This document shows, piece after piece, positions 1-64,000 of a stretch of DNA of 64,000 nt. The number at the start of each line of letters is the position of its first letter. Positions within the stretch are counted from its first letter, which is position 1. Origin of the DNA: Chromatiales bacterium. GTDB lineage: Bacteria; Pseudomonadota; Gammaproteobacteria; SZUA-140. A model generated the notes under the pieces. That model did no database searches. It had not been told where the DNA came from and was given only the letters and a program-made list of their open reading frames with translations. The stretch covers positions 23,886 through 87,885 of the forward strand of contig JBJHCZ010000003.1 of NCBI GenBank assembly GCA_050486285.1. Reading direction: 5' to 3'. Made by a program: the position numbers and the translations under genes.

Positions 1-385
1 CGACGCGGCCGTCGGGATCGAACACGCTGTGGACGTAGGGGTCGCCGAAATTGCGCAGCCAGACGATCGCCTCGTCGCGCTGATCCTTGTAGTTCAGTCC
101 GTAGATCGGCAGCACCTGCGCGCGCGCCAGATCGACGAGCAAGGGATGTTCGTAGCGGCACGACACGCACCACGAGGCCCAGACGTTCAGCATCCACACC
201 TGCCCCGCCATGTCGCGGTTCGACACCCGCACCGCCGGATTGTGCAGCTGCGGCAATTCGAATTCCGGCGCCGGCTTGCCGATCAGCGGTGACGGGATCT
301 TGCTCGGGTTCAGGAACAATCCCATCGCGAGAAACGCCGAGAGGACGAGGAAGACGCCCAGCGGTATCAGGTAACGGACGTTCAA
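1..385 (-). CDS. ccmG: Thiol:disulfide interchange protein CcmG/DsbE (cytochrome c maturation), C-terminus cut by window edge; TTG start
   Basis: Minus-strand translation [14 protein letters not shown]...WASWCVSCRYEHP has the thioredoxin CxxC and aligns to the DsbE N-terminus. No ATG is present; an in-frame TTG overlaps the ccmF stop. Confidence 0.8.
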   Translation of the reverse strand, partial: MNVRYLIPLGVFLVLSAFLAMGLFLNPSKIPSPLIGKPAPEFELPQLHNPAVRVSNRDMAGQVWMLNVWASWCVSCRYEHPLLVDLARAQVLPIYGLNYKDQRDEAIVWLRNFGDPYVHSVFDPDGRV

Positions 386-2460
386 CGCTTGGCCTCCGCC
401 AGCTTGCCGGTCGGGGCCGGCGATTTGCCGCCCTTCGCGGTCTTCGCGGCCTCGTCATCACGGCGCCGCACGCCGATGCGGTAGCGGCGGTCGCTGACCG
501 CAAGGGCGCCGCCGATCGCCATCAGCGCGCAGCCGCCCCAGATCCACCAGACGAAGGGTTTGTAATAGATACGCACGCTCCATGCGCCGCCGCCGACCGG
601 CTCGCCGAGCGAGACATAGAGGTCACGGAACAGCGTCGTGTGCAGCGAGGCCTGGGTCATCGGCATCGTCTGCACCCAGTACACGCGCTTCTCCGGCGTC
701 ATCTCGGTGATCTGGCGTCCGTTGCGGAACACCGGGAGATGGCCGCGGGCAGCATCGAAGTTCGGACCCTGACGCTCGACGACGCCGTCGAAGCGGAAGT
801 CATAACCGCCCACGGTCGCGATGTCGCCGATTTCCATGCGCAGGTCGCGCTCGATCTCGTAACTGCTGACCATGGTCACGCCGATGATGAAGATCGCGAC
901 GCCGAAGTGGGCCACCTGCATGCCCCAGTAGCTGCGAGACATGCGCGACAGCGGCGGCGCGCCGGCCTCGCGCGCGACGCGGATGCGGCGCGAGAAGCCG
1001 ACGGCGATCGAGGCGATGACCCAGACCGCCATCAGCCAGCCCAGCGCGGTCAGCGCCTTCCATTCACCGTACAGGAAAGGCACCGCGATCGCGGCGACGA
1101 TCGCCGCGCCGAAGGCCCAGCGCAGGCGGATCGCGATCTCGGGCAGGTCGGCCTTCTTCCAGCGCGCGAGCGGGCCGATGCCCATCAGGAACACCAGCGG
1201 CACCATCAGCGGGATGAACACTGCATTGAAGTACGGCGGACCGACCGAGATCTTGCCGAGATTCAGCGCGTCGAGCAGCAGCGGATACAGCGTGCCGAGC
1301 AGGACCGTGCCGCAGGCGACGACGAACAGCACATTGTTCGACAGCAGCAGGGTCTCGCGCGAGGCCGGGTTGAAACCGCCTTCGGACTTGACCTTCGGCG
1401 CGCGCAGCGCGAACAGTAGCAACGAACCGCCGATCGCGACCACCAGCATGCCGAGGATGTACAGGCCGCGCTGCGGATCGACCGCGAAGGAATGCACCGA
1501 GGTCAGCACCCCGGAACGGACGAGGAAGGTCCCGAGCAGGCTCAGCGAGAAGGCCATGATCGCGAGCAGGACGGTCCAGCTCTTGAAGATGCCGCGCTTC
1601 TCGGTGACCGCGAGCGAATGGATCAGCGCGGTGCCGACCAGCCACGGCATGAACGACGCGTTCTCGACCGGATCCCAGAACCACCAGCCGCCCCAGCCAA
1701 GCTCGTAATAGGCCCACCAGCTGCCGAGCGCGATGCCGAGCGTCAGGAACAGCCAGGCAGCGGTGGTCCACGGACGCGACCAGCGCGCCCAGGCGGCGTC
1801 GAGCCGTCCGCTCAGGAGCGCCGCGATCGCGAACGCGAACGCAACCGAGAAACCGACATAGCCCATGTACAGCAACGGCGGATGGAAGATCAGCCCGGGA
1901 TCCTGCAGCAGCGGGTTCAGGTCGCCGCCGTCCGGCGGCGCCGGGATCAGGCGGTCGAACGGATTCGAGGTCAGCAGGATGAACGACAGGAAACCGATCG
2001 AGACCACGCCGAGGACGCCGATGACCCGCGCGACCATGTCGTCCGGGAGGTTGCGGCTCAGTACGCTGACGGCGAAGGTCCAGCCCGACAGCATCATCAT
2101 CCACAGCAGCAGCGAACCCTCGTGGCCGCCCCACACCGCGGAGATCCGGTAATAGAGCGGGAGATTCGAATTCGAGTGATTGGCGACGTACTGGACCGAG
2201 AAATCGTGGGTGATGAACGCATAGGTCAGACAGATGTAGGCGATGATCACGAACACCAGCTGTCCCTGCGCGGTCGGTCGCGCAAGCCGCATCCACACGA
2301 CGTCGCCGCGGGCCGCGCCCGCGAGCGGCATCGCCGCCTGCACCACGGCCATCATCATCGCCATGATCAGCGCGAAATGGCCAATCTCCGGAATCATCGT
2401 GTCTCCCCCCTCTGCCCTTGTCCCTGCTTCAGTTGGCGCTCGCCGGAATGGCGGTGCCAT
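382..2460 (-). CDS. ccmF: Cytochrome c-type biogenesis heme lyase CcmF
   Basis: 692-aa polytopic membrane protein with the WWD motif [18 protein letters not shown]. Lies between ccmE and ccmG. Confidence 0.95.
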
Positions 2461-2896
2461 CCTCGGCGATCGTCGCCCCGGCCCGTTTCAGCGCTTCGGC
2501 GACCTCGGGCGCCATATAGGTCTCGTCGTGACGCGCCAGCACCTCCTCGGCGCGGAACAGGCCGTTATCGTCGAGCCGCCCCTGGGTCACGACCCCCTGC
2601 CCCTCGCGGAACAGGTCGGGCAGGATGCCGGTGTAGACGACCGGCACGCTCTGCACGGTGTCGGTGACCAGGAATCGCACGGTCAGCCCGTCGGACTCGC
2701 GCACCACGCTGCCTGCCTCGACCAGCCCCCCGAGGCGGAACTTGCGGTCGATCGGGGCCTCGTTCGCCGCCACCTGGCTGGGGCTGAAGAAGAATACGAG
2801 ATTCCCCTGAAAGGCGTTCAGGATCAGTGCGGTGGCAATACCGATCCCGGCCAGGCCGACGGCCACGAAGGCCAGCCGTTTATGTCTGGGTTTCAT
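2429..2896 (-). CDS. ccmE: Heme chaperone CcmE
   Basis: 155 aa with an N-terminal membrane anchor and an OB-fold-like body. Position between ccmD and ccmF. Confidence 0.9.
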
Positions 2897-3062
2897 GATT
2901 CATCCCCACTGGCGGATTACGATTGATTCGACCCAAACGGCTCAGCAGAGTTCGCCGTCCGCGCAGCAACGCGACGACCTCGGCAGCCATCAGGGCCGCG
3001 GTGACCCCGTAGGAGCCCCAGACATAGAGGGCATAGCCGCCCATGTCGAGCCATTCCATCAC
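2880..3062 (-). CDS. ccmD: Heme exporter protein CcmD
   Basis: 60-aa single-TM peptide between ccmC and ccmE. Overlaps both neighbours. Confidence 0.75.
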
Positions 3063-3808
3063 GACCGGCGCGCCTCGCTCGCGATCACCGCGCCGACCCA
3101 GTCACTGTGCCGTTCGCGCTCGAGGATCTCCGAACGGACGCGCATCAGCGCAACCGCTATGGTATAGAGCCAGAACGCGAATGTCATGAGCAATAACCCG
3201 ACAAACATTGAGGTCTCCATCGTCGGCGCGCTCCTTGCGGTGATCGAGGCCCCCTGGTGCAGCGTGTTCCACCATTGCACCGAGAAATAGATGATCGGGA
3301 TGTTGACGACCCCGACCAGGGCGAGCAGACCGCTCGCGCGCGCCGCGCGCCGGGGGTCGTCGATCGCCGCGTTCAGCGCGATGAAGCCGAGATACAGGAA
3401 CAGCAGGATCAGCTCCGAGGTCAGACGCGCGTCCCAGACCCACCAGGTGCCCCACATCGGCTTGCCCCACAAGGCGCCGGTCCACAGCGCGAGGAACGTG
3501 AAGATCGCGCCGGTCGGCGCGAGCGCGCGCGCCATGTAGCTCGACAGCCGGGTGTTGAAGATCAGCCCGGCGCCGGCCCAGCCGGCCATGACGACGTAGA
3601 TGAACATCGACATCCACGCCGCCGGCACATGGATATAGATGATCCGGTAGGCCTCGCCCTGCTGGTAGTCCGTCGGGGCGACGAAGAAACCGACATACAG
3701 CCCGACCACGGTCAGCACCGCCGCCGCGCCCGCGACCCACGGGATCAGCGCGCCGGCCAGCGGGTAGAAGCTGGCGGGGGAGGAATACTTGAACCAGTTG
3801 ATGCTCAT
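3059..3808 (-). CDS. ccmC: Heme exporter protein CcmC
   Basis: Starts MSINWFKYSS. Carries the WGKPMWGTWWVWDARLTSE WWD motif. The longer 423-aa ORF start upstream is rejected. Confidence 0.9.
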   Translation of the reverse strand: MSINWFKYSSPASFYPLAGALIPWVAGAAAVLTVVGLYVGFFVAPTDYQQGEAYRIIYIHVPAAWMSMFIYVVMAGWAGAGLIFNTRLSSYMARALAPTGAIFTFLALWTGALWGKPMWGTWWVWDARLTSELILLFLYLGFIALNAAIDDPRRAARASGLLALVGVVNIPIIYFSVQWWNTLHQGASITARSAPTMETSMFVGLLLMTFAFWLYTIAVALMRVRSEILERERHSDWVGAVIASEARRS

Positions 3809-3828
3809 CAATGCCAATCCATGCGTAT

Positions 3829-4512
3829 TCAATCGAGCGATATCCGCAACGCCGCCGCCGTCACCCACGGTCCGAAACACAGCGTCAGCACCAGGAATGC
3901 CCCCAGCAGGGACAGATGGGCCGCGGCGTCCATCCCCGCCGCCGTTGCCTCGACCGCCCCGGCGCCGAAGATCAGCACCGGGACGTACAGTGGCAGAACC
4001 AGTAATGATATCAGCACACCGCCTCCGCGTAACCCCAGCGTCAGCGCGGCGCCGACGGCGCCGATCAGGCTCAGCGCCGGGGTCCCGAGCAGGAGCGCGA
4101 GCATCAGCACCCACAAAACCTCGCCGTCGAGCCCGAATTGCAGACCCAGCAACGGCGAGATCAATACCAGCGGCGCGCCGGTCACCAGCCAGTGCGCGGC
4201 GACCTTGCCGAGGACCAGCAGCGACAGCGGCTGGGGCGCCAGCAGCATCTGTTCCAGCGTGCCGTCGCTGTAATCGGCGTTGAACAGCCGCCCGAGCGCC
4301 AGCATCGACGCCAGCAGGGCAGCCACCCACAGCACGCCCGGCGCGATCGCCTCGAGGATCCCGAGCGCGGGCCCGACGCCGAGCGGGAACAGGCTGACGA
4401 CGATGACGAAGAAGATCAGCGTCGTCAGCACGTCGACGAGCCGGCGCCCGGCCAGCGTCAGGTCACGGACCAGCACGCACCCGAGGATTGCGAACGGACC
4501 GGGCCGGTTCAT
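3829..4512 (-). CDS. ccmB: Heme exporter permease CcmB
   Basis: 227-aa polytopic membrane protein in operon position. Confidence 0.9.
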   Translation of the reverse strand: MNRPGPFAILGCVLVRDLTLAGRRLVDVLTTLIFFVIVVSLFPLGVGPALGILEAIAPGVLWVAALLASMLALGRLFNADYSDGTLEQMLLAPQPLSLLVLGKVAAHWLVTGAPLVLISPLLGLQFGLDGEVLWVLMLALLLGTPALSLIGAVGAALTLGLRGGGVLISLLVLPLYVPVLIFGAGAVEATAAGMDAAAHLSLLGAFLVLTLCFGPWVTAAALRISLD

Positions 4513-5126
4513 GCGCCCATCCTGATCTGCTTGACCGTCGCCGCATCGATCACGACCGGCTGGTGCGTCGTCAGCACCGCCATGCCGCCGCGGTCGAGAT
4601 GCGCACGGATCGTCGTCCGCAGCAGTTCGACCGCGGCGGCGTCGAGCGCGTTGAACGGCTCATCGAGTACCCACAGGCGCGCCTCGGTCAACAGCAGCCG
4701 GGCGAGGCCGACACGCCGTTTCTGACCCTGGGACAACACCCGGGTCGGAAGATCCTCGTAACCGGCCATGCCGATGCGCGCGAGCGCGTCCAGCGCCTCG
4801 GTCTCGCCGACCGCGATGCCGGCGAGGCGGCCGCTGATGCGCAGGTTCTCGAGCGCGGTCAGCTCGTCCTTGATCGCGTTGTGATGACCGCAATAGGCAA
4901 GGTCCGCGCGGAAGAGATCGCCGAGGGCGCCGATCTCCTGCCCGTCCCACAGCACACGCCCCGCGGCCGGCAACACCATGCCGCACAGCATCCTGAGCAA
5001 TGTGGTCTTGCCGCTGCCGTTCGGCCCGTTCACGTACAGCAGCTCGGCGGGCGCGAGTTCGAAACTCAGTCCGGCGAACAGGCCGCGGTCCCCCCGGATC
5101 GCCGCGAGGGCCTCACCCTGCAACAT
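4509..5126 (-). CDS. ccmA: Heme exporter ATP-binding protein CcmA
   Basis: Walker A GPNGSGKTT, ABC signature LSQGQKRR, Walker B LWVLDEP. Confidence 0.9.
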   Translation of the reverse strand: MLQGEALAAIRGDRGLFAGLSFELAPAELLYVNGPNGSGKTTLLRMLCGMVLPAAGRVLWDGQEIGALGDLFRADLAYCGHHNAIKDELTALENLRISGRLAGIAVGETEALDALARIGMAGYEDLPTRVLSQGQKRRVGLARLLLTEARLWVLDEPFNALDAAAVELLRTTIRAHLDRGGMAVLTTHQPVVIDAATVKQIRMGA

Positions 5127-5256
5127 CGCTCAGGCACCGCCCTGCAGACGTTTCCGCGCGTGACCCATATCGTGTGACGTAAGCCGTGGAATGGATGGGA
5201 GAAACTGTGGCCGGCAAGTGTCTCACATGAGACCCCCGGCGACAAGGCAAACAAAC

Positions 5257-5289
5257 GGGGTCAGAGTAGACTACGTCTACTCTGACCCC
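5257..5289. repeat. REP-like palindrome GGGGTCAGAGTAGAC-TAC-GTCTACTCTGACCCC (15-bp stem)
   Basis: Perfect inverted repeat directly downstream of the TonB receptor stop. The same arm sequence recurs at 32841-32923, 36549-36577 and 42418-42450. Confidence 0.6.
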
Positions 5290-5295
5290 GTCATT

Positions 5296-7545
<2,250 letters not shown>

Positions 7546-7661
7546 CAATCTCTGCTCCCTCTCCCGGTCTGCCCGGTTCGCCAGTGGTGATGTTGCCCGT
7601 CGCTGGATCTCGCCGGGTCGAGGGCCGCAGTATTTCAGGACCACTTACGGATGTCAATACA

Positions 7662-7686
7662 AATACGAGTCATTATCATTCGTATT
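7662..7686. promoter_or_regulatory. Fur-box-like AT-rich element AATACGAGTCATTATCATTCGTATT upstream of the TonB-dependent receptor
   Basis: The TCATTATCATT core resembles the Fur consensus half GATAATGATAATCATTATC and is flanked by a 7-bp inverted repeat. It is the only AT-rich patch in the divergent 7546-7779 intergenic region. Confidence 0.3.
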
Positions 7687-7779
7687 ATTCAATGCATTTG
7701 TCTCCGGCTGTCCCGGACCCGCCCATTTGGTTAGAATCCCGTTGAAGATGAAGCGATTCCCCGGCCACGCAGGACATCC

Positions 7780-8739
7780 ATGAACGAGCCCTTCGAGCGC
7801 CTCCGCGCGCATATCGGCCGCTGCGTGATCGGCCAACCCCGGCTGGTCGAGCGCCTGCTGACGACGATCCTGACCGGCGGGCACGCGCTGCTCGAGGGTC
7901 CGCCGGGCCTCGCCAAGACCACCGCGGTGCGCGCCCTCGCCGGCGGCATGGCGCTCGGCTTCCAGCGCATCCAGTTCACGCCGGACATGATCCCCGGCGA
8001 CATCACCGGCACCGACATCCTGCTGCCGCGCGACCACCGTTTCGAATTCGTGCCGGGGCCGATCTTTCACGAGATCATCCTCGCCGACGAGATCAATCGC
8101 GCCCCGCCGAAGGTACAGTCGGCCCTGCTCGAAGCGATGCAGGAACGCCAGGTCACGGTCGGCGGCACGACGCATCGCTTGCCGCCGGTATTCATGGTCA
8201 TCGCGACCCAGAACCCGATCGAGCAGGAAGGCACCTATCCGCTGCCGGAGGCGCAGCTCGACCGCTTCCAGATGAAGATATGCATCGACTACCCGGATGC
8301 GGACGAGGAGCTCGCGATCCTGCGACTGGACCGCGCGCGTCATGAAGGCCGAGATCCGCTGGAGGACATCGAGGTCGTCATGGACAGCGATCAGTTGCTG
8401 GACGCGCGCCGTCAGGTGACTGCGGTCTATCTCGACGAGATGCTCGAACGCTACATCGTCGCCCTGGTCGGCGCGACCCGCGCGCCCGCGCGGGTCGATG
8501 CCGAACTCGCCGAGTGGCTGAATCGCGGGGCCTCGCCGCGGGCGTCGCTCGCGCTCGCGCAGACCGCGCGCGCGCGTGCCTGGCTGTCCGGTCGCGACTT
8601 CGTCGAGCCCGACGACATCATCGCGCTGGCGCCCGATGTCCTCGGCCATCGGATCGGGCTTGCCTTCGGGGCGCATGCCGCGGGCGTCGCGCCCGAGCGC
8701 GCAATCGCGCGCATCACCGAATGCGTACCGGTCCCCTGA
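7780..8739 (+). CDS. MoxR-family AAA+ ATPase
   Basis: Walker A GPPGLAKT and typical MoxR length (319 aa). First gene of a MoxR/DUF58/VWA operon. Confidence 0.9.
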   Translation: MNEPFERLRAHIGRCVIGQPRLVERLLTTILTGGHALLEGPPGLAKTTAVRALAGGMALGFQRIQFTPDMIPGDITGTDILLPRDHRFEFVPGPIFHEIILADEINRAPPKVQSALLEAMQERQVTVGGTTHRLPPVFMVIATQNPIEQEGTYPLPEAQLDRFQMKICIDYPDADEELAILRLDRARHEGRDPLEDIEVVMDSDQLLDARRQVTAVYLDEMLERYIVALVGATRAPARVDAELAEWLNRGASPRASLALAQTARARAWLSGRDFVEPDDIIALAPDVLGHRIGLAFGAHAAGVAPERAIARITECVPVP

Positions 8740-9668
8740 GCCGGCAGGCTGCGCCACCTGCCCCGTTGCTCGGCCCCGCCGAACTCGAACAGTTGCGCGA
8801 GATCGCGCTGCGCCGCCGCTCGCGGCGCTACCGCACCTTCCCTGCCGCCGCCGGCACGGGACCGAGGCCGACGCACTGGCACGGCCAGGGGATGGAACTG
8901 CACGACGCGCGGCCCTACCAGCCGGGCGACGACATCCGCCACCTCGACTGGCGCGCGACCGCGCGCAGCGGCAAGCCGGTCAGCAAGCTCTTCGTCGAGG
9001 AACGCGCGCGGGCGCTGTTCCTGCTGATCGACCGCCGTCCGTCGATGATGTTCGGCACGCGCCGCGAGCTGAAGGCCGCGACTGCCGCCCGCGTCGCGGC
9101 GATCCTCGCGTTCTCGGCGCTCGCCGAGCGTGAACCGGTGTCGGGCGTCGTGCTCGATGAACGGGGTGGACGCTATTTCCCGCCGACACGCACCATCGAC
9201 GGCGTCCTGTCGCTGTTGCTCGCCGCCGCCGCAGCGCCGCAGTTGCCGCGACACGGCGCGGCGTCACCCGCGCCGGCGGTGGTCGCCGATGTCCTGCCGG
9301 GCCTGCTCGCTACCGGCACGACCTGCTGCCTGATCAGCGATTTCGAGACGGTACTCGCAGGCGATGCCGACCTCGCTGATCTGCTCCCGCACCAGACCGC
9401 CGCGCAGGCCGCGGAACGCGTAGCGCTGCGCATCACGGACATTGCCGAGCGGCGGCTCCCGAACGCCGGGGTGCTGCGGCTCGCCGCGCCCGGCGGCGGC
9501 GCCAGCGCGCTGATCGATACCGGAGATCCGGAACTCCGCCGGCGTCTGCGCGCGGCGATCCTCGAACGCGACCGGCGCTTGCGGGACGCCTGCCGACGCC
9601 ACGGCGTCACGCTGCTCGAGATCCATAACGACGCCGACCTGCCGGCGCAGCTCGACGCCCTGCTATGA
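8721..9668 (+). CDS. DUF58-family protein (MoxR partner, VWA-like)
   Basis: Motif LHDARPYQPGDDIRHLDWRATARSGKPVSKLFVEE is typical of DUF58. Start chosen at MRTGPLS overlapping the MoxR stop; the longer 8514 start is rejected. Confidence 0.8.
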   Translation: MRTGPLSRQAAPPAPLLGPAELEQLREIALRRRSRRYRTFPAAAGTGPRPTHWHGQGMELHDARPYQPGDDIRHLDWRATARSGKPVSKLFVEERARALFLLIDRRPSMMFGTRRELKAATAARVAAILAFSALAEREPVSGVVLDERGGRYFPPTRTIDGVLSLLLAAAAAPQLPRHGAASPAPAVVADVLPGLLATGTTCCLISDFETVLAGDADLADLLPHQTAAQAAERVALRITDIAERRLPNAGVLRLAAPGGGASALIDTGDPELRRRLRAAILERDRRLRDACRRHGVTLLEIHNDADLPAQLDALL

Positions 9669-10165
9669 CCGGCATGATCGCCGACAGCGCGGCGCTGGCG
9701 ACGCTCGCGGATATCGAACTGCCGATCCCGCCGGAGGCGCCGTCGCTGGTCCTGCTCGTGCTCACCGTCCTCGCGGTCGCAGCCGTCATCGCCATATTGC
9801 TGTTGTGGCAACGACGCGGCGCCGCGCCCGGACATGCGCCCGAAGCGGAACCGTCCCGCCTGCCGGTCGGGCAACAGGCCTTGCAACGCCTCGCCGCGCT
9901 GGAGGCCGCATGGTCTGCCGGCCGCATCAACGATCGCGAGGCCGGATTCCGTTTGTGCACGCTTCTGCGGCTGGGGCTCGGACTCGCGCAGATCGACGGC
10001 GCGCGCCCGCCTGCAGGCGTCGATGACGGTCGCTGGCGCGCCTTCGTCTCCCGATTGCGCGAGATACGCTATCGCCCGTACCATGCGCCCGTGACTGCAG
10101 CGCTGTTCGAACAGGCGCGTGACTGGCTCGCCCCTCACCCAGCGCCGGGGCATGCCGATGTTTGA
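9665..10165 (+). CDS. Small membrane protein, DUF4381-like, typical of Bat operons
   Basis: 166 aa with one TM helix (LVLLVLTVLAVAAVIAILLLW). Sits between the DUF58 and BatA genes with ATGA overlap to the upstream stop. Confidence 0.5.
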   Translation: MTGMIADSAALATLADIELPIPPEAPSLVLLVLTVLAVAAVIAILLLWQRRGAAPGHAPEAEPSRLPVGQQALQRLAALEAAWSAGRINDREAGFRLCTLLRLGLGLAQIDGARPPAGVDDGRWRAFVSRLREIRYRPYHAPVTAALFEQARDWLAPHPAPGHADV

Positions 10166-11153
10166 ACTCGCGACTCCGCTGTGGCTGCTGCTGCTGCCGG
10201 CGCCGGCGCTGGCATGGTGGCTCGGCGGACGCCGTCGGTCCGGCGGCGACGAGGACGCGGCGCTGCTGCACCCGCAGGCCGCGCTGCTCGCCCGCCTGCA
10301 ATCGCCGTCGCGCGCGACGACCGCGATCCCCTGGGCCTGGCTGCTCGCTTGCGCGCTGCTGGTCGCGGCGCTGGCGCGGCCGCAATGGATCGTCACCGAT
10401 CCTGCGGACGGGATACCCGGCCACAATGTGATCTTCGCGATCGACGTCTCGGGCTCGATGCGCATCCTCGACTATGCGATCGACGGCAGGACGGTCAGTC
10501 GGCTCGACATGCTCAAGCACACGCTGAGCGGATTTCTGGAGCAGGCGCCGCGACTGCGCGTCGGTATCGTCGTGTTCGGCGACGATGTCATGACCTGGTC
10601 GCCGCTGACGACGGACCTCGCGCTCGCTGCGCAACTCGTCGCCGGGATCGACAACAGCCTCGCCGGCGAGCGCACCGCGCTCGGCGACGCGATGGCCCTG
10701 TCGATACGCCGGCTCCAGGCGGTCACCGACGCGGATGCGTCGCGGGTACTCGTGGTACTGACCGACGGCGTGCCGACCGCAGGCACGATCGATCCCCTCA
10801 CCGCCGTCGAACTCGCGCGCGCAGCCGGCATCCGCGTCTACACCGTCGGGCTCGGCACGGAGAATCCCGCGCCGTTCCCGCTCGGTCGCGATGGCGAACA
10901 TACCCTCGCCGACATCCCGCTCGACGAGGCCTTCCTCGCGGACATCGCCGCGCGCGGCGACGGCAACTTCTACCGGATCCGCCACAGCACCGACCTGTTG
11001 CAGGCCCTCGACGACATCGACCGGCTCGAACAGTCGCGCCTGCCGGCGCGCGCGGAGGCGCGCGAATGGTACTGGCTGCCCGCGCTGGCCGGGCTGGCCT
11101 TGCTGGTCCTCGCCGATCGCCGGTCATTCGCGCGTGCCGGGGCGCCGGCATGA
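10152..11153 (+). CDS. BatA-like VWA-domain membrane protein
   Basis: N-terminal MFELATPLWLLLLP TM segment and a VWA MIDAS motif FAIDVSGSM. Confidence 0.8.
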   Translation: MPMFELATPLWLLLLPAPALAWWLGGRRRSGGDEDAALLHPQAALLARLQSPSRATTAIPWAWLLACALLVAALARPQWIVTDPADGIPGHNVIFAIDVSGSMRILDYAIDGRTVSRLDMLKHTLSGFLEQAPRLRVGIVVFGDDVMTWSPLTTDLALAAQLVAGIDNSLAGERTALGDAMALSIRRLQAVTDADASRVLVVLTDGVPTAGTIDPLTAVELARAAGIRVYTVGLGTENPAPFPLGRDGEHTLADIPLDEAFLADIAARGDGNFYRIRHSTDLLQALDDIDRLEQSRLPARAEAREWYWLPALAGLALLVLADRRSFARAGAPA

Positions 11154-12880
11154 GCGCGTGGGTCCCCGCCGTAGGCTTCGATCAGCCGTTATGGCTGCTG
11201 CTCGTGCCGCTGGTCTGGGTGCTGTATCGCTGGCGTCGCCGTCCCGGCGGGACGCCTGACGGCCTGCAGGCCTATGCCGATGCCCGCCTGCTGCCCTGGC
11301 TGGTGCTGACGCCGGGCCGGTCGTCCGCCGCGTGGCTGGGCCTGCTCGCGTGGCTGCTGATCGTCGTCGCCCTCGGCGGTCCGGTCCTGCTCGACCGGCA
11401 GACGACCGAGCGGCGCGCCGCGCTCGACATCGCGGTGATCCTCGACATCTCGCCGTCGATGCGCGCGGGCGACGTCGAACCGGACCGCCTGCAGCGTGCG
11501 CGCCTCGAACTGCATGACCTGCTGCAGCGCCTGCGCGGCGATCGCGTGGCGCTGATCGCATTCTCGGCCCATGCCTATCCGGTACTGCCGCTGACGGATG
11601 ACCTCGCCGCGATCCCGTGGTATCTCGATGCCCTGGAGCCGGGGCTGACCCGGCTCGCCGGCAGCAACGTCGTGCCTGCGCTCGAACTCGCCGCACGGAC
11701 GCTCGACGCCGCCGCGGGCGGCGGGCGCGCGATCCTGTTGCTGAGCGACGGAGAATTCCCGGACAGTGCCGAGGCGCTGGCCGCAGCGGACCGGCTCGCG
11801 CGGCGCGGCATTCCGCTCTTCGCGCTCGGCGTCGGGACGGCGAGCGGGGCGCCGGTACCGGCGGCGGGCGGCTTCCACCGCGACGGCGACGGCAACCTCG
11901 TCGTATCGCGACTCGATCGCGAATTACTGAGCGAGATCGCCGCGCGCACCGGCGGGGGATATGCCGACCTGCGCGCCGACGGCGGTGGCTGGGAATCGTT
12001 GTTGCGGGGACTGTCGGCGCTGGCGCGCGCCGAACGGCCGTCATCGGCGCAGCCGAGCGGCCTGCCGCTGTGGCCGTGGCTGCTCGCCGGCGGACTCCTG
12101 CTGCTGATCGCGCTGCGCCTGCGCGCGCCGCTCCCGGCCTTGCCCGGGCTGGCACTGGCCGGGCTGGCACTGCTGGCGCTCAGCCCGATCGCCGATGCCT
12201 CGCCATCGGCCGAGCGCGCCGCATTCGAGGCGCTGAGCGCGGGGCGGCTGGCCGAGGCCGAGGCCTTGTATCGCGACCTCGACAGCTTCAATGGTCGGCT
12301 CGGCGCCGGCGCCGTCGCCTGGCGGCAGGCGCGCTTCGGCATGGCGCGCGAGCGCTTCGCCGAGGCGGAGCGGCGCGCCGGGAATGATACCGAGCGCGCG
12401 ATCGCGATCTATAACCAGGGCAATGCGCTGGCCCGCCTCGGTCGGCTCGCGGAGGCCATGCGGGCATACGATGACGCGCTGGCGCTGCACCCCAACCATG
12501 CGCGCGCCGCGCTCAATCGCGACATCGTCGGTCGCGTGCTTGGACGCGCCACGGGCGACGACCCCGACGCGACGCCGCGCATCACGCCTGATGCCGACGA
12601 TGTCAGCCCGGGTGATCAGAGGGACCGCGACGCCAGCGGCGAGGCGCGCGCGGTCGAGGGTGACGGCGGCGACCGCGGCAGCGGACGCGCGCAGGTCATC
12701 GCCCGGCCGCTGCCCGGCGGCCGGCAGCCGATGCAGGCCGGCGGCAGCGCCGGCGAATCGGCGCAGGCAGCGCTCGCGCGCATCGATGCCGTCGAGGATC
12801 ATGCCGCCGAGGTGCTGCGCCATCGCTTCATGCTGATGGACGCCGACCGGCCCCGCGTCGAGGAATCCCGGCCATGGTAG
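11150..12880 (+). CDS. BatB/BatC-like VWA plus TPR protein
   Basis: Start MSAWVPAVGFDQPLWLLLVPL with ATGA overlap to BatA. VWA motif DIAVILDISPSM and TPR-like repeats (AIAIYNQGNALARLGRLAEAMRAYDDALALHP). The 899-aa ORF at 10181 is an out-of-frame artefact. Confidence 0.75.
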   Translation: MSAWVPAVGFDQPLWLLLVPLVWVLYRWRRRPGGTPDGLQAYADARLLPWLVLTPGRSSAAWLGLLAWLLIVVALGGPVLLDRQTTERRAALDIAVILDISPSMRAGDVEPDRLQRARLELHDLLQRLRGDRVALIAFSAHAYPVLPLTDDLAAIPWYLDALEPGLTRLAGSNVVPALELAARTLDAAAGGGRAILLLSDGEFPDSAEALAAADRLARRGIPLFALGVGTASGAPVPAAGGFHRDGDGNLVVSRLDRELLSEIAARTGGGYADLRADGGGWESLLRGLSALARAERPSSAQPSGLPLWPWLLAGGLLLLIALRLRAPLPALPGLALAGLALLALSPIADASPSAERAAFEALSAGRLAEAEALYRDLDSFNGRLGAGAVAWRQARFGMARERFAEAERRAGNDTERAIAIYNQGNALARLGRLAEAMRAYDDALALHPNHARAALNRDIVGRVLGRATGDDPDATPRITPDADDVSPGDQRDRDASGEARAVEGDGGDRGSGRAQVIARPLPGGRQPMQAGGSAGESAQAALARIDAVEDHAAEVLRHRFMLMDADRPRVEESRPW

Positions 12881-14466
12881 CAATGCGCTGTCTCGCGTCC
12901 GGTCTTTTACTGCTGCATGCCACGGCGGCCCTTGCGGCCAGCTTCACCGCGAGCGTCGATCGCCGGGAGCTGTTCGTCAACGAGCATATCGTGCTGACCC
13001 TGGCGCTGCACGACAGCGACACCCGTCTGCGCGCCGAGGGCGTGTCGCCGAACGTCGATCTGACCGTGCTGAGCGACCAGTTCGAGATCGGCATCCCGCG
13101 CGCCGACTTCCGCTTCAACATCGACCGCAACCGCGGCCGTTCGACCTCATCGATCGCCGTCGAGCTGTTTCCCCGCCGCAGCGGCCGTTTGACGATCCCG
13201 CCGTTTACCGTCGCCGGCCTGACCACGGATCCGATCATCGTCGAGGTCGTCGACCGACCGGTCGGCGCCGCGGCCGAGGCCTTCGCCGTCAGCGGCGTCG
13301 GTACGCGCAGGCTCCACATCAACGAGCAGACGATGGTGTTCCTCGATCTCTACCACCGCGTCAGCCTCGACAGCGCGCGCCTCGGCGGCACGGTCGAGAC
13401 CCGGCCGCAACGCGTCGAGATGCATCAACTGCCGCCGGAAAACCGCGTGGAGATCGTCGACGGCATCGAATACCAGGTCACCCGCACCGCCTGGGCGATC
13501 AGCCCGCTGGTGCCCGGCGACCTCCGGGTGCTGTTACCGGACATCTGGATCGAGACCCGGCAGGGTCGCCAGTGGCGACTGCCGTTCTCGGAAGAACGCA
13601 TCGATGTCGTGCCACTGCCCGCCTCCGCGCCGCCGGACCTCATCATCGGCCGGCCTGTGGTCGGCTTCGAAGTCCCCGACGAGGTCGCGACCGGGCGCAT
13701 GACGCCATGGGCGCTGACGCTGCGCGCGCCGACGGCGCTGAACGCGCTGCCTTCGGTCCTGCCGTTCGGCGACCACGACGACTCGCTGCGGATCTTCATG
13801 GAACCGCCGGAACGCCGGCTGGAGCCGCGCGCCGACGGCGGCATCGACAGCATTGCCGTCTATCGCGGGGCGCTGATGGCGCTGGCGCCGGGGCTGGTCT
13901 CGCTGCCGGCGCTGGACCTGGCGTGGCTCGACCCCGACAACGGCCGCATCGAAATCCTGTCGGTGCCCGGACGCCCGCTGCGCATCAGCGGGGCGCCGGT
14001 GGCAGAAGGCGCGCCCCCCGCAGTATCGATGGCTGTCCGCGGGACCAGCACGGAGACACGCCTCTGGCAGGCGGTCTCCGCCCTGCTTGCGCTCTCATGG
14101 CTTGTCGCCGGTTTCCTCTGGTGGCGTCGGGTGCGCGGCAGCACGCCGATGCCGAAACCACGGTCTCCGGCGCGCGACCCGCTGCAGGCGTGCCTGCTCG
14201 ATGCGCTGGACTCACAAACGCTGGAACAGGGCCTCAGGCACTACGAGGCCGCGTATGGACCCGACGGAGAACTGCGCGCGGTGATCCGGGCAGTCCAGCG
14301 CCGCCGCTATCACCCGGGCGCCGCCGAAGCCCCTGCGGACCTCGAAAGCCGCGTCGACCGGCTCGTTGCCCGCCTGCGCCGCGCACCGCCCCCCGCGCCC
14401 GCCGGGGAACAGGACGCATGGTCCCCCCGCGCCTTCACGCGCGGCAAACCCGCCAACGGGGACTGA
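12874..14466 (+). CDS. BatD-like protein (oxygen-tolerance family)
   Basis: Signal peptide, a large periplasmic domain and a TM helix near residue 390. ATGGTAG overlap with the BatB stop. Confidence 0.65.
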   Translation: MVAMRCLASGLLLLHATAALAASFTASVDRRELFVNEHIVLTLALHDSDTRLRAEGVSPNVDLTVLSDQFEIGIPRADFRFNIDRNRGRSTSSIAVELFPRRSGRLTIPPFTVAGLTTDPIIVEVVDRPVGAAAEAFAVSGVGTRRLHINEQTMVFLDLYHRVSLDSARLGGTVETRPQRVEMHQLPPENRVEIVDGIEYQVTRTAWAISPLVPGDLRVLLPDIWIETRQGRQWRLPFSEERIDVVPLPASAPPDLIIGRPVVGFEVPDEVATGRMTPWALTLRAPTALNALPSVLPFGDHDDSLRIFMEPPERRLEPRADGGIDSIAVYRGALMALAPGLVSLPALDLAWLDPDNGRIEILSVPGRPLRISGAPVAEGAPPAVSMAVRGTSTETRLWQAVSALLALSWLVAGFLWWRRVRGSTPMPKPRSPARDPLQACLLDALDSQTLEQGLRHYEAAYGPDGELRAVIRAVQRRRYHPGAAEAPADLESRVDRLVARLRRAPPPAPAGEQDAWSPRAFTRGKPANGD

Positions 14467-14546
14467 CCCCGTCGAGGCCCCCTCGTGAATCTGCTGCCTG
14501 TGTTTGTTTTCGAGCCTCAGTTCCGTGTCACGGTTTCGTACCACAG

Positions 14547-14820
14547 CCGTTGTCGGCGTCTGCCGTCCATGACACGCGTGAATACGTCCCTGTAGCTCAC
14601 GGCCGCATCCCTGCGGCCGAAGGTCATGGACGGCAGACGCCGACAACGGCTCGAGAGTGCGTGCAGGTGGTCGGGGCGGTTCGTCGCGGACCGCGGCACG
14701 ACCCTGCCGAGCCGCAGGTGGTTGTCGCTGTCCAAGACCTTCCGGCCGCAGGACGCGGCCGGGGAGCGTACAGGGATGTATTAACAGCGTGTCATGGACA
14801 GCGACAACCACCTGCGGCTC
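14547..14820. repeat. Two adjacent long inverted repeats: 28 bp perfect (14547-14574 / 14623-14650) and 30 bp with one mismatch (14709-14738 / 14791-14820)
   Basis: Both right arms begin GTCATGGAC. Loops are ~48 and ~52 nt. Located in the convergent gap between batD and the dsbA-like gene. Confidence 0.6.
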
Positions 14821-14889
14821 AACCACAGACGTCGGATCACTGGAAATCCCGCGGAATAAAGTCAGGCGGTCAGGCAGAAGTTCGCTGGG

Positions 14890-15519
14890 TTAGCGCGCCG
14901 ACAGTTCGCGGTCGACGAGCCAGTCGACGATCTCGATCAGCATCTCCGCATTGCGCGCCATCGTCGCATCGACACGATACTTGCCGTTGACGACGAAACT
15001 CGGCGCGCCCTGGATCTCGTAACGGCGGCTCATCAGCTGGGCATTGCGTACCCGCGTCGCCGCCGCGCTGCCGCGAAACGCAGTGAGGAAGCGCGTGCGA
15101 TCGATGCCCTGCTCGGCAAAGAAATCCGCCATCAGCGGCTCACTGTCGAGCTGCCTGCCGTGTCGATGCAAGGCGGTGTAGATCGGGCCATGCACGCGGT
15201 CGAGGACGCCGAGGGACTCGGCCGCGAAGTAGGCGCGCGCATGGAAGACCATGTGACCGCCGACCACCGCCGGCATGCGCCGGAAGGTCACGCTGTTGCC
15301 CCGTGCCACGAGCCAGCGTTCCAGCGCCGGCTGCACGACAAAGCAGGTCTGGCAGTCATACCACAGGAACTCGATGACCTCGACGGTACCCGGCGCCGCC
15401 TCGACCGGTTGCGGCGGCTCGATCAGCTTGTAATTCATGCCCTCGATGAAGCCGCCGGCGGCGTGGACTTGCAGCGACAGCAAGAGCGCGCCGAGTAGCA
15501 GTGCGATTTTCCGTATCAT
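14890..15519 (-). CDS. DsbA-family thiol:disulfide oxidoreductase
   Basis: Start MIRKIALLLGALLLSLQVHA (signal peptide). Thioredoxin-like CxxC in WYDCQTCF. The longer 368-aa ORF start is rejected. Confidence 0.7.
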   Translation of the reverse strand: MIRKIALLLGALLLSLQVHAAGGFIEGMNYKLIEPPQPVEAAPGTVEVIEFLWYDCQTCFVVQPALERWLVARGNSVTFRRMPAVVGGHMVFHARAYFAAESLGVLDRVHGPIYTALHRHGRQLDSEPLMADFFAEQGIDRTRFLTAFRGSAAATRVRNAQLMSRRYEIQGAPSFVVNGKYRVDATMARNAEMLIEIVDWLVDRELSAR

Positions 15520-15538
15520 CGTTATGGCCGTCAGGTCG

Positions 15539-16300
15539 TCAGTTGATGTCCCGGACCGGGATCGTGATCTCGGCCCCGGCGGCGCCGTCACGGTCGGGCA
15601 GGTTGCGCTCGACCCATTCGCGGGTCCTGCGCTCGATCCACTCGGCCTCGTGCTCGGGTAGCGGCCCGCGGGCCAGCCTGGTTTCCCACTCCCACAGCGC
15701 CGAGCGCGCGCGGCGGACATAGGGGTCATCCGGGGAGGCGAGATGGATGTAGACGCGCATCGCCCCGAGCGCGCCTTCGAGATCGCCGAGCTTCTCGAGC
15801 GCGACCGCGAGGCCCCAGTAGGCATTGCCGAGCCAGGGATCGAGGTCGGTCGCGGTGTGGAAGAAGTCATGCGCGCCGCGATAATCCTCGAGGCCGAGCA
15901 GCGTATAGCCCATGTTCGCGTGCGCCTCGGGCAGGCGCGGCGAAAGCTGGAGCACCCGGTGCAGCGCGACCATCGCCTCGTCGAAGCGCTGCGCATGCAA
16001 CATCACGACGGCCTGCTGGAAACGCATGTCGATCTCGGCGAGGCGGTCATCGGCAGGCGGCTCTGCCGGCGAGGGCAGCGGCATCAGGTCGACGACCCGC
16101 GCCGGTTCCGTCGTCGCGCGCGGGCTTCCCGACATGACTGCCATGTCCATCGGCGTCACGATCCGCTGCGGCGTCAACTGCGCGGTCTGCAGCAGGGACT
16201 TCAGATCCGGGGCGGCGGCGAGCATGAACACGGTGCAGGCAATGACGCCGACCAGGCTCATCGACACCGCAGAGATCGACGACTCGTGGGAGTGCCTCAT
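15539..16300 (-). CDS. Membrane-anchored TPR-repeat protein; possible apocytochrome chaperone (CcmI/NrfG-like role is inferred)
   Basis: Start MRHSHESS overlaps the ccsA stop (ATGA). One TM helix is followed by TPR-like helices (EAHANMGYTLLGLEDYRGAHDFFHTATDLDPWLGNAYWGLAVALEKLGDLEGA). Confidence 0.6.
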   Translation of the reverse strand: MRHSHESSISAVSMSLVGVIACTVFMLAAAPDLKSLLQTAQLTPQRIVTPMDMAVMSGSPRATTEPARVVDLMPLPSPAEPPADDRLAEIDMRFQQAVVMLHAQRFDEAMVALHRVLQLSPRLPEAHANMGYTLLGLEDYRGAHDFFHTATDLDPWLGNAYWGLAVALEKLGDLEGALGAMRVYIHLASPDDPYVRRARSALWEWETRLARGPLPEHEAEWIERRTREWVERNLPDRDGAAGAEITIPVRDIN

Positions 16301-17154
16301 ATGACCCCCTTGTGCGCGGCCTCGCTGTAGAACGGTGTGCCGAAATAGGTGAAGAACGCGAACGCGAACACACCGACGATCGCCATCGCGCCGAGCCTCG
16401 GATGCAGATTGTAGGTCAGGCGGAGGTGGATCAGGCCGGCCATCATCAGCCAGTTCAGAAACGACGAGGTCTCGAGCGCGTCCCAGGCCCAGTAGCGGCC
16501 CCAGGCATCCTGCGCCCACACCGCGCCGGCGATCAGCATCAGGCTGTGGAACACCAGCGCCAGCAGCATGAAGCGCCAGGCGACCGTATCGAGGATACTG
16601 TCGGACGGCATCTGCCGCAGCAGAAAGCGGAAGCCGCGCACGCCGCGCAACAGGATGATGCCGGCCAGTCCGGTCGCGATCAGGCACAGGCCGAGAAAGA
16701 CCTTGCCGAAGCCGACATGGGCCCACAGCCAGTTATGATAATAGGTCGGCGGATAGGGGCTGGCGGCCGGGTCGAGGGTCAGCACCCAGATACCCATCAT
16801 CCACAGCACCGGCAGCACGACGATGACGGTCGGCCGGATCAGCGGTACGCGCCAGTAGGCGATCGTGTAGATCAGGCCGAGGCTGAACAGCTGGCTGATC
16901 AGCAGTTCGAACAGGTCGACGAAGGGACCGTGGCCGACGCGGAGCCAGCGTTCGGTCAGCGAGACTGCGAGCAGCAGCACCGCCGACGCCAGCAAGGCGA
17001 GGACGTAAGGTTCATGGCTGCGCGAGAAGGTCAGCGCAGAAACGCCATTGTTGGCGCGCAGCGCGCCCTGCGCGGCAAATACGGTCGCCAGCGCGTACGC
17101 GGCGAGACCGGCATACAGCCACGGCATCTCCGCGACCATCATCTCTTCGCTCAT
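16297..17154 (-). CDS. ccsA: System II cytochrome c biogenesis protein CcsA/ResC
   Basis: Polytopic membrane protein with the WGRYWAWDALETSSF WWD motif and conserved His residues. Confidence 0.85.
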   Translation of the reverse strand: MSEEMMVAEMPWLYAGLAAYALATVFAAQGALRANNGVSALTFSRSHEPYVLALLASAVLLLAVSLTERWLRVGHGPFVDLFELLISQLFSLGLIYTIAYWRVPLIRPTVIVVLPVLWMMGIWVLTLDPAASPYPPTYYHNWLWAHVGFGKVFLGLCLIATGLAGIILLRGVRGFRFLLRQMPSDSILDTVAWRFMLLALVFHSLMLIAGAVWAQDAWGRYWAWDALETSSFLNWLMMAGLIHLRLTYNLHPRLGAMAIVGVFAFAFFTYFGTPFYSEAAHKGVI

Positions 17155-18179
17155 GGTGTTTTACCTCCGAGTTGCGCGGCGGCCTTCTTGCGCGCGGCCT
17201 CCTGGGCCGCCGAGTAGACCTGGATCGCGCCGAACTTGCGCCAGAAGTGCGCCGCCAGACCGAACACCGCGATCATCGACGCAAGAAACAGCCAGTGCAG
17301 CGTCTGATCGTAGTAGATCCGGTAACCCATCCAGCCGGCCAGCCGCTCGAAGCGCAGGAAGCCGCCATCGATGCGCGCCGTCTCGCCGGGCTGTAATTCA
17401 ATGCGGTCTTCGCCGGCGCGCACGACGAGGACGCCCTCGGAGGCGCGCGGATCGAGGCGCCAGCTCGCGTCCGGATCGATGCCGGTCTCGAGTTGCAGCC
17501 AGAACCGGATCTCGTCCTCTGTGCCCTCCGGCGTCCAGCGATTCGCCTGCCGATGCTCGAACAGCGGATAGGACGGCATGTGCACCGAACCCGTCACCGG
17601 CATGCCGCCGTCGGGGATCCAGGTCAGCACCGCAGCGAAGCCCTTGTTGAACGTCGTATAGAAACGGTAGCCCTCTGCCCGCAGCGGGGTATCGTCGCCG
17701 ACGACCCTGTGTTCCCAGCCGCCGCGGCCGTCGGGCACCCTGATCTCGCTGCGCGTCGCGCCCCGCGACATCCCGACCCGGTAATCGATCGTGTACGGTC
17801 CCTGCACGAAACCGACGCGGTCGAGGTCGCCGCGATGCCAGGGTCCCGCGCGCACGTTGATGATCTCGTCGGCGTGGAAGGAGTCGCCCTCGGTCAGTTC
17901 GACGTTGGCCTCCATCATCGTCATGCGGCCGATCGCCGCGAGTACGGCGATCGCGAGCAGACCGAGGTGAAACACCAGCAGGGCGCCGCGGCGGTTGATG
18001 CGCGGATTGGTGATCACCGCCGCGAGCAGGTTGACCGCGAGCAACGTCATCGGCGCCGCCAGCACCCAGGTCGGCGTGTCGACCGGGTTGTCGTAGTTGA
18101 GCGCAGCGCCCACGCCCAGAAAGGCCATGCCGAACAGGGTCAGCCGGGTCGAGGCGAGACTGCGCAGCGCCGCGCTCAT
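17151..18179 (-). CDS. ccsB: System II cytochrome c biogenesis protein ResB/CcsB (short form)
   Basis: Start MSAALRSLASTRLTLFGMAF overlaps the multiheme cytochrome stop. N-terminal TM helices, a large periplasmic domain and a C-terminal TM. Located immediately upstream of ccsA. Confidence 0.75.
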   Translation of the reverse strand: MSAALRSLASTRLTLFGMAFLGVGAALNYDNPVDTPTWVLAAPMTLLAVNLLAAVITNPRINRRGALLVFHLGLLAIAVLAAIGRMTMMEANVELTEGDSFHADEIINVRAGPWHRGDLDRVGFVQGPYTIDYRVGMSRGATRSEIRVPDGRGGWEHRVVGDDTPLRAEGYRFYTTFNKGFAAVLTWIPDGGMPVTGSVHMPSYPLFEHRQANRWTPEGTEDEIRFWLQLETGIDPDASWRLDPRASEGVLVVRAGEDRIELQPGETARIDGGFLRFERLAGWMGYRIYYDQTLHWLFLASMIAVFGLAAHFWRKFGAIQVYSAAQEAARKKAAAQLGGKTP

Positions 18180-20905
18180 GGGATGTTGATGCAGGCCTCG
18201 TTGCTGTTCATCATCCAGTCGACGCCGACAATGTTGTTGCCCGGCGGACCGGATGATCCGCAGTGCGCATCCAGCCATTCGCCGCTGCGCGCGAAGCTCC
18301 TGACCTTGAGCGCGGCGCCGTTGTAATAAGGCGCCCGGTAGAAACGCCCGGTGCCGGACGGCGCGAAGCCCTGGTAACGCACCTGGGTACCGGGCTCCAT
18401 CTCGGACTCGAGACCGATATCATTCAGGTTCACGAGGAAGGCCTTGTTCTTCCAGCCATGCGGAATCGACACATGGCAATAGGTGCAGCGGAAGTTGTTG
18501 ACGACCGCGGCATGGCCGATGTGCAGGTTGACGCCGAGGAACTGCAGGCAACCGCCGCCGCCGACCGCGCGGCGGAAGCCGCTCGCGAGCACCTGCGGAT
18601 CCGGCGCCAGCGAAGCGCGCGCGTAGTTCTTCGGATCGTGGCAGCGGAAGCACAGGTGATTGTTGGGATCCGCCTCGTTGGCGAAGTTCGTCGTCAGGGT
18701 GCCGGTCTGGTCGCTCCAGTTACCCTTGAGGATGAAGTTCTCGTTCGAGCCGTGCGGACCCCACGGCGCGCCATGCTCGCCGCCCATCGGCACGACGGTA
18801 TCGCCCATCGTGCCCGACCCGTGGCAGTCGGAGCAGTACATCGTCTGATTACCGACCGCGCTGCTGAACGGCTGGCGCCAGACATCGGGATTTGCCCCGC
18901 GCTCATTCGGCGTGCGCCCGGTCCGGAGCATGACCGGGTGCCAGGAACGGTGGTTCCAGGTGACGAAGTCGACGCAGTTGCCCTGCGGGTCGATGTGCCC
19001 ATTGATGATCTGTGGCACACCGTTCGGGTCGGTCACCTGAAGATTGCACGCTGCGCCCTCCTCATAGGCGCCGGTCGGCGAGGAGCGCGTGAGGCCGCTG
19101 ATATGATCCGGCGGCGACTGGAACTCCATCGCCTGGTTCGTGTAATGCAGCATGTCCGGCGGCGTGCTCGGCGTCCCCGGCGGCGTCAGGCCGGTGGTAT
19201 AGCCGAGCGGCGGCGGCGTGTCATAGGCGTAGTTCGAATGGCATTTCAGGCACAGCTGATACTCGCGCGTCAGGTAAGGCGCGCTGACGGCATCGCTGCC
19301 GCCGATGCCGGGGTCGCCGCGCTTGACCTGGAAGTCGATCGGATTCGAGCCGAAGCGGGTGCTGGCATAGACCGGTTCGACGCCCCAGATACCGCGCAGC
19401 ACGCCCGAGGCAATGTTGCTCGGCGGGATACCCGGCGTATGTTCGTGCGTACCGGCCTCGCCGGGCACGGTCGGATCATCGTTGAAGCGGCGATTGCGGA
19501 TCACGCGATGCGGATTGTGGCAGTCGGTGCACTCGGCATGGCGGTTGTGCAGGCCGCCGAGACCGAGCAGTTCACGCGACTCGACGAAGTCCTGGCCGCG
19601 CCGGTCGCCCTGGGTCGCGGAGTCGCCGGTGCCGATGCTGTGGACCTCGTGGCCGGCGAGCTGGTGATCGCTCGAGATCGGCATGTGACGCGCGAGCGTC
19701 GTGAAGTCGGTCTTGATGTCCGGGACCTCGAAGGCCGGATTGGTGTTCGGGCTGATCTGCCCCTGCAGCGTCTGCGCGGTCGGCGGACCGACGGCAGGAT
19801 CGCCGTGGCAGGAGTAGCAGACATATTCGACCGCCGGCCGTCCGCCCTGGCGGAACTGGCCGCCGGTCTCGGGATCGGTCAGCAGCGGTCCGTCGGTGCC
19901 CTCGCGCAGCAGGCGGCGCGCGCCCTGCACGGTATGCGGATCGTGGCAGTTCAGGCAGGCCGCCTGCCAGACCTGGATGTTGCGCGGGAACTCGCGGATG
20001 TCGGCCGCGGAATCGGTGTAGCGCTCGATCGCGACGCCCGGATGCGCATGCGCGGAATCGACCCAGCCGTCCTTGTCATGACAGGCGAGGCAGATGATGT
20101 CGTTGCGCGGATCGAACTGCCCCTGCACCGGCGGCTGGACCTGGAAGCGGTTCGCGCGCAGGAACTTGATGTTCTCGCCCGGCACCTCCGAGCGGATATG
20201 CGGATCGTGACAGGTGATGCACTCGAGCTTCGGCCCCGACCCGTCGGCGTCGCGCTCGAGCGGCAGGAAGTCGCCCTGCGGCATCGCGACCGGCCCGCCG
20301 CGCACGCGCTCGCCGACCCAGGACACGGTGACGGGATCGAACAACTCGCCGTCGCGCGCGGCCTGCGCGCTGTCGTAGGTGAACGAGATCGGGTGATCGT
20401 TGGTCAGGTCGATGCCGAGATAGCGGGTGAAGCCGGTGTCGCGACCGAGGCCTTCCGGGATCGTGCCGCCGGGACCGGTGCCGCGCATCGGCACCGTAGT
20501 ATCGACCTGGCGGTTCAGCACGTTGACCGAACCGAGCGCGATGGTGCCGTCGTGACAGGACAGGCACAGCTTCGAGCGTCCGGTCGGCTGGCCGAGATCG
20601 GTCGCATCGATCGAGGTCGAATCGAACGGGATATAGGTCGCGCGCGACAACTGGCGGTTCCACAGCGGCGCATTGTGCTCGGGCGTCGCGCCGTGCGGCG
20701 TATGGCAGAAGGCGCAGATCTGGGACTCGCTGACTGCGGACGCGCGGCGTTCGATGCCGGCCGGCGCGATGGTCGCAGAAAAATTATGGCGGGTGTTCGA
20801 GATGTCGGAGATCCGCGGCGGACCGCCGCCGGCCCAGACGACAGCGGCCGCGCCCCACAGCAGGGCAAGGACGACCGTCGCCGATACCAGCCGCGGGTTC
20901 ATCAT
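18176..20905 (-). CDS. Undecaheme c-type cytochrome (909 aa) with an N-terminal paired-CXXCH module
   Basis: Eleven CxxCH motifs: CAFCH, CLSCH, CITCH, CLACH, CLNCH, CYSCH, CTDCH, CLKCH, CSDCH, CFRCH, CTYCH. Signal peptide present. N-terminus SNTRHNFS...ICAFCHTPH...CLSCHDG is paralogous to the 29261-30100 protein. Confidence 0.9.
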   Translation of the reverse strand: MMNPRLVSATVVLALLWGAAAVVWAGGGPPRISDISNTRHNFSATIAPAGIERRASAVSESQICAFCHTPHGATPEHNAPLWNRQLSRATYIPFDSTSIDATDLGQPTGRSKLCLSCHDGTIALGSVNVLNRQVDTTVPMRGTGPGGTIPEGLGRDTGFTRYLGIDLTNDHPISFTYDSAQAARDGELFDPVTVSWVGERVRGGPVAMPQGDFLPLERDADGSGPKLECITCHDPHIRSEVPGENIKFLRANRFQVQPPVQGQFDPRNDIICLACHDKDGWVDSAHAHPGVAIERYTDSAADIREFPRNIQVWQAACLNCHDPHTVQGARRLLREGTDGPLLTDPETGGQFRQGGRPAVEYVCYSCHGDPAVGPPTAQTLQGQISPNTNPAFEVPDIKTDFTTLARHMPISSDHQLAGHEVHSIGTGDSATQGDRRGQDFVESRELLGLGGLHNRHAECTDCHNPHRVIRNRRFNDDPTVPGEAGTHEHTPGIPPSNIASGVLRGIWGVEPVYASTRFGSNPIDFQVKRGDPGIGGSDAVSAPYLTREYQLCLKCHSNYAYDTPPPLGYTTGLTPPGTPSTPPDMLHYTNQAMEFQSPPDHISGLTRSSPTGAYEEGAACNLQVTDPNGVPQIINGHIDPQGNCVDFVTWNHRSWHPVMLRTGRTPNERGANPDVWRQPFSSAVGNQTMYCSDCHGSGTMGDTVVPMGGEHGAPWGPHGSNENFILKGNWSDQTGTLTTNFANEADPNNHLCFRCHDPKNYARASLAPDPQVLASGFRRAVGGGGCLQFLGVNLHIGHAAVVNNFRCTYCHVSIPHGWKNKAFLVNLNDIGLESEMEPGTQVRYQGFAPSGTGRFYRAPYYNGAALKVRSFARSGEWLDAHCGSSGPPGNNIVGVDWMMNSNEACINIP

Positions 20906-21975
20906 GCCTCACCCAGAAATTGAAAAATCATGATGCGACCGTTGAATGCGTCGGCGACGTAAATCCGGTCGCGGCGGTCGGTCCAGACCCCCGCCGGGAG
21001 ATAGAACTGGCCTATCCCGCTGCCGGTACCCCCGATCGGTAAAAGCAATTCTCCCCGTTCGGTGAATACTAACAGATGGTCATAATAGGATTCCACCACA
21101 TAAACCAGCCCGTTATCGTCGACCGCCACCCCCTTCGGCCGCGGCAGATCGCCGACAAACAGTCCGCGCCGGCCGAACTCGCGGATGAAGCCGCCGTCGG
21201 CGTCGAAGATCTGCACGCGCGAGTTGAGCGTATCGGTCACGTAGAGACGGTCCCCGGCGAAGGTCAGGTAGGTCGGCGCGTTGAATTCGCCCGGGGCCTC
21301 GCCGCGGTGGCCGAACACGCCGATGAACTCGCCGTCGTCACTGAAGATCTTGATGTCGTGGGCCTGCGCATCGGCGATGTAGAGTCGCCCTCGCGCAGCG
21401 TCACGCGTAATCCCGACCGGTCGCGAGAACCGGCCGTCACCGATGTAGCCGACCGGCTCGCCGTTGCGATCCAGACGCACGACGCGCCGCAGTCCGGCAT
21501 CGACGACCAGCACCTCGCCGTTGGCGCCGGGGCTGATGCTGACCGGGGTCTGAAAGCGCAGGCCGCGGCCGGCGGCCTCCCACACATGCAGCCTGCCAGC
21601 CTGCTCGTCGAACACGAACACCGCGGAACGACTGACGTCGGTGATATGGATCCGGCCGTCCTCGCCGACGAAACCGCTCTGCGGGCGCTGCAGCACGACC
21701 GGCGCGCGCTTGCCGCTGACGAAACCGACCATCCATGCCAGGACGCGACTGCCGAAGTTCGGCTGATTGGCGCGGGGGAGATTCTGCTCGCCGGTCAGTT
21801 GCCCGACCAGTCGATAGCGCGGCGGATCGGGCGGCGACGGCCAGACATGCTGCTCCGCCTGGGCTTGGTATTCGTAGGTGAGCACGCCCGGGCCGGTGCC
21901 GGCGCAGGCCGCGAGCAGCCCCGCCGCCAGCACCACCGCGACCTTCCCTGTGCCGGTTGACGAGGCTGTGCGCAT
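20902..21975 (-). CDS. NHL-repeat (six-bladed beta-propeller) lipoprotein
   Basis: Lipobox LAAC. Repeated R/G-x-x-G-xx-GEF motifs typical of NHL blades (GEAPGEFNAPTYL, GSGIGQFYLPAGV). Confidence 0.8.
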   Translation of the reverse strand: MRTASSTGTGKVAVVLAAGLLAACAGTGPGVLTYEYQAQAEQHVWPSPPDPPRYRLVGQLTGEQNLPRANQPNFGSRVLAWMVGFVSGKRAPVVLQRPQSGFVGEDGRIHITDVSRSAVFVFDEQAGRLHVWEAAGRGLRFQTPVSISPGANGEVLVVDAGLRRVVRLDRNGEPVGYIGDGRFSRPVGITRDAARGRLYIADAQAHDIKIFSDDGEFIGVFGHRGEAPGEFNAPTYLTFAGDRLYVTDTLNSRVQIFDADGGFIREFGRRGLFVGDLPRPKGVAVDDNGLVYVVESYYDHLLVFTERGELLLPIGGTGSGIGQFYLPAGVWTDRRDRIYVADAFNGRIMIFQFLGEA

Positions 21976-21979
21976 CGCG

Positions 21980-22966
21980 TCACGGCCCCCCGGGCGGCAC
22001 CGGCACCCAGGAAGCGAGCGACAGGACCTGTATCCGCCGGTTCAGGCTGTCCGCCACATACAGATTCCCTTCATCGATCCACAGACTGGTGATCCTGCTG
22101 AAGCGACCCGGCGCCGCGCCGTGGCCGCCGATCACGCCGACCAGTCGGTCACCGTCGAAGACCTTGATATCGTCGGCCATATAGTCGGCGACGAAGGCGA
22201 GGCCGTCGTTCGCGACCGCGATCGCAATCGGGAAGGTCACGGTATCGCGCTGGTAGGACTCGATCCAGTCGCCCTCGAAGCCCATGACCTGGACGCGATG
22301 CTCGCCGAAGCGGGTACCGATGTAATACCCCTTCGGCCCCTGCGCCAGCGCGGTGATGCTGGTGAACTTGCCCGGCCCGCGCCCGCGGCCGCCGAACGCG
22401 CCGACCGGCAGGCCCTCCGGGTTATACACCAGTACACCGTCGTTGTTGCCGTCGGCGATGAAGATATAGCCGGTGGTGTCGTTGACCCGCACCGACACCG
22501 GCCGGGTGATGTTGAGACGGTCCTCGATGACGCGCAGCTTGCGGCCGTTGCGATCGAAATGCAGGACACGGGCGCCGTCGGTATCGGCGATCCACACCGA
22601 CAGGTCGCGCGCGAGATAGAGGTCGGCGTCGTTGCCGCTGACCACGCCGCGCAGGTCGAGCGCGCGTTCGATACGGTCGAAGCGGGCGTCATAGCGGAAC
22701 AACTGGCGGTGGCCGACGTCGAGGATATAGACGACATGTCCGCGCGCGGCGACCGCGACCGGCTGCAGGAAGCGGACTTCGGGCGGGCCGGTGACGATGT
22801 TACCGGCGGAGGTCAGCCCGCCGTCGATGGTCTGCCACAACGCGCCGCGCGCCTCGAGCGCGGCGGCGCGCGTGCCGCTGTCGATGCTCGCGCAGGCCTG
22901 CAACAGCAGGACCGCGCAGGCAAGGCTCAGCGCAGCAAGGTGACTTCTGGAGAGACGGAGTGGCAT
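21980..22966 (-). CDS. NHL-repeat lipoprotein (paralog)
   Basis: Start MPLRLSRSHLAALSLACAVLLLQAC (lipobox). NHL-like blades (GRGPGKFTSITAL, GAAPGRFSRITSL). Overlaps the upstream triheme gene by ~40 nt. Confidence 0.75.
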   Translation of the reverse strand: MPLRLSRSHLAALSLACAVLLLQACASIDSGTRAAALEARGALWQTIDGGLTSAGNIVTGPPEVRFLQPVAVAARGHVVYILDVGHRQLFRYDARFDRIERALDLRGVVSGNDADLYLARDLSVWIADTDGARVLHFDRNGRKLRVIEDRLNITRPVSVRVNDTTGYIFIADGNNDGVLVYNPEGLPVGAFGGRGRGPGKFTSITALAQGPKGYYIGTRFGEHRVQVMGFEGDWIESYQRDTVTFPIAIAVANDGLAFVADYMADDIKVFDGDRLVGVIGGHGAAPGRFSRITSLWIDEGNLYVADSLNRRIQVLSLASWVPVPPGGP

Positions 22967-23508
22967 CTGCCGCAGTTCATCGTGGGTGCGAAGGCGACGC
23001 GACCATGGCAGAGCCCGCAATACTCGCCCTGGATGATCGCCGACATGTTGACCGGATTCGCGCCCCGCTTCGGAATGAAAGGTACCGGATGGCAGTTCGC
23101 GCAGGTCAGCCACTCGGTATGCTGGAGATGCGGGAACCTGACATTGGGCATCGATTGCGTATTCGTGAAGATGATGTCGAAATCGACAGTGAACATCTGC
23201 CGCGAGCCGTCGAGACTCTGGCGGGGATCGATCAGCCCGCGGTTCAGCGTCCTGACCCAGTCGATCAGCCCGCCGGCGTCGCGCGGGAACCGGGCCATTG
23301 CGTCATATGGATCCTGGAACACCGCGGCGGCCTCGCCGCTCGGGTCGCGGATGCCGTCATTCGCGGTCGGTACCCGCTCGCCGGAGGAAAACTGGAAATG
23401 GCCGACGTTGCGCTCCCAGGAAGGCGCCTGCTGCGCATGGGCCAGCCCGAGTCCCGACAGCAGGCATGCGAGCAGCGTGATGCCCAGGAATCGCAGCGAT
23501 ACACGCAT
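22927..23508 (-). CDS. Triheme c-type cytochrome (c7-like core with N-terminal extension)
   Basis: Signal peptide MRVSLRFLGITLLACLLSGLGLAHA. Motifs CANCH, CGLCH, CGRCH with FPHLQHTEW preceding the first heme site. Paralog of 25130-25807. Confidence 0.8.
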   Translation of the reverse strand: MRVSLRFLGITLLACLLSGLGLAHAQQAPSWERNVGHFQFSSGERVPTANDGIRDPSGEAAAVFQDPYDAMARFPRDAGGLIDWVRTLNRGLIDPRQSLDGSRQMFTVDFDIIFTNTQSMPNVRFPHLQHTEWLTCANCHPVPFIPKRGANPVNMSAIIQGEYCGLCHGRVAFAPTMNCGRCHSVSPEVTLLR

Positions 23509-23534
23509 CGGATATGTCGCGACACTCATCTCTC

Positions 23535-25076
23535 TCACCTCACGCCGACGACCTGCAGGGCCCGCTGGATGTGGCTGGTCGCGCCCTGCAGCATCAGGAT
23601 CGCCTCCGGGTAGTTCCCGCGCGCGACCTCGGCATCGACCAGGCCCCGGATCTCCTGCGCACGATCGACCGAACGCATCATCAGCGCGCGCGCCTGTTCC
23701 GTCGGCTGTCTCTGTTCGATCGCGATCGGGATCAGGCGTTCAAAACTTTCGTAGCGCGCCAGCTCGTATTCATATTCATCGCGTGGGGTCTTGAAGTCGA
23801 GTTCATACGAGATCGACTCGTCGGCAAGCATCTCGGTCAGGGCGCGGGTCAGCGTATTCTGCGTCTCGGTCAGCAGCGCGATCGCGTCGGCGAACTGGCC
23901 GCGGTCGGCAAGCCCGCGGGCGCGCGCCATCGACTGGTCGATGCGTCCGAGGTCGACCTGACGGATCCGGCTGCGATCGCGCGCGCGCATGCGCTCGACG
24001 TTGCGCGTGTAGGAGTCGCGGAAGGTGCGCGCACCTTCGTAGAACATCTCGAACTGGGCGCGCTGGGCCTCGCCCTCGATGTCGCGCGGGACATGCCGCG
24101 AGGCCTCGCTCATGATGCGCATCGATTCGTCGACGAGCAGCAGCGCGATATCGAGGTCGCCGCGACCGACGGCATCGCGGGCGTCGAGATAGTTCTGGCG
24201 CGCGGCGCGCTGCAGATCGAGGGCAGCCTGTATGCCGCTTTCGCGGATGCGGTCGGCGGCGGCGGAATTATTGATGAACATCGACGCGAATTCGATCTTC
24301 TGCAACACCTCGGTCTCGGAGATCGCGGCTGCGGGGGGTTCCGCCTCGACCACAGCGGCCGGCGTCGCCTTGGCGCGGCGCGCTGTGATCTCTGCGCGCA
24401 CCCGCGCCTCGTCGGCGGCATCGACGACGTGGATCGCGGCCCCCATGTTGCGGTGATTGCGGCACTGGTAATACAGCAGGTCCGGCGTGTCGGCGTCCGG
24501 CGTGAAGGTGACCCGCCCCTGGTAGATGAACTGGCCGCTGACGCCGGCGGTCCATGCCGCCGCGCCCCAGCCGGTCTCGTCCCTCGACAGGTAGAAGTCG
24601 TGCTGGACGCCGGTGTCGACGTTGAAGGTGTAGGTCTTGCCGCGGACGACGACCAGTTCCAGGCCCTGCTCGCCGTTGACGACGAAGCCGCGACCGTGAC
24701 CGACGCCGAAAAACGGATGGGTCGCGTCCTTCTCCGCTTCGCCGACATTGAATTCGAACGGCGAGGCGGGCGGTGGCGACGGCCGGGCCGGGCGCGGGGC
24801 GGCCGCGGGAGGCACGGACGCTGTCGGCGCTGCGGCGCCGTCGGTCGCTTCCGGCTCGGGCGAGGCCTGCTGCAGCGGGATCACCTCGACGACGCTGGCG
24901 CGCGCGGCCGGACCCTCGTCATGGTCATGCCCGTCATCCGGGCCGGCCTCGACGCTGTCCTCGACATCAACGACGCGAGCGGTCTGTGTCACATCCTCTC
25001 CCACGGTTGCGCAGGCCGACAGCAACACCGCCAGACCCGCCAACAACAGCCAGGCGCCGAAACTCCGATATGGCAT
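23535..25076 (-). CDS. Lipoprotein with a cupredoxin-like (type-1 copper) domain fused to a long alpha-helical C-terminal domain
   Basis: Lipobox LLSACA. Candidate T1Cu ligands are His in GVQHDFY, then YYQCRNHRNMG (C-x2-H-x2-M), ~46 residues apart as in plastocyanin and azurin. The C-terminal ~280 aa are charged and helical with no match I recognise. Confidence 0.6.
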   Translation of the reverse strand: MPYRSFGAWLLLAGLAVLLSACATVGEDVTQTARVVDVEDSVEAGPDDGHDHDEGPAARASVVEVIPLQQASPEPEATDGAAAPTASVPPAAAPRPARPSPPPASPFEFNVGEAEKDATHPFFGVGHGRGFVVNGEQGLELVVVRGKTYTFNVDTGVQHDFYLSRDETGWGAAAWTAGVSGQFIYQGRVTFTPDADTPDLLYYQCRNHRNMGAAIHVVDAADEARVRAEITARRAKATPAAVVEAEPPAAAISETEVLQKIEFASMFINNSAAADRIRESGIQAALDLQRAARQNYLDARDAVGRGDLDIALLLVDESMRIMSEASRHVPRDIEGEAQRAQFEMFYEGARTFRDSYTRNVERMRARDRSRIRQVDLGRIDQSMARARGLADRGQFADAIALLTETQNTLTRALTEMLADESISYELDFKTPRDEYEYELARYESFERLIPIAIEQRQPTEQARALMMRSVDRAQEIRGLVDAEVARGNYPEAILMLQGATSHIQRALQVVGVR

Positions 25077-25129
25077 GCTTTCCTCGTACTGCTACCCGCG
25101 GCCGGGGGCGCCGGCCGCGGGGCGCCGCA

Positions 25130-25807
25130 CTATCTCCATGGATTGTTCAGCGTCGCCTCGCTCAGGGGCGGTGACCAATTGGCCGGCTTCGGCTTCGAGT
25201 GACATTTCGTGCAGGTCTGCATGTTGACCGGGAAGGCCACCTTGCCATGGCAGACGCCGCACTTCTCGCCGAGCAGGATCGCGGACATGCTGATCTGGTT
25301 CGCGCCCTGCTGCGGCACGAAGATGCGCGGATGGCAGTTCGAGCAGAACAGCCATTCGGTATGCTGGCGATGCGGGAACACGACATCGGGCACCGACGCG
25401 CGCACCGGGCGAATGATGTCGAGGTCCATCACGAACGGCTCCTCGGCCGAATTGACGCGATCCCAGCGCGGGCGCAGCAACTGATTGTCGATCGCCTTGA
25501 CCCAGTCGACGCGATTGCCGAAGTTGGTCGTCGGCAGCCCCTGGAAGGCCTGCGCCGGCGGCTGCAGGCGATGGGTCGCCTCGTTGTCCGGGTCGTTGAT
25601 GCCGGACTCCGGCGGCGGCAGGTGAGGCGTCTCGCGACGGAGATTGCGGTTGAAGGTGTTGACGTCGCCGGCTTGCGCCAGCATCAGCGGCGCGCCCCGA
25701 TCCATGACGGAATCGGCGACGGCGGCCGAGCCCTGCCAGGCGAATGCGAGCAACAGCGCTGCGGCCGACAGACCGGCGGCAATCCCGTAGTTCCTGAATA
25801 TTTTCAT
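25130..25807 (-). CDS. Triheme c-type cytochrome (paralog of 22927-23508)
   Basis: Signal peptide. Motifs CSNCH, CGVCH, CTKCH with FPHRQHTEWLFCSNCHP. The C-terminal ~90 aa are conserved with the paralog. Confidence 0.8.
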   Translation of the reverse strand: MKIFRNYGIAAGLSAAALLLAFAWQGSAAVADSVMDRGAPLMLAQAGDVNTFNRNLRRETPHLPPPESGINDPDNEATHRLQPPAQAFQGLPTTNFGNRVDWVKAIDNQLLRPRWDRVNSAEEPFVMDLDIIRPVRASVPDVVFPHRQHTEWLFCSNCHPRIFVPQQGANQISMSAILLGEKCGVCHGKVAFPVNMQTCTKCHSKPKPANWSPPLSEATLNNPWR

Positions 25808-25829
25808 GATGGGCTCCCCCTTCCTTCAA

Positions 25830-26288
25830 TCATTGCCGGGGTGGCTGGCCGGCGGTCGCGCCGGGGTCCAGCGGACGGTGCGCGGGCGCGACGAGGCGCT
25901 GCACGGTGCTGCCGTGGATTTGGGTCGGCGTGCCCGGGAGACCGGAATGGCACATCGCGCAGTTCTCGACCGACCAGGCGATCTCGCCGTTGTGGCAGGC
26001 GCCGCAGAACTGCCCGTCGATGATCTTCGCCATCGTGATCTTGTTGCCGCCGGCCTTGAACTCGAAGCCGAGGTCGGCGTGGCAGACCTTGCAGCGGAAG
26101 CGGATGCGGTGGAACCAGTGCGAGAACACGACCGGGCGCATTTCGGCGGCGTCGGAAAAGTTGTTGATGACGACATCGCCGTATTCCGCGTGCGCGGTGT
26201 TCGGCGCCGCGGCCCACATCCAAAGGCCGACGAGAAGCCCCGCGATCAGCGAGAAGCGGACAGGATTCCGCGCGATAATTGGTGACAT
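25830..26288 (-). CDS. Cytochrome c7-type triheme periplasmic cytochrome (PpcA-like)
   Basis: Signal peptide. VVFSHWFHRIRFRCKVCH, FCGACHNG and ENCAMCHSG match the c7 layout. GGAGAGG Shine-Dalgarno upstream. Confidence 0.85.
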   Translation of the reverse strand: MSPIIARNPVRFSLIAGLLVGLWMWAAAPNTAHAEYGDVVINNFSDAAEMRPVVFSHWFHRIRFRCKVCHADLGFEFKAGGNKITMAKIIDGQFCGACHNGEIAWSVENCAMCHSGLPGTPTQIHGSTVQRLVAPAHRPLDPGATAGQPPRQ

Positions 26289-26353
26289 GACTAACCTCTC
26301 CTCAATGGATATACAGATAATTATTTTTGTCTCGGGCGGTCGCCGGCGGGCAG

Positions 26354-28067
26354 TCAGAAACGCCGGTTTACCTGGAAATACACAAGGCTGTATTTTTCTT
26401 CGTTATCGAGGTTGATGTAACGCCAGCTCGCGCTGGTGTCCAGCAACCCGATCGCGTATGTCAGCCTGTTTTCCCACTCGGCGCGGTCGATGCCCTCATC
26501 GAGCGCCGCGTGCCAGATACGCAGATCCGAGTGGAATCGCAACTGGGCGATATTGAACAGGTCCATATGCTGGAAATTGACCTGTCCGCTAGCCGCTACT
26601 GTATCATCATCGCGGATGCCAATGAAGTCCCGGCGCATGTACTGGACGGTCAGATTGCCGGAAAGCGTGCTGCGCAGGCTCAGATTCTGGGTCCGCAGGA
26701 GCTGGACGTTCGCGAACTGCTGCTCGTCCTCCTGGTCCCCGAAACCGCGGGAGTCCGACAGCGTGACCTGGAACATCGTCGTCGACCCCTCGCTGTACAG
26801 ATCCCACGAGAAGCTGCCGGAGTGGTCGAGGCGCTGGGTGCCGAGATCGGCGTCCCCGGATTGCTGGATGCCGCTGACGGACTGGCTCAGGCTGAGCCGG
26901 AAGGTCCCCCGCCCCTGGGTCAGCCACAGGCGCTGGGCGTCGTGGCCGACGCGCAGCGTCGAGGTGAAGATGCTCTCCTCATTGAAGTCCTGGTGCTGGA
27001 CCGAACCCTGGGTGTACCAGTTCCAGGTCATTTTCGAGAAGATCTCGCGCAGGTCGGACTGATACAGCGCCCCGACCCGCTGCCGCGACGACTGCGTGCG
27101 TTCATCGTTGTCGATGACCGTGCCCTCGACATTGGCGTCGAGGCGCAGGTTCTTGGTCAGCTGGTAGAACAGGCCGCTCATCGCGCTGACGCTGGTCTGT
27201 TCGATCTGGTTACCGGCGTTCTCGGCATTGAGGCCGAATACGCGCACGCCGGCGCTGACCGACAGCGGCTGGTTCAGCGGGCGGTAGAACAGGAAGCTCG
27301 AGGCCTGGGTCAGGTCCATCAGGCTGTCGCCGAGGTTGGTGCCCCCGAGCGGCTGGGTCTGCCGCGTTTCCGAGTCGTAGTGGCTCATCATCGTGTCGAC
27401 GCGGAAGGCCCGACTGGGGTGGTAGTAGTGATCGACGTTGACGACGACGATGTCGGTCCGCAGGTCCTGGACGTTGCGCTCGATCTCCTGGTAGCTGGTC
27501 TTGCCGATCAGCGTATGGCGCGGGCGGCGGATGTTCATCTCGGCGCCGACCAGCTGGTCGAGGTAGTCCTCGCCGCCGCGCGACTCCCACTCGTTGCGGT
27601 CGTAGCGGGCCTGGAAGCGGTCGCCCTTGTCGTTGAAATAGGACTGGCGCAGCGCGAGCCGGCGGGTCGTGAACTCGCGGCCGCCGAGCGTCGTCACGGT
27701 GTTCGGCAGCGATACCGTGTCGACGCGGCTGTCGCTGGTGCGGTAGGACAGCGAAAACGGGGTCTTGCTCTGGGACAGCACGTTCAGATCGAGATCGCCG
27801 GTCAGCACCGTGGTCTCGGTCGACGTGTTCGCGCCCTTGTAGTCGGTGCTGTCCTGGGTCAGGCGCACGCCGGCGGTCAGGGTCGCGAACCAGGGCTGCC
27901 AGATGTAGCTCTGGGCATTGATCGCCGCGCGCAGCTGGTTGCTGCTGGCATCGCTGTTGGAACTGCCGGTGATCGCGCGGTAGGTATAGCCGACGCTGCC
28001 CGAAACGTCGACGAGTTCCATCGCGGCCGGCTGGGCGACCCACAGGGCTGCGAACAGCCCCGGCATC
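26354..28067 (-). CDS. Large outer-membrane beta-barrel protein (putative porin of a porin-cytochrome complex)
   Basis: Start MPGLFAALWVAQPAAMELV (signal peptide). 570 aa of alternating amphipathic beta-strand pattern, C-terminal ...VYFQVNRRF. No heme motifs. Confidence 0.65.
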
Positions 28068-28203
28068 AGGCGCCTGAGATCAGGTTTCCCCACCAGCATG
28101 AACGCACTTCCCCCGCATCATCAGCCGAGCGCCTGTCGTTGTTATAGCTGGCGAATGCCGAAACCGCGCCGGCCGGCCGCGCCCCGCAAGCAGGGGACAC
28201 GGG

Positions 28204-29175
28204 TCAGCCGTCGGTCGCCAGCACCGCCTGGTTTATTTCTATTGTCGTCTTTGCGCGCAAGTCATCGAGCAGGCGTTCCCGCGCCTGCTCCTGCAACTCG
28301 CGCGCCAGGAGGCCGCGCGCCCGCTCGGCCACCTGCTCGAAATCGTTCAGCTTCGGCGCCACCCTTTCCTCGAGGCGGAACACCGCGAAGCCCTGCAACA
28401 ACTGCACCGGCCCGGACACCTCTCCCGCCGCCAGTTCATCGACGACGTCTTGCGCCTCAGGCGCCAGCATCCCCCGGTGCAGATAGCCGAGGTCGCCGCC
28501 TTCCTCCGCGGAACCGTCAGCGGAATGCAGCCGCGCGAGCGCGGCGAAGTCATCGCCGTCGCGGATGCGCGCGATGATGCGCACGGCCTCGTCGTGGGCC
28601 GCCTGCCAGGCCTCTCCTCCTGACCAGGGCTCGACCTTCAGCAGGATCAGCGACACCCGCAGCCGTTCCGGCGTCGTGAACTTGTCCGGGTTTTCCCGGT
28701 ACCAGGCCCTGAGCTGTTCCTCGCTGATTCCGGGGATCGCCTCGACCTGCGCTTTCAGCTGCATGATGACGCTGTCGCCGAGCAGTTGCTCGCGCACGAT
28801 CGCCCGCGCCTGCCCCGGATTCGCGCTCCCGGCAATACGCCCCGCCCAGGCCTGAAGCTCGCCGTCGACCCAGTCCATATCAGGCTCGAGTCCGCGGCGC
28901 TCTCCTTCCTGGAGCAGCAGGATTCGGTCGATGATCTCGTCGGCGACCTCGCGACGGAAGGCCGCGAGCTGTTCCTTCGGAACGCTGCCGTGATAGAAGC
29001 GCTGGCGCACGCCGGCGTGAAAATTCGCCTCGAACTCTTCCACCGGCACGGCAACGCCGCCGACCGTCGCGAAGATCCGCGCGCCGTTGTGCTCCGCGCC
29101 GCCGCGCGACTCCCCGGCCGCCGCCACCGCGAGGCAGACCATCAGCAACACTGTCGTGGTCAGAAAAATCCGCAT
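28204..29175 (-). CDS. Parvulin-type peptidyl-prolyl cis-trans isomerase (SurA/PpiD-like periplasmic chaperone)
   Basis: Signal anchor MRIFLTTTVLLMVCLAVAAAG. PpiC domain FAALARLHSADGSAEEGGDLGYLHRGMLAPE. Confidence 0.8.
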   Translation of the reverse strand: MRIFLTTTVLLMVCLAVAAAGESRGGAEHNGARIFATVGGVAVPVEEFEANFHAGVRQRFYHGSVPKEQLAAFRREVADEIIDRILLLQEGERRGLEPDMDWVDGELQAWAGRIAGSANPGQARAIVREQLLGDSVIMQLKAQVEAIPGISEEQLRAWYRENPDKFTTPERLRVSLILLKVEPWSGGEAWQAAHDEAVRIIARIRDGDDFAALARLHSADGSAEEGGDLGYLHRGMLAPEAQDVVDELAAGEVSGPVQLLQGFAVFRLEERVAPKLNDFEQVAERARGLLARELQEQARERLLDDLRAKTTIEINQAVLATDG

Positions 29176-29260
29176 CTGATCGATCCAAATCTGGCCACGA
29201 GACCGGATGCCCACGCCGTCCCGAAGTTCGCGTCCCTTACCCCTGTGTCCTGCGTCCTGC

Positions 29261-30100
29261 TTATTTATTGTGACACGTCAGACAGACCGCGCTGCCGGCC
29301 GGATCGATCCGCAGGAACAACGGATTCTGGTCCACATGGGGATCGTGACAGGAAGCGCACTCGACATAGGGTTGCGGCTCGCCGACGAAGACCCCGCGGG
29401 TCGCGGTCCGTGTGTACAGCTTCATGTCGGTGCGCTCGAAATCGGAAGTCCCGCCTTCGGTGTTGGTGTTGACCCACCAGATCCGGCTCGCGCCGACGAT
29501 CTTGCTCTCGGCCTGGTTGAAGTCCGGATCGCGGCCGGGGCCGAACGGGTTCGACAGCGCATAGCCGCCGCCGGCGTACTGCACGCCGATCGGGTGATCG
29601 TCGGTGAGGTCGGTGCCGAGATTGGTAATGACATTCGGCGGGCCGAGGCGGCCGCCCACGGTCGCGGCCTGGCCGCTCCAGACGCCGGTGCGGAAGGCCC
29701 AGTTCTCGGCGCCGGAGCCCGGCTCGTTGATCAGCGCGTCCATCGCCTGGGTACCGTCGTGGCAGGACAGGCAGGCCAGCGAGACCGAGCCGATCGGCTC
29801 GATCTCGGCATCGAGCGTCGTCGAGCCGAGTTGGTCGTAGGTGGTATAGGCGGCGCCCGGGGTCAGGTTGCGGTTCCACAGCGGGACCGCGGCGGTCGCG
29901 TCGGCGCCGTGCGGGGTATGGCAGAAGACGCAGATCTCCGAGGTGCCGCTGAAGTTGCTCGCGGCGTTGACGCCGGTGCTGCCGAGGTTGTGCTTGGTGT
30001 TGAAGATGCCGGCCGACGCGGCGGACGCGGCCAGCAGCAGCACGAACGCGACGGCAATCAGCGCCCGGTAGTGCGTGAAGGTGCGGTGATCCCCTCGCAT
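29261..30100 (-). CDS. Tetraheme c-type cytochrome, paired-CXXCH family
   Basis: Signal peptide. GIFNTKHNLGS...EICVFCHTPHGA, CLSCHDG, CASCHDPH, CLTCHNK. Paralog of the N-terminal module of the 909-aa cytochrome. Confidence 0.85.
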   Translation of the reverse strand: MRGDHRTFTHYRALIAVAFVLLLAASAASAGIFNTKHNLGSTGVNAASNFSGTSEICVFCHTPHGADATAAVPLWNRNLTPGAAYTTYDQLGSTTLDAEIEPIGSVSLACLSCHDGTQAMDALINEPGSGAENWAFRTGVWSGQAATVGGRLGPPNVITNLGTDLTDDHPIGVQYAGGGYALSNPFGPGRDPDFNQAESKIVGASRIWWVNTNTEGGTSDFERTDMKLYTRTATRGVFVGEPQPYVECASCHDPHVDQNPLFLRIDPAGSAVCLTCHNK

Positions 30101-30245
30101 CGTTGTACCTGGACCTCCCCCTCTGGCCGGATCACCGGCTGATCACCAATGCCGTGATTGTGTTGCGACTTTAGCACAATGGACCGGACATTTCGACAAG
30201 CCGGGACGTCTGTCGCGCCCCTTGGATCACCCTGCCCGGCGCGCT

Positions 30246-31358
30246 TCAGAGCCCGATATCGAAGCGGTGGATCACACCGGCCGACAGCGTGGTGACGTTG
30301 CGGCCGGCCTCCGAGGCCGGGATCGCACCGTTGTCGCGGTCACCGGGCGCGGCGCGGACGATATCGTCATGATACGGCTGCAACCCGTAGCCGGCGTTGT
30401 CGTCATTGATGATCCCGGCCGCGAGCAGGTAGAGCCCGGTCCGCGGCGACACCGCGTACGAGAAGCCCGCCGCGACGAGGTGCGCGCCGCTGTCGGGGAC
30501 ATCGTTGCGGTCGTCGAGCATCGCATAGGCCAGTTTCCATGTGAAATTGCCGGCGACATGGGAGAAGTTCAGGTACAGCGCCTCGCGACGCTGTTCGCGG
30601 CCGGCGGTGAATACCCCGTTGCTGGCCTCCTCCCAGGCCGCGGCGACCTTCGTCCCCTGGCCGAAGTCCCAGCCGAGCGCGAACTTGCGGGCCTTCGCGT
30701 CGGACTGCGTCGGGGTGTCGGTGCGACCGAGATTCTCGTAGGCGAAGCCGGCATACAACTGGCCGTGCTCGAAACGCAGCGATGCGCTGTAACCGGAGAG
30801 ATCGGCGTCGTCATCGGCCATCGGCAGGTTGTCGTTGTCCTGGTTCGCGATATAGCCGAGATCGAAGCGCACGCGCTTGATGTCCGGCGTCGCGTAATGA
30901 ATGATGTTGCGCGCGCGGCGGTGGAATACCGGGTCGCCGTCGATCGAGCCGAGCGCGGCGCTGGCATCGGCGCGGGTCTCGTGGAAGATGTCGAGGCGGT
31001 CGGTCATCGCGCGGTACGGGGTCACATGCCGGCCCGCGAGCAGCGTGCCGAGCCGGCTCTCGAGCGCGACATAGCTGTCGCGGCCCTCGCCCCAGCCGCC
31101 GTCGTCGAGATCGACGGTGGTCTCGAACTGCCAGCGGATCGCGAGCCGGTCGCTGACCGCCTCGCGCCCGCGCAGGCCGATGTGCGAGTGATTGCTGGTG
31201 ATCGACAGCGCGGTCTTCTTGTTGGCCGGAACGGGGTCGCGGTTATCGACGACGTCGAGCGACAGGTGGGCGGCGCCGTACAGGTCCATCGCGGCGAACG
31301 CCGGCGCCGCCGGCAACAGGGCCGCGAGCGCGGCGACAAACAGGGGATTACGCATCAA
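30246..31358 (-). CDS. Gram-negative general porin (Porin_4-like)
   Basis: Signal peptide MMRNPLFVAALAALLPAAPAFA, DLYGAAHLSL near the mature N-terminus, beta-barrel periodicity. Confidence 0.7.
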   Translation of the reverse strand: MMRNPLFVAALAALLPAAPAFAAMDLYGAAHLSLDVVDNRDPVPANKKTALSITSNHSHIGLRGREAVSDRLAIRWQFETTVDLDDGGWGEGRDSYVALESRLGTLLAGRHVTPYRAMTDRLDIFHETRADASAALGSIDGDPVFHRRARNIIHYATPDIKRVRFDLGYIANQDNDNLPMADDDADLSGYSASLRFEHGQLYAGFAYENLGRTDTPTQSDAKARKFALGWDFGQGTKVAAAWEEASNGVFTAGREQRREALYLNFSHVAGNFTWKLAYAMLDDRNDVPDSGAHLVAAGFSYAVSPRTGLYLLAAGIINDDNAGYGLQPYHDDIVRAAPGDRDNGAIPASEAGRNVTTLSAGVIHRFDIGL

Positions 31359-31442
31359 CTACAGTACTCCATGACGGGAGGATTGCGGAATATCCGGGAA
31401 AGGTACCCGATACCGGGGACCGGAGACAAGCCGGAGGGGCGG

Positions 31443-31475
31443 AAAAAGAAAGCCGGGCGCGGGGCCCGGCTTTCA
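31443..31475 (-). terminator. Rho-independent terminator downstream of the 31503-32531 OMP gene
   Basis: Minus strand reads AGCCGGGCCCCGCGCCCGGCT followed by TTCTTTTTCC. Lies 28 nt after the stop. Confidence 0.55.
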
Positions 31476-31502
31476 GTACTGCGGACGACTACCCGAGTCA
31501 GC

Positions 31503-32531
31503 TTAGAACTTGAAGACTGCTGCGAGGGTGATCTTGTCGCCATCGATAGCCGGGAGTCCCTGGCTTTCGATGTCATCGGAACGCCACTCAAGACGCAGGT
31601 CGACGTTGTCTGCTGCCTTCCAGTTGCCGGCAACAGTAATCGCGGTATCTTCGGCACCGCCATCATACTCGACCATGTCATAACGCAGCGTGATGCCGAA
31701 GTTGTTCGGCAGACCAATGTGGCCACCGAGGCTCATACCGGAATCAAGGATCTCACCGGCGGTGATGTAATCGAACCACACCCTTACCGGCATACCGCCG
31801 GCATCCAGGCTGTAGGCAACGTTGAAGTTAATCAGGTTCTCGTAAGACTGATCGTTGGTGGGCGTATTGTCTTCCTGAGTCAGTACCCCGAGGCCGAGAT
31901 CAAGGCCGTCAATCGGCGAGCCGCTGATATTCAGCAGGAAGGAATTTGCGTCATCGACGCCGCCGATCTCGTTCAGAAGGCCGAGAGTGACCTTCGCGGG
32001 TCCGGCCATCAGGTGAACCGCTGCACCCTCGACGTTGTTACCGTCGCCTTGGGTAATCTGGTGATTCAGGATGTCGGTGCGGATGAGACCATGCGAGATC
32101 GTCGTCAGGTCAGACTTGTTGTGGGCTTCAGCGCCGAGCGGGCTGTTGAAGCGACCGACCTGGACCTTGGCCATATCATGGACGCGCCAGGCGCCAAAGG
32201 CCTGCTGAACCGCAAACTCATCGGTTGCGCTTGCATACGGATTGTTGATGACGACGTCGATGCGCGCATAGGCATCGTCGTTGATCATGGCGCCGAAACC
32301 CAGCTTGCCCGCGGTCTTGAACTTGCGCTCGGAAGCGTTCGCCGGATTACCGTCGGCATCCGTTCCTTGGTTCTCAGCGAAATCATCGGTGATCGCGAAG
32401 GTACTCATCACATAGCCATTGACCGTGGCGCCCGGGCCCTTGTCCTTGCCGTGGTGGCCGTCGGCTGCGAAGGCCGCGCCGCTGGCAGCGAAGGCGCCGG
32501 CGACGGCGACTGCTAACAGTTTCTTGTTCAT
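31503..32531 (-). CDS. Outer-membrane beta-barrel (porin-like), atypically low GC
   Basis: Signal peptide MNKKLLAVAVAGAFAASGAAFA, C-terminal ...LAAVFKF. GC ~55% and A/T-ending codons versus ~68% in neighbours. Strong RBS GGGAGAGAG. Confidence 0.65.
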   Translation of the reverse strand: MNKKLLAVAVAGAFAASGAAFAADGHHGKDKGPGATVNGYVMSTFAITDDFAENQGTDADGNPANASERKFKTAGKLGFGAMINDDAYARIDVVINNPYASATDEFAVQQAFGAWRVHDMAKVQVGRFNSPLGAEAHNKSDLTTISHGLIRTDILNHQITQGDGNNVEGAAVHLMAGPAKVTLGLLNEIGGVDDANSFLLNISGSPIDGLDLGLGVLTQEDNTPTNDQSYENLINFNVAYSLDAGGMPVRVWFDYITAGEILDSGMSLGGHIGLPNNFGITLRYDMVEYDGGAEDTAITVAGNWKAADNVDLRLEWRSDDIESQGLPAIDGDKITLAAVFKF

Positions 32532-32611
32532 GTTGCTCTCTCCCTAGGGGTTGACGAAGACGGACCCATCAAGTGGATCCTTAGTCAGTGCACGTTTTGT
32601 CAACGTTCGGG

Positions 32612-32642
32612 TTTTATAGTACATCGGTGCCCGATATGCAAC
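32612..32642 (-). promoter_or_regulatory. Candidate sigma70 promoter of the low-GC OMP gene (-35 TTGCAT, 17-bp spacer, -10 TATAAA)
   Basis: Read on the minus strand within a ~48% GC patch, ~90 nt upstream of the ATG. Hand-identified only. Confidence 0.3.
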
Positions 32643-32840
32643 ATCCAATGTCATTTATTTTCATGTAATTGGGAGGTTATGCGTCAAAAATACAACAGCG
32701 GTCACAAAATTCGGCCACAACGGGCGCGCCAACCGGAGCGGTCGATGGCGGCGCCTGGCCACCAGATATAGGGCCATCGGGCAGGAGACAGGGGGTCCGG
32801 AGACCAGATCTGGGAAATCGGGGTCAGGGGAAGTCGGAGA

Positions 32841-32923
32841 AATCGGGGTCAGAGTAACAATTCGCCAGACAAGCGTGGGTCAGACCATGGCTTTAGTAGC
32901 GAATTGTTACTCTGACCCCGATT
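32841..32923. repeat. 25-bp perfect inverted repeat (AATCGGGGTCAGAGTAACAATTCGC ... GCGAATTGTTACTCTGACCCCGATT) with 33-nt loop; REP-family variant
   Basis: Starts 29 nt downstream of the tRNA-Gln 3' end. A partial extra copy GAAATCGGGGTCAGGGG lies at 32814-32830. Confidence 0.6.
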
Positions 32924-32951
32924 CCTTGACCCATACGGGGCAAGCAGGGAA

Positions 32952-33025
32952 TGGCTGGGGGACGAGGATTCGAACCTCGGTTGACGGAGTCAGAGTCCGT
33001 AGTCCTACCGCTAGACGATCCCCCA
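32952..33025 (-). tRNA. tRNA-Gln (anticodon CUG)
   Basis: Minus-strand sequence TGGGGGATCGTCTAGCGGTAGGACTACGGACTCTGACTCCGTCAACCGAGGTTCGAATCCTCGTCCCCCAGCCA folds as a cloverleaf: 7-bp acceptor stem, anticodon stem ACGGA/TCCGT, loop CTCTGAC, T-arm CGAGG-TTCGAAT-CCTCG, encoded CCA. Close to E. coli tRNA-Gln. Confidence 0.9.
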
Positions 33026-33086
33026 AAACTGCATCGGGATGCGCAGGGCCGGGCCGCCGGCTGGGCGGGGCCGGCCCTGTCGTTGA

Positions 33087-33476
33087 TCAGCGCTTCGAGA
33101 ATTGCGGGCGCTTGCGCGCCTTGTGCAGGCCGACCTTCTTGCGTTCGACCTCGCGCGCGTCCCGGGTCAGGAAGCCGCGCTGGCGCAGGGCCTTCCGGTT
33201 CGCCTCATCCCAGGCGACGATCGCGCGGGCGAGACCGTGCCGGATCGCGCCGGCCTGGCCGCTGTTGCCGCCGCCGCGCACGGTGACGTTCACATCGACC
33301 TTGTCGCTGAGGCTGGTCGCCTCGAGCGGCTGGCGCACGATCATGCGCGCGGTCTGACGACCGAAGTAGGTGTCGAGCGGGCGGCCGTTGACCGTGATGG
33401 TGCCGGCGCCGCGGCTCAGGAATACGCGCGCCGTGGAACTCTTGCGGCGGCCGGTCGTGCAGATAGTGTCCGTCAT
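33087..33476 (-). CDS. rpsI: 30S ribosomal protein S9
   Basis: 130 aa ending ...[14 protein letters not shown]. Confidence 0.95.
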
Positions 33477-33489
33477 GTCGGGTGTCCTG

Positions 33490-33918
33490 TCAGATTTCGA
33501 GGGATTTCGGCTGCTGGGCGACGTGCTGGTGATCACCGCCGGCGTAGACCCGCAGCTTGCGGAACATCGCCCGGCCGAGCGGATTCCTCGGCATCATGCC
33601 GCGCACGGCGGTCTCGATGATGCGCTCCGGATGCCTCGCGCGCATCTCGTCGAAGGTCATCGACCGCAGGTTGCCGATGTAGCCGGTGTGGCGGTGATAG
33701 ATCTTGTCGCTGGCCTTGTTGCCGGTGACCTGCACCTTTTCGGCATTGATGACGATGATGTAGTCGCCGGTGTCGACATGCGGCGTGTACTCGGCCTTGT
33801 GCTTGCCGCGCAGGCGCTTCGCGATCTCGCTGGCGAGCCGGCCGAGCGTCTTGCCGGAGGCATCGACGACATACCAGTCGCGCTTGACCTCGTCGGGTTT
33901 GGCGCTGAAGGTCTTCAT
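33490..33918 (-). CDS. rplM: 50S ribosomal protein L13
   Basis: 142 aa with a clear L13 match ([20 protein letters not shown]...). Confidence 0.95.
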
Positions 33919-34055
33919 GTGGCTGAAATCCCGTTATTCCAGATAGTTACCCGGCCCGGACCGGACGACGCCCGCGCAGGGACGCGATGCCGGCGGGCAC
34001 CAAAGAGCGAGAATTCTACAGAATCAATCTCCTGCAGGCAAGGGTCAAACCCGCC

Positions 34056-34203
34056 TCTGGCAGGCTGATGAAAAAGGCCCGGTGGGTTTTCTCCGCGAAT
34101 GGCTCGCCTCGCTGTCGCTTCGCGGCACCCTTCGGGCTCCGGCGAGGCTGCGCTTGACTTCGCTGCGAAAACCCACCGGGCCTTTTTCATCAGCCTGCCA
34201 GAG
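34056..34203. repeat. ~145-bp structured intergenic repeat, copy 1 (conserved ~85-bp core plus 32-bp perfect terminal inverted repeats)
   Basis: Core GTTTTCTCCGCGAATGGCTCGCCTCGCTG.CGCT.CGCGGCACCCTTCGGGCTCCGGCGAGGCTGCGCTTGACTTCGCTGCG.AAACCC is shared with 58477-58617 and 61539-61686. The flanks CTCTGGCAGGCTGATGAAAAAGGCCCGGTGGG / revcomp are copy-specific. Confidence 0.7.
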
Positions 34204-34204
34204 G

Positions 34205-34510
34205 CTAGATCCTCAGCCGCTCGACGATCCGCCCGCCGACCAGGTGCTCGTCGATGATCTCGTCGAGGTCGCGGCGGTCGCGGTAGCTGTACCAGACGCC
34301 CTCCGGGTAGACGACAGCCGTCGGTCCCAGCGCGCAGCGGCCGAGGCAGCCGGCGCTGTTGACCCGGATCCCGCCCGGGCTCGCGAGCCCGAGCGCCTTG
34401 ACGCGCTCCTTGACGTAGGCGCGCATCGCCTTCGCGTCGTGGTCCTCGCAGCAGGCGCGGCCGTCGTCGCGCTGGTTGGTGCAGAAAAAGATATGGCGGT
34501 TGTAGAACAT
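34205..34510 (-). CDS. Thioredoxin-like [2Fe-2S] ferredoxin
   Basis: Start MFYNRHIFFCTNQR. Cys ligands in FFCTNQRDDGRACC and AGCLGRC. ~100 aa. Confidence 0.7.
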   Translation of the reverse strand: MFYNRHIFFCTNQRDDGRACCEDHDAKAMRAYVKERVKALGLASPGGIRVNSAGCLGRCALGPTAVVYPEGVWYSYRDRRDLDEIIDEHLVGGRIVERLRI

Positions 34511-34599
34511 CGGCAGAAGATACAAGATACACGCGGCGGCAGAAAGGCCCCGAAGGACCCATTGTACCCGATTTACCCGCAATCCCCGGACCCTCGCCC

Positions 34600-35943
34600 T
34601 TGAATCTATCCGAGAATCTGGCTGACCTGATCCAGTCCGAGGCCGACCGCTGCGTCAAATGCGCGCTGTGCGCGCCGCACTGCCCCACTTACGGCCTGAC
34701 CCGCGACGAGGGCGACTCGCCGCGCGGGCGCATCGCGCTGATGCAGGGGCTCGCCGAGGGCCGGCTGTCGGCGGGCGGGCGGCTCGATTTCCACCTCGAC
34801 CGCTGCCTCGCCTGCCGCGCCTGCGAACGCGTCTGTCCGTCCGGCGTGCGCTACGGGCGCCTGATCGATGCGGCGCGCGCATACGGCGCGACCCGCCAGC
34901 GCCCGCTCGGTCGTCCGGGCAGGCTCGCGCGCTGGCTGCTCGACGGCGTAATCCCCGACCGCCGCCGGCTCGCCCGCCTGGCCCGCTGGCTGCGTCTCTA
35001 CCAGCAGAGCGGCGCGCGCCGCCTGCTGCAAGTGTCCGGCCTGCTCCGGCTCATGGGCCGGCAGCGGCTCGATAGCCTGATGCCCGAGATCCCGGCGGCG
35101 CCGCGCTGGCACGGCTACTACCCGCCGGAGGGGAAGATTCGCGGCGAGGTCGCGCTGTTCACCGGCTGTATCGGCAACGTGCTCGATCGCGATGCGCTCG
35201 AGGCCTCGATCCGGTTGCTGAATGCCTGCGGCTACGGCGTCCACGTCCCCGCGGCGCAGACCTGCTGCGGGGGGCTGCACCTGCACGGCGGCGATCTGCG
35301 CCAGGCCGCGGCGCTTGCGCGGCGCAACCTCGACGCCTTCGACGGCCTCGCGAACGGAGCCGGCCTCGCCGCCGTGGTCTATACCGCGAGCGGCTGCGGC
35401 GCGACGCTGGCCGAATACGATCAATGGCCGGCGGCGGACGGCCTCGCGCCGCCGGGACGCTTCGCGGCGCCGGTCGTCGATGTCTGCAGCTTTCTCGAAC
35501 GGAGCGGCGCGCTGGCGGAGCTGGAATTTGCGCGGCTCGATGCGACGGTCGCGGTCCACGACCCGTGTACGCTCAGGAATGTCGTGCGCGCCACGGAGGC
35601 CCCTTACCGGCTGCTCGGCCTCGTCCCCGGTCTCGCTGCGCGTCCGCTGGCGAACAACGCCCGCTGCTGCGGCGCCGCCGGCAGCTATCTGCTGACCGAG
35701 CCGGCCCTCGCCGACGCGCTGCGCGCGGACAAGCTCGCGGCGATCCGCGACGCGGCGGCGGACATCGTCGTCAGTTCGAATCTCGGTTGCGCGCTGTTTC
35801 TGGCGGCGGGTCTGCGCGGGGAAACGGGGGGAAGCGGTCCTGCGGTGATGCACCCGGCGACGCTGCTCGCGCGCCAGCTCGGGATCAGAGCCGGTACGCG
35901 GTCGTCGTCATCACCTTCGACGTCAGCGACATCAGCGTCCTGA
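34600..35943 (+). CDS. glcF: GlcF-like Fe-S oxidoreductase (glycolate oxidase iron-sulfur subunit family)
   Basis: Two 4Fe-4S motifs [12 protein letters not shown] and [12 protein letters not shown], followed by two CCG-type cysteine-rich domains. No glcD or glcE adjacent. Confidence 0.7.
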
Positions 35944-36535
35944 CCGGCGCCGGCAGCGGCGCCCCGCCGGCGGCCAGCGCCGTCGTCGCGTGATGCTGTT
36001 CATCGTCCTTCATCTGCAAGAGAATCGCGCGGCTGCGCGCGTCAGCGGCCGGCAGGCGCTCGAGGTGGTCTTCGAGATGGCGCACGACCTGGCGCTCGGT
36101 CTCGACGATGAAGCCGAGGCTCCACTGGTCGCCGGCCCAGCCGGCCAGCGCGCCGATCGCGAGCGAACCGGTGTACCACAGGGGATTGAGCACGCTGGTG
36201 TGGCCGCCGAGTTCGTCGATGCGCTGCTCGCACCACCGCAGGTGATCGTTCTCCTCCTCCGCCGCGCGCTCCATCTTGTCGCGCACGCCGGGCAGGCGCG
36301 CGGTCAGCGCCTGGCCCTGGTACAGTGCCTGCGCCGACACCTCGCCGGCGTGATTGACGCGCATCAGGCCGATCGCGCGACGGCGCTCGTCGTCGGACAG
36401 TTCGGCCTCGGGGATCGCGGCGGCGGGATCGGGCCGGCCGGTCGGTGCGGGCTTGCCGAACACGGTGCGCAAGCCGCGATCGGCCTGGATCAGGAAGCGG
36501 TCGAACAGATCGTAGTCGCGGGTGGCTTCGGTCAT
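35885..36535 (-). CDS. coq7: Demethoxyubiquinone hydroxylase Coq7 (di-iron)
   Basis: [18 protein letters not shown] and EExEHL-type di-iron motifs ([15 protein letters not shown]). Confidence 0.85.
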
Positions 36536-36548
36536 GCCGGGTCTTATT

Positions 36549-36577
36549 GGGGTCAGAGCCCTTCGGGGTCTGACCCC
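36549..36577. repeat. REP-family hairpin GGGGTCAGAGCC-CTTCGG-GGTCTGACCCC
   Basis: Between the coq7 start and the speD stop. Same GGGGTCAGA arm as the other REP copies. Confidence 0.6.
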
Positions 36578-37386
36578 TATACCTTGGTCATATTGCTGGC
36601 GTAGAAGATCTCGCTCATCTCGCGCTGCAGTGACTGCTTGATCTGCTGCTTCTCGCGCTGCTCGAGATCCTTCTCGCCGGTGCCGAACAGGTAATTGTCG
36701 AGATCGAACTCCTTCAGGATCATCTTGCTGTGGAAGATGTTCTCCTGGTAGACGTTGACGTCGATGATCTGGTAGCGGTCCAGCGTGTCCTTCGACAGGT
36801 AGTTCTGGATCGAATTGATCTTGTGATCGATATAGTGCTTCTTGCCCTTGACGTCGCGGGTGAAGCCGCGCACGCGATAGTCCATGATGACGATGTCGGA
36901 CTCGAAGCTGTGGATCAGGTAGTTCAATGCGCGCAGCGGCGACACCCGGCCGCAGGTCGACACGTCGATGTCGACGCGGAAGGTGCTGATGCCGTTGTCC
37001 GGGTGACTCTCCGGATAGGTGTGCACCGTCAGGTGGCTCTTGTCGAGGTGCGCGAGCACGGTCTCCGGCAAGGGCCCCGGCGCCTCTTCATGCTCGTAGA
37101 CGGGGCTGTCGGTCGCGACCGCTTCCTCGGCGATCAGCATCGTCACGCTCGCGCCCTGGGGATCATAGTCCTGGTGCGCGATGTTCAGGATGGTCGCGCC
37201 GATGATCTCGGAGACGCGGGTCAGAATCTCGGTCAGACGCTCGGCGTTGTAGGCCTCGTCGATGTACTCGATGTACTCGCGCCGGTGCCGCGCGGTCTTC
37301 GCGTAGCAGATGTCATAGATATTGAAGCTCAGGCTCTTGGTGAGATTGTTGAAGCCGTGCAAGCTCAGTTTTCGCTGTTTCGACAT
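36577..37386 (-). CDS. speD: S-adenosylmethionine decarboxylase proenzyme (E. coli type)
   Basis: [29 protein letters not shown] is near-identical in pattern to E. coli SpeD. Confidence 0.9.
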
Positions 37387-37511
37387 CGCGCATAAAGCCC
37401 CAGGGAGAGAAAACGAAAGCCGCCAATCCTAACACAAACAGCGCCGGTGCATCACCTCGCCCGTGCCTGAGCGCTCGACGTCTGCAATTACATTAAAAAA
37501 CTTCCGTCATA

Positions 37512-37931
37512 TCAAGCCGGATCGACCTGTCCCGCGAGCGGCGGATGGTAGATCAGCTGTACCGAGTTGCCGTCCGGATCCCGGCAGTAGAAGCTGCGGG
37601 CGCCGTCGCGGTGGCTGCGCGGCGCGGCCTGCAGCGGCACACCGTGCCCGGCGAGGAAGCGGTGCCAGGCGTCGACGTGCTCCGGGGCGTTCAGTATAAA
37701 TCCAATGTGATCAAGCGCCTGTGGCTCCGGACTCGAGGACGCCGGGGCCGCGCGATGGAGCGCGAGATTGTCGCAGCCGGAGGTCAGGTAGACATTGTCG
37801 GCATCGGGACGCCACTCGACGCGCATGCCGAGCAGCTCGACATAGAAGTGCTCCATCTGCTCGAAGTCGCGGGCATGCAACGCGACGTGGCGCATCCCGG
37901 CCGTCGCCGGGGGCCGCGCTAGGGCGCTCAT
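37512..37931 (-). CDS. VOC/glyoxalase-family protein
   Basis: Glyoxalase fold motifs (HVALHARDFEQMEHFY, GNSVQL). ATGA overlap with the osmC stop. Confidence 0.7.
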   Translation of the reverse strand: MSALARPPATAGMRHVALHARDFEQMEHFYVELLGMRVEWRPDADNVYLTSGCDNLALHRAAPASSSPEPQALDHIGFILNAPEHVDAWHRFLAGHGVPLQAAPRSHRDGARSFYCRDPDGNSVQLIYHPPLAGQVDPA

Positions 37932-38350
37932 GCGCCCTCCCGGATCTCGTAGTCGTGGCTCATCTCGACGCCGGCGCGGCGCATCAGGATCGAGGCCGAG
38001 CAGTATTTTTCGGCGGACAGCTCCACGGCGCGCTTCACCGCGGCCTCGCTCAGGCCCTTGCCGATGACGATGAAATGGATGTGGATCCGGGTGAAGACCC
38101 TGGGCGGCTCGGCGGCGCGCTCCGCCTCGAGCTCGACGATGCAGTCCAGGACCGGCTGGCGCGACTTGCGCAGGATCTCGACGACGTCATAGGCGGTGCA
38201 GCCGCCGGTGCCGAGCAGCAGCAGCTCCATCGGCCGGAAACCCAGGTTGCGGCCGCCGCCGTCCGCGGGTCCGTCGGTGACCAGCGCATGGCCACTGCCC
38301 GACTCGCCGACGAACTGCGCCCCTTCGACCCAGCGGACGCGGGCCTTCAC
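37928..38350 (-). CDS. OsmC/Ohr-family peroxiredoxin
   Basis: GTG start seven nt after AAGGAG. Conserved GCTAYDVVEIL and CSASILM cysteine regions. The 196-aa ATG extension is rejected. Confidence 0.7.
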   Translation of the reverse strand: MKARVRWVEGAQFVGESGSGHALVTDGPADGGGRNLGFRPMELLLLGTGGCTAYDVVEILRKSRQPVLDCIVELEAERAAEPPRVFTRIHIHFIVIGKGLSEAAVKRAVELSAEKYCSASILMRRAGVEMSHDYEIREGA

Positions 38351-38489
38351 GGCCACACTCCTTGCGCGTAAATCGCCATCATATTTCCCTAAACTTTCAC
38401 ACGGAATTACCGATAAGTCCTGACGTAGCGATCGCCCGCAGGCGATAGCAAAAAACCGCCCTGCCAGAGGACGGTATCGGGAATCCATC

Positions 38490-39128
38490 ATGACGCAAAT
38501 TCGTCGAAAAATCATCACTCCCGGGGTCGAAAAGTTCCTCGGCTACTGCCATCGCCGGCGCTATCCGTCGAAGAGCGTGATCATCTATCGTGGCGACGCG
38601 CCGAACTCGCTGTACTACATCGTCGAGGGTTCGGTTGCGGTGCTGCACGAGGACGACGACGGTCACGAGATCGTCCTCGCTTACCTGAACACCGGCGACT
38701 TCTTCGGCGAGATGGGGTTGTTCGACAAGGACAAGGCCGGCCGCAGCGCCTGGGTGCGGGCGCGCGCGCAATGCGAACTCGCCGAGATCAACTACGACAA
38801 GTTCCGCCAGGTCGCCGCGCAACACCCCGAGATCCTGTTCGAGCTGGCGTCGCAGATGGCGCTGCGCCTGCGCCGCACCAGCGGCATGGTCGGCCGGCTC
38901 GCGTTCATGGACGTCTCCGGCCGCGTCGCCCGCACGTTGCTCGAACTGTGCCAGCAGCCGGATGCGATCACCCACCCGGACGGCATGCAGATCCGCATCA
39001 CCCGCCAGGAACTCGGCCGCATCGTCGGCTGCTCGCGCGAAATGGTCGGCCGCGTACTCAAGAACCTCGAGGCCCAGAACCTGATCACCGCCCGCGGCAA
39101 GACCATCGTCGTCTTCGGCACCCGCTGA
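38490..39128 (+). CDS. crp: cAMP receptor protein CRP/Vfr, global transcription regulator
   Basis: Collinear with E. coli CRP over 212 aa (YPSKS.IIY.GD...LYYIV.GSVAVL, SAWVRA...CE.AEI.Y.KFRQ, HTH GCSRE.VGR.LK.LE.QNLI...GKTIVV.GTR). Confidence 0.92.
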
Positions 39129-39135
39129 ACCAAAA

Positions 39136-39176
39136 GGGTCAGACTCGTCTGATTCTCCCCTTCGCGAAGGGGAGGC
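39136..39176. terminator. Tandem hairpins (GGGTCAGAC-TCG-TCTGA then CTCCCCTT-CGCG-AAGGGGAG) between convergent crp and OMP genes
   Basis: On the minus strand the first hairpin is followed by CCCTTTTGG (U-tract), which would terminate the OMP gene. No U-tract on the crp side. Confidence 0.45.
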
Positions 39177-39213
39177 AGGGGGGTTGCGACCGCAGCGAGT
39201 CGCTGGTCGGGTG

Positions 39214-40482
39214 CTAGAAGCGGAATCCGAACTGGAGGGCTGCGCCCAAGTCGTCGCTGTTGCCGGCGACCGCGACATCGAGGTGGACGCCGAACGGCGA
39301 GAAACCGAGGCCGGCGCTGTACACGCCGCTGTCGAGATCATCCGGCAGATCGCTCAGGTTGTGGCGGTAACCGAGCCGGAGTTGCAAAGTGCGGAAGGCA
39401 TCGAACTCGACGCCGAGACCGACGTATTGTGTCTTGCTGTCGAGCCCGGCCGGCTGGTTCTCGGTCAGGTCGAGATCGGCGGCCAGCGTGATCCAGCCGA
39501 GCGCCGGCGGCCGGTACGCAGCGCCGATGCGGGCCATCGGTTCGAGCTTGAACTTGCCGGCAATTTCACCCTGAACATTCGTCGGAGCAAGATCGTATTC
39601 CTGTGAAATCAGGTTCTTTACCGCGATACCTGCCTGCCAGCCGTTGCCGAAGTCTTTCGCGACCCCGATGTCGATATTGAATCCGGAATCGCTGCGCTCG
39701 CCCTGATCCAGGTCGATCTCGACGTTGTCTATGCTGGCCCCCTGGAATCCGTAGTTATAGGTCTGCACCTTGACCAGCTTGGGCGTGACGCCCACTGCAA
39801 TACCGCCCAGCTGATCCAGCTTGTGCGCAAGGCCGATACCCACTTCCGTAAGCAATGCAAAGCGGGCGCGGACGGAAGAAGTGAAATCATCGACAGGACT
39901 GGGGATGTTCCCGTTGCCCTGGGCTGCAGATATGACGCCTTCGATCGCCTCACGGTCCTCCTGGGAATAAACGCTGAACGCGCCTCCGATGACATGCGCA
40001 TTTGCGAATAACGATACCCCGAGCCGCTCTCCGGGCACCCCGATGACGACCGCTGCACTGCCCTCTACTTGCAGCACCTTGTCCGAGATCGCGACGAAAC
40101 GGCTGTTCAGGTCCAAGCCCGCATCGATGAGTTCCTGGCGCGCGGCGTCGAAGTCGCCGGTGTTGAATGCAGTCAGTGCATTGTCGAATCGTTCTATCGG
40201 ATTTGAACTCTCGAAATTATCAATCGCATCGATCACGCTGCCCTGGTCCAGCACCCGACCGCCGATGATCGGGAGTTCGATGCTGAAACGGTCGCGCTCG
40301 CGCTTGACCGCGAGCAGGGCCGGGTTCAGGAAGACCGCGTTGGCGCTGGTGCCGGCGGCGACGCCGGCGCCGCCCATCGCGAAGGAACGCGGGTCCGGGG
40401 AGCTGAACGGCGCAGCGGCGGCGCTGCCGGCAAAGGCCAGCGCCAGCGCCGAGGAAATCATGAGAGAGGTGCGATTGCGCAT
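39214..40482 (-). CDS. Outer-membrane beta-barrel protein, TraF-like family (assignment tentative)
   Basis: Signal peptide, MGGAGVAAGTSANAVFLNPA N-terminal motif, C-terminal ...ALQFGFRF. Confidence 0.55.
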   Translation of the reverse strand: MRNRTSLMISSALALAFAGSAAAAPFSSPDPRSFAMGGAGVAAGTSANAVFLNPALLAVKRERDRFSIELPIIGGRVLDQGSVIDAIDNFESSNPIERFDNALTAFNTGDFDAARQELIDAGLDLNSRFVAISDKVLQVEGSAAVVIGVPGERLGVSLFANAHVIGGAFSVYSQEDREAIEGVISAAQGNGNIPSPVDDFTSSVRARFALLTEVGIGLAHKLDQLGGIAVGVTPKLVKVQTYNYGFQGASIDNVEIDLDQGERSDSGFNIDIGVAKDFGNGWQAGIAVKNLISQEYDLAPTNVQGEIAGKFKLEPMARIGAAYRPPALGWITLAADLDLTENQPAGLDSKTQYVGLGVEFDAFRTLQLRLGYRHNLSDLPDDLDSGVYSAGLGFSPFGVHLDVAVAGNSDDLGAALQFGFRF

Positions 40483-40590
40483 GGGTCGGTGTCCTTTTCG
40501 AATGAGGCCTGACGCGGACTGGCGCCTGTCCGTGGAATATCGGCCTCCAACCTCAGGTCTTTAGCCCCCGAATGGGGGCGCTACCCGGGC

Positions 40591-41388
40591 TTACGAAAAG
40601 AGACGCTGCAACTCTGCGCCGGGATCCTCCGCGCGCATGAAGGCCTCGCCGACGAGAAAGGCGTGCACACCGGCCCCGCGCAATCTCGCGACGACTTCGC
40701 GCGTATGTATCCCGCTTTCAGTCACGACCCGTCGATCGCCGGGGATCGACGGCAGCAGGTCGAGCGTGGTCTCTATCCGGGTCTCGAAGGTGCGCAGGTT
40801 GCGGTTGTTGATGCCGATCAGAGGCGCGCCGAGGGCCAGCGCGCGATCGAGCTCGTCGGCGTCATGGACCTCGACGAGGACATCGAGCCCGAGGTGCGTC
40901 GCGAGTCCCGCGTACTCGGCGAGCCGGGCGTCGCCGAGCGCGGAAACGATCAGCAATATGCAGTCGGCGCCGAGCGCGCGCGACTCGTAGACCTGCCATG
41001 CATCGACGATGAAATCCTTGCGCAAGACCGGCAGCGCGCAGGCGGCGCGGGCCGCCTGCAGGTGGGCGTCATCGCCCTGGAAGTAGTCGCGGTCGGTCAG
41101 CACCGACAGGCACGCCGCGCCGCCCTGTTCATAGGACGCCGCGATCGCCGCCGGATCGAATGCCTCACGCAGCAGGCCGCGGCTCGGCGACGCGCGCTTG
41201 ATCTCGGCGATGACAGCGGCCTCACCGGCGGCGATCTTTCGTTCCAGCGCGGCAATAAATCCCCGCGGCGCCGGCGCCTGCTCGCAGCGCGCACCCAGGT
41301 CGCGCAGCGGCAGCGCCGCGCTGCGCTCCGCGACCTCCTCGGCCTTGCGCCGCAGGATCCTGCGCAGGATATCGGCTTCCGGATTCAC
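40591..41388 (-). CDS. trpC: Indole-3-glycerol phosphate synthase
   Basis: [34 protein letters not shown] and GINNRNL motifs. Confidence 0.9.
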
Positions 41389-42401
41389 GGCAGCTTCGAG
41401 ACCCGCGCCAGTTCCTCGAGCCGGACCCGCCCCTCTCCGCCGGCGATGATTTCGCGCGCACGCAATACACCGTCGGCCAGCGTCGCAGCCAGTCCGGCGA
41501 CATGGATCGCCGCGCCCGCGTTCAGCGCGACGATGTCGGCCGCCGGCCCCGGCTCGCCGTCGAGAACGCCGAGCACGATCGCGAGGCTCTGCGCGCTGCT
41601 GTCGACGACGAGCGCATCGCGCGGCGCTGCGACAAGCCCGAACTCCTCCGGCGAGATCGTATAGCGGGCGACGTCTCCGCCCTTCAGCTCCGCGACATGC
41701 GTCGGGCCGGAGATGCTGATCTCATCCATGCCGTCGGCGGCATGCACGACGAGCACATGCCGGCTGCCGAGCTTGCCGAGCACGCGCGCGACCGGCTCCA
41801 GCCACTGATCGCTGAACACGCCGATGACCTGGTTCGGCGCATGCGCCGGATTGGTCAGCGGACCGAGCAGGTTGAACAGCGTGCGCACGCCCATCTCGCG
41901 ACGCGGACCGATGGCGTGCTTCATCGCGCCGTGGTGCTGCGGCGCAAACATGAATCCGACGCCGGCCTCGTCGATGCAGCGCGCAACCTGCTCGGGCGAC
42001 AGATCGAGCCTGACGCCGGCGGCCTCGAGCAGGTCGGCGCTGCCGGAGCTGCTGGAGACCGAGCGGTTACCATGCTTGGCGACGCGGGCGCCGGCCGCTG
42101 CGGCGACAAAGGCGCTCGCGGTCGAGATGTTGAAGGTGCGGGCGCCGTCGCCGCCGGTGCCGCAGGTATCGACGAGGTGCGTCGGGTCGACCTCGACGCG
42201 CGTCGCGAGCTCGCGCATCAGGCGCGCGGCCGCGGCGATCTCGTCGACGGTCTCGCCCTTCATGCGCAGGCCAACCAGAAAGCCGCCGATCTGCGCCGGC
42301 GTCGCCTGGCCGGTCATGATCAGGCGCATCACCGCGGTCATCTCGCTATCGCTGAGATCGCGACGCTCGGTCACCGCCCGTATCGCCGATTGCATGTCCA
42401 T
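41385..42401 (-). CDS. trpD: Anthranilate phosphoribosyltransferase
   Basis: CGTGGDG...[15 protein letters not shown] and KHGNRSVSS motifs. The start could be any of three nearby in-frame codons. Confidence 0.9.
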
Positions 42402-42417
42402 CACTCACCTGATCCTC

Positions 42418-42450
42418 GGGGTCAGAGTAGACCAAGTCTACTCTGACCCC
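42418..42450. repeat. REP palindrome GGGGTCAGAGTAGAC-CAA-GTCTACTCTGACCCC filling the trpG-trpD intercistronic gap
   Basis: Perfect 15-bp arms. The trpG TAG stop lies inside the right arm. Confidence 0.65.
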
Positions 42451-43025
42451 AAAAAGTTTTTCAGCAGCTGGTGACCGCAGGCGGTCAGGATCGACTCGGG
42501 GTGGAATTGCACGCCCTCGACCGCAAGCTCGCGATGACGCAGGCCCATGATCTCGTCGATGCCGCCGTCGGCGTTCGCGGTCCAGGCCGTGATCTCGAGG
42601 CATTCCGGCAGCGAGGCGCGTTCGACGACCAGCGAATGGTAGCGGGTCGCCTCGAACGGATTCGGCAACCCGCGGAAGACGCCCTCACCGCGGTGATGGA
42701 TCAGCGAGGTCTTGCCGTGCATGATGACGCCGGCATGGACCACGCGGCCGCCATAGACCTGACCGATCGCCTGGTGACCGAGACAGACTCCGAGGATCGG
42801 CATGCGCCCGGCCAGCGCACGAATCACGTCCATCGAGATGCCGGCATCGTCGGGCGTGCCCGGCCCCGGCGAGATCACGATACGCGACGGCGCGAGCCCT
42901 CCGATGCCCTCGAGATCGATCTGGTCGTTGCGCACGACCGTGACTTCCTCGCCGAGCTCGCCGAAATACTGGACGAGGTTCCAGGTGAAGGAGTCGTAAT
43001 TGTCGATCATCAACAACTTGGCCAT
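42438..43025 (-). CDS. trpG: Anthranilate synthase component II (glutamine amidotransferase)
   Basis: Class-I GATase triad region GVCLGHQ...HPES. Confidence 0.9.
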
Positions 43026-43044
43026 CGCCCCCGCTCCAGTCCGA

Positions 43045-44520
43045 TCAGCGCAGACCCGCGCCGACCAGGGACACCGCCCGGAACATCGCCCTGCCCTTGT
43101 TCATCGTCTCGTCCCATTCCTTGGCCGGATCGGAATCGGCGACGATGCCGGCGCCGACCTGGATGTGCAGGCGGCCATCGCGGATCACCGCGGTGCGGAT
43201 CGCGATCGCCGTGTCCATATTACCATTCCAGCCGAGGTAGCCGACCGCGCCGGCATAGACCCCGCGCTTGAGCGGCTCGAGCTCGTCGATGATCTCCATC
43301 GCGCGAACCTTCGGCGCGCCGGAGACGGTGCCGGCGGGAAAGGTCGCTCGCAGGACGTCGAGGGCGTTCAGCCCCGGACGCAGGCGCCCGGTCACGTTCG
43401 ACACGATATGCATGACATGGGAGTAACGCTCGATGATCATTCGCTCGGTCAGGCGCACGCTGCCGGTCCTGGCGACCCGGCCGACGTCGTTGCGGCCGAG
43501 ATCGATCAGCATCAGGTGTTCGGCAAGCTCCTTGGGATCGGCGAGCAGTTCCTGTTCGAGGCGCAGATCCTCCGTCTCGTCGGCGCCGCGCGGGCGCGTG
43601 CCCGCGATCGGCCGCACGGTGACGAGATCACCCTCGAGGCGCACGAGGATCTCGGGAGAGGAACCGACGATATGGAAATCGTCGAGGTTCAGATAATACA
43701 TGTACGGCGACGGATTGAGCCGGCGCAGGCCGCGATAGAGGTCGAGCGGCGAGGCCTGGTAAGGGATGCTCAGGCGCTGGGACAACACCACCTGCATCAC
43801 GTCGCCGTCGACAATGTATTCCTTTGCCCGGCGCACCGCGTCCTCGAAGCCCTCGCGGGTGAACTCCGACACGAAGTCCTGCTCATCGACGGCAAAGGTC
43901 GGCGGCGGCGCGCGGCGATGGCTGACAGCGCCATCGATCGCCGCCTCGAGTTCGTCCAGTTTCCGCTCGGCGCCGGCCAGCGCATCCGCTTCGCCGGGAT
44001 CCGCGTGGACGATGAGATAGAGGCGGCTGCGCAGGTTGTCGTAGACGACGACCTGGTCGCTGACCATCAACAGGATGTCTGGCGTGCCGAGCGCATCGGG
44101 ATTCGGGCACAGCGCAAGGCGCGGCTCGATGTAGCGCACCGTATCGTAGGCGAAGTAGCCGACCAGTCCGCCGGAAAACCGGGGCAAGCCGTCGATATCG
44201 GGGATCCGGTAGCGCGCGCGGAATGCCTCGATCCATGCCAGCGGATCATCGCTCTCCTCCCGACCGGTTTCGCGGCCATCGGTCAGCGTGGTGATGACGT
44301 TAGCGGAGATCCGGATCACGGTGCGGCAAGGCAGGCCGATGATCGAGTAGCGCCCCCATTTCTCGCCGCCCTGGACGGACTCGAACAGATAACTGTAGGG
44401 CCGGTCGGCGAGCTTCAGATAGATACTGAGCGGCGTATCGAGATCGGCGGAGACTTCGCGCAAGACCGGGATGCGGTTATAGCCCCCGGCGCGCAGCGAA
44501 GCGAATGTCTCAGGCGTCAT
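43045..44520 (-). CDS. trpE: Anthranilate synthase component I
   Basis: Start [19 protein letters not shown]. Chorismate-binding domain ([17 protein letters not shown]). Confidence 0.9.
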
Positions 44521-45244
44521 GGCCCGTGCGGCGGCGGTGCTTTGCGAGACCGCCCGCATCGATCAGCCCCGGCAGATCCGCGAGTGAATCGATGACCGCG
44601 TCGGGTCGGGCGTCGCGGATGTCGTGGCCGTGATTGTAGCCGTAGGGGACGCAAACGATCGTGAACCCCGCGGCGCGCGCGGCCTTCACGTCGTTGACCG
44701 AATCGCCGACCATCAGCGCATCACCGGGTGCGACGCCGAAGAACCCAGCGGCGTGCAGCAGGGGCATCGGGTCCGGCTTCTGCTTCGGCAGGCGATCGCC
44801 GCTGACCACGATGCCGAAATAGCGGGTCAGGTCGAGCGCATCGAGCAACGGCTCGGTGAAGCGGGCCGGCTTGTTGGTGACGCAACCGAGCGGGTAGCCG
44901 GCCCGGCTCAGCGCATCGAGCCCCTCGCGGACGCCCGGGTACGGGCGGCTGTGGGCACAGACATTGGCCTCGTAGACCTCGAGAAATACCGGGTAGGCCT
45001 TATTGAACAGGGCCTCGTCGGGTTCGCCGTCGACGGCATTGATCAGCGCCCGTCGCACCAGACGCTCGGCGCCGTTGCCGATCCATTCGCGCACGCTGGC
45101 CTCCCCGCGCGGCGGCATGCCGATGCGCTCCATCATCACGTCGACGGCATGGGCCAGGTCGGGGACGGTATCGATCAGCGTGCCGTCGAGGTCGATCAGT
45201 ATCATCCCGGGTCGCGTCGCGGTGGCCCTGACGGGTTCGTTCAA
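44510..45244 (-). CDS. gph: Phosphoglycolate phosphatase (HAD superfamily)
   Basis: DLDGTLIDT motif I and [14 protein letters not shown] motif IV. The start may be 39 nt later at MILIDLDG. Confidence 0.75.
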
Positions 45245-45258
45245 GGCGTTCTCCCCGC

Positions 45259-45933
45259 TCAGGACCGGGCCCTGGCCAGTTCGGCGCGCATCGCGTCGAT
45301 CGTGGCCTTGTAATCGGGGGTACTGAAGATCGCCGAGCCGGCGACGAAGGTGTCGGCGCCGGCCTCGGCGATCGCGCGGATATTGTCGACCTTGACGCCG
45401 CCGTCGATCTCGAGGCGGATGTTGCGCCCGCTCTCGTCGATGATCCTGCGCGCCTCGCGCAGCTTGTCGAGCGCGGACATGATGAAGCTCTGTCCGCCGA
45501 AGCCGGGGTTGACCGACATCAGCAGCACCATGTCGACCTTGTCGAGGACATACTTCAGGTAATCGAGCGGCGTCGCCGGATTGAACACCAGGCCGGACTT
45601 GCAGCCGTTGTCGCGAATCAGTTGAAGGCTGCGATCGACATGCTCGCTGGCCTCGGGATGGAAGGTGATGTAGTTCGCGCCGGCCTTCGCGAAGTCCGGA
45701 ATGATGCGGTCGACCGGCTTGACCATCAGGTGGACGTCGATCTCGGCCTTGACGCCGTGCTTGCGCAGCGCCTCGCAGACCAGCGGCCCGATCGTCAGGT
45801 TCGGGACATAATGGTTGTCCATGACGTCGAAATGGATGATATCGGCGCCGGCCGCGAGGACCGTGGTGACCTCTTCACCGAGGCGGGCAAAATCCGCCGA
45901 CAGGATCGACGGCGCAATGTAATAGCTGTTCAT
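45259..45933 (-). CDS. rpe: Ribulose-phosphate 3-epimerase
   Basis: [21 protein letters not shown]...[14 protein letters not shown]. Start chosen by GGAG spacing. Confidence 0.9.
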
Positions 45934-46116
45934 TCTCATGCTCCAGGGGCTGTTCGATGATGCCGGCAAACGGCGGCCGCCGGCGGCGCATAGGCGATGC
46001 CGCGGGACAATCCCGCCACTTTACCCGATAAGACGACGTATTTCACGGGACCGTCCCCCGGCGGCGCCGGGGGACGGGAATCGGACTGCCCGGCGGCGAA
46101 CGCCGCCGGGACGGGT

Positions 46117-47184
46117 TCAGCCGGTGCGATCCGTCGCCGCTGCCTGCTTCGAGGACGGATGGATCAGGCCGTACTTGACCAGGGTGCGCGACATCACGAA
46201 CCAGCACACGCCGATGGTGGCCAATACGACGATGACGTCGAACATGCCCGTCATCGGCAGGCGATAGTACTCGCTGCTGACCGAGCCCGCGATCCAGGTG
46301 TAGCGCTCGAGGAAGGTGCCGAACACGATCAGACAGGCGAGCGCGGTGATCAGCGCCGGGTTCTGCCGGGTCGGGGCCATCACCAGGAATACGAACGGTA
46401 TCGTGAACTTGCAGACCACGAAGGTCCAGAACACAGGTCCGAGGCCTTCGTACATCATCGCGCTGAAGCGCTCGGTCTCTTCCGGGATGCGGCCGTACCA
46501 CATGATCAGGTACTGCGTGAAGAACAGGTAGGTCCACAGGATCGTCATCGCCAGCAGCAACTGGGCCATATAGTTGAAGATATACGGCTTGAACGGCTGC
46601 ACCAGCCTGCCCGAGCGATGCAGGAAGAACAGGAAGATCGTGAAGAACGCCAGGTACATGTGGAACATGCTCTGGAAATGGTGGGCGCCGTAGCTCGAGC
46701 TGTGCCAGTTCGGCACCATCGTCATTTCATAGTCCCAGCCCATCATCGTCCCGTAACCGAAGTAGACGAACGGGATGAACAGCGCGATGTTGCGGAAGCG
46801 GCGCTGGACCTGGTAGGAGCTGTCGATCTCGCTGAGGCGCTGATACTTGATGAACAGGCCGGCGAGGAGCGCGACGAACAGGAAGCCGCCGATCTGGCGC
46901 GCGATCAGGAACGTGGTGTCGTGCCAGCCGGGCATGTAGCCGTCGGGATAATCCTTCTGCATCCACTGGAAGGTCGCTTCGTGATTGACCATCAGGATCA
47001 GCAGCATCACGCCCGCGACCGGGAACAGCGCCGCGGTCGAAACCGCGAGATTCCTGATCTGGAAGCGCCACTTGGCGTTGCAGAGGTGCAACACCGAGGC
47101 CAGGACGACGCCAGCGAGCGCAATGTAGGTGACGATCAGGAAACTGACCGTCAGAACCGACCAACTGCCGAAACTTGATATCAT
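46117..47184 (-). CDS. actF: Alternative Complex III subunit ActF (NrfD-like membrane subunit)
   Basis: 355-aa polytopic membrane protein, paralogous to ActC. Last gene of the act operon. Confidence 0.8.
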   Translation of the reverse strand: MISSFGSWSVLTVSFLIVTYIALAGVVLASVLHLCNAKWRFQIRNLAVSTAALFPVAGVMLLILMVNHEATFQWMQKDYPDGYMPGWHDTTFLIARQIGGFLFVALLAGLFIKYQRLSEIDSSYQVQRRFRNIALFIPFVYFGYGTMMGWDYEMTMVPNWHSSSYGAHHFQSMFHMYLAFFTIFLFFLHRSGRLVQPFKPYIFNYMAQLLLAMTILWTYLFFTQYLIMWYGRIPEETERFSAMMYEGLGPVFWTFVVCKFTIPFVFLVMAPTRQNPALITALACLIVFGTFLERYTWIAGSVSSEYYRLPMTGMFDVIVVLATIGVCWFVMSRTLVKYGLIHPSSKQAAATDRTG

Positions 47185-47226
47185 CGTTCTTCTAGCCTCT
47201 CGTAAGCTCCGTCGGACAGTCCGACC

Positions 47227-47811
47227 TTAACGCGCCTGGCCCGCGTCCGCGGACCGCGTGGCAAGTTCCTCGGCTTCCTTCATCATCGCATTCCTGACGT
47301 AATTCACGACGTGCCAGCGTTCCTTGACCGACAGGTCGTTCGAACCGCGGCGATCGGCGCGCGAGCTCGGAATGCCGTAGGCCGGCATCAGCGCGCTGCC
47401 GAAGGTGATCGTGCCGAAGATCCAGCCTTCGGTCAGAAAGTCCTGCACGTAGGAATCGACCAGCGGGATCGCACCGATCTTCATGCCGACCTGGGCGCCG
47501 CCGGCGCCGGCGCGGCCATGACAGACGGCGCAGTAGACCTTGAACAGCATGCGCCCCTCGGCGATCGAGTCAGCGTCGTTGGCGCTGAACGGGTTCTTCA
47601 GTTCGCGCGTTTCCTCGCGGTTCCGGTACTCGGTCGGAATACCGGTGACCGGTACTGAACGCGCCGGGAACGGCATCATCGCGCCGTCCCGCACCGGGTG
47701 CTGGGGCTCGATGGCGGGCTGGTCGGCCATGTCGATCGACCAGGGCCAGGCCCAGGCGACCATCGGGACGAGCAGCAGGACGACTGCCAGCGGGTGCTTC
47801 ATCACTCTCAT
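47227..47811 (-). CDS. actE: Alternative Complex III monoheme cytochrome c ActE
   Basis: Signal peptide and a single CAVCH motif. Confidence 0.8.
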   Translation of the reverse strand: MRVMKHPLAVVLLLVPMVAWAWPWSIDMADQPAIEPQHPVRDGAMMPFPARSVPVTGIPTEYRNREETRELKNPFSANDADSIAEGRMLFKVYCAVCHGRAGAGGAQVGMKIGAIPLVDSYVQDFLTEGWIFGTITFGSALMPAYGIPSSRADRRGSNDLSVKERWHVVNYVRNAMMKEAEELATRSADAGQAR

Positions 47812-48335
47812 GACCTTGCCTCTTCCCTGATCTCGACCGCCAGGTGTTCGTTGAACAGCTTCTTGACCGGCTCGATGTACTTCTCCTCGAGCTCGAGTTC
47901 GAGGCCGACCTGGTCGAGCGTGACCTTCTCGCTGTACATGCCGCGGCGGCGGCGCAGCAACCGGCCGCAGATCATCAGGCCGGCGAGCGTGAACAGCACG
48001 CCGCCCATGATCATCATCTCGTAGGTCAGCACGATGTTGGACGGGATCGGCACCACCGGCTTGCCGCCCTGCGGCTGTACCAGGAACGAGGCCTGGGAGC
48101 TGGCGAGAAAGGTAAAGCCGAAACAGATCCCGAACAACGCGCCGGTCAGCGTAAAGTACGGCACCTTGGTGCCGCGATCGCCGAGCACCTCGTCGATGCG
48201 CGGATGCTCGATCGGCGAAATCACGGTGACGTCGTCGACGGTGACCCCCGGAACCTTGTACTGCTTGAGGTCGCCGATAACGGCGAACGCATCATCGAAG
48301 TTGCTGAACAGTCCCAGCATGCGTCTCTTCTTCAT
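47808..48335 (-). CDS. actD: Alternative Complex III subunit ActD (DUF3341)
   Basis: 175 aa with two TM helices. Position between actC and actE. Confidence 0.75.
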   Translation of the reverse strand: MKKRRMLGLFSNFDDAFAVIGDLKQYKVPGVTVDDVTVISPIEHPRIDEVLGDRGTKVPYFTLTGALFGICFGFTFLASSQASFLVQPQGGKPVVPIPSNIVLTYEMMIMGGVLFTLAGLMICGRLLRRRRGMYSEKVTLDQVGLELELEEKYIEPVKKLFNEHLAVEIREEARS

Positions 48336-48337
48336 GA

Positions 48338-49783
48338 CTATGCCCCTTCCAGACCAGGTTTGCCGGCGGCCCGCGCGTCACGCTGGTGCATGACCGGCGC
48401 AATCGACTTGTTCGCAAGATGCCTGCGGTGGTAGATCATCTCCTTGACCTCGTACATCGAGACCGACGGGATCAACTTGACGAAGATCAGGAACAGCAGG
48501 CCGAACCAGCCGAAGCTGCCCGCGACGATGAACCACTGGACCCAGCTCGGCCACAGCACGTCGAAGGCGATCGGGTGATAGCCCTGCGAGACCGTCGGCG
48601 AGACGATCATCCAGCGCTCGAGCCACATGCCGTAGTTCAGCAGGATCGACACGACGAACATGATCGACAGGCTGCGGCGCACCTTCTCGAAGGCCATGAT
48701 GAACGGCAGCATGGCGCCGCAGAACAGCATTTGCCAGAACCAGATCGCGTACGGTCCACCCCAGAGCTTCGACTTCAGCAACTCCTTGTCGACCTCGTTA
48801 TGGCCGTACCAGACCGCGGCGAACTCGACCAGGGTCAGGTAGGTCCATACCATCGCGATTGCGAAGGTCAGCTTGCAGGTCTTGTCGAGGATCGAGATCG
48901 TCATGTAATCCTCGAAGCGGAAGTAGTAGCGCAGCAGCACGAACAGCGTGATGATGCCGGCGCAGCCCGAGTACAGGGCGCCCGCGACGAAGTACGGCGG
49001 GAAGCTGGTGATGTGCCAGCCGGGCATGATCGACATCGCGAAGTCGGACGACACGATCGAGTGCACCGACACCGCCAGCGGGATCAGGAAGCAGGCCATG
49101 ATCATGTAGGCCTTGCGGAAGCTGCGCCACTGGCGGTCGTCGCCGCGCCAGCCGAGCGCGAGCACCGTGTACAGCTTCTTGCGCCAGCCGCGGGCGGAGT
49201 CACGCACGATCGCGAGATCGGGCACCGAACCGACGAACAGGAACAGGGACGACGCGGTCAGATACGTAAAGATCGCGAAGGCGTCCCACAGCAGCGGCGA
49301 ACGGAAGTTCGGCCAGATGCCGCGGTCGCTGAAGTACGGCAGCACCCAGTACATGTTCCAGATACGGCCGAGGTGGATGACCGGGAACAGCATCGCGGTC
49401 ATCAGCGTGAAGGTCGTCATCGCCTCGGCGAAGCGGTAGATCGGCTTGCGCCAGTCGGCATGGGTGATATGCAGGATCGCCGACAGCAGCGTTCCCGAGT
49501 GGCTCATGCCGATCCAGAAGATGAAGGTCGCGATGTACAGGCCCCACATCTGCGGCCAGTTCAGGTTGGCGGTGCCGAGGCCATAGCGGTACTGGTGGAT
49601 TTCGGCGATCACCGCGAGCGAAAGCAGCCCGAGACAGATGGCGATCGAGATCCAGTAGCCCATCCGCGGATTCTCCATCGAGCGGAGGACATCCTCGTTG
49701 ATCTTGGCCCACTTGATGTCTTCGTCGATGTCGCGCTGGTATTCGGCGGGAAGCGAATGAGAGCTGCTGGTGGTCATTGTCAT
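48338..49783 (-). CDS. actC: Alternative Complex III quinol-binding membrane subunit ActC (NrfD/PsrC family)
   Basis: 481-aa polytopic protein following the Fe-S subunit. Confidence 0.85.
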   Translation of the reverse strand: MTMTTSSSHSLPAEYQRDIDEDIKWAKINEDVLRSMENPRMGYWISIAICLGLLSLAVIAEIHQYRYGLGTANLNWPQMWGLYIATFIFWIGMSHSGTLLSAILHITHADWRKPIYRFAEAMTTFTLMTAMLFPVIHLGRIWNMYWVLPYFSDRGIWPNFRSPLLWDAFAIFTYLTASSLFLFVGSVPDLAIVRDSARGWRKKLYTVLALGWRGDDRQWRSFRKAYMIMACFLIPLAVSVHSIVSSDFAMSIMPGWHITSFPPYFVAGALYSGCAGIITLFVLLRYYFRFEDYMTISILDKTCKLTFAIAMVWTYLTLVEFAAVWYGHNEVDKELLKSKLWGGPYAIWFWQMLFCGAMLPFIMAFEKVRRSLSIMFVVSILLNYGMWLERWMIVSPTVSQGYHPIAFDVLWPSWVQWFIVAGSFGWFGLLFLIFVKLIPSVSMYEVKEMIYHRRHLANKSIAPVMHQRDARAAGKPGLEGA

Positions 49784-49822
49784 GGCCGCATCCGTTGTTT
49801 ACAGACTAATTGTTATCCGGGA

Positions 49823-50692
49823 TCAGACTTCGCGAACCCGCTCCAGGAACATCACGCACGGATCGGTGTTCAGGCTCTCGAACACCCGGTATCCGCGCAT
49901 CTCCGGATCCTGTTTCCTCTGCCTGGTGACGCCAAGCTCGACCTGGTGCTTGCGCCACAGCTTCGCGACCTCGGTCTCACCGACGCCGCCGCCCGGCGTA
50001 TGCAGGGTCAGCAGGTCGCCGAACAGGATCGCCGAGGTCGGACAGGTCTGCGCGCAGGCGGTGGTGAACTCACCGTCGCGCACCTTGCGGTTTTCCTTCT
50101 GGGCCTTGTCCTTCGCGGAACGGATGCGCTGCACGCAGAAGGTGCACTTCTCCATGACGCCCTTGTCGCGCACGGTCAGGTCCGGGTTCAGCTGCATGTG
50201 CAGTGGCGCCGCCCAGTTCTCGTAATACGAGAAGAAGTTGAAGTAGCGCAGGCGGTACGGGCAGTTGTTCGAGCAGTAACGCGAACCGATGCAGCGGTTG
50301 TAGACCTGGGCGTTGAGGCCGTCCGGGGTGTGGTAGGTCGCGGCCACCGGGCAGACCGGCTCGCAGGTCGCGGCGTTGCAGTTCTGGCAGTTCATCGGCA
50401 GGAAGCTGGCGCCGTGATGCTGGTACTCGGCCACCCGGTCTTCACCCAGTTCCGGCTCGTCCCAGTAGCGCTCGATGCGCATCCAGTGCATCGCATGACC
50501 GGTGCTGAAACGTTCCTTGCCGACCACGGCGAGATTGTTCTCGGCATAGCAGGCGGTGACGCAGGCGCTGCAGCCGTTGCACTTGTTGAGGTCGATGACC
50601 ATCCCCCACATGTGCTCGTAATCGTGGTGGCCCCCTTCTTCCAGCCCCTTGCGGTAGCTGGACCAGTCATTCAGAAGGTTCTGTATGGACAT
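49823..50692 (-). CDS. actB: Alternative Complex III Fe-S subunit ActB2 (4Fe-4S ferredoxin-type, PsrB/NrfC-like)
   Basis: Multiple Cys clusters: CNGCSACVTAC, CQNCNAATCEPVCP, CIGSRYCSNNCP, CTFC...CPT. Confidence 0.85.
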   Translation of the reverse strand: MSIQNLLNDWSSYRKGLEEGGHHDYEHMWGMVIDLNKCNGCSACVTACYAENNLAVVGKERFSTGHAMHWMRIERYWDEPELGEDRVAEYQHHGASFLPMNCQNCNAATCEPVCPVAATYHTPDGLNAQVYNRCIGSRYCSNNCPYRLRYFNFFSYYENWAAPLHMQLNPDLTVRDKGVMEKCTFCVQRIRSAKDKAQKENRKVRDGEFTTACAQTCPTSAILFGDLLTLHTPGGGVGETEVAKLWRKHQVELGVTRQRKQDPEMRGYRVFESLNTDPCVMFLERVREV

Positions 50693-52923
50693 CAGCCTCT
50701 CCCTCTCTCATTGCGCTCGTACTGCGCGGCGGTCACCGACGCGACGAGCTTGCGACCGACCTGGACCTCGCTGCCGCCGAAGATCACGAACTCCCTGCGA
50801 TCCGACTGCGAGCGGACCTTCGAGACCGATATACGCGTGGCGTGATGCGCCGGCTCGCCGGTACGGCTGTCGGTTGCGGTGCCGACGGCCCTAAGCGGAT
50901 TCGCGCCGTAACCGTTCGCATAGCGGCCGTAGCTGTCGTGCCCCTGGCCCAGCGGCACCGCGATCGCCTCGGGATGCATGCCCTTGTAGGTATAGACCCG
51001 CGTTTCGAAGGTGCCGTGTTCGGAACTGACATTGATGACGTCGCCGTTCTTCAGGCCGAGTCGGCCGGCGGTCGACGGATGGATCTCCGCCCACGAATCC
51101 CACACCACCTTGGTGACCGGGTCAGGCAGCTCCTGAATCCACGGGATATTGGCGTGACGGCCGTCCCACTTGGTCGGGTTCGGCGACGGCAGCAGCCAGA
51201 ACGGCCGCGAGGCATCGGCAGCCGGCTCGGCGACCCGGAACGAGGCCGGACGCGCGCTCAGCGCAGCGCCCGACGGCCTGCCGACCTCGAGCACGCCCTT
51301 CATCAGCGCCTGGCGCCAGAACGCATCCTCGGACGGCGCGCCGCCCTTGAGATCGACCGGCATCCCGGCGAAGGCCTTGCGCAGGTAATCGTGATAGTCG
51401 TCGAAACCGGCGTAGGCCTCGACGCCGCGCATCTTCAACAGCGCGAGCAGGGTGTCGCCGAAGCCGCGGGTCTGCGGATACAAGGGTTCCATCAGCGGCT
51501 GCTGCAGGCTGATGAACAGGCGGTCGGTGGCGACTGCCGGCACATGCGTGCCCCAGTCCTCGAGGCCGGAATACAGCGGCAGGATCAGGTCGGCAAGCTG
51601 CGCGGTCTCGTCCTCGAACATGGTCATGACGACCTTGAACGACGCCTTCTGCAGCTTGTCGCCGAGGCCGAGCGCCCGCGGCGTCGTGAACACCGGGTTC
51701 GCGCCCTTGATGAAGACGACGTCGTAACGGCCCTCGTCGAGCGCCTTCGCGAGTTCGAACATGCCCTTGCCGTTGCCGCCTCGCGCCTTCAACTGCGGGA
51801 ACGGGAATCCGGCGCCCGACTCGATGGTCTTGCCGACGTTGCCGAGGATCAGGTTTAGCGTCATTGCCGCAGCGACGTTGTCGTAACCGGAGACATGGCC
51901 CTCGGCCGACGCGCCGGCCAGCACCAGGCTCGGCGAGCGCTGATGCAGGACCTCGGCGATCTTGCGGATATGGGCCTCAGAGGTGCCGGTGAGGCCGGCA
52001 GCCCTGGCCGCATCATAGTTGCGGATCTGCGCCTGGACATCGTCCGGCAGCCCCGACAGGCTGCGGCCGTGCTTCGTTGCGAGTTCGTTGGCGATCGCCA
52101 GCGCCAGCACGCCCTCGGCGCCCGGTCGCACCGGCACCCACAGATCGGCGTTGCTGCCGGTCAGGGTCATCTTCGGCTCGGCCTGGATCAGCATGCCGCG
52201 CGGCGAGCTACGGAAATCGGCGTATTGCGCCGAGTACGGCACCGGCGCCTCCCAGGTGCCGAGGAAGTCGGCGCCGAGCGAGAAGATCGCGGCGGCCTTG
52301 TCGATGCGCAGGCGCGGCGTGGCCTCGCCCAGCATGTCGTTGCAGACCTGGCGCCACACCGAGTTGTTGATCACTTCGTGAACGTAGTGGTTCGACGAGC
52401 CGACCGCCTCCATGAAGGCATCGACCAGCACGGCCTGGTGGCCGCTGACGGTATCGGTGACCATCGCGACACGCTCGCCGCTGATACCGGCATCGGGACC
52501 GACCTTCTCGCGGATCAGCGCGATCGCCTCGTCCCAGCCGATATCGACGAAGGAACCGCCGCGACGCACGCGCGGGCGGGTCAGGCGATCCGGGTTGTAG
52601 TGCGTTTGCAGGCCGGACTGCCCCATTGCGCACAGCTTGCCCTTGTTCAGCGGCGACTCCGGGTTGCCCTCGAGTTTCAGCGCGCGGCCTTCGCGCACGC
52701 GGCCGTGAATACCGCAGGCGGTCGGACACTGCTGACAGGTCGATGCGTACCAGACGCCGACGCCCGGGATGACAAACTCTTCCGGCACCAGGTAGGCAAC
52801 GATCGGATTGCGGCCTTCCCTGTGGGTGATGAAGCTCGGCCGGTCACAGGCCGCGAGCGTCGCGCCGGCGCCGCCCCAGCCCAGCACTTTCAGAAAGGAT
52901 CTGCGTTTCATTTTAAGATTCAT
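50692..52923 (-). CDS. actB: Alternative Complex III molybdopterin-oxidoreductase-like subunit ActB1
   Basis: Tat signal MNLKMKRRSFLKVLGWGGAGATLAAC. N-terminal Cys cluster CQQCPTAC...C. Large MopB-like domain. Confidence 0.85.
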   Translation of the reverse strand: MNLKMKRRSFLKVLGWGGAGATLAACDRPSFITHREGRNPIVAYLVPEEFVIPGVGVWYASTCQQCPTACGIHGRVREGRALKLEGNPESPLNKGKLCAMGQSGLQTHYNPDRLTRPRVRRGGSFVDIGWDEAIALIREKVGPDAGISGERVAMVTDTVSGHQAVLVDAFMEAVGSSNHYVHEVINNSVWRQVCNDMLGEATPRLRIDKAAAIFSLGADFLGTWEAPVPYSAQYADFRSSPRGMLIQAEPKMTLTGSNADLWVPVRPGAEGVLALAIANELATKHGRSLSGLPDDVQAQIRNYDAARAAGLTGTSEAHIRKIAEVLHQRSPSLVLAGASAEGHVSGYDNVAAAMTLNLILGNVGKTIESGAGFPFPQLKARGGNGKGMFELAKALDEGRYDVVFIKGANPVFTTPRALGLGDKLQKASFKVVMTMFEDETAQLADLILPLYSGLEDWGTHVPAVATDRLFISLQQPLMEPLYPQTRGFGDTLLALLKMRGVEAYAGFDDYHDYLRKAFAGMPVDLKGGAPSEDAFWRQALMKGVLEVGRPSGAALSARPASFRVAEPAADASRPFWLLPSPNPTKWDGRHANIPWIQELPDPVTKVVWDSWAEIHPSTAGRLGLKNGDVINVSSEHGTFETRVYTYKGMHPEAIAVPLGQGHDSYGRYANGYGANPLRAVGTATDSRTGEPAHHATRISVSKVRSQSDRREFVIFGGSEVQVGRKLVASVTAAQYERNERGRG

Positions 52924-52983
52924 AGGGAAACCACTCCGTTCCAACCACGCCTTGTTCCGATTGCAAGCTCGCCGAGGCAACCG

Positions 52984-53652
52984 TCACTTGTGACATTTCC
53001 AGCAGTCGAACGGACCGTCGTTCGCCTCATGGCAACGTACGCAGAAACCCATCGTCAGCGGCCTGACCTTCTCGGCCACGGTCATCTTCCGGACCTGGCC
53101 ATGACAGAACGCGCAGACCTCTTCGGTGCGGTCGACGGACATGCCTTCGTTATTGAAGATGAAACGATCGAGGTGCTTCTCGTGCGTGAAGTGCACGAAA
53201 TCCGGGACGTCGTGAACCTTGACCCACGGAATCGGCTCGTTGTTTTCCCAGTACTGTTTGAGCTGCTGGATGCGCGGCTTGTCGGTCGCGATCGTCAGGT
53301 GGCAACCCATGCACTTGCTGGTCGGCGGGATGCCGGCGCTCTTGCTGCGACGCGCATAGGTATGACAGTACATGCAGGGGATTTCATTGACCTCGACATG
53401 GATGTCGTGGGGGAAATCGATCGGCTGCGGCACGTGCTTGCCGGAATATGTCGCGGTCGGCGCCACCGCATTCGGCACGCCCTGCGCGACGGCCTGTGAC
53501 GAGGCAAGCAGCGCGAAGACGGCAAAGGCGATCGCGGTGAAAAGATAAGCGGGAAGCGAGCTCGAGCGGGGTGAAATGACTGCTCGTCGGCCGATGGCTC
53601 CCGGCTGCCGGATGGACCGGAGTCCTGAGATTGATAGCGCGATAACTGACAT
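52984..53652 (-). CDS. actA: Alternative Complex III pentaheme cytochrome c subunit ActA
   Basis: Five CxxCH motifs: CMYCH, CMGCH, CAFCH, CVRCH, CWKCH. N-terminal TM anchor. Start at MSVIALS rather than the ORF-track MYLTS. Confidence 0.85.
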   Translation of the reverse strand: MSVIALSISGLRSIRQPGAIGRRAVISPRSSSLPAYLFTAIAFAVFALLASSQAVAQGVPNAVAPTATYSGKHVPQPIDFPHDIHVEVNEIPCMYCHTYARRSKSAGIPPTSKCMGCHLTIATDKPRIQQLKQYWENNEPIPWVKVHDVPDFVHFTHEKHLDRFIFNNEGMSVDRTEEVCAFCHGQVRKMTVAEKVRPLTMGFCVRCHEANDGPFDCWKCHK

Positions 53653-53778
53653 CTCCCCCTCAACTTCAGCTGATGTTAAGTACATTGAACCGGAGTCGCG
53701 ATGACGCCCGATGAACCATTGCCTCGCGACATGCCCCGGAGAAAAGCGGGACGCATCGCCCAGGTTTCGTTATCTGAG

Positions 53779-53792
53779 TGATCGTACGATCA
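53779..53792. promoter_or_regulatory. Perfect 14-bp palindrome TGATCGTACGATCA ~130 bp upstream of actA
   Basis: With flanks it reads GTGATCGTACGATCAA, which loosely resembles FNR (TTGAT-N4-ATCAA) and CRP (TGTGA-N6-TCACA) half-sites. An AT-rich TTAATTATTATTATTAA block follows at ~53911-53940. Confidence 0.35.
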
Positions 53793-54154
53793 AGCTGAAA
53801 GCGATTCGCCGGAAGGACACTCGGTCGGCGAATCCATTTTCCTCCTCGCACCGTCAGCAGCGCCGGGCTTCAAACGACCTCGGTCGTTCACTCGCCACAA
53901 ACTGCCACAACGGGTTTAATTATTATTATTAATGAACTATGGCGTCGAGGGTGGAATGGTAGATCAGGATGCTCGGATATGTCAACGCTGAAGGGCGCGT
54001 GCGAAATCATGCGCGCAGCATATTGCGCCGATGCAGCGATGATATCGAAAACAACGAATCTGGCGCGGTTGCGCGCGCGAATAACTGTACTGTTTATGTC
54101 AGTTTCGCGGCGAATGCCGGTTTTTCGACAAATACCCCAATTGCGGTAGAGGTA

Positions 54155-54913
54155 TCAGGCAGGATTATCGATGTCGATGAACACGAAATCGATGCCGGCA
54201 ACCTCTGCCAGATGACGCCCCAGCGCTTCGACGCCGTAAAGCTCGGTGGCATGATGCCCGGCGGCATAATAATGAATGCCCGCCTCGCGCGCGACATGGG
54301 TCGTGCGTTCGGAGATCTCGCCGCTGATATAGGCATCGACACCGATCCGCGTCGCGGCCTCGATATAATCCTGGGCGCCGCCCGTGCACCATGCGATGCG
54401 CTCTATCCTGCGGGCCTTGCCGGCCACATGCAGCGGCGCGCGACCGAGGGCCTGTCCGATATGTCGCACGAGCGCGGCGGGGTCGCGCGGGGTGCGCAGG
54501 CGGCCGCGGGCCAGCAGCGCCGGCTCGGCGAACGCGGGCGTCACCAGCTCCTGTTCTATGTCGAGCACACGCGCGAGTTGCGCGTTGTTGCCATAGACGG
54601 GATGGGCGTCGAGCGGCAGGTGATAGGCGAGCAGGCTCAGTTCCGCCGACAACAACCGGCGCATGCGCGCGAGCCTGATGCCGCGGAGGCGGAGGTCCTC
54701 GTTTTTCCAGAACCAGCCGTGATGAACCAGCAGCGCATCGGCGCCGCGTTCGATTGCGGCTTCGATCAATGCCAGGCTCGCAGTGACGCCGCCGACGACG
54801 CGGCGGACCGGTGCGCGGCCCTCGACCTGCAATCCGTTCGGGGCGTAGTCCGAAAATCGATGTATTTCAAGCAGCTCGTCGAGATAGCCGGCGAGACCGG
54901 CGGGATCGTTCAT
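54155..54913 (-). CDS. Nif3-family dinuclear metal-centre protein (YbgI-like)
   Basis: FSDYAPNGLQVEG and ALLVHHGWFW motifs typical of Nif3/YbgI. Confidence 0.8.
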   Translation of the reverse strand: MNDPAGLAGYLDELLEIHRFSDYAPNGLQVEGRAPVRRVVGGVTASLALIEAAIERGADALLVHHGWFWKNEDLRLRGIRLARMRRLLSAELSLLAYHLPLDAHPVYGNNAQLARVLDIEQELVTPAFAEPALLARGRLRTPRDPAALVRHIGQALGRAPLHVAGKARRIERIAWCTGGAQDYIEAATRIGVDAYISGEISERTTHVAREAGIHYYAAGHHATELYGVEALGRHLAEVAGIDFVFIDIDNPA

Positions 54914-54992
54914 CGCTTGCCCCGAAGTCATGTCATGCCCTTCATGCCGCTGTAAAAATCGGCGCGGACTTCTGTGCTAGAGTAGCCACAGG

Positions 54993-56165
54993 ATGCAGAT
55001 TCGCAAATTCTTTCCCTGGTTCAGCCAAGGCATTGTGATCGGCGTGGCGGTGGGCCTGCTGGTCGTGTTCCTGGCATCGACCTATCTGATCAAGCCCCGG
55101 CCAGTCGTCGAATTCCGCGAGGTCGCGCGCAGCGAACAGCCGCAATCACCGCTGCCGGGGCCGGTTTCCTATGCAGCGGCCGTCGATATCGCGGCGCCCG
55201 CCGTCGTAAACATACATACCACAAAAACCGTGACCCGGCGCGGATCGCCGCTGCTCGAGGATCCGGCCTTCCGGCGCTTCTTCGAGGAATTCATGGTGCC
55301 GCCGCGCCAGCGCCAGCAGACCAACCTCGGCTCCGGCGTCATCGTCAACGACCAGGGCTTTGTGCTGACCAACAACCACGTCATCGAAGGCTCCGACGAG
55401 ATACAGATCACGTTGCACGACGGGCGTACCGCGAAGGCGGCGATCGTCGGGACCGACCCCGAGAGCGACCTCGCGGTGCTGAAGATCCCGATGAACGACC
55501 TTCAGGCCATCACCTTCGGCGATTCCGAGCGCTTGCGGGTCGGCGACGTCGTGCTGGCGATCGGCAATCCCTTCGGCGTCGGGCAGACCGTGACCCAGGG
55601 CATCGTCAGCGCGACCGGCCGCAGCCAGCTCGGCATCTCGACCTTCGAGAACTTCATCCAGACCGATGCGGCGATCAATCCGGGCAACTCCGGCGGCGCG
55701 CTGATCAACCCGCACGGCGAGCTCCTCGGCATCAACACCGCGATCTTCTCGCGCTCGGGCGGTTCCCAGGGCATCGGTTTCGCGATCCCGACCAGCATCG
55801 TCAGGCAGGTGATGACGCAGATCATCGAGCATGGCGAGGCGATCCGCGGCTGGCTCGGCATCGAAATCCAGACGTTGACGCCCGAACTCGCGGAGTCCTT
55901 CGGCCTGCCCGACACCGCCGGCATCGTCATCGCCGGCGTCCTCTCCGACGGCCCCGCCGCGCGCGCCGGCCTGCAGCCGGGCGACATCGTCACCGCGATC
56001 GGCGGAATCGAGGTACCCGATGCCCGCGCCGCGCTGAACCTGATCGTCAAGGCCATGCCCGGCGAGTCGATCACGCTGAAAGGCCTGCGCAACGCCCAGC
56101 CGATCGAACTCAAGGTCACCGCCAGCAAGCGCCCGCAACCGGGCCACGCCCCGGGACAACGCTAA
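54993..56165 (+). CDS. degS: Periplasmic serine endoprotease DegS/AlgW-type (single PDZ, N-terminal anchor)
   Basis: Catalytic triad regions TNNHV, DLAVLK, GNSGGAL. One PDZ domain. N-terminal TM helix. Confidence 0.85.
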   Translation: MQIRKFFPWFSQGIVIGVAVGLLVVFLASTYLIKPRPVVEFREVARSEQPQSPLPGPVSYAAAVDIAAPAVVNIHTTKTVTRRGSPLLEDPAFRRFFEEFMVPPRQRQQTNLGSGVIVNDQGFVLTNNHVIEGSDEIQITLHDGRTAKAAIVGTDPESDLAVLKIPMNDLQAITFGDSERLRVGDVVLAIGNPFGVGQTVTQGIVSATGRSQLGISTFENFIQTDAAINPGNSGGALINPHGELLGINTAIFSRSGGSQGIGFAIPTSIVRQVMTQIIEHGEAIRGWLGIEIQTLTPELAESFGLPDTAGIVIAGVLSDGPAARAGLQPGDIVTAIGGIEVPDARAALNLIVKAMPGESITLKGLRNAQPIELKVTASKRPQPGHAPGQR

Positions 56166-56169
56166 TCAA

Positions 56170-56195
56170 ATCCCCCTTCGCTTGCGAAGGGGGAT
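56170..56195. terminator. GC-rich hairpin ATCCCCCTTCGC-TTG-CGAAGGGGGAT between convergent degS and tatC
   Basis: 11-bp stem. On the minus strand it is followed by TTGATT; the plus strand has no clear U-tract. Confidence 0.45.
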
Positions 56196-56197
56196 GG

Positions 56198-56965
56198 TCA
56201 GGGCTGCTTCTGCTCCTGCTCCTCCGTCGCCTTGGGCCGGTAGATCCGCGACAGTACCACGCCGAGTTCGAACAGCAGCCACATCGGGATCGCGAGCAGG
56301 GTCTGCGAGATCATGTCCGGCGGTGTCAGCAGCATGCCGAGCACGAAGGCGCCGACGATGACGTAGGGACGCTTGGCGGTGAGCTGCTGCGGCGTCGTCA
56401 CCCCCGCCCACACCAGCACGATGGTCACGATCGGCACCTCGAAGGCCAGCCCGAAGGCGAAGAACAGCTTGAGCACGAAGGACAGGTAATGGCTGATATC
56501 GGTCATCACCGTCACCCCCTCGGGCGCGGCGCTGATCAGGAAACCGAACACCAGCGGAAAGACGACGAAATACGCGAACAGCGCGCCGCCGTAGAACAGC
56601 AGCACGCTGGCGACCAGCAGCGGCAATGCGAGCCTGCGTTCGCTGCCGTACAGCCCCGGCGCGATGAAGCGCCAGACCTGGTGCAGAACGTACGGCATCG
56701 CGACAAAGAACGCGAGCACCAGCGTAAACTTGAACGGCACCAGGAACGGGGCGGCGACTTCGGTCGCGATCATCGTGCTGCCCTGCGGCAGGCGCTCGAT
56801 CAGCGGCACGGCCAGCAGCGTATAGAGGCGGTTCGCGAACGGGAACATCGCGAGGAAGATCACGCCGACGACGAGGACGATGCGCAGGATGCGCGAGCGC
56901 AGCTCGACCAGATGGGCGATCAGCGGCATTTCCGGGTCGGGGGGATACTTACGAGGGTTGGCCAT
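56198..56965 (-). CDS. tatC: Sec-independent protein translocase TatC
   Basis: Start [23 protein letters not shown]. Six TM helices. Confidence 0.9.
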
Positions 56966-57323
56966 CTCGCCCCTGCCCGGACACGCCGGGGGCTGCGGGA
57001 TCGGCGCGCAAACCGGGTTTCGCGTCGCCGGTCTCCCCTGCCTTGCCGCCCCCGGCAGGAGCATCGAGCGGTATCTGCGAACGCGCCTCGTCGAGCAGCT
57101 TGTGCAGTTCCGCGACCTCGCTCTCGCGCTCGACCAGTTTCCTGAGTTCTTCGGCGTGGGCCGCCTCGCGACTCAGCTCGTTCTTGAACTCGCTGGCGAA
57201 CTCGCGGGCGCGCCCGACCCACGAACTGACGCCGCGCAACAGGGCAGGCAGTTCCCGGGGGCCCACCACGACGAGCGCGACCACCGCGATCAGGGCCATT
57301 TCCAAGAAACCGATATCGAACAT
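56949..57323 (-). CDS. tatB: Sec-independent protein translocase TatB
   Basis: [27 protein letters not shown]-terminus. Long acidic tail. Confidence 0.8.
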
Positions 57324-57373
57324 CAGGACTTCACTCCCGCCGCCGCCGGCGGCCTGCGGGGGACCCGCGAGCG

Positions 57374-57613
57374 TCAGGCCCGCTCGTTTTCCTTGGACTC
57401 GACCTTGCCTTCGATGACGCGCTCGCCTTCGCGGTGCTCGACAGACTCCTTCTTGCCCGCGTCGTCCTTGTCCTGTGACGGCTCGCGGACGGCGTCGCGG
57501 AAACCCTTCATCGCGCCGCCCAGATCCTTGCCCATGCCGGCGAGTTTCTTGGTCCCGAACAGCAGCACCACGATCAGCAGGATGATCAGCAGTTGCCAGA
57601 TACTAATGCCCAT
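57374..57613 (-). CDS. tatA: Sec-independent protein translocase TatA
   Basis: [24 protein letters not shown]; 79 aa. Confidence 0.85.
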
Positions 57614-57658
57614 TGCCTGGTTACCTCTCTGGATGTTCGTCCGGCCCGGCCGGGACCG

Positions 57659-57973
57659 TCATGTCCTTGCCGCCTTTTCCTCGATCCCCGAGCGCCCGAA
57701 GCGGCGTTCGAGTTCGGCGAGCACCTGGTCGGGGCCGAGCCCGCGATGGGCGAGCAGGACCAGGGTGTGGAACCACAGGTCGGCGGTTTCATGCACCAGG
57801 GCGGCGTCGTCACCCCCCTGGCCGGCGATCACGACCTCGGTCGCCTCCTCGCCGATCTTCTTGAGGATCGCCCCGGGGCCCTTGCGGAACAGCCCGGCGA
57901 CATAGGAGGCCTCGGGATCCGCCTGCTTGCGCGCCTCGAGGGTCGCGGCAAGTTCTCTGAGTACATGCTCCAT
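57659..57973 (-). CDS. hisE: Phosphoribosyl-ATP pyrophosphatase
   Basis: Start [16 protein letters not shown]. Motif [10 protein letters not shown]. Confidence 0.85.
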
Positions 57974-58011
57974 CGGCTTCGGAACCTCGGTTGCGCCCAT
58001 AATACCGCGTT

Positions 58012-58410
58012 TCAGCCGCCGGATTCACCATATATGTCCGCGGGATCGCGCAGGACGGGCTCCACGGCGCGCCATTCTTCACCTTCCAGCCGGCTGAAGA
58101 AACAGCTCTCGCGGCCGGTATGGCAGGCGATGCCGCCGACCTGTTCGACGCGCAGCAGGATGCAGTCGGTATCGCAATCGAGGCGGATCTCCCGCACCCG
58201 CTGCACATGGCCGGACTGCTCCCCCTTGCGCCACAAGCGTCCCCGCGAGCGCGACCAGAACACCGCCTGGCCGCTGCGCGCGGTCTCGGCCAGGGCCTCG
58301 CGATTCATCCACGCGAACATCAGCACCTTGCCGCCGGCCTCGTCCTGGACGATCGCCGGCACCAGGCCGTCCGGGGTCCACCTGATCTGATCGAGCCAGT
58401 CGCCGCTCAT
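58012..58410 (-). CDS. hisI: Phosphoribosyl-AMP cyclohydrolase
   Basis: LVPAIVQD...[10 protein letters not shown]...[12 protein letters not shown]...ACHTG. Confidence 0.9.
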
Positions 58411-58476
58411 CGGGTCGTCTCTTCGGGGTTTGCCCTATTATGCCCCGAATATACTTCGGGATGATGTCAGATGCGT

Positions 58477-58617
58477 TAACAGGCCGTTGAACGACGCCCG
58501 TCGGGTTTTCTCCGCGAATGGCTCGCCTCGCTGCCGCTGCGCGGCACCCTTCGGGCTCCGGCGAGGCTGCGCTTGACTTCGCTGCGCAAACCCGACAGGC
58601 GTCGTTCAACGGCCTGT
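58477..58617. repeat. ~145-bp structured repeat, copy 2 (intercistronic between hisF and hisI)
   Basis: Same core as copies 1 and 3. Terminal inverted repeats AACAGGCCGTTGAACGACGCCCGTCGGG / CCCGACAGGCGTCGTTCAACGGCCTGTT have one mismatch. Confidence 0.7.
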
Positions 58618-58623
58618 TCCTGT

Positions 58624-59409
58624 TTAATGCGGGTCGTCGAGGCGAACCGGGATGCCGCGGCTGGCCAGATAGCGCTTGGCCTCGCCGACCGTATGCTGGC
58701 CGTAATGAAAGATGCTGGCGGCAAGCACCGCGTCGGCCTTGCCGGCGAGCAGCCCGTCGGCGAGATGCTCGAGGCTGCCGACGCCGCCCGAGGCGATCAG
58801 CGGCACCGGCACCCTGTCGCTGACCGCGGCGTTCAGTTCGAGGTCATAACCGTCGCGGGTGCCGTCCCGGTCCATGCTGGTCAGCAGGATCTCGCCGGCG
58901 CCGAGCGCCGCGACCTGCTCCGCCCATTCGATCGCATCGATGCCGGTCGAACGGCGGCCGCCATGGGTGAACACCTCCCAGCGCGGCGCCCCGCCATTGC
59001 CGACGCGCTTGGCGTCGATCGCGGCGACGATACACTGGGAACCGAAGCGCTCGGCGGCCTGGCGGATGAAATCCGGATGGGCAATTCCGGCGGTATTGAT
59101 CGCGACCTTGTCGGCGCCGGCATTCAGCATGCGGCGGATGTCGGCCAACTCGCGGATGCCGCCGCCGACGGTCAGCGGAATGAACACCTGCTCGGCGACC
59201 TGCTCGACGACATGGACCATGGTCTCGCGCTCTTCGGCGCTGGCGGTGATGTCGAGAAACACCAGTTCGTCGGCGCCCTGGGCGTCATAGGCGCGCGCGA
59301 TCCCGACCGGATCGCCGGCATCGGCAATGTTCTCGAAACGCACGCCCTTGACGACCCGACCCTTGTCGACGTCGAGGCAGGGGATCACGCGTTTGGCAAG
59401 TCCGCTCAT
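58624..59409 (-). CDS. hisF: Imidazole glycerol phosphate synthase cyclase subunit
   Basis: [22 protein letters not shown]. Confidence 0.95.
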
Positions 59410-60143
59410 CCGCCGCAGGCGTCCGCGAGCTTCTGGCACTCGGCGAAGTCGATCCTGTTTTCGTAGAGCGCGCGTCCGAGCACGGCGCCGACGATGCCTT
59501 CATTCGAAACCTCGCACAGGGCACGAATGTCATCGATGCTGGCGATGCCGCCCGACGCGATGACCGGTATCGTCACTGCGCGCGCCAGTTCGGCGGTCGC
59601 GCTCACGTTGACGCCACTCAACATGCCATCGCGGCTGATGTCGGTATAGATGATCGCGGTGACGCCGTCGCGTTCGAAATGACGGGCGAGATCGATGACG
59701 TCGTGATTCGACAGCTTCGACCAGCCGTCGATCGCGACCTTGCCGTCCTTCGCATCGAGCCCGACGATGACATGGCCGGGGTAGGCCAACGCCGCGTCGG
59801 CGACGAAATGCGGCTCGTTGACCGCGCCGGTGCCGATGATGACGTAGCTGACACCGCTGTCGAGGTAACGCTCGATGGTCTCCTCGTCGCGAATGCCGCC
59901 GCCGACCTGGATCGGCACCTCGGGCCAGGTACGGGCGATCTCGCGGATCACCTTGGCATTGACCGGCTTGCCCTGGATCGCGCCGTTGAGGTCGACGATG
60001 TGCAGGCGTCGTGCGCCGGCCTCCACCCATCGCCCCGCCATCGCCACGGGGTCGTCGGAAAAGACCGTCGAATCGTCCATGCGCCCCTGGCGCAGACGAA
60101 CGCACTGGCCATCCTTGAGATCGATGGCGGGTATCAACAGCAT
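59406..60143 (-). CDS. hisA: ProFAR isomerase
   Basis: [21 protein letters not shown] overlap with hisF. Confidence 0.95.
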
Positions 60144-60202
60144 GACTTCTCCCTCATCAGCATGATTGGCGGATAACGGTCACCGACGCTGCCGGTCGCG
60201 GC

Positions 60203-60847
60203 TCAGGGGGCCCCGTCCCAGGCAATGAAGTTCGCGAGCAGGGCGAGGCCGGCGCGCTGGCTTTTCTCGGGATGAAACTGCACGGCGAACATGTTATCGC
60301 GCGCGATTGCGGAAACGAAAGTCTCGCCGTACTCCGTCGTCGCGGCGACGACCGTCCCGTCGCGCGGCCGCACATGGTAGCTGTGCACGAAATAGAAGCG
60401 GCTGTCCTGCGCAATGCCTTCCCACAGCGGGTGGGGACGGGCGTAGTGCACGCCGTTCCAGCCCATGTGCGGGATCTTGCGCCGACCGCCCGCGTCCTCT
60501 GCGGCAGGCGCGACGAAACGGACGGTCTCGCCGGGAATGATGCCGAGTCCGGCGGTGCCGCCGTTTTCCTCGCTGCTGTCCATCAGTGCCTGCATGCCGA
60601 GACAGATGCCGAGAAACGGCCGTTTCGCCGCGCATTCGCGGACGACGTCGTCGAGTTCGAGGCGGTGCAGTTCGGACATGCAGTCGCGCAGCGCGCCGAC
60701 GCCGGGGAACACGACGTGGTCGGCGGCGAGGATGCGCTGCGGATCATAGCTCACGACCACGCGGCAGTCGCCGCCGGCATATTCCAGCGCGCGCGATACG
60801 GAACGGATGTTGCCCATCCCGTAGTCGATCACCGCTACCGTCGCCAT
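60203..60847 (-). CDS. hisH: Imidazole glycerol phosphate synthase glutaminase subunit
   Basis: Start MATVAVIDYGMGN. GATase triad GICLGMQ...HPEKS. The 334-aa ORF extension is rejected. Confidence 0.9.
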   Translation of the reverse strand: MATVAVIDYGMGNIRSVSRALEYAGGDCRVVVSYDPQRILAADHVVFPGVGALRDCMSELHRLELDDVVRECAAKRPFLGICLGMQALMDSSEENGGTAGLGIIPGETVRFVAPAAEDAGGRRKIPHMGWNGVHYARPHPLWEGIAQDSRFYFVHSYHVRPRDGTVVAATTEYGETFVSAIARDNMFAVQFHPEKSQRAGLALLANFIAWDGAP

Positions 60848-60896
60848 TGCACCCTGTCCATCATTCAGCCGGAAACCGGACGATATCAGAATCCGC

Positions 60897-61490
60897 TCAG
60901 AGGCTGCCCTTGGTCGACGGCATGATGCCCCGTCCGCGCGGATCCGGCTCGGCCGCGGCGCGCAGCGCACGGCCGAAGGCCTTGAACACTGTCTCGATGA
61001 TGTGATGCGCATTGACGCCGCGCAGGCAGTCGATATGTACGGTCGCCTGCGCGTGGTTGACGAACGCGCGGAAGAACTCCTGGAACAGGTCGACGTCCAT
61101 GTTGCCGACGCGGGCGCGCGGAAACGAGACGTGATACTCAAGACCGGGCCGCCCCGACAGGTCGATGACGACTCGCGACAGCGCCTCGTCGAGCGGGACG
61201 CAGGCATGGCCGTAACGACGCAGACCGGCCTTGTCGCCGACCGCCTTCGCGAAGGCCTGGCCGAGCACGATGCCGATGTCCTCGACGGTGTGGTGGTCGT
61301 CGATGTGCACGTCGCCCTCGGCCAGGACCTCGAGGTCGATCATGCCGTGACGCGCGATCTGTTCCATCATGTGGTTCAGGAACGGCACCGGCGTCTCGAA
61401 CTTCGACTGCCCCGTGCCGTCGAGATTGACGGTCACCGAGATCCCGGTCTCCCGGGTCTTGCGATTGACTGCGGCCTTGCGCTCCCCCAT
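60897..61490 (-). CDS. hisB: Imidazoleglycerol-phosphate dehydratase
   Basis: [18 protein letters not shown]...HHTVEDIGI...HHIIE. Monofunctional, 197 aa. Confidence 0.95.
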
Positions 61491-61538
61491 CTGCCCTCTC
61501 CGGTAAATCGTATATATGATGTCACATCGATTGCCGTC

Positions 61539-61686
61539 GCGCTAACCTGCTGTTGACAAGGCCCGGTGTGTTTTCTCCGCGAATGGCTCGCCTCGCTGCC
61601 GCTGCGCGGCACCCTTCGGGCTCCGGCGATGCTGCGCTTGACTTCGCTGCGCAAACCCACCGGGCCTTGTCAACAGCCGGTTAGCG
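61539..61686. repeat. ~145-bp structured repeat, copy 3 (intercistronic between hisC and hisB)
   Basis: Core identical to the other copies bar a few substitutions. Terminal inverted repeats GCGCTAACCTGCTGTTGACAAGGCCCGGTG / revcomp with one mismatch. Confidence 0.7.
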
Positions 61687-61698
61687 CAACAACGAGCC

Positions 61699-62820
61699 TC
61701 AGAGGGTGGCCAGCACCTCTTCGAGCGCCGCGAGGAAGCGCTCGTTCTCGTGCGGGGCGCCGACGGTGACGCGCAGGCAGTCGCGCAGCGCGGGGCCGGC
61801 GGCGCCGAGGTTCTTGATCAGGACCTTGCGTTCGCGCAGCCCGGCGAACACCTCGTCACCGCGGCCCGCCGGGGCCCGGAACAGGATGAAATTCGCGCGG
61901 CTCGGCCACACCAGAAGGCCGTCGAGGGCGCGCAGGCCCTCGGTCAGGCGCTCGCGGTCGTCGATGATGCGCCGCGCCTGCTGGTCGAGCATGTCGCGGT
62001 GGCCGAGCGCAAACTCGGCGCTGACCTGGCTCAGGGCGTTGACGTTGTACGGCAGCCGGATCTTGTCGAGCTCGCGGATCCACGCCGCGGGTCCCGCGAC
62101 CATGCCGAGGCGCAGGCCGGCGAGCCCCATCTTCGACAGCGTGCGCAGCACCAGCAGGTTCGGATAATCGCCGAGCCACGGCATCAGCGTGGCTTCGGAA
62201 AAGGCATGATAGGCCTCGTCGATGATGACGAGGCCGGGCGCCGCCTCGAGGATCGCGCGCAAGGCGTCCTCGTCAAACAGCCGGCCAGAGGGATTGTTAG
62301 GATAATCGATCAGTACCAGCGCCGGACGCCGCGCCTCGATCGCCCGCAGCATCGCCGCAGTGTCGAGGGAGAAGTCTTCGCCGAGCGGCACGGTCGCGAA
62401 CTCGAGCCCGGCGAAGATCGAGATCATCCGGTACATGCTGAACGCCGGATCGGCGGCCAGCGCGCAGCGCCCCGGCCCCGCGACCGCCATCGCGATCATC
62501 TGGATCAGCTCGTCCGAGCCGTTGCCGAGCATGACCTCCATGCCCGCCGGCACCTCGAAATGGTCGCGCAGGCGCTGCATCAGCTGGCGCGGCGACGGAT
62601 CGGGATAGCGATTCAGGCTGACGTCGCGGAGCATCGTCAGCCACTCGTCGACGACCGTCTCCGGCCACTGATAGGGATTCTCCATCGCGTCGAGCTTGAC
62701 CATGCCGCTCGCGGGCGGCACATGGTAGGCATTCAGGGCGCGGATCTCCGGCCTGATCCACTCCCGGATCAGGCCGTCGATGGCCGCGTCCCGGCGATGG
62801 CTATCGGACGATGCGTTCAC
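61699..62820 (-). CDS. hisC: Histidinol-phosphate aminotransferase
   Basis: Class-II aminotransferase pattern (LNAYHVP, YPNNPSG, DEAY, TLSKMGLAGLRLG with the PLP lysine). Confidence 0.9.
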   Translation of the reverse strand: MNASSDSHRRDAAIDGLIREWIRPEIRALNAYHVPPASGMVKLDAMENPYQWPETVVDEWLTMLRDVSLNRYPDPSPRQLMQRLRDHFEVPAGMEVMLGNGSDELIQMIAMAVAGPGRCALAADPAFSMYRMISIFAGLEFATVPLGEDFSLDTAAMLRAIEARRPALVLIDYPNNPSGRLFDEDALRAILEAAPGLVIIDEAYHAFSEATLMPWLGDYPNLLVLRTLSKMGLAGLRLGMVAGPAAWIRELDKIRLPYNVNALSQVSAEFALGHRDMLDQQARRIIDDRERLTEGLRALDGLLVWPSRANFILFRAPAGRGDEVFAGLRERKVLIKNLGAAGPALRDCLRVTVGAPHENERFLAALEEVLATL

Positions 62821-62833
62821 GGGCAGCCCGGGT

Positions 62834-64000
62834 TCAGTCGCCGTCGCGCCCGTCGCGGCGATATTCGGCCGAGCGCGCGTGCGCGGTCAGGCCTTCGCTG
62901 CGGGCGAGCATCGAGGCGGTCGCGCCGAGCGCGGCCGCGCCCGCGGGCGAGCACATGATCAGGCTCGAGCGCTTCTGGAAATCGTAGACCCCGAGCGGCG
63001 ACGAGAAGCGCGCCGTGCGCGAGGTCGGCAGGACATGGTTCGGTCCGGCGACATAGTCGCCGATCGCCTCGGCGGTATGGCGGCCCATGAAGATCGCGCC
63101 GGCATGGCGGATCTTCGGCGCCAGCGTCACGGGATCCTCGACCGAAAGCTCGAGGTGCTCGGGCGCGACATAGTTGGCGACCTCGGCGGCGTCGTCGAGA
63201 TCGCGCGCGCGAATCAGCGCCGAGCGCTTCGCCATCGAGGTACGGATGATGGCGGCGCGCTCCATCCCCGGCAGCAGCCGGTGGATGCTCGCCTCGACCG
63301 CATCGAGATAGGCCGGGTCCGGGCACACCAGGATCGACTGGGCGTCCTCGTCATGCTCGGACTGCGAAAACAGGTCCATAGCGACCCAGTCCGGCGGCGT
63401 GCCGCCGTCGCAGATGACGAGGATCTCGGACGGCCCGGCGATCATGTCGATACCGACTGCGCCGTAGACCAGGCTCTTCGCGGTCGCGACATAGATATTG
63501 CCGGGCCCGACGATCTTGTCGACGCGCGGGATCGTTTCCGTGCCCCAGGCCAGCGCCGCGACCGCCTGCGCGCCGCCGATCGTGAACACACGGTCGACGC
63601 CGGAGATCACCGCGGCGGCCAGCACGAGATCGTTGAGGACGCCGTCCGGGGCCGGCACCACCATGACCAGCTCGCGCACACCGGCGACGCGCGCGGGGAT
63701 TGCGTTCATGATCACCGTCGAGGGATAGGCCGCCTTGCCGCCCGGCACATAGAGGCCGACGCGATCGAGCGCCGTGACCTGCTGGCCGAGCATCGTACCG
63801 TCGGCCTCGGTATAGGACCAGGAATCGGCCTTCTGGTGTTCGTGATAGGCACGCACCCGCTGCGCCGCCAGCTCGAGCGCGGCGCGGTGATCGGTGGGGA
63901 TCTCCGCCAGCGCCCGCCGCAGGCGTGCCTGGTCGAGTTCGAGGCCGGCGATCGTGGCAGCCTCCAGGCGATCGAAGCGCCGGGTGTATTCGAGCACCGC
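62834..64000 (-). CDS. hisD: Histidinol dehydrogenase, N-terminus beyond window edge
   Basis: [22 protein letters not shown]...[13 protein letters not shown]...PEHLEL. The reading frame stays open to position 64000 with no start codon, so the gene extends out of the window. Confidence 0.9.

Follow-up and report, generated by a model that had tools for sequence, protein, structure and literature searches.

We found that the window, meaning the whole stretch of 64,000 nucleotides that was analysed, carries genes of both System I and System II of cytochrome c maturation within 18 kb, as an earlier note on this DNA had proposed, with ccmA to ccmF and a truncated ccmG at 1-5126 and a resB/ccsA-like pair behind the gene of an 11-heme cytochrome. 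By gene order and sequence, this locus can be identified as the uet cluster (uetABCDEFGHIJ-ccsAB-TPR-batABD) published for Ca. Tenderia electrophaga and Tenderiales, and the pair appears to be a real, functional-looking System II synthase linked to this module. The pair probably represents a System II-type synthase within a self-contained uet maturation sub-module, with the general pathway left to ccm. The idea of a dedicated maturation pair linked to uet is already known: Eddie et al. 2022 (bioRxiv 10.1101/2022.05.06.490989) pointed out System II beside System I in uet-bearing Tenderiales and put forward CcsAB and the TPR protein as maturation factors for the Uet cytochromes. Beyond that work, we add the conservation of residues, the distinctness of the subfamily, its coexistence with canonical System II genes in one locus (L013), the heme motifs of UetJ, gene losses, codon usage and the maturation genes found downstream.

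Upon comparing the gene map with the published list, we observe uetA to uetJ in order, followed by ccsAB, the TPR gene and the bat genes, and this gene order is common to the homologous loci and the window. Going by these matches, the window carries uet, the undecaheme electron transfer porin-cytochrome module, a large operon for moving electrons at the outer cell surface, which was described in 2022; Tenderiales are electrode-feeding bacteria (bioRxiv 10.1101/2022.05.06.490989), and the cluster has also been reported from some Gallionella (PMC10734462) and in Leptothrix (PMC13386937). The features of the module are the following.

20902 to 30100, minus strand: uetI, H, G, F, E, D, C, B and A, from the gene map, homologous loci and the published uet list; the products are two NHL propeller proteins, three c7 triheme cytochromes, a cupredoxin-like protein, an outer-membrane barrel, a PPIase and a tetraheme cytochrome.
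18176 to 20905, minus strand: UetJ, undecaheme c-type cytochrome, 909 aa, with 11 CXXCH motifs and a conserved C882/C905 pair.
17151 to 18179, minus strand: Uet-type short ResB/CcsB-like subunit, 342 aa, with an invariant F70-H71 in a transmembrane helix.
16297 to 17154, minus strand: Uet-type CcsA-like cytochrome c synthase subunit, 285 aa, with H146, W218-D225 (WWD), H243 and H281.
15539 to 16300, minus strand: membrane-anchored TPR protein, 253 aa, the 'NrfG-like' gene of the uet literature.
14890 to 15519, minus strand: DsbA-like periplasmic thiol oxidoreductase of 209 aa with a CQTC motif, encoded at the end of the operon.
7780 to 14466, plus strand: moxR-DUF58-DUF4381-batA-batB-batD operon, from the gene map, related loci and Eddie et al. 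2022.

The bat operon is convergent with the uet operon and is reckoned part of the module (Eddie et al. 2022, bioRxiv 10.1101/2022.05.06.490989). The window shares with uet of Tenderia the succession of tetraheme cytochrome, PPIase, barrel, c7, c7, cupredoxin-like protein, c7, NHL, NHL and undecaheme cytochrome, the two System II genes, the TPR gene and the convergent bat operon, whereas it differs in a DsbA-like gene after the TPR gene, absent from the published Tenderia gene list, and in a ccm operon ~9.8 kb downstream. This adjacency of ccm is not discussed in Eddie et al. 2022 (bioRxiv 10.1101/2022.05.06.490989), the term 'ccm' being absent from the main text.

The CcsA-like subunit aligns with the solved H. 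hepaticus CcsBA (PDB 7S9Y; E = 3.9e-11), with H146 falling on P-His1 H761, H243 on TM-His2 H858 and H281 on P-His2 H897, and its WGRYWAWD (W218-D225), which follows the WGxxWxWD pattern of CcsA/ResC, falls on the WWD motif. Across 25 CcsA-like homologues, down to 31% identity, these three histidines (two P-His and TM-His2) are invariant, as are W218, G219, W222 and W224, and D225 is kept in at least 90%. The protein scores 73.5 bits on Pfam PF01578 (cut-off 29.9) and 109.3 bits on the NCBIfam equivalog TIGR03144, below the cut-off of 187.6; by these comparisons it is a divergent subfamily of System II CcsA.

The ResB-like subunit gives a weak partial match to Pfam PF05140, over residues 63-178 only (37.6 bits, cut-off 24.6). 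It has no NCBIfam match, its profile finds no CcsBA match among PDB sequences, and against the canonical ResB of L013 hhalign aligns the C-terminal segment only, not significantly (E = 0.13). Its AlphaFold2 model (pLDDT 85.4) places helices over residues 11-30, 38-57 and 65-87, followed by a beta-rich stretch (89-290) and one more helix (294-336), a predicted topology that fits the CcsB type with N-terminal transmembrane helices, a large domain and one C-terminal transmembrane helix. The best PDB match of the model in Foldseek is CcsBA 7S9Y (E = 5e-6, probability 1.00), at a TM-score of only 0.30, and an assignment built on a partial Pfam match and a fold match of this kind counts against the preferred reading. 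F70-H71 in helix 65-87 is invariant in all 21 of the 21 Uet-type ResB-like sequences, down to ~30% identity, and H71 is likely equivalent to TM-His1 H77 of CcsBA, as suggested by position and not by residue-level alignment. Since the heme-handling residues of the pair are conserved, the two genes are not pseudogenes, and the intact short ResB and CcsA of the earlier note are borne out by homologue alignments with invariant heme-ligand histidines and a conserved WWD. The pair resembles canonical CcsBA/ResBC (H. hepaticus, PDB 7S9Y/7S9Z) in the WWD and four histidines at equivalent positions (ResB H71 by position) and in the predicted topology and fold of the ResB-like subunit. It differs in a ResB-like protein that has 342 aa where the canonical ResB of L013 has 554 aa, in a CcsA-like protein of ~30% identity under the NCBIfam equivalog cut-off, and in having no adjacent ResA- or CcdA-type reductant genes.

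Next, we consider the distribution of the pair. Only 30 representative clusters match better than 1e-30, after which identity drops to ~30%; on sequence grounds the Uet-type CcsA/ResB pair is a subfamily separate from housekeeping CcsA/ResB. It occurs almost exclusively alongside uet genes, with carriers among Gamma- and Betaproteobacteria and Nitrospinota. At all genome loci with at least 42% CcsA identity that extend beyond the gene pair, it is embedded in uet genes, and among metagenomic UetJ loci both genes lie directly downstream of UetJ in 29 of 46. In L013 the pair adjoins a canonical ResB of 554 aa and CcsA of 338 aa together with a thioredoxin; kept beside these genes, it is module-linked and not housekeeping, and the phylogenetic check proposed earlier comes out in favour of a distinct subfamily travelling with the uet genes. 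The CcsA, ResB and UetJ trees have their major clades in common, and these cut across host class labels, which is consistent with the suggested co-acquisition with the cytochrome module; codon usage and GC3 of the pair match the ccm genes and flanks, so any acquisition is old and not recent.

The three junctions that link UetJ, resB, ccsA and the TPR gene are 4-base ATGA overlaps (18176-18179 for UetJ/resB, 17151-17154 for resB/ccsA and 16297-16300 for ccsA/TPR), exactly the stop/start overlaps reported from the first reading of the sequence. They recur in the relatives L001, L085 and L086, and a Thiotrichales locus (L003) has short gaps in their place. Overlaps of this type are common in operons and indicate co-transcription, but they are no proof of translational coupling; the overlaps are real and the coupling read from them goes further than they do.

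The TPR gene follows ccsA in nearly all loci. Its product matches generic TPR Pfam families and no CcmI or NrfG family model in Pfam or NCBIfam, its best NCBIfam matches (MamA, NlpI and T3SS chaperones) all being far under their cut-offs, and a functional analogy to NrfG is possible. The DsbA-like gene belongs to the uet operon in the gammaproteobacterial clade only, and its product, an oxidant, is the sole thiol protein of the operon. Searches with Pfam and NCBIfam found no reductant genes of the CcdA/DsbD or ResA/CcsX type in the uet operon, which consequently lacks a complete System II; a CcmG is encoded in the ccm operon, ~14.5 kb away.

Under the preferred reading, the last four genes of the uet operon, on one strand and joined by overlaps or short gaps, would form the self-contained maturation sub-module. 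The shortened ResB/CcsB-like and the CcsA-like subunits together would make up a System II-type cytochrome c synthase, with the TPR protein as a likely apocytochrome chaperone and the DsbA-like oxidoreductase as a putative fourth part. Heme would pass through the membrane via ResB H71 and CcsA H243, be kept between CcsA H146 and H281 at the periplasmic WWD site, and be attached to CXXCH motifs in the Uet cytochromes, five proteins that together take 24 hemes per set. The synthase would be produced in step with the Uet cytochromes because it is part of their operon, and nearby ccm would serve as the general pathway, for example for the ACIII cytochromes at 47-54 kb. The gene identities, the intact catalytic residues and the conserved linkage to uet genes are direct observations; the synthase activity, the preference for Uet clients and any part played by the TPR and DsbA-like proteins are inferred. 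The System I genes of the window are as follows.

1 to 385, minus strand: ccmG/dsbE, of which the window contains the 5' part (128 aa) with a WCVSC motif; this fragment scores 114 bits on TIGR00385.
382 to 2397, minus strand: ccmF, the heme lyase of System I, 671 aa when started at MIPEIGHF; TIGR00353 787 bits, PF16327 451 bits.
2429 to 2896, minus strand: ccmE heme chaperone, HDETY heme-binding histidine motif; 212 bits.
2880 to 3062, minus strand: ccmD; TIGR03141, 55 bits.
3059 to 3808, minus strand: ccmC, 249 aa, WWD domain present; TIGR01191, 250 bits.
3829 to 4512, minus strand: ccmB, from its sequence and its place between ccmA and ccmC.
4509 to 5126, minus strand: ccmA, ABC ATPase; its homologue at the corresponding place in L086 is 76% identical.

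In this operon ccmABCDE and ccmF score above the curated Pfam and NCBIfam cut-offs, WWD motifs are readable in CcmC and CcmF and HDETY in CcmE, and homologues of ccmB, 71-72% identical, come after ccmA in L125 and L135. The ccmG gene starts at 385 with TTG, in a TTGA overlap on the ccmF stop. The Ccm operon had been called full, which applies to ccmA-F; partial ccmG, cut by the window edge, is the only visible thiol/lyase partner, and ccmH/I would fall beyond the window.

Upon examining the presumed clients, we find exactly 11 CXXCH motifs in the minus-strand translation of UetJ, and a motif scan of the 909-aa protein finds no CXXCK and no CXnCH, including no CX3-4CH. Across 15 orthologues C882 and C905 are its sole extra invariant cysteines, neither followed by His. 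UetA, D, E and G have CXXCH sites only, so that neither they nor UetJ carry the non-canonical client motifs (CXXCK, CXnCH) of NrfI/CcsA1/NrfE-type lyases. With canonical motifs throughout, the heme sites give no ground for expecting a dedicated lyase of the NrfI/CcsA1 kind, and System I should be able to mature the Uet cytochromes. The client-dedicated lyase suggested by the earlier note is plausible on the sequence evidence in so far as the pair is intact, separate and uet-linked; its tie to the 11-heme cytochrome is loosened by these canonical clients and by the distribution of the genes. In Aromatoleum (L015) the pair is present without UetJ and is thus tied to the module rather than to UetJ, and some uet clusters have the ResB-like gene only (L104, L111) or, within 6 kb, neither of the two, so that uet clusters need not carry the pair.

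Comparable arrangements are known. In Wolinella succinogenes, NrfI serves the CXXCK of NrfA and CcsA1 the CX15CH of MccA, CcsA2 being general (PMC12285233); the likeness lies in an extra CcsBA-type synthase encoded beside its presumed client, on top of a general maturation system. Those synthases, however, are fused CcsBA proteins for non-canonical motifs, whereas the window has separate subunits, a shortened ResB and canonical CXXCH clients, and its general system is System I and not a second CcsBA. E. coli NrfEFG is a dedicated System I-type lyase whose TPR partner NrfG binds apocytochrome (PMC12285233), similarly a client-linked lyase and TPR protein in the client's operon of a host that also has general Ccm. 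NrfE, however, is a CcmF paralogue with System I chemistry that needs CcmE, whereas the extra lyase of the window is System II-type and its TPR protein fits no CcmI/NrfG family model.

An alternative that we regard as unlikely is that the pair is an ordinary, non-selective synthase of the System II type which moves together with the uet module, redundant with Ccm here and without client specificity, its benefit being that the module works in any host or that a 24-heme operon gains heme-attachment capacity. The exclusively canonical motifs, the patchiness of the module clades across classes (consistent with horizontal spread) and the loss of CcsA or both genes from some clusters all agree with it. 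So does the precedent of mtrCAB, whose clusters carry ccmA-I as passengers in genomes with ccsAB/resBC elsewhere (Baker et al. 2022, PMC8805035). There, too, an extracellular-electron-transfer module is co-located with maturation genes and both systems coexist in single proteobacterial genomes, but the neighbour is System I and the module Mtr, whereas here the module itself contains System II and has System I or canonical System II next to it. Against such redundancy, the catalytic residues are kept in hosts that already have System I (the window) or an adjoining canonical System II (L013), where a purely redundant pair should decay, and the far divergence from housekeeping CcsA/ResB, with a short ResB and a sub-cut-off NCBIfam score, suggests specialisation.

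We also observe general maturation genes directly behind the TPR gene, on its strand, in 12 of the 35 related loci for which 4 kb or more of downstream sequence is available, and additionally in L125 and L135, in the form of ccmF(GHI), ccmABC, ccmC-D-F or canonical resB-ccsA-thioredoxin; beyond dsbA, ccmA follows at ~9.8 kb in the window and ~7.2 kb in L086. It is doubtful, on present sequence evidence, that the pair is a client-specific synthase which recognises canonical-CXXCH multihemes by protein features, perhaps through the short ResB or the TPR protein, and works as a hybrid with the host system; if true, this would account both for these frequent neighbours and for the clusters with the ResB-like gene only. 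Improbable in our view is the simpler form, in which the pair is not autonomous and uses host parts such as CcmG/CcmH or ResA/CcdA for reducing CXXCH thiols. Such dependence would explain why general maturation genes are often directly downstream, the sub-module has no reductant-pathway gene, and the clusters L104 and L111 imply pairing with a host CcsA. However, the downstream synteny falls mostly within a single clade of the CcsA tree, which makes the loci non-independent, many loci (L003, L008, L009, L012, L018, L021 and L085) have no general maturation neighbour within 10 kb, and co-location could reflect shared regulation or co-transfer without physical cooperation. Finally, it is very improbable that the pair has lost synthase function or does another job, such as heme export or sensing, with System II a matter of homology annotation only: the ResB-like subunit is indeed very divergent and short, it has no NCBIfam match, its profile reaches significance neither against PDB sequences nor against a canonical ResB, and the CcsA-like subunit falls under the equivalog cut-off, but the CcsBA heme-handling residues are kept across the subfamily, with invariant histidines, and the genes are paired and located in c-type cytochrome operons.

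We found that the locus is the published uet (undecaheme electron transfer) cluster, which it matches gene for gene. That cluster, consisting of uetABCDEFGHIJ, ccsAB, an nrfG-like TPR gene and batABD, was named by Eddie et al. 2022 with 'Ca. Tenderia electrophaga' and Tenderiales as hosts, and its type-II maturation proteins were described there as unusual for Gammaproteobacteria and as additional to a type-I system (bioRxiv 10.1101/2022.05.06.490989). Uet homologues are also known in some Gallionella (PMC10734462) and in Leptothrix (PMC13386937). Since the locus is this cluster, what the earlier note had reported, namely both cytochrome c maturation systems (System I, Ccm; System II, CcsBA) within 18 kb, and what it had suggested, a ResB-like/CcsA-like pair serving as client-dedicated heme lyase, was already in the literature as a bioinformatic proposal; arrangement and interpretation were published in 2022, and the window is another instance of them. 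What is new here is comparative: the conservation of the catalytic residues, figures on co-occurrence, and a synteny with general maturation genes that recurs across loci. The locus places a divergent System II synthase inside an extracellular-electron-uptake operon whose hosts already have a general system, and it offers a clean natural case for asking why two heme-attachment routes are retained in some bacteria.

Maturation genes and their neighbours in the window (ccmA to ccmF from sequence reading)
385 to the window edge, minus strand, ccmG (first 128 codons only)
382-2397, minus strand, ccmF
2429-2896, minus strand, ccmE
2880-3062, minus strand, ccmD
3059-3808, minus strand, ccmC
3829-4512, minus strand, ccmB
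4509-5126, minus strand, ccmA
14890-15519, minus strand, DsbA-like gene
15539-16300, minus strand, membrane-anchored TPR gene, 253 aa
16297-17154, minus strand, CcsA-like gene, 285 aa
17151-18179, minus strand, ResB-like gene, 342 aa
18176-20905, minus strand, UetJ-type cytochrome, 909 aa, exactly 11 CXXCH

The ccm identities score well over the curated cut-offs of Pfam and NCBIfam. Regarding the description of the Ccm operon as full, ccmA to ccmF and the 5' part of ccmG are present, and ccmH and ccmI would fall beyond the window edge; the overlaps described for the cytochrome-resB, resB-ccsA and ccsA-TPR junctions were confirmed on the minus strand, all three being ATGA. Located 5' of the 11-heme gene are two NHL propeller proteins, three c7-type triheme cytochromes, a cupredoxin-like protein, a 581-aa outer-membrane barrel, a PPIase and a tetraheme cytochrome, and a convergent moxR-DUF58-batABD operon lies downstream of the uet operon. 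Two long inverted repeats (14545-14651 and 14709-14820; arms of 29-30 nt, 97-100% complementary, ~50 nt apart) take up the space between the convergent genes batD and dsbA; Rfam returned nothing for them at the gathering threshold. When both proteins of the pair were searched with phmmer against all window ORFs, only the query proteins themselves were recovered, with no second System II pair. Additionally, a candidate alternative complex III (ACIII)-like gene set, recognised by its sequence features, is observed at 46117-53685, with a large molybdopterin/FeS-like subunit (49823-52980), membrane subunits, a pentaheme ActA-like protein (52984-53685) and a monoheme cytochrome (47227-47811), which would be further c-type cytochromes for the general Ccm system to mature.

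Next, we investigated whether the pair retains its catalytic residues. The CcsA-like protein aligns with the solved Helicobacter hepaticus CcsBA structure 7S9Y (E = 3.9e-11), with H146 corresponding to P-His1 H761, H243 to TM-His2 H858 and H281 to P-His2 H897, and with WGRYWAWD aligned to the WWD motif; the three histidines and W218, G219, W222 and W224 of the motif are invariant across 25 homologues, down to 31% identity, and D225 is conserved in at least 90% of them. Its NCBIfam equivalog score of 109 bits is under the cut-off of 187.6, and in a search library clustered at 50% identity just 30 representatives beat 1e-30, after which identity drops to ~30%. Judged by sequence, the Uet-type pair is a subfamily of its own. 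The assignment of the ResB-like protein is much weaker by sequence than that of its partner and is backed by the fold search and Pfam alone. Pfam ResB matches with 37.6 bits over residues 63-178 only, NCBIfam gives no match, and comparisons with CcsBA in the PDB or canonical ResB by phmmer, profile hmmsearch and hhalign were all non-significant. In the AlphaFold2 model (pLDDT 85), TM helices at the N-terminus are followed by a beta-rich domain and then by a TM helix at the C-terminus; among PDB folds the model matches CcsBA best (E = 5e-6, at a TM-score of only 0.30). An FH motif (H71), located in a TM helix, is conserved without exception (21 of 21 sequences). The pair is thus not the set of pseudogenes, devoid of His/WWD residues, that the earlier note had contemplated, and the two proteins look like a working, if divergent and shortened, CcsB/CcsA.

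Upon examining genome loci with at least 42% identity that reach beyond the gene pair, we observe that the pair is embedded in uet genes in every one; these come from gammaproteobacterial MAGs, Thiotrichales, Thiohalomonadaceae, Rhodocyclales, Burkholderiales, Novimethylophilus, a Nitrospinota MAG and the isolate Aromatoleum tolulyticum ATCC 51758. Among 46 metagenomic loci with at least 2.2 kb of sequence downstream of UetJ, the ResB-like gene lies directly 3' of it in 35 and both genes do so in 29. Rough neighbour-joining trees of CcsA, ResB and UetJ, built without support values, have their major clades in common, and these cross the class labels of the genomes. Furthermore, in the Thiohalomonadaceae locus L013 a canonical System II (L013:12782-16511), with a 554-aa ResB (314 bits), a 338-aa CcsA and a thioredoxin, directly follows the Uet-type pair. 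The distinct subfamily, the co-travel with uet and this persistence beside a canonical system argue for a module-linked synthase, as opposed to the vertically inherited housekeeping genes that had been raised as the alternative.

Whether the pair is dedicated to its clients is a narrower question, on which the proposal holds in part: the pair is module-linked with intact residues, and its link is not to a special heme site, not to UetJ itself and not an obligatory one. The Uet cytochromes, UetJ included, have canonical CXXCH sites only, and neither CXXCK nor CXnCH was found in UetJ and 14 orthologues. The motif-based rationale for a dedicated lyase, known for NrfI, CcsA1 and NrfEFG (PMC12285233), therefore does not apply to the Uet pair. 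An unusual heme motif was rejected as the reason for a dedicated lyase, the search having turned up only C882/C905, the sole extra invariant cysteines outside heme motifs in all 15 UetJ orthologues. These C-terminal residues probably form a disulfide, which may be related to the DsbA-like gene at the operon end in the gammaproteobacterial clade. Because Aromatoleum carries the pair within a uet variant without UetJ, the pair is tied to the module rather than to UetJ. This rearranged variant, in a cultured isolate (NZ_FTMD01000012.1, ~1000-16800), encodes UetA, PPIase, an 810-aa barrel, c7 cytochromes, NHL proteins, the ResB-like, CcsA-like and TPR proteins, and in addition a CcmC-like gene and a thioredoxin; A. 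tolulyticum ATCC 51758 could offer a workable system in which to test the pair. In five loci (L098, L104, L110, L111 and L113) a 34%-identical ResB-like gene follows UetJ and no CcsA-like gene was detected (e.g. L104:5137-6291); in L104 and L111, for which downstream ORFs are listed, the operon stops right after it, which suggests that the short ResB may pair with a host CcsA or have a role of its own. Still other uet clusters show no copy of either gene within 6 kb, and there are UetJ paralogues that stand alone; the pair is therefore not obligatory for uet clusters. The maturation sub-module contains no reductant-branch gene (CcdA or ResA). On balance we favour, with some reserve, the reading that the pair would be a synthase of System II type that is expressed together with the Uet cytochromes and attaches their 24 hemes. 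The main rival, a portable kit that is non-selective among cytochromes, seems to us rather unlikely. If the pair proves Uet-specific, it would be the first case of a dedicated lyase serving clients with ordinary CXXCH sites only, and it would be needed for Uet conduits in other hosts (bioelectrochemistry).

We also observe that general maturation genes recur near the pair. Sequence reaches at least 4 kb past CcsA in 35 Uet-type loci, 12 of which have such genes downstream on the same strand; the same holds for two further loci with 3.8 kb. Eight cases show ccmF(GHI), two ccmABC, one ccmC-ccmD-ccmF and one canonical resB-ccsA-thioredoxin, and Aromatoleum has the CcmC-like gene; ccm genes adjoin the pair in L010, L011, L014, L016, L105, L114, L116, L125, L131, L135 and L145. 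The distance from the TPR gene is ~2.5 kb or less except in L086, the window's close relative, where ccmA comes after the bat operon (20514-21029). Since most of these loci belong to a single CcsA clade, in which loci lacking the adjacency are scattered, they are not independent; the window's own CcsA subclade adds a second case. That the two systems lie so close together is probably not entirely coincidence. The theme has a precedent: Baker et al. 2022 (PMC8805035) reported that ccmA-I adjoin mtrCAB clusters in an analogous way, the genomes concerned having System II elsewhere as well. The uet adjacency, which would fit shared regulation, co-transfer or functional dependence, is a modest new observation, the main text of Eddie et al. 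2022 being without discussion of it. In L105:9653-11917, ccmC is followed by ccmD and immediately by ccmF, leaving no room for ccmE, and there is no ccmAB upstream, which is either an unusual split of System I genes or a case of ccmE lying elsewhere. Betaproteobacterial-type clusters have extra genes amid the maturation genes (L014:10687-12177, L011:10816-12762, L014:7473-9212, L105:8110-9684, L014:5083-6525). Among them are genes for a COX1-like (heme-copper oxidase subunit I-like) membrane protein that either immediately precedes the TPR domain or is fused to it, for a radical SAM protein and for a membrane spermidine-synthase-like methyltransferase.

Finally, we examined the suggestion that the pair was acquired together with the cytochrome module. 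GC3 stays within 0.79-0.91 throughout, and codon usage correlates at 0.97 or more when the ccm, ccsBA and uet groups are compared; neither measure separates the ccm genes, ccsBA/TPR/dsbA, the uet genes and the flanks from one another. A recent horizontal acquisition was rejected on this composition, the codon-usage comparison giving no signal in the window genes. Core genome makes up the remainder of the window (genes for ribosomal proteins, trp, his and tat genes, ACIII), and given these surroundings and the uniform composition, any acquisition is ancient. Nor did the core genes or the tRNA-Gln at 32952-33025, 2.9 kb upstream of uetA, give any sign of a genomic island, no copy of this tRNA being found elsewhere. 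Two porin-like genes (30246-31358 and 31503-32531) lie just upstream of uetA and are followed by the tRNA-Gln; G+C in the region holding the second (~0.60) is below the ~66% of the window. In the scanned interval 32900-33080 the only repeats belong to a short palindromic element just outside the tRNA-Gln (32841-32923). A palindromic element, CGGGGTCAGAGTA ... TACTCTGACCCCG, occurs in three intergenic regions (5256-5290, 32844-32920 and 42417-42451). It has eight matches at no more than two mismatches, where chance would give ~1, and resembles a REP-type repeat or a bidirectional terminator.

Follow-up and report, generated by a model that had tools for sequence, protein, structure and literature searches.

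The minus-strand gene train at positions 14890-32531 of the window, the whole stretch of 64,000 nucleotides analysed here, raises the question of whether it encodes an outer-membrane electron conduit and, if so, of which kind. All 16 ORFs that an earlier note had reported there were recovered on the minus strand, and searches with Pfam and NCBIfam profiles across the 16 proteins returned the domains it had assigned. Likewise, the ACIII that it placed downstream was present. The features are listed in the reading direction of the train, followed by the flanks:

31503..32531, minus strand: OmpL-like beta-barrel porin, BBP2 (PF07642, 35.5 bits)
30246..31355, minus strand: general Gram-negative porin, Porin_4 (PF13609, E 4.6e-34)
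29261..30100, minus strand: UetA, secreted tetraheme cytochrome of the OmcE family (4 CXXCH, doubled-CXXCH; OmcE homology)
28204..29175, minus strand: UetB, periplasmic SurA-like chaperone/parvulin PPIase (PF00639, PF13145, SurA_N)
26354..28099, minus strand: UetC, 28-strand outer-membrane beta-barrel by AlphaFold2, 581 aa (C-terminal signal ...NRRF)
25830..26288, minus strand: UetD, small periplasmic c7-type triheme cytochrome (PF14522, TIGR04257)
25130..25807, minus strand: UetE, triheme c7-domain cytochrome (PF14522, TIGR04257; 3 CXXCH conserved)
23535..25076, minus strand: UetF, cupredoxin-like lipoprotein, 513 aa (lipobox LLSAC; weak PF25489 match)
22927..23529, minus strand: UetG, triheme c7-domain cytochrome (PF14522, TIGR04257; 3 CXXCH conserved)
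21980..22966, minus strand: UetH, NHL beta-propeller lipoprotein (PF01436, PF17170; lipobox LLQAC)
20902..21975, minus strand: UetI, six-bladed NHL beta-propeller lipoprotein (PF01436, 72.6 bits; PF17170; lipobox LLAAC)
18176..20905, minus strand: UetJ, secreted undecaheme cytochrome, 909 aa (11 CXXCH)
17151..18179, minus strand: CcsB/ResB-like System II cytochrome c maturation protein, short form (PF05140)
16297..17154, minus strand: CcsA heme-handling protein, System II (PF01578, E 2.4e-20)
15539..16300, minus strand: TPR protein, NrfG/NlpI-like in the published cluster (several TPR families)
14890..15519, minus strand: DsbA-like thiol:disulfide oxidoreductase, last gene of the train (PF01323, CQTC motif)
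7780..14466, plus strand: MoxR ATPase/VWA/BatD module (PF07726 at 7780-8739, PF00092 at 10119-11153, PF13584 BatD at 12874-14466)
46117-53685: ACIII

The six junctions between uetG and the TPR gene measure -40, +4, -4, -4, -4, and -4 nt. The uetH start overlaps the uetG end by 40 nt, ccsB starts in an ATGA overlap with the uetJ stop (a position after uetJ that is kept in the relatives), and ccsA has 4-nt overlaps at both ends. The TPR gene is translationally coupled to ccsA and lies likewise 3' of it in a distant variant (L027). The remaining intergenic gaps measure 19-147 nt, with the dsbA-like gene beginning 19 nt past the TPR stop; a GC-rich hairpin (-31 kcal/mol) follows the uetE stop. The starts of UetB, UetH, CcsB, the TPR protein, and the DsbA-like protein are internal to the longest ORFs, whose own starts lie too far upstream. 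Signal peptides or lipoboxes were found on all parts of the module.

The earlier note had counted both porins as module parts. Directly 3' of the BBP2 porin stop lies a strong terminator-like hairpin (31448-31474; 11-bp stem with 8 GC pairs, T-run), and this gene is therefore probably a separate transcription unit; its GC3 is 0.72, compared to 0.80-0.92 in the other train genes. Most related loci also have it upstream of uetA (27-58% identity). The Porin_4 gene precedes uetA in 19 related loci (28-87% identity) but is absent in L014 within 10 kb of upstream sequence, and the published description of the cluster, introduced below, begins at uetA. Both porins are conserved neighbours in most relatives, though not in all, and their inclusion in the module is not supported; the BBP2 protein probably lies outside the core, and the Porin_4 protein has at most a putative role.

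The combination of genes had also been regarded as an undescribed system, which does not hold. On the evidence of its genes, the locus is another member of the already named uet ("undecaheme electron transfer") cluster family, down to gene order, 28-strand barrel, cupredoxin, and NHL pair. The cluster was named from Tenderiales as uetABCDEFGHIJ-ccsBA-nrfG, followed by bat genes (Eddie et al. 2022, mSphere 7:e00223-22; bioRxiv 10.1101/2022.05.06.490989), was later noted in some Gallionella (PMC10734462) and Leptothrix (PMC13386937), and is a predicted porin-cytochrome conduit in each of these sources. Support for this role consists of genomics and of strong expression in a community grown on a cathode (PMC5371394), where the Tenderia triheme orthologs ranked among the genes with the highest expression. 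Against it, the undecaheme gene of Tenderia showed no response to electrode potential. The earlier proposal of a trans-outer-membrane electron module with its own System II genes and a possible ACIII link matches the published hypothesis and is plausible, the role itself being predicted.

Compared with the published description, the thirteen gene products, their order, and the 4/3/3/3/11 hemes are the same in Tenderiales. So are the 28-strand barrel, the cupredoxin lipoprotein flanked by the second and the third triheme, the NHL pair after them, and the c7 domains with domain C of GSU1996 as best match. System II and TPR genes come next, Bat/VWA genes lie beyond (batABD after nrfG in Ca. Tenderia electrophaga is the counterpart of the MoxR/VWA/BatD module; Eddie et al. 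2022), and ACIII is encoded elsewhere in the genome. Our locus differs in its host, a different uncultured lineage with higher GC (about 66%), in having ResB before CcsA, and in the two conserved porin genes upstream. Furthermore, a DsbA-like gene outside the published uet definition is inserted 3' of the TPR gene, and the bat genes lie on the other strand and point toward the train end.

Running from the tetraheme through the SurA-like PPIase, the 28-strand barrel, two c7 trihemes, the cupredoxin lipoprotein, a third c7 triheme, the NHL lipoprotein pair, the undecaheme, and ResB/CcsA to the TPR protein, the gene order is the same in 23 species-level uncultured gammaproteobacterial genomes. 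Among them is MAG SZUA-140, which gives its name to the sister order compared by Eddie et al. (2022). Because the same order recurs in these 23 genomes, the arrangement is not due to chance. Heme counts and the His/Cys/His/Met copper site were unvarying in the syntenic genomes. A 12-14-gene order persists where identity has fallen to 37-40%, and a rearranged form where that of the barrel is 25%, which argues for a co-functioning unit that includes the barrel.

Our analysis adds three points to the published picture: the homology between UetA and OmcE, an OmcE-like N-terminus of UetJ, and the presence at the locus of the genomic hallmarks of filament-forming OmcE. By sequence, UetA is clearly homologous to OmcE, the cytochrome-nanowire subunit, a relationship that the earlier note had overlooked. 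It matched the filament structures of OmcE from Geobacter sulfurreducens (PDB 7tfs_A, E 1.9e-26; 29% identity over the full length) and Desulfuromonas soudanensis (PDB 9yuq_N, E 4.9e-26). In an alignment of 88 UetA-like and OmcE-like proteins, H37, H64, H169, H255, and the four CXXCH motifs were unvarying; UetA retains all eight heme-ligand histidines of filament-forming OmcE. UetA and one other protein are the best conserved of the cluster (66-96% identity for UetA among related loci). UetA has ~45 inserted residues that OmcE lacks and that could change the contacts between subunits, and the AlphaFold2 model of UetA is of low confidence (pLDDT 55). A search for OmcE/UetA-like tetrahemes gave 7075 matches; most of these proteins are not known to polymerise. 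The published genomic criteria for a filament-competent OmcE are a homolog, a large barrel, and a beta-propeller lipoprotein, and the locus encodes all three.

UetJ carries 11 CXXCH motifs here and in 18/18 complete orthologs, together with 28 invariant His. Its residues 32-242 matched 7tfs_A (E 1.1e-18), and the protein matched an HMM of the OmcE/UetA family (E 2.6e-36). By these matches, residues ~29-276 are a second OmcE-like four-heme module, followed by seven more hemes.

The resemblance extends to the neighbourhood of omcE (Wang et al. 2022; Petersen et al. 2025, bioRxiv 10.1101/2025.10.22.684050). The Geobacter locus contains a c7 triheme, ResB, CcsA, paired-CXXCH multihemes, and an NHL lipoprotein, with a large barrel immediately after OmcE. 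The uet locus shares the subunit homolog with four CXXCH and four distal histidines, a c7-type triheme, resB/ccsA, paired-CXXCH multihemes, an NHL lipoprotein, and a large barrel after the subunit gene. CcsA is 29% identical to its Geobacter counterpart. UetI is 31% identical over its full length to the NHL lipoprotein adjoining omcE (157 bits); eukaryotic TRIM-NHL domains scored nearly as high (149 bits), and the likeness is a generic one of NHL sequences. The barrels comprise 581 aa (Uet; the earlier note gave 570) versus about 750 aa (OmcE), and neither hmmsearch nor phmmer nor hhalign (probability 1%) detected a relation, indicating that the two loci do not simply use orthologous machinery for assembly or anchoring. 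Parts that Uet has beyond those of the omcE locus are the SurA-like PPIase, the copper protein, two further trihemes, and the undecaheme with its OmcE-like start; Uet lacks glycosyltransferase genes and occurs in oxygen-respiring lithotrophs instead of metal reducers. Filaments have been solved for OmcE; for Uet they are hypothetical.

The barrel nature of UetC, as claimed earlier, is borne out by AlphaFold2, which predicts a 28-strand fold (mean pLDDT 83.9). Pfam gave no family match, MtrB/PioB included, and structure comparison gave generic large-barrel matches only. The nearest solved relatives of UetB are SurA chains (E about 1e-14). Its gene lies between uetA and the barrel gene in 21/23 genome loci and was not found in L024, the matching fragment L025, or the incomplete fragments L020 and L023.

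UetJ or UetA might instead sit inside UetC, as MtrA does in MtrB, within a discrete complex that forms no polymer; the other multiheme would be a surface monomer, and the c7 proteins would act as periplasmic electron shuttles. Such a model is the one published for uet and also that of the earlier note, the modelled 28-strand barrel would be wide enough to sheath a protein, and nothing in the sequence proves polymerisation. The parallel with MtrAB/PioAB drawn in the earlier note stands for the architecture but not for the parts. Unlike MtrCAB, MtoAB, and PioAB, Uet has no compact MtrA/DmsE-family decaheme (31-34 bits versus a cut-off of 192), its barrel has 28 instead of 26 strands and falls outside the MtrB/PioB family by sequence, and it carries its own heme-maturation genes, propellers, and copper protein. 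The heme density, one per 83 residues in UetJ and one per 62-70 in UetA, is unlike that of the thin rod threading MtrB, and UetA keeps its OmcE histidines in the diagnostic barrel-and-propeller neighbourhood. We therefore consider a discrete complex possible but rather unlikely. Pcc (OmaB-OmbB-OmcB) and PCC3 of Fe-oxidising bacteria also combine a predicted porin with periplasmic and extracellular multihemes, and share with Uet the c7-type periplasmic partners (Geobacter Pcc) or the ecological guild (PCC3). However, protein families and heme numbers differ, and neither has an OmcE-like subunit, cupredoxin, or NHL pair in the Uet order.

Among the trihemes, UetD (3 CXXCH in 27/27 orthologs) has GSU1996 as best solved match (3ov0, residues 176-242, E 5e-45), UetE bears an N-terminal extension of ~100 residues, and UetG matched Geobacter PpcA (E 7e-6). 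UetF has a long helical C-terminal half, and sequence search gave no solved relative, solved cupredoxins included. Its His (QHDFY) and C-R-N-H-x-x-M were unvarying in 22 orthologs, pointing to a probable type-1 copper centre. Such centres usually have high potential. The proposed arrangement resembles the Cyc2-rusticyanin chain of Acidithiobacillus, in which electrons move inward by way of an outer-membrane cytochrome and a type-1 copper protein, ending at an oxidase and, uphill, at NAD. However, rusticyanin is small and soluble, and no Cyc2-type fused cytochrome-porin is encoded at this locus.

The copper protein embedded in the cluster argues against outward operation as a metal- or electrode-reducing respiratory conduit, even though the only characterised UetA relatives, OmcE of Geobacter and Desulfuromonas, function in the reduction of Fe(III) or electrodes and multiheme chains are reversible in principle (PMC10734462). 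Cluster hosts are described as Rubisco-bearing, oxygen-respiring lithoautotrophs and include Fe-oxidising Gallionella and Leptothrix, expression in Tenderia was strong during life on a cathode, and ACIII lies nearby. An outward role is thus improbable. Least probable is a purely periplasmic pathway or fortuitous neighbourhood, with ordinary outer-membrane proteins and cytochromes for soluble sulfur or nitrogen chemistry: the surface location of the cytochromes is predicted from genes alone and both upstream porins resemble housekeeping porins, but no catalytic domain (Sox, Dsr, Nrf, Hao, etc.) was found in any of the 16 proteins, the barrel is part of an order kept to low identity, and the train genes are translationally coupled.

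We favour an outer-membrane module in which UetA would be the extracellular conductor, probably polymeric, the His of one subunit ligating the heme of the next. UetJ would dock onto the UetA chain and carry it through or onto UetC, and the two NHL lipoproteins may keep the complex in place, or assemble it, on the periplasmic side of the outer membrane. Across the periplasm, electrons would travel via UetF and the three c7-type trihemes to high-potential acceptors (cbb3 oxidase) and, uphill, to ACIII and the quinone pool. UetB may escort the UetC barrel, or coil-rich cytochromes, to the outer membrane. CcsBA, the TPR protein, and the DsbA-like protein, encoded with the cytochrome genes and translationally coupled, presumably attach heme at the 24 sites encoded here. 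Thus, the locus likely provides uncultured, probably chemolithoautotrophic Gammaproteobacteria with a module for exchanging electrons with solids such as minerals or electrodes, most likely for electron uptake, and a UetA polymer is possibly its extracellular part.

The annotation bore out the co-oriented gene train that had been described from the sequence of this DNA. The minus strand between 14890 and 32531 carries 16 genes, with Pfam/NCBIfam domains as stated; only the size of the barrel (581 aa, not 570) and several ORF starts, whose true positions are internal, had to be corrected. In the order of transcription, and with the names of the published uet cluster discussed below, the train and the neighboring respiratory operon consist of the following features:

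Start of the train, minus strand: porin pair, an OmpL-like porin and then a Porin_4 porin (Pfam/NCBIfam)
29261-30100, minus strand: UetA, 279 aa, tetraheme cytochrome with a doubled-CXXCH domain (Pfam/NCBIfam)
28204-29175, minus strand: UetB, SurA-N domain plus parvulin PPIase (Pfam/NCBIfam)
26354-28099, minus strand: UetC, barrel of 581 aa without Pfam/NCBIfam family
25830-26288 and 25130-25807, minus strand: UetD and UetE, c7 trihemes of 152 aa and 225 aa
23535-25076, minus strand: UetF, lipoprotein of 513 aa with a weak match to PF25489
22927-23529, minus strand: UetG, c7 triheme of ~200 aa
21980-22966 and 20902-21975, minus strand: UetH and UetI, each with a lipobox and NHL repeats
18176-20905, minus strand: UetJ, 909 aa, 11 CXXCH motifs and no other domain
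14890-18179, minus strand: ResB-like, CcsA, TPR and DsbA-like proteins, the last four genes of the train (Pfam/NCBIfam)
46117-53685, minus strand: alternative complex III (ACIII), comprising an ActA-like multiheme cytochrome, a molybdopterin-like subunit and a separate FeS subunit (split ActB), an NrfD-like ActC, ActD, a monoheme cytochrome c and one further protein

A signal peptide or lipobox is visible on every exported component of the train. The window has a GC content of ~66% by base composition, and the GC3 value of the first porin gene, 0.72, lies below that of the rest of the train. The genes from uetG through the TPR gene overlap or nearly touch, at spacings of -40, +4, -4, -4, -4, and -4 nt, and the remaining gaps measure 19-147 nt. 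The System II pair, ResB/CcsB (PF05140) and CcsA (PF01578), is encoded by adjacent, overlapping genes. The System II genes are dedicated to the train and translationally coupled with the cytochrome genes. Directly 3' of the first porin gene, at 31448-31474 on the minus strand, we found a strong hairpin resembling an intrinsic terminator (11-bp stem with 8 GC pairs, TTTTT tail). Thus, the train probably comprises at least two transcription units. A further GC-rich hairpin of approximately -31 kcal/mol, devoid of a T-run, is located between uetE and uetF (25077-25129, minus strand). A role in mRNA stability or attenuation is possible for this hairpin, which would set the highly expressed trihemes apart from the distal genes. 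Two long hairpins (14545-14651 and 14709-14820) stand next to each other in the gap where batD (plus strand) and the dsbA-like gene (minus strand) converge. The first has a 29-nt stem, 100% complementary, and a 49-nt loop, the second a 30-nt stem, 97% complementary, and a 52-nt loop. Their common GTCATGGAC core does not recur beyond chance elsewhere in the window; the pair may act as terminators in both directions or constitute a small palindromic repeat.

The earlier note had regarded this combination of genes as an undescribed system, a view that does not hold. The cluster uetABCDEFGHIJ was named by Eddie et al. (2022; bioRxiv 10.1101/2022.05.06.490989; mSphere) in Tenderiales, among them 'Ca. 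Tenderia electrophaga', whose cluster proteins bear the accessions ALP54622-ALP54633. The published roles are those of a tetraheme cytochrome (UetA), a PPIase (UetB), a beta-barrel (UetC), c7 trihemes (UetD, UetE, UetG), a cupredoxin (UetF), NHL proteins (UetH, UetI), and an undecaheme cytochrome (UetJ), followed by ccsAB, the TPR gene nrfG, and batABD (bioRxiv 10.1101/2022.05.06.490989). Set against this description, the window matches gene for gene and in the same order: tetraheme, PPIase, barrel, c7, c7, cupredoxin, c7, NHL, NHL, and undecaheme. The ccsAB, TPR, and bat genes are likewise common to both loci. In the window, however, the BatD, VWA, and MoxR genes just past the train lie on the plus strand and converge on it, and a dsbA-like gene is intercalated. 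The best match of UetD was to residues 176-242 of GSU1996 (3ov0; E 5e-45), and the published Uet trihemes also match domain C of GSU1996 best (bioRxiv 10.1101/2022.05.06.490989). The AlphaFold2 model of UetC has 28 strands (mean pLDDT 83.9), as has the published prediction, which gives a pore of ~5 nm (bioRxiv 10.1101/2022.05.06.490989). From the standard barrel-geometry relation, we estimated a Calpha-Calpha diameter of ~5 nm for a 28-stranded barrel, a value that was not measured on the model itself and that agrees with the published pore. The ACIII that had been noticed near the cluster is indeed present and forms a complete operon. The finding is real and biologically coherent but represents the rediscovery of a named cluster.

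Since its description, uet has turned up in six Gallionella genomes (PMC10734462) and in Leptothrix (PMC13386937), where it is described as a predicted porin-multiheme complex, and the cluster is cited in a 2025 review. In cathode-grown Tenderia, the trihemes are among the most highly expressed genes, and the undecaheme gene does not respond to electrode potential (PMC5371394). In the literature searched, we found neither experimental work on any Uet protein nor a paper linking UetA to OmcE or OmcE homology to Uet. New here are a wider census of the cluster and the homology of UetA and UetJ to OmcE, the subunit of cytochrome nanowires in Geobacter and Desulfuromonas.

For the census, a word-indexed search yielded 107 close relatives of the UetC barrel, and an exhaustive profile search gave a family that counts 828 representatives at 50% identity, among which 503 reach E <=1e-30. 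A genome scan seeded with a seven-sequence UetC alignment revealed 23 loci among species-representative genomes, with a best barrel identity of 94%. All of them derive from uncultured Gammaproteobacteria or "Chromatiales" MAGs, except for one 2-kb contig binned as Pirellulaceae (locus L020, JAGFJK010000394.1). This contig carries uetC, uetD, and uetE at 64-76% identity and most likely reflects a binning error, not a planctomycete Uet system. Full synteny with the window, at 40-87% identity, was observed for MAG SZUA-140 (locus L010), the name-giver of an order placed beside the Tenderiales; uet is conserved in these neighboring orders (bioRxiv 10.1101/2022.05.06.490989). When the 16 proteins of the window were used in tblastn searches, the order porin(s)-UetA...UetJ-CcsB-CcsA was found to be kept wherever the contig of a relative reaches. 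One related locus, L024 on a 3.02-Mb contig, has no PPIase gene between uetA and uetC (8891-11839) and carries an opposite-strand gene between the porin gene and uetA.

The same tblastn searches of the related loci identified UetA (66-96% identity) and UetD (71-99%) as the best conserved proteins and UetB, UetC, and UetF as the least conserved, with identities down to 34-40%. Little divergence is thus seen in UetA, the presumed surface cytochrome, and most in the barrel, the PPIase, and the copper protein. This pattern is opposite to that of the outer-surface cytochromes of Geobacter, for which fast evolution has been reported (bioRxiv 10.1101/2025.11.06.686851). Heme-motif counts of 4, 3, 3, 3, and 11 are maintained in essentially all complete orthologs (UetJ: 11 CXXCH in 18/18).

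Among the more distant loci, we observed a rearranged Uet-like variant (L027, 6447-21863; L029/L030; L035, 7213-20831) whose barrel is 25-27% identical to UetC. Its gene order is NHL, UetA-like, PPIase, barrel, c7, c7 fused to a class I cytochrome c, two ~285-aa proteins, c7, c7, NHL, large multiheme, ResB, CcsA, and TPR. The variant thus has four c7 genes, and the two ~285-aa proteins, both uncharacterized, stand in the place of the cupredoxin; the locus adjoins System I (ccm) genes. Because barrels of such low identity occur in a rearranged variant, we conclude that the Uet module is old and diversified.

UetF itself is a candidate copper protein. The His residue of its QHDFY motif and the C-R-N-H-x-x-M motif are invariant in 22 orthologs, and the resulting ligand set of His, Cys, His, and Met, with a C-x(2-4)-H-x(2-4)-M loop, corresponds to the pattern expected for a type-1 copper site. 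Such short loop spacing is known from amicyanin-type cupredoxins. The match of UetF to PF25489 is weak (29.8 bits, cut-off 27), and neither a single sequence nor a profile, searched against the PDB, retrieved a solved cupredoxin relative. The PDB matches of the copper-domain profile were rejected, as they were to expression-tag sequences (GB1 and a TEV site).

Among solved structures, UetA matched two, and both are OmcE: the filament of G. sulfurreducens (7tfs_A, E 1.9e-26) and the bundle of D. soudanensis (9yuq_N, E 4.9e-26). With a genome-derived Geobacter OmcE, UetA aligned over its full length at 29% identity. In an alignment of 88 UetA-like and OmcE-like sequences, the four CXXCH motifs, H37, H64, H169, and H255, and a PxWN motif were invariant. 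UetA thereby shows the same pattern as the OmcE homologs of Petersen et al. (2025; bioRxiv 10.1101/2025.10.22.684050), which have four CxxCH motifs and four other heme-coordinating histidines. A second OmcE-like module is formed by residues ~29-276 of UetJ (7tfs, E 1.1e-18; family HMM, E 2.6e-36), with 8/8 ligand positions invariant in 19 sequences. The region with the other seven hemes of UetJ had no match among solved structures; across the orthologs, UetJ has 28 invariant His residues for 11 hemes. We rejected an assignment of the UetJ module to the 'nine-histidine stopper' type of Petersen et al., since only 2/19 orthologs have the ninth histidine, H77. These comparisons firmly place UetA and the head of UetJ, at the level of sequence, as homologs of the solved OmcE filament subunit.

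The homology bears on how UetA might be organized. In the published interpretation, which is the main rival of a nanowire reading and a plausible one, Uet is a discrete porin-cytochrome complex, and no polymerization of UetA takes place; the state of UetA is the sole difference between the two readings. In OmcE and OmcS filaments, a histidine of one subunit ligates a heme of the next (PMC9473688). Compared with OmcE, UetA has an insertion of ~45 residues, for which AlphaFold2 predicts a small beta-sheet. This model (88 sequences, single chain, no hemes) is unreliable, with a pLDDT of 55 that is lowest around the heme sites.

At the level of the locus, OmcE and a large barrel are in minimal OmcE clusters always accompanied by multiheme cytochromes and beta-propeller lipoproteins, two of each, and these clusters lie beside resB/ccsB (Petersen et al., 2025; bioRxiv 10.1101/2025.10.22.684050). 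A barrel and a propeller lipoprotein nearby were taken as the mark of filament competence, which was found in five phyla including Pseudomonadota (Petersen et al., 2025; bioRxiv 10.1101/2025.10.22.684050). The Uet locus shows these genomic hallmarks, namely, an OmcE homolog, propeller lipoproteins, and a barrel, with uetC ~1.2 kb downstream of uetA. The Geobacter omcE locus comprises purHDE, ppcA (c7 triheme), resB, ccsA, 9-heme and 8-heme paired-CXXCH cytochromes, an NHL lipoprotein, omcE, a 752-aa protein without family, and glycosyltransferases; two further omcE loci are similar to it. Beyond this set, the Uet locus encodes a SurA-like chaperone, a copper protein, and two more trihemes; glycosylation genes are absent from it.

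Homology of UetC to the barrel of the Geobacter omcE locus was rejected after three negative tests: hmmsearch with the UetC profile and phmmer with the Geobacter barrel both gave E >0.09, and hhalign returned a probability of 1%. Likewise, UetI is not considered an ortholog of the Geobacter NHL lipoprotein. The full-length match of 157 bits was taken as generic NHL similarity, because eukaryotic TRIM-NHL domains score nearly as high (149 bits). The extra multihemes of the two loci are weakly similar. Judged from these alignments, the correspondence between the Uet and Geobacter omcE loci is not one of simple orthology. A locus of the Geobacter type does occur in a Rhodocyclaceae MAG (L034, 222-4926). 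It encodes a betaproteobacterial OmcE that shares 70% identity with the G. sulfurreducens protein, accompanied by an NHL gene of the Geobacter type, the barrel of 752 aa, and glycosyltransferases, which suggests a recent horizontal transfer of the whole nanowire locus.

The parallel to MtrAB/PioAB drawn in the earlier note found no support beyond the architecture. MtrCAB, PioAB, and MtoAB possess an MtrA/DmsE decaheme and an MtrB/PioB barrel, whereas Uet has neither: the scores of UetA and UetJ against TIGR03508, 31.3 and 34.4 bits, are far below the cut-off of 192.2, and UetC did not qualify as an MtrB/PioB-family barrel. Nor does any gene of the train belong to the TraF-like family (PF13729) for which a search had been proposed. 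A 422-aa outer-membrane protein of this TraF_2 family (E 1.2e-47) is encoded outside the cluster, at 39214-40482 on the minus strand.

Taking these results together, we tentatively suggest, at somewhat less than even chances, that Uet is an OmcE-type nanowire run in reverse. UetA would provide the heme wire with which O2-respiring lithoautotrophs harvest electrons from minerals or cathodes, and UetJ, with its OmcE-like module and seven-heme extension, would be the hitherto missing base or tip adaptor to a non-homologous 28-strand barrel and a copper/c7 periplasmic relay. Inward electron flow is favored because of the described physiology of the hosts, the expression on cathodes, and the copper protein. 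In the arrangement that we consider most likely overall, UetB may help the barrel or the coil-rich cytochromes to reach the outer membrane. UetA would form an extracellular heme chain, probably a polymer, which UetJ could join via its OmcE-like head, thereby bridging to or through UetC; a ~5-nm barrel, as estimated, would in principle be wide enough for a folded cytochrome. The NHL lipoproteins UetH and UetI may serve as the scaffold of the complex, and the trihemes together with UetF would pass electrons on to oxidases and also, uphill, to ACIII.

Uet is among the few candidate machines by which neutrophilic iron oxidizers and cathode-grown "electroautotrophs" may take up electrons from solids. 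The homology of UetA and UetJ to OmcE gives the Uet model a concrete form, with UetA as the putative polymer, UetJ as the adaptor, and UetC as the anchor. With it comes the possibility that cytochrome nanowires, hitherto associated with metal reducers, can also work in the uptake of electrons. If so, the high conductivity that has been reported for biocathode biofilms of Tenderia might find an explanation in uptake through nanowires.

Follow-up and report, generated by a model that had tools for sequence, protein, structure and literature searches.

The gene at 23535..25076 (minus strand) of the 64,000-nucleotide stretch analysed here (the window) is, by synteny and homology, the ortholog of UetF, the named cupredoxin of the Uet multiheme-cytochrome cluster. 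We lean towards a role for its product as a type-1 copper electron carrier that is tethered to the outer membrane and works with periplasmic triheme cytochromes. The gene starts with an ATG behind a GAGGA Shine-Dalgarno sequence and encodes 513 amino acids; GC3 is 0.85 on the minus strand across the ORF, and an overlapping plus-strand ORF (23514-25202) was therefore judged to be a shadow ORF. The protein family is not new. An earlier note on this DNA had read the copper site correctly and had considered the fusion of a cupredoxin to a helical domain to be undescribed; the fusion has been described before, but not analysed. The present analysis adds the assignment of the copper domain to Pfam family PF25489, the repeat structure of the helical domain, and the presence of orphan copies in Gallionellaceae.

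The locus belongs to an uncultured gammaproteobacterium labelled Chromatiales at NCBI and, as judged from its gene content, is a complete uetABCDEFGHIJ cluster (uet, undecaheme electron transfer), of the kind published for 'Candidatus Tenderia electrophaga' and Tenderiales (bioRxiv 10.1101/2022.05.06.490989). The genes run in the published order, porin-UetA-B-C-D-E-[target]-G-H-I-J-ResB-CcsA-TPR, and the neighbouring cytochromes carry 4, 3, 3, 3 and 11 CXXCH motifs, identical to the published counts and in keeping with the earlier description of the gene as embedded among multiheme cytochromes. The target is flanked by uetE and uetG, the second and third of the triheme c7 cytochrome genes. The genes around it, all on the minus strand, are as follows.

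29261..30100, minus strand: UetA ortholog, tetraheme cytochrome (4 CXXCH, Paired_CXXCH_1, position)
28204..29214, minus strand: UetB ortholog, PpiC/SurA-like peptidyl-prolyl isomerase (Rotamase and SurA_N domains)
26354..28099, minus strand: UetC ortholog, putative outer-membrane beta-barrel of 581 aa (position, size)
25830..26288, minus strand: UetD ortholog, triheme c7-type cytochrome (3 CXXCH, TIGR04257 E 2e-19)
25130..25807, minus strand: UetE ortholog, triheme c7-type cytochrome (3 CXXCH, TIGR04257 E 1e-17)
22927..23538, minus strand: UetG ortholog, triheme c7-type cytochrome (3 CXXCH, TIGR04257 E 7e-18)
21980..22966, minus strand: UetH ortholog, NHL beta-propeller (NHL/DUF5128)
20902..21975, minus strand: UetI ortholog, NHL beta-propeller lipoprotein with lipobox LLAAC (NHL E 1e-20, N-terminus)
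18176..20905, minus strand: UetJ ortholog, undecaheme cytochrome of 909 aa (11 CXXCH, Paired_CXXCH_1)
16297..18278, minus strand: ResB/CcsB and CcsA (System II cytochrome c maturation), downstream of uetJ (position)

The UetC ortholog has no significant Pfam match; its position and size are kept in all loci examined, and UetC has been predicted to have 28 strands (bioRxiv 10.1101/2022.05.06.490989). The longest-ORF start of UetG overlaps the UetF stop by 4 nt. When UetH is started at Met50 of its longest ORF it has a lipobox, LLQAC, in agreement with a 328-aa gene call (locus L001). ResB and Cytochrom_C_asm genes occupy the same position in related loci (L002, L004, L006 and L087), and ccsAB is counted in the published uet module (bioRxiv 10.1101/2022.05.06.490989). 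An ACIII cluster lies about 21 kb away within the window; the distribution of uet has been linked with those of cbb3 and ACIII (bioRxiv 10.1101/2022.05.06.490989).

The orthology to UetF rests on synteny and on homology to the Tenderiales copies. The target is about 37-40% identical to Tenderia copies; a protein from a Ca. Tenderia sp. MAG (P0078) is 37% identical over residues 7-513 and has identical synteny. The same gene order surrounds homologs of 35-45% identity, including that of the Ca. Tenderia sp. MAG, and triheme ORFs flank the uetF homolog on both sides in 57 of the 61 genome loci that could be evaluated. ALP54627.1 was named 'Cupredoxin UetF' of 'Candidatus Tenderia electrophaga', and described as 'much larger' than cupredoxins with a single domain (Eddie et al. 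2022, bioRxiv 10.1101/2022.05.06.490989 / mSphere 7:e0022322). From its position and from consecutive locus tags and accession numbers we infer that UetF is Tel_16525, which sits between the triheme genes Tel_16520 and Tel_16530, was annotated as a TPR-domain protein, and was reported to be co-transcribed with very highly expressed triheme cytochromes, with peptides detected (Eddie et al. 2017, PMC5371394). Coverage of UetF in published work amounts to two sentences.

The protein can be divided into an N-terminal anchor and tether, a cupredoxin domain, and a helical C-terminal domain, with the following features.

25011..25076, minus strand: signal peptide and lipobox, residues 1-22 (read in the sequence)
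24762..25010, minus strand: disordered Pro/Ala/Val/Asp-rich tether, residues 23-105, about 83 aa (model and alignment)
24420..24761, minus strand: predicted cupredoxin (type-1 copper) domain, residues 106-219, Pfam PF25489 (model, Foldseek, Pfam)
24717..24731, minus strand: conserved K116-D-x-x-H120 motif in the loop between the first two strands (alignment)
24600..24602, minus strand: codon of His159, predicted N-terminal copper ligand in GVQHDFY, residues 156-162 (invariant, alignments)
24444..24464, minus strand: predicted ligand loop Cys205-x2-His208-x2-Met211 (invariant, alignments)
24318..24419, minus strand: connecting helix, residues 220-236, and short disordered linker, residues 237-253 (model)
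23538..24317, minus strand: C-terminal helical domain, residues 254-513, with three related three-helix units (model, hhalign)

The protein is probably exported, lipid-modified at Cys22, and anchored in the inner leaflet of the outer membrane. The lipobox LLSAC occupies residues 18-22, with L-S-A-C22 fitting [LVI][ASTVI][GAS]C, and 87 of 96 full-length family members have one, which upholds the earlier identification of the protein as a lipoprotein. The +2 residue is Ala in the target and A, G, S, V or L across the family, never Asp; sorting to the outer membrane is deduced from the +2 rule of E. coli, a rule that does not hold everywhere. The target has only two cysteines, C22 (the lipid anchor) and C205. 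Residues 23-89 of the tether have pLDDT below 50 in the AF2 model and its alignment columns are mostly gaps and unconserved; the distance from the lipobox Cys to the copper domain has a median of 97 aa (range 74-159) across the family. UetH and UetI, encoded alongside UetF, also carry lipoboxes.

Residues 106-219 are modelled as a single cupredoxin domain of type-1 copper style, and are predicted to bind copper. They form a beta-sandwich of eight strands with pLDDT mostly above 90 (AF2), and all 50 of the 50 matches listed in a Foldseek comparison with the PDB have the cupredoxin fold, with rusticyanin the best (probability 1.00), and CueO and other multicopper oxidases, plastocyanins and coagulation factor VIII lower down; the structure prediction that the earlier note had proposed as a check for a Greek-key beta-sandwich thus came out in favour of its reading. 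PF25489 is matched at 29.8 bits (gathering threshold 27) over residues 133-219. The ligand set that had been recognised from the sequence – a His followed 46 residues later by C-x2-H-x2-M – is confirmed, with His159 46 residues from Cys205 and YYQCRNHRNMG spanning residues 202-212. H159, C205, H208 and M211 are invariant among 42 homologs with identity down to 31%, far beyond chance, and a column-based count finds the H-C-H-M set kept in 193 of 225 domain instances (86%) of the wider family. The ligand positions are also canonical and fit the modelled strands, the first His lying after strand 4, the Cys ending strand 7, and the second His and the Met preceding strand 8. The K116-D-x-x-H120 motif is likewise invariant in the 42 homologs, and the K/H pair is present in 137 of the approximately 170 wider-family instances that have residues at those positions. 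One wider-family member also matches the plastocyanin/azurin model PF00127.

With rusticyanin and amicyanin sequences that were checked and found to match 1CUR_A and 1AAC_A exactly, hhalign aligned His159 with rusticyanin H85 and amicyanin H53, and Cys205, His208 and Met211 with C138, H143 and M148 of rusticyanin and C92, H95 and M98 of amicyanin. The statistics are weak (E 0.013 and probability 3% for rusticyanin; E 5e-4 and 32% for amicyanin), and no cupredoxin was found among PDB sequences by a whole-protein search or by a profile/HMM search with the copper domain; the assignment therefore rests on fold and motif. The best match in the PDB sequence search, 8a14, is an expression-tag/TEV-site artefact (ENLYFQS...HMTMG). 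A multicopper oxidase was rejected as a reading, the protein having a single copper domain and nine His in total, with its sole HxH (H50-D-H52) in the unconserved disordered tether.

The C-terminal domain is confidently modelled over residues 254-509, with pLDDT mostly above 90 in the full-length model and 86 in a separate model; the linker falls below 50 at residues 240-247, and pTM values of 0.39 and 0.37 leave the relative arrangement of the domains uncertain. The earlier description of about 280 charged, Ala/Arg/Glu-rich helical residues agrees with the composition of the last 274 residues (14.6% Ala, 12.8% Arg and 9.9% Glu; 30% charged; predicted helical), the domain itself being about 260 aa. 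The domain contains an internal repeat, with units 2 and 3 aligning at 91% probability (E 1e-6, hhalign). The best-conserved segment, TPxxEYEYELARYxSYExLxPxAIEQxxP, spans residues 430-458, and E434, E438, P450, A452 and P458 are invariant in the 42 homologs.

This domain has no convincing known relative by Pfam, PDB profile or Foldseek searches, as had been noted for the helices at first reading. A profile search of the PDB gave only designed TPR/helical proteins at E of at least 0.004 and YfdX at E=1.4, none informative, and Foldseek against the PDB gave only generic helical bundles (alpha-catenin, EzrA, designed repeats) at E of at least 0.4. A stand-alone search with the domain, which was word-index based and could miss very distant standalone relatives, found only UetF-type proteins, together with short matches on contigs of about 1 kb that are probably fragments. 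The similarity to YfdX (PF10938) is borderline: the target scores 14.4 bits against a gathering threshold of 26.6, and matches occur in 15 of 23 homologs of the target, a few of them at 26.3-27.0 bits and mostly over a 40-residue hairpin. The TPR annotation of 2017 was rejected, with TPR_14 scoring 14.8-16.2 bits against a gathering threshold of 23.5 and the model showing three-helix units instead.

About half of the protein consists of the helical domain, which is conserved (EYEYE...PxAIEQxxP) and was found only in UetF-type proteins. It is the basis for a different view of UetF as mainly a structural scaffold, in which this domain would line up the three triheme cytochromes with the NHL propellers to form a bridge in the periplasm, while the cupredoxin would be accessory or one of several relays. 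A scaffold role was proposed for Tel_16525 in 2017 (PMC5371394), and UetF, UetH and UetI are all lipoproteins and encoded together. We nonetheless regard it as unlikely, if worth weighing: the strictest conservation is in the copper domain (mean column identity of 67%, compared with 52% for the helical domain) and includes the four invariant ligands, the TPR models fall below threshold, and orphan two-domain copies in Gallionellaceae are without neighbouring cytochromes.

In the periplasmic protein EfeO, a cupredoxin at the N-terminus precedes a helical domain (M75/imelysin) of about 250 aa. The overall architecture of UetF resembles this, the invariant Glu434 and Glu438 lie one helical turn apart in an acidic/aromatic segment, and the family occurs in iron oxidisers (Gallionellaceae), all of which would suit an EfeO-like periplasmic ferroxidase or iron binder whose cupredoxin oxidises Fe(II) and whose acidic helices (EEYEYE) bind Fe(III). 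This is a poor candidate, as no Peptidase_M75/imelysin or EfeO-model match was found at E<=0.1 for the target or E<=1 for 23 members, and no imelysin-like match in the fold search; the ligands are a classic electron-transfer His/Cys/His/Met set in a single domain, and the gene lies among electron carriers rather than EfeU/EfeB-type transport genes. Membership of the EfeO/imelysin family as such was rejected, with no C-terminal M75/imelysin domain seen by Pfam or fold search. The Pfam and Foldseek searches showed no sequence or fold similarity between the helical domains of EfeO and the target, and the contexts differ, EfeUOB iron uptake in one case and a multiheme conduit in the other.

Still less probable is a copper trafficking or homeostasis protein (like CopC, PcoC or PCuAC) that would deliver copper to oxidases. 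UetF is predicted to be a periplasmic, membrane-tethered, single-copper protein, and some wider PF25489 members co-occur with MopE-type copper-binding motifs; but its ligands and loop are those of redox cupredoxins and not of trafficking sites, which are Met-rich for Cu(I) or His-rich for Cu(II), Pfam and NCBIfam domain searches found no copper enzyme or copper efflux genes in the cluster, and the gene is co-transcribed with triheme cytochromes (PMC5371394). That the fold is a metal-free, degenerate domain and the protein non-redox is hardly credible, even though sequence searches give no link to classical copper-protein Pfam models, because ligands invariant in 42 homologs and kept in 86% of 225 wider-family domains are unexpected for a degenerate site.

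For the electron-carrier role that we prefer, UetF would be anchored in the inner leaflet of the outer membrane beside the NHL-propeller lipoproteins UetH and UetI and the UetC barrel, with its flexible tether of about 83 residues carrying the single cupredoxin domain. One type-1 (blue) copper is predicted to be bound through His159, Cys205, His208 and Met211, and would switch between its Cu(II) and Cu(I) states, relaying single electrons in the periplasm. Electrons would most likely come from the triheme c7-type UetD, UetE and UetG, fed from outside by UetA and UetJ through UetC, and may pass onward to inner-membrane acceptors such as a cbb3 oxidase or ACIII/bc1, directly or via soluble cytochromes. 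The three-unit helical domain most likely docks or spaces redox partners, and UetF would be a neutral-pH counterpart of rusticyanin.

Gallionellaceae carry soluble two-domain copies as orphans, outside any uet cluster and far from cytochrome genes, and a UetF-type protein therefore need not be specific to Uet partners. A more speculative version, 'copper on a leash', which we offer tentatively and think doubtful, would have a blue-copper domain, held to the outer membrane by a tether of approximately 75-160 residues, moving back and forth across the periplasm to link the Uet complex of porin and cytochromes with ACIII or oxidases of the inner membrane. The triple helical repeat would then be an unrecognised docking module for c7-type cytochromes, and the Gallionellaceae orphans would point to the carrier as a general, so far unrecognised electron shuttle in the periplasm of neutrophilic iron oxidisers.

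Copper sites of this type typically have potentials near +300 mV. With a potential in this range, UetF could be the branch point for electrons drawn from minerals or electrodes, sending some to the oxidase and some into reverse electron flow; at low pH, rusticyanin plays this part. The Uet cluster counts among the few candidate routes by which electrons may be taken up from outside the cell, from minerals or electrodes; it occurs in Tenderiales that oxidise cathodes and in certain Gallionella and Leptothrix, and its components are still uncharacterised. Our results refine a known, named component rather than discover a new system, and they make concrete predictions: a His159/Cys205/His208/Met211 site with an amicyanin-type loop, a lipid anchor with a long tether, a family-specific helical domain, and soluble and single-domain relatives in iron oxidisers.

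Among known systems, Tenderia UetF is alike in its slot, which follows the second of the triheme cytochrome genes and precedes the third in a cluster that is otherwise identical, in size class, in cupredoxin annotation, and in a helical C-terminus with weak TPR matches. The target differs in lineage, coming from an NCBI 'Chromatiales' MAG of about 66% GC, and its analysis supplies the ligand set, lipobox, tether and domains that the Tenderia UetF papers are without. The copper domain also shares with the Pfam 'At5g54830-like domain' (PF25489) a score above the gathering threshold. That family is large, with 4788 cluster representatives (E<=1e-3), and for the most part it conserves the H-C-H-M set and the N-terminal K...H. 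Its other members either stand alone, at about 150 aa, or are giant proteins of the cell surface that carry the domain in 2-5 or more copies; the giant proteins add MopE, SprB, PKD or T9SS modules, and the UetF helical domain is absent from the other members examined. YfdX (PDB 6UXT) is also a periplasmic helical family, and the 40-residue hairpin of unit 2 matches positions 105-144 of its profile; family scores are at or near threshold at best, with that of the target well below and no Foldseek match, and UetF, unlike YfdX, has three YfdX-hairpin-like units fused to a cupredoxin.

Amicyanin (Paracoccus denitrificans; PDB 1AAC) has a C-x2-H-x2-M loop identical to that of the target and its four ligands align, if weakly; it is, unlike the target, a 105-aa soluble partner of methylamine dehydrogenase. 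Rusticyanin is a periplasmic blue-copper relay of an iron oxidiser, passing electrons from an outer-membrane cytochrome to inner-membrane oxidase and bc1 branches. The protein from Acidithiobacillus ferrooxidans (PDB 1RCY, 1CUR) is the best structural match to the target copper domain and its His/Cys/His/Met ligands align with those of the target, although it is a soluble, single-domain, 155-aa protein of an acidophile with a longer C-x4-H-x4-M loop, is approximately 18% identical to the target, and lacks a lipid anchor, tether and helical domain. The rusticyanin part of the analogy drawn earlier with rusticyanin/Cyc2 systems thus stands on the fold match, and the Cyc2 part does not, as Cyc2 is a fused cytochrome-porin whereas the Uet conduit combines the porin UetC with separate multiheme cytochromes.

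The protein encoded at 23535-25076 lies in a gene cluster whose members are all on one strand and tightly spaced. In the direction of transcription (minus, from 32.5 kb to 16 kb), two porins come first, followed by a tetraheme cytochrome, a PpiC/SurA-like isomerase and a protein of 581 aa without a Pfam match. Next are two triheme c7-type cytochromes, the protein studied here, and another triheme cytochrome, with a 4-nt overlap between the start of its gene and the stop of the gene studied here. Two NHL propellers and a cytochrome of 909 aa carrying 11 CXXCH motifs follow, and then ResB, CcsA and a TPR protein. The arrangement is that of the uetABCDEFGHIJ ('undecaheme electron transfer') cluster published for 'Candidatus Tenderia electrophaga' and the Tenderiales, the sixth gene of which encodes 'Cupredoxin UetF' (ALP54627.1; bioRxiv 10.1101/2022.05.06.490989). 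Several MAGs, a Ca. Tenderia sp. genome among them, have homologs with 35-45% identity set in this gene order. At 57 of 61 evaluable genome loci, ORFs with exactly three CXXCH motifs are present on both flanks of the uetF gene. Later reports describe uet clusters in Gallionella and Leptothrix.

Judged by its position and by the consecutive locus numbers, UetF is Tel_16525, annotated as a TPR-domain protein and sitting between triheme cytochromes Tel_16520 and Tel_16530. Co-transcription and expression have been shown by others in Tenderia, where a 2017 metatranscriptome study found Tel_16525 co-transcribed with these very highly expressed cytochromes and its peptides were detected (PMC5371394). 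A literature search found no further paper mentioning UetF. The earlier note took the fusion of a cupredoxin lipoprotein to a helical domain to be undescribed; its structural reading holds and has gained much support, but the claim of novelty falls, as this is a further ortholog of UetF, which is named and published, though biochemically uncharacterised, and belongs to a known candidate system for electron uptake.

Features of the UetF ortholog (residues refer to its protein)
23535-25076, minus strand: ORF of 513 aa with an ATG start and an upstream GAGGA Shine-Dalgarno sequence
residues 18-22, minus strand: lipobox LLSAC, seen in the sequence
residues 156-162, minus strand: GVQHDFY, seen in the sequence
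residues 202-212, minus strand: YYQCRNHRNMG, seen in the sequence

The codon-position GC pattern (GC3 of 0.85 in a genome of ~66% GC) fits a real gene, and the overlapping plus-strand ORF is therefore a shadow. The lipobox, both ligand motifs, the 46-residue spacing of His159 and Cys205, and the Ala/Arg/Glu-rich C-terminus were all located as first noted; the final 274 residues are 14.6% Ala, 12.8% Arg and 9.9% Glu, with 30% charged. There are only two cysteines, Cys22 (the lipid anchor) and Cys205. Of 96 full-length family members, 87 carry a lipobox, and position +2 holds Ala, Gly, Ser, Val or Leu and never Asp, which under the E. coli sorting rule implies that UetF is probably anchored in the outer membrane. 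The tether from Cys22 to the copper domain is unconserved, of low complexity and predicted to be disordered, with a median length across the family of 97 residues (range 74-159).

UetI also has a lipobox, as does UetH when started at Met50. The longest UetH ORF (21980-23113, minus strand) overlaps uetG by 187 nt, while the Met50 start (22966) gives a lipoprotein signal peptide ending LLLQAC and matches an independent gene call; UetH would therefore be periplasmic and lipid-anchored rather than cytoplasmic, the location predicted by PSORTb for the Tenderia protein (bioRxiv 10.1101/2022.05.06.490989). Between rpsI and uetA there are two tandem Porin_4-type porin genes (30246-32531, minus strand). 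Every uet locus examined (L002, L004, L006 and L087 in other genomes) has one or two such porins at this place, and they are not named among the cluster members.

A search of 5.8 billion proteins yielded 105 homologous clusters of ~500 aa, nearly all unnamed and metagenomic. Across an alignment of 42 of these, with identity down to 31%, His159, Cys205, His208 and Met211 are invariant, as are Asp160, Phe161, Tyr162, Asn207, Gly212 and an N-terminal Lys116/His120 pair. An AlphaFold2 model, built from the homolog alignment, predicts that residues 23-89 are disordered and that a beta-sandwich of eight strands lies between positions 108 and 218. A connecting helix (220-236) and a helical domain (254-509) follow, with pLDDT mostly >90 in the sandwich and the helical domain. 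The best 50 Foldseek matches of the model in the PDB all have the cupredoxin fold, with rusticyanin first (prob 1.00), followed by multicopper-oxidase domains such as CueO, plastocyanins, and coagulation factor VIII. PDB searches by sequence methods alone, with the whole protein and with the copper-domain profile, did not reach solved cupredoxins. When the profile was aligned to the rusticyanin and amicyanin sequences (identical to 1CUR_A and 1AAC_A), the four invariant residues fell on experimentally known ligands, H85/C138/H143/M148 and H53/C92/H95/M98 respectively, in statistically weak alignments (E 0.013 and 5e-4); the C-x2-H-x2-M loop of amicyanin equals that of UetF in length. A degenerate, metal-free fold is less likely than the predicted type-1 copper site. 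The Lys116/His120 pair belongs to a K-D-x-x-H(-P) motif (24717-24731, minus strand) in the loop joining the first two strands. It lies outside the four canonical ligands and is conserved across most of PF25489; it could be a second-sphere residue, a fifth ligand, a second site or a docking element.

The helical domain is predicted to comprise three three-helix units, which are mutually related by hhalign (unit 2 vs unit 3, prob 91%, E 1e-6; unit 1 vs unit 2, E 3e-4) and have in common an 'A..A..G.Y..A...L..A' hairpin. In 15 of 23 members this hairpin has a borderline match to Pfam YfdX (best 26-27 bits, cutoff 26.6), and the query scores 14.4 bits. TPR models score below threshold. The domain has no match in the PDB by sequence or by fold, and its profile retrieved UetF-type proteins only. 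Its most conserved segment, TPxxEYEYELARYxSYExLxPxAIEQxxP (residues 430-458), includes Glu434 and Glu438, invariant among the 42 homologs. An EfeO-like ferroxidase or iron-binding protein is less likely, as neither Pfam nor the fold search found imelysin similarity.

The copper domain is a widespread module, matching PF25489 ('At5g54830-like domain') above threshold at residues 133-219. When 1.84 billion cluster representatives were searched exhaustively with an HMM, 4788 proteins matched at E<=1e-3, of which 112 reached E<=1e-30. They form three groups: standalone secreted proteins (~130-250 aa), UetF-like proteins, and giant surface proteins that carry 2-5+ copies. The H-C-H-M set is kept at aligned columns in 193 of 225 domain instances, and the K...H motif in most; one member of the wider family also matches the classical plastocyanin/azurin model PF00127. 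The giants pair the domain with MopE-type copper motifs, SprB, PKD and CHRD repeats, and T9SS tails. Five of them (P0106, P0107, P0141, P0158 and P0184; 950-2900 aa, 2-5+ H-C-H-M copies) look like multi-copper cell-surface proteins, with partner modules that also include CEMIP beta-helix/G8 domains and T9SS sorting tails.

Variants in Gallionellaceae and Nitrosomonadales MAGs
L088:8001-9323: two-domain ~440-aa protein P0257; related proteins are P0256, P0258, P0260 and P0264, and loci L037, L052, L057 and L058
L078:7824-8405, plus strand: copper-domain-only protein, also at L079-L083, with 51-57% identity to residues ~100-230

The two-domain variants, in both groups, have an ordinary signal peptide and neither lipobox nor tether. 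In the one example examined, the P0257 gene stands alone among unrelated housekeeping genes (suf, AFG1, LpxR); the C..H..M pattern does not fit P0257, the ligand loop of which may be a variant. Three two-domain copies, on three contigs, occur in Gallionellaceae MAG BIN13. In some Gallionella MAGs the copper domain stands by itself, as a secreted protein of ~165-190 aa; the L078 ORF retains all four ligands as well as the KDxxHP motif, and its neighbours are neither uet nor cytochrome genes. The 2017 proposal that UetF is primarily a scaffold (PMC5371394) is less likely, given the stricter conservation of the copper domain and the existence of such orphan copies.

Other electron-transfer and maturation genes in the window
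382-5126, minus strand: System I cytochrome c maturation (CcmF, CcmE, CcmB, CcmA-like ABC ATPase)
16297-18278, minus strand: System II (ResB/CcsB, CcsA), directly downstream of uetJ
46117-53685, minus strand: alternative complex III (ACIII)-type cluster, ~21 kb from uetF

Two different cytochrome c maturation systems, I and II, are present in one 64-kb window. As in Tenderia, the uet cluster adjoins the Ccm system and bat/MoxR genes; the bat-like operon (MoxR-type AAA ATPase, VWA, BatD; 7780-14466, plus strand) is opposite in strand to uet and matches the uet-ccsAB-nrfG-bat arrangement reported as conserved in Tenderiales (bioRxiv 10.1101/2022.05.06.490989). The ACIII-type cluster encodes a pentaheme cytochrome (5 CXXCH), molybdopterin-like, 4Fe-4S and NrfD-like membrane subunits, two small subunits (one monoheme) and another membrane protein. 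At the quinone level it could plausibly be a partner for the Uet pathway, a role discussed for ACIII in the Tenderiales paper (bioRxiv 10.1101/2022.05.06.490989).

This analysis shows that the protein is a UetF ortholog, and it shows the fold, the conserved ligands, the lipobox, the tether and the helical repeats. Its refinements of anatomy (anchor and tether, spread of the copper module, helical units, variants) are useful to specialists but incremental. We infer that UetF would bind copper and act as a type-1 one-electron carrier, presumably sorted to the outer membrane and held at its periplasmic face by a flexible leash; a role in copper trafficking is less likely. The carrier would exchange electrons with its putative partners, the triheme cytochromes transcribed along with it, and pass them on, in the presumed direction of flow, toward inner-membrane acceptors (cbb3 oxidase, ACIII/bc1), with the helical repeats serving as a docking or spacer module. 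For this proposed relay role the functional analogue would be rusticyanin in Acidithiobacillus.

Follow-up and report, generated by a model that had tools for sequence, protein, structure and literature searches.

A family of hairpin-forming repeats of about 145 bp, with a near-invariant core and copy-specific arms, at gene 3' ends of uncultured gammaproteobacteria

The bacterial MITEs Correia/NEMIS in Neisseria, ERIC/IRU and YPAL in enterobacteria and Yersinia, and bcr1 in Bacillus, which are co-transcribed with adjoining genes, are 100-170 bp long, form long hairpins, are inserted near or overlapping gene ends and sometimes between cistrons, and vary in presence or absence among related strains; in these respects they resemble the repeats reported here. 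Correia hairpins are substrates of RNase III, the effect of ERIC on mRNA stability depends on its orientation, and both elements duplicate a TA target. For bcr1, the target duplication is of 5 bp and base-pair compensatory changes have been reported (PMC3184786). A REP is a short imperfect palindrome with an unpaired GTAG or CGTC tag at one end (PMC3733652), and compensatory changes that keep the hairpin are also reported for REPINs (PMC3116915, PMC3733652). IS elements that target REP loops, such as IS1397, are known as well (PMC3116915). Besides these element families, the perfection of imperfect inverted repeats by template switching is an established mutational mechanism in bacteria (PMC7202029, PMC5941160). 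Small mobile DNA of this sort is familiar; what is unusual in the present case is a near-invariant centre enclosed by arms that differ from copy to copy and yet match inside each copy.

The repeats constitute an undescribed family of hairpin-forming elements of about 145 bp in one group of uncultured gammaproteobacteria. Three copies were found on the + strand of the window (the whole stretch of 64,000 nucleotides that was analysed), where a sequence-only reading had placed them: copy A at 34056-34203 (5' arm 34056-34089, core 34090-34168 with the junction T at 34090, 3' arm 34169-34203), copy B at 58477-58618 (5' arm 58477-58508, core 58509-58587, 3' arm 58588-58618), which is adjoined by a 6-7-nt tandem duplication (cctgtt|cctgtt, 58613-58624), and copy C at 61539-61687 (5' arm 61539-61573, core 61574-61652, 3' arm 61653-61687). 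A 44-nt core probe with at most one mismatch hit exactly three window sites, against none expected from shuffles, and neither nhmmer nor blastn found further copies within the window. The proposed design of a shared core closed by arms stands with adjusted dimensions: the core measures 79 nt instead of about 85 bp, and the 28-32 bp first given for the arms was slightly short, their strictly palindromic part being 31-39 bp in the window copies. The palindromes of copies A and C reach 34053-34205 and 61536-61690, respectively; when extended into the core edge, the arms of copies A, B and C are 47, 41 and 48 nt long with 96%, 90% and 88% complementarity. As RNA, the whole elements fold at -88 to -108 kcal/mol (z = -7.6 to -14), and these energies, together with an arm covariation far above controls, bear out the long hairpin postulated for each copy. 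An Rfam search, one of the checks proposed with that reading, gave no family at gathering or E-value thresholds and no Rfam 15 match over any element of the window or of six variant loci, even at E values of up to 1-5.

The core consists of two boxes around a small branched centre. Box 1 (CTCCGCGAATGGCTCGCCTCG; + strand, 34091-34111, 58510-58530 and 61575-61595) shows no variation among the copies or across the wider superfamily described below, and Box 2 (GGCTGCGCTTGACTTCGCTGCG; + strand, 34146-34167, 58565-58586 and 61630-61651) is its imperfect inverted partner, with the superfamily form GGCTGCGCTYKAYTTCGCTKCG. The variable-length centre between them (+ strand, 34112-34145 in copy A) is made of two mini-hairpins, GYCGC-TNC-GCGGC and CCC-TNC-GGG, in whose loops only the middle base varies (triloops UNC on the + strand, GNA on the - strand); relatives have it swapped for shorter or longer inserts, with centre lengths of 46, 72, 99, 103, 108, 113, 115 and 147 nt. 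The three window cores are about 98% identical, that of copy C carrying a single substitution (GCGAT). Among 17 full copies, any two are on average 97.9% identical in the core versus about 50% in the 36-nt arms, and the core is conserved far more than arms, flanks or neighbouring coding DNA. On its own, the core gains no stability over shuffled sequence (z ~0, as RNA and as DNA, on both strands).

The plan of REPs and REPINs, a long hairpin formed by two inverted conserved boxes around a less conserved spacer, may be shared in part by the present elements, given Box 1 and Box 2 as imperfect inverted partners around a centre of variable length. REPs and REPINs also resemble the present family in numbering tens or more copies per genome and in the lack of an obvious direct target duplication. 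However, REPINs combine conserved ends with a varying middle, and the present elements do the reverse, with an invariant 79-nt middle between hypervariable outer arms of 35 bp; long outer arms of this kind have no equivalent in REPINs. The unit is also longer than a typical REP (20-40 bp), and the GTAG or CGTC end tag is absent from the elements: their termini read YTRRC (CTAGC, CTGAC, TTAAC), and CGTC occurs inconsistently, inside some arms (CCGTCGA).

Beyond the window, a core 22-mer retrieved 20 loci, all of them in a related MAG (uncultured Chromatiales CAYLKC01), a fragmented assembly with about 90% nucleotide identity to the window. With nhmmer, 22-23 element occurrences were found in this MAG, so that the supposed dispersed repeat family is real and has at least 22 more copies there. 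A Box 1 20-mer brought up about 19 further elements in metagenomes, differing in the length of their centres and in their stems; metagenomes thus contain a broader superfamily, which has the two conserved boxes in common with the family. A related subfamily in other metagenomes has conserved 16-nt arms (GCGGGTCGGGGGCTTG), and one related element (L037) carries a foreign palindrome with 22-bp arms nested within its centre. A second, unrelated family of the same design is present in the same genomes (window positions 14545-14651 and 14709-14820).

The elements have been gained by insertion and are lacking in close relatives: four sites that are filled in the window or MAG lineage are empty in relatives. 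Where the his region has 78-85% nucleotide identity to the window, element-free hisC-hisB spacers measure 62-78 nt and hisF-hisI spacers 13-82 nt. The fdx-rplM site is empty in locus L053 (TAG|GGACCC), compared with which copy A has been inserted exactly between TAG and the conserved downstream sequence, and two convergent genes that have an element between them in L005 are separated by a spacer of 20 nt in L056. Exact junctions come from fdx/rplM and hisC/hisB, the hisF/hisI and L005 sites being too diverged for exact ends. At these two resolved junctions, the check for target-site duplications against the empty sites was negative for direct repeats of at least 3 bp (one of 1-2 bp would escape), and such symmetry as the flanks have is of the inverted kind. 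In one arm of the hisC/hisB copy, the outermost 12 nt were already present in the ancestral host, a situation that a simple cut-and-paste model does not foresee: the outer 5' arm of copy C, GTCGCGCTAACC, is the reverse complement of the host sequence GGTTAGCGCGAC, and GGTTAGCGCGAC is found in every empty site. In one empty hisF-hisI spacer (L046), there is a small hairpin whose 3' arm is retained beside copy B. The label MITE/ERIC-like, under which the elements were first described, is therefore apt in the broad sense of dispersed, inserted hairpins, but not for the conserved terminal inverted repeats and short direct duplications of MITEs, since the ends are here about 50% identical and no duplication of 3 bp or more is seen. 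The same comparison of 36-nt arms with core speaks against a strict MITE derived from a DDE insertion sequence. No sequence similarity to Correia, ERIC/IRU, YPAL or bcr1 was noticed.

All genes that flank the window copies are on the minus strand, as had been noted. Copy A lies between the 2Fe-2S ferredoxin-like gene fdx (34205-34582), whose stop codon (cta, 34205-34207) abuts its 3' end and is touched by the palindrome, and rplM (33490-33918), which is followed by rpsI (33087-33536); the fdx homologues are of 101 aa, and the true start of fdx is thus probably later than the ORF start. Copy B separates hisF (58624-59439; stop tta, 58624-58626) from hisI (58012-58410), located 66 nt downstream of it in gene sense, and copy C separates hisC (61699-62820), whose stop is 11 nt from the palindrome, from hisB (60897-61490), 48 nt downstream in gene sense. 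Of the three copies, all supposed at first to be transcribed within polycistronic mRNAs, copy A is not strictly intercistronic, since a conserved promoter-like site (TTGCCT-17-TAGAAT, minus strand, 34041-34013) is located between it and rplM. The hisF product ends in ...RLDDPH* here versus ...RLDT* in an empty-site relative, a C-terminus changed by the insertion, and in the ortholog L014 the hisF stop is part of the arm terminus. In 23 of 24 occurrences, one end of the element is entered by an ORF with coding-like GC3 whose stop is reached within 30 nt, and in 17 within 5 nt; such extragenic positions, mostly downstream of ORFs and between unidirectional or convergent genes, are also those of REPs and REPINs. 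The arm termini read T-R-R inward and act as, or abut, stop codons of the flanking genes: both stops of two convergent pairs (L005, L019) are inside arm termini, and those of two others (L007, L011) are 0-27 nt from the element ends. None of the 24 occurrences lies between ORFs that both read away from it. Six copies in co-directional contexts are antisense and one is sense, a bias that could reflect an RNA-level or a replication-strand constraint; both orientations relative to transcription do occur (L008; L043 versus copy C). Small palindromic, putatively mobile DNA has here reshaped the ends of essential genes, with the C-terminus of hisF rewritten, stop codons supplied and the his operon entered.

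Like the elements, integron attC sites lie at gene 3' ends and form a hairpin whose inner boxes are conserved and whose terminal structure varies in length, and they are recognised as folded single strands. This candidate was rejected: the ends GTTAACG and GTTAGCG are off the RYYYAAC/GTTRRRY consensus, and the copies are scattered over housekeeping operons (his, rplM) instead of being lined up in cassette arrays beside an integrase.

The closing arms do differ among copies while remaining complementary inside each, as first proposed: both sides have changed in 22 of 56 pairs (114 cells), compared with only 11 one-sided (wobble) cells. Pairing extends to 97.3% of the arm cells versus 86.0% in shuffles and about 40% when the partners are slid, with 841 Watson-Crick matches, 16 G.T, 7 A.C and 16 other mismatches. 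A clear common consensus, YTRRCMGSCNGYYGAR...CCCGNNGGGTTT, unites the arms of the various copies. Between the hisF/hisI orthologs of the window and the MAG, the flanks are 90.6% identical, and the arms differ at 9 of 63 positions compared with 0 of 79 in the core (p ~5e-4, hypergeometric estimate); the arm changes are compensated, with a 1-nt indel on both arms and GTCG/CGAC versus GGTG/CACC. Moreover, where arm meets core, a conserved T.C mismatch has undergone 'correction' in both directions, to T-A in copy A and to G-C in L004 and L018. Although first read as a pointer to a conserved long hairpin, this compensatory pattern is no specific sign of an RNA structure: with wobble nearly absent, both orientations represented and an unremarkable core, it fits DNA-level maintenance of a palindrome better than RNA. 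Quasipalindrome correction explains the near-perfect arms, the compensated changes between orthologs and the two-way junction repair (PMC7202029, PMC5941160), as well as the growth of the palindrome outward into host sequence at hisC/hisB; however, it is a mutational process and not an element family, and it accounts for the arms but not for the origin, spread or core conservation of the elements. The family offers a natural case of very strong hairpin covariation that probably stems from a DNA-level process, and a warning that compensatory changes in repeats are no proof of a functional RNA.

The explanation that we consider probable is that the elements are dispersed non-autonomous palindromic DNA repeats, of the broad class that includes REP/REPIN and MITE-like sequences, inserted at gene 3' ends. 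The unit comprises the 79-nt core, with Box 1 and Box 2 around the small branched centre, and a pair of arms of about 35 bp, and the core would serve as the sequence-specific recognition module of a mobilising enzyme acting in trans. Given the missing target duplication and the imperfect hairpin that forms the conserved part, the most plausible candidate for this enzyme would be a HUH tyrosine transposase of the RAYT, TIRYT or IS200 type, which recognises hairpin or single-stranded DNA; a tblastn search of about 400 kb of loci with an approximate RAYT query gave no match, a result of little informative value. Selection for recognition by the enzyme and gene conversion between copies may keep the core uniform, and intra-strand template switching, i.e. 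quasipalindrome correction, could maintain arm complementarity at the DNA level without selection on RNA. Against this explanation, no transposase or other partner gene came to light among the loci covered. In addition, the core of the resident hisF/hisI copy has stayed perfect ever since the divergence of the two species, so that selection for transposability alone is insufficient and either gene conversion or host-level selection is needed. Once transcribed, a copy would place a perfect duplex of about 35 bp in a 3' UTR, or in a his intercistronic spacer, without a U-tract, and this duplex might be a substrate of RNase III and/or a barrier to exonucleases, rather than a terminator. Such an effect on RNA is likely a consequence of the element as opposed to a proven reason for it. 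Should a hairpin-specific transposase or an RNA-binding factor turn out to grip the invariant core, substrate recognition by that factor would be defined by variable arms around a fixed core.

The elements might instead be host-selected cis-acting RNA modules, i.e. mRNA stabilisers, RNase III/E processing sites or protein-binding 3' UTR elements, which would be transcribed together with the gene upstream and work by way of their hairpin and conserved internal loops; core conservation and arm covariation would then both reflect selection on RNA. We regard this as unlikely, though deserving of weight: the elements directly follow stop codons and are never in divergent promoter regions, co-directional contexts show the 6-to-1 orientation bias, the core is identical between species with about 10% flank divergence, loop variation is confined to the middle base of both triloops, the stems are extremely stable, and read-through would be expected inside the his operon for want of a U-tract. 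Nevertheless, near-absent wobble in arms that vary almost everywhere is atypical of RNA covariation, both orientations exist, and the core is thermodynamically ordinary on either strand; close relatives dispense with the element at the his and rplM loci, the ratio of G.T to A.C (16 versus 7) singles out no clear functional strand, the strand that it favours runs antisense to most of the upstream genes, and no Rfam family matches.

It is distinctly doubtful that the elements and the second family represent a distinct class of hairpin mobile element, or that the core is an RNA- or protein-binding module in 3' UTRs exploited by the host. In the case of a distinct class, the enzyme would recognise only the asymmetric, imperfectly paired core, and hairpin-templated synthesis would rebuild or perfect the freely varying long arms; flipping of the core between arms would be possible, and genes upstream of an insertion would receive their stop codons from its termini.

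A small chance is left to a core that is mobile on its own and lands in the loop of whatever REP, terminator or other unrelated hairpin is already present; identical cores enclosed by arms that differ by about 50% between copies would then be understandable. The precedent of IS elements in REP loops (IS1397, PMC3116915), the foreign palindrome in the L037 centre and the hairpin of the empty L046 spacer, with its 3' arm retained by copy B, are all consistent with such a process, but the empty fdx/rplM and hisC/hisB sites hold no arm-like hairpin, a palindrome scan of about 400 kb found no 'empty' hairpin of the arm type, and the consensus common to the arms indicates that they are homologous parts of the element. 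Repeated factor-independent (bidirectional) terminators are highly improbable: the very stable, GC-rich stems and the location at gene 3' ends, in many cases with a convergent neighbour, would suit a terminator, but the stems of the three window copies, for which an intrinsic terminator was rejected, are followed by no T/U run on either strand, a scan of 33000-35000 returned 0 terminator-like sites, two copies precede hisB and hisI within the his operon, a place where efficient termination would do harm, and a terminator has no need of a 79-nt invariant asymmetric core. Finally, the recurrent + strand frame (FLREWLASL...) is almost certainly not a small protein, as the sequence-only reading had already suspected, for although it is open in three copies and unrelated real proteins contain the Box 1 peptide LREWLAS (chance matches at L023, L028, L031, L034, L038 and L055), no start codon with a ribosome-binding site was seen before it, it runs antisense to the genes and inside intergenic hairpins, centres of 46-147 nt break it across relatives, and its flanking 'codons' are the hypervariable arms.

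Several of the 20 loci retrieved with the core 22-mer are situated at contig ends; repeats of this kind break metagenome assemblies and may yield chimeric or rearranged contigs.

We have shown that three hairpin repeats of the window are copies of a gained, dispersed, non-coding palindromic element whose ends carry stop codons. Three copies of ~145 bp, referred to as A, B and C, lie at 34056-34203, 58477-58618 and 61539-61687; the positions proposed by the sequence-only reading are confirmed, 3/3 on the + strand, and a three-way alignment bears out the conserved core that it had described, the central part being nearly invariant and the flanks differing. A 44-nt core probe with ≤1 mismatch hits these three window sites only (shuffles expect 0), and neither nhmmer nor blastn revealed a further copy in the 64-kb window. 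In each copy a long inverted repeat surrounds an asymmetric centre, and the folding energies of the full elements are -88 to -108 kcal/mol as RNA (z -7.6 to -14, either strand) and -57 to -68 kcal/mol as DNA. The minus-strand genes said to flank the copies were all recognized by NCBIfam: a 2Fe-2S ferredoxin-like gene (fdx) and rplM-rpsI around copy A, hisF and hisI around copy B, hisC and hisB around copy C. The intercistronic placement, also part of that reading, has to be narrowed to the two his copies. Copy A is located upstream of a promoter-like site of rplM (TTGCCT-17-TAGAAT, 34013-34041, - strand) that is almost identical in a relative (L053), and it would thus be an element of the ferredoxin-gene 3' UTR.

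The gain of the element is apparent from relatives whose contigs were reached through HisB and ferredoxin homologues and whose his region is 78-85% identical to the window. The hisC-hisB spacer measures 208 nt in the window versus 62-78 nt in the relatives, the hisF-hisI spacer 213 nt versus 13-82 nt, and the fdx-rplM spacer 286 nt versus 122 nt in one relative, all of these shorter spacers being empty. Four insertion sites were compared with empty relatives, two of them too diverged for exact junctions. The clean comparison is fdx/rplM, where the empty site reads ATCTAG/GGACCCACCCTTGCC and the filled site ATCTAG/CCTCTGGCAGG...CCTGCCAGAGG/CGGGTTTGACCCTTGCC; the insertion is directly after the stop codon, and no direct duplication is found at this junction between filled and empty site. 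An IS5-type YTAR target duplication is rejected, the non-palindromic termini being inverted and not direct. At hisC/hisB, the outer arm on the hisB side, GGTTAGCGCGAC, belongs to the ancestral host sequence and occurs in 4/4 empty sites, and the hisC-proximal end bears its inverted copy, GTTGCGCTAACC; either the palindrome of copy C was extended outward by copying of a flank, or the element inserted beside a sequence resembling its own end. The ends of copy B are similar to those of copy C (GCGTTAAC).

These insertions also remodel the ends of neighbouring genes. At hisF/hisI the HisF end ...RLDT* has become ...RLDDPH*, with the stop codon within the arm terminus. At L005, a locus of the metagenome-assembled genome (MAG) CAYLKC01, a diguanylate cyclase gene and a cNMP-binding gene converge and the element runs exactly from stop to stop, providing TAG for both; in a relative both genes end in TGA and the spacer between them is 20 nt long. 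With locus ORFs called heuristically by GC3, an inward-reading ORF stops ≤30 nt from an element end in 23/24 occurrences and ≤5 nt from it in 17/24, and flanking ORFs reading away from the element on both sides were found in 0/24. Copy B also has a 6-7-nt tandem duplication (cctgtt cctgtt, 58619-58624) at the outer end of its 3' arm; this duplication is missing from the ortholog L014 and shifts the hisF stop codon outside the palindrome.

The element consists of a 79-nt core (34090-34168, 58509-58587 and 61574-61652) closed by two variable, complementary arms. The core comprises Box 1 (CTCCGCGAATGGCTCGCCTCG), a centre and Box 2 (GGCTGCGCTTGACTTCGCTGCG). Pairing of Box 1 with Box 2 is imperfect, with three pyrimidine-pyrimidine mismatches, a 1x4 internal loop, a bulge and two G.U pairs, and all of these irregularities are invariant among copies. 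The centre forms two mini-hairpins, GCCGC-TNC-GCGGC and CCC-TNC-GGG, whose triloops differ at the middle base only (+ strand TNC, - strand GNA); the GNA form matches the stable GCGAAGC-type mini-hairpin. This triloop pattern supports the existence of real small hairpins and does not point to a particular strand. The arms begin at GGGTTT/AAACCC, in most copies with a T.C mismatch at the arm/core junction, and extend outward over 31-39 bp. Their loose consensus is YTRRCMGSCNGYYGAR, 4-9 variable nt, then CCCGNNGGGTTT, and the terminal triplet is therefore TAG, TGA or TAA, read inward from either side.

Core and arms evolve in very different manners. Among 17 full copies, mean identity is 97.9% in the core and about 50% in the 36-nt arms. 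In an alignment of 18 copies, 97.3% of cells pair, versus 86.0% (sd 0.6) in shuffles and 35-45% when the partners are slid; 22/56 pairs (114 cells) change on both sides, all of them in the arms, the core pairs being invariant, and one-sided (wobble) arm changes amount to only 11 cells. Pairwise arm alignments contain 841 Watson-Crick, 16 G.T and 7 A.C pairs, 16 other mismatches and 8 gaps. Copy B and its ortholog L014 differ at 9/63 arm positions and 0/79 core positions (p about 5e-4, hypergeometric estimate), and the arm changes are compensated, by the loss of 1 nt from each arm and by GTCG/CGAC versus GGTG/CACC. The window and the MAG species share one consensus core, although their coding DNA is ~10% different; concerted evolution alone would let the consensuses of two species drift, so we infer that the core sequence must be under some selection. 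The core alone is no more stable than shuffles (z -0.5 to +0.1, as RNA or DNA, both strands), and thus its sequence is conserved, not an exceptional stability. A guide-like match of the variable arm segment to its own flanks was not found (longest common substring 6.0 versus 6.1 in controls). The hammerhead-like CUGAUGA...GAAA in an arm of copy A is likewise discarded: it falls within a hypervariable stem whose pairing is perfect, and it is missing from the other copies.

A DNA-level process fits several of these features better than selection on RNA does: wobble pairs are near-absent in arms that vary almost everywhere, an indel between orthologs is compensated, the junction T.C mismatch is 'repaired' both ways (T-A in copy A; G-C in L004 and L018, two loci outside the window), and the palindrome extends outward into host sequence. 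Quasipalindrome template switching perfects imperfect inverted repeats in E. coli (PMC7202029), and, according to one proposal, template switching preserves perfect inverted repeats across the proteobacteria (PMC5941160). Such switching probably keeps the arms complementary here, and gene conversion among the identical 79-nt cores probably helps to homogenize resident copies; it could also extend into the inner arm on both sides and would thus mimic compensation. Orientation relative to transcription is biased, not fixed, with six antisense and one sense (L008) co-directional contexts, and the core at the hisB site of L043 is inverted relative to the window. The strand call from G.T versus A.C counts (16 to 7) is not significant, and a GC-skew test of orientation against the replication strand was positive at 8/20 loci. 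A hybrid element (L043, 780-1100; L010, 4400-4529) combines the hisB-proximal arm, an inverted core and the 3' end of an anmK-like gene with its arm; in L043 hisB is thereby connected to the anmK-like gene, not to hisC, and the two arms are non-complementary. This hybrid either arose when two copies recombined within the core or is a chimera of the assembly.

Beyond the window, a core 22-mer search of the GTDB genome collection yielded 20 loci, every one of them within a single fragmented MAG ('uncultured Chromatiales bacterium' CAYLKC01), in which nhmmer detects 22-23 occurrences; several loci are at contig ends, as expected since repeats break assemblies, and MAG and metagenome contigs are unreliable precisely at repeats. 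L014, the orthologous hisF/hisI region, has flanks 90.6% identical to the window and thus belongs to a different species. A Box 1 20-mer matched 25 metagenome loci, of which 6 are chance coding matches encoding LREWLAS and the remainder elements. Window-type copies occur in other samples (L027, L032, L040, L042, L043, L044; truncated in L035), together with a subfamily whose core region is 115 nt (113 nt in L041). Most of its members have conserved 16-nt arms, GCGGGTCGGGGGCTTG (L021, L024, L025, L033, L036, L037, L039, L045), and two members (L026 and L041) have other arms. L022 is a minimal form with a 46-nt core, and the centre of L030 differs again; the superfamily keeps Box 1 and Box 2 constant, and the centre and closing stems change. 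In the long-centre subfamily a conserved CTGATCG follows the 3' arm (L021, L024, L033, L036, L041, L045) and in several loci opens a second variable palindrome (e.g. TGATCGCTCA...TGAGCGATCA), so these elements look composite. Nested in the centre of one related element is a perfect palindrome (L037, 6484-6527) whose arms, CGCAATAACAGGGACGCACCCATGGGTGCGTCCCTGTTATTGC, are 22 bp long. Copies also decay: one is interrupted, its Box 2 lost to low-GC sequence (L040, about 530-600), and another has its outer arm fused straight to Box 1, with no Box 2 (L035, about 4300-4340). Rfam, at gathering and permissive thresholds, gave no match overlapping the element in the window and six variant loci; blastn against the plasmid collection gave nothing matching; Box 1 + Box 2 patterns gave one chance coding match and nothing else in viral contigs; the Box 1 sequence was not found in papers of the searchable library; and exact look-ups of the window HisI and of P0241 found no contig.

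The element can be filed among the known palindromic intergenic mobile repeats, with unusual features. Its behaviour resembles that of REPIN/REP and of co-transcribed MITEs (Correia, ERIC, YPAL, bcr1), but it lacks the GTAG/CGTC tag of REP/REPIN as well as the terminal repeats conserved among copies and the direct duplication of MITEs; unlike integron attC it has no attC core sites, and unlike a terminator no terminator tail. Its invariant centre and hypervariable arms are the reverse of REPINs and classical MITEs. Sigma-54 and sigma-70 promoter readings of Box 1/Box 2 are rejected on sequence, and no empty arm-type palindrome turned up in the window or in about 400 kb of loci, the regex matches being chance ones in coding DNA. 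If transcribed, the ~35-bp perfect duplex without a U-tract would be an RNase III target or an exonuclease block, and not a terminator. E. coli REPs near stop codons can reportedly affect translation termination (Liang, Rudd and Deutscher, 2015), and a hairpin so close to the stop codon may do so too.

The imperfect Box 1/Box 2 hairpin is presumably the recognition site of a trans-acting enzyme. The best candidate is a hairpin-recognizing HUH tyrosine transposase (RAYT/TIRYT/IS200-like), since systems of this kind generate no duplication and recognize imperfect hairpins of single-stranded DNA; REPINs are the precedent (PMC3116915, PMC3733652). No RAYT-like ORF was found in about 400 kb of loci, a weak test with an approximate query sequence. 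REP-like palindromes based on GGGGTCAGA...TCTGACCCC are present in the window (5254-5292, 42416-42452, 36545-36581, 32838-32926), in L053 (4385-4439) and in L046 (7871-7906). This motif fits GGGGWSAS, the consensus of inverted repeats flanking TIRYT tyrosine-transposase genes (PMC3733652), and its occurrence suggests that this lineage has an HUH transposase system. The 89-nt palindrome of this type at 32838-32926 adjoins a tRNA-Gln (CTG) gene (32952-33025, - strand).

Two further features of the region are of note. Both his insertions sit just upstream of a short minus-strand motif (TGACATCAT, 61516-61524 and 58461-58469): TGTGACATCAT lies ~35 nt upstream of hisB and the similar ATCTGACATCAT upstream of hisI. 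The hisB motif is kept in the closer empty-site relatives, preceded by GGTTAGCGC, and the most distant ones (L051/L052) have TGTGCGATCAT at its position; it is a candidate for a promoter or regulatory site within the his operon. Another hairpin repeat family, unrelated to the first, is found at 14545-14651 and 14709-14820 in the window and at 757-814 and 3989-4046 in L019, with a conserved ~55-nt core (ACGCTGTnAATACnTCCCTGTACGCTC..CGGCCGCnTCCTGCGGCCG) between 28-32-bp arms that are different in each copy and perfectly complementary within it. The occurrence of two unrelated families of the same design in the same genomes hints at a shared process. The cores of the two adjacent window copies are in opposite orientations.
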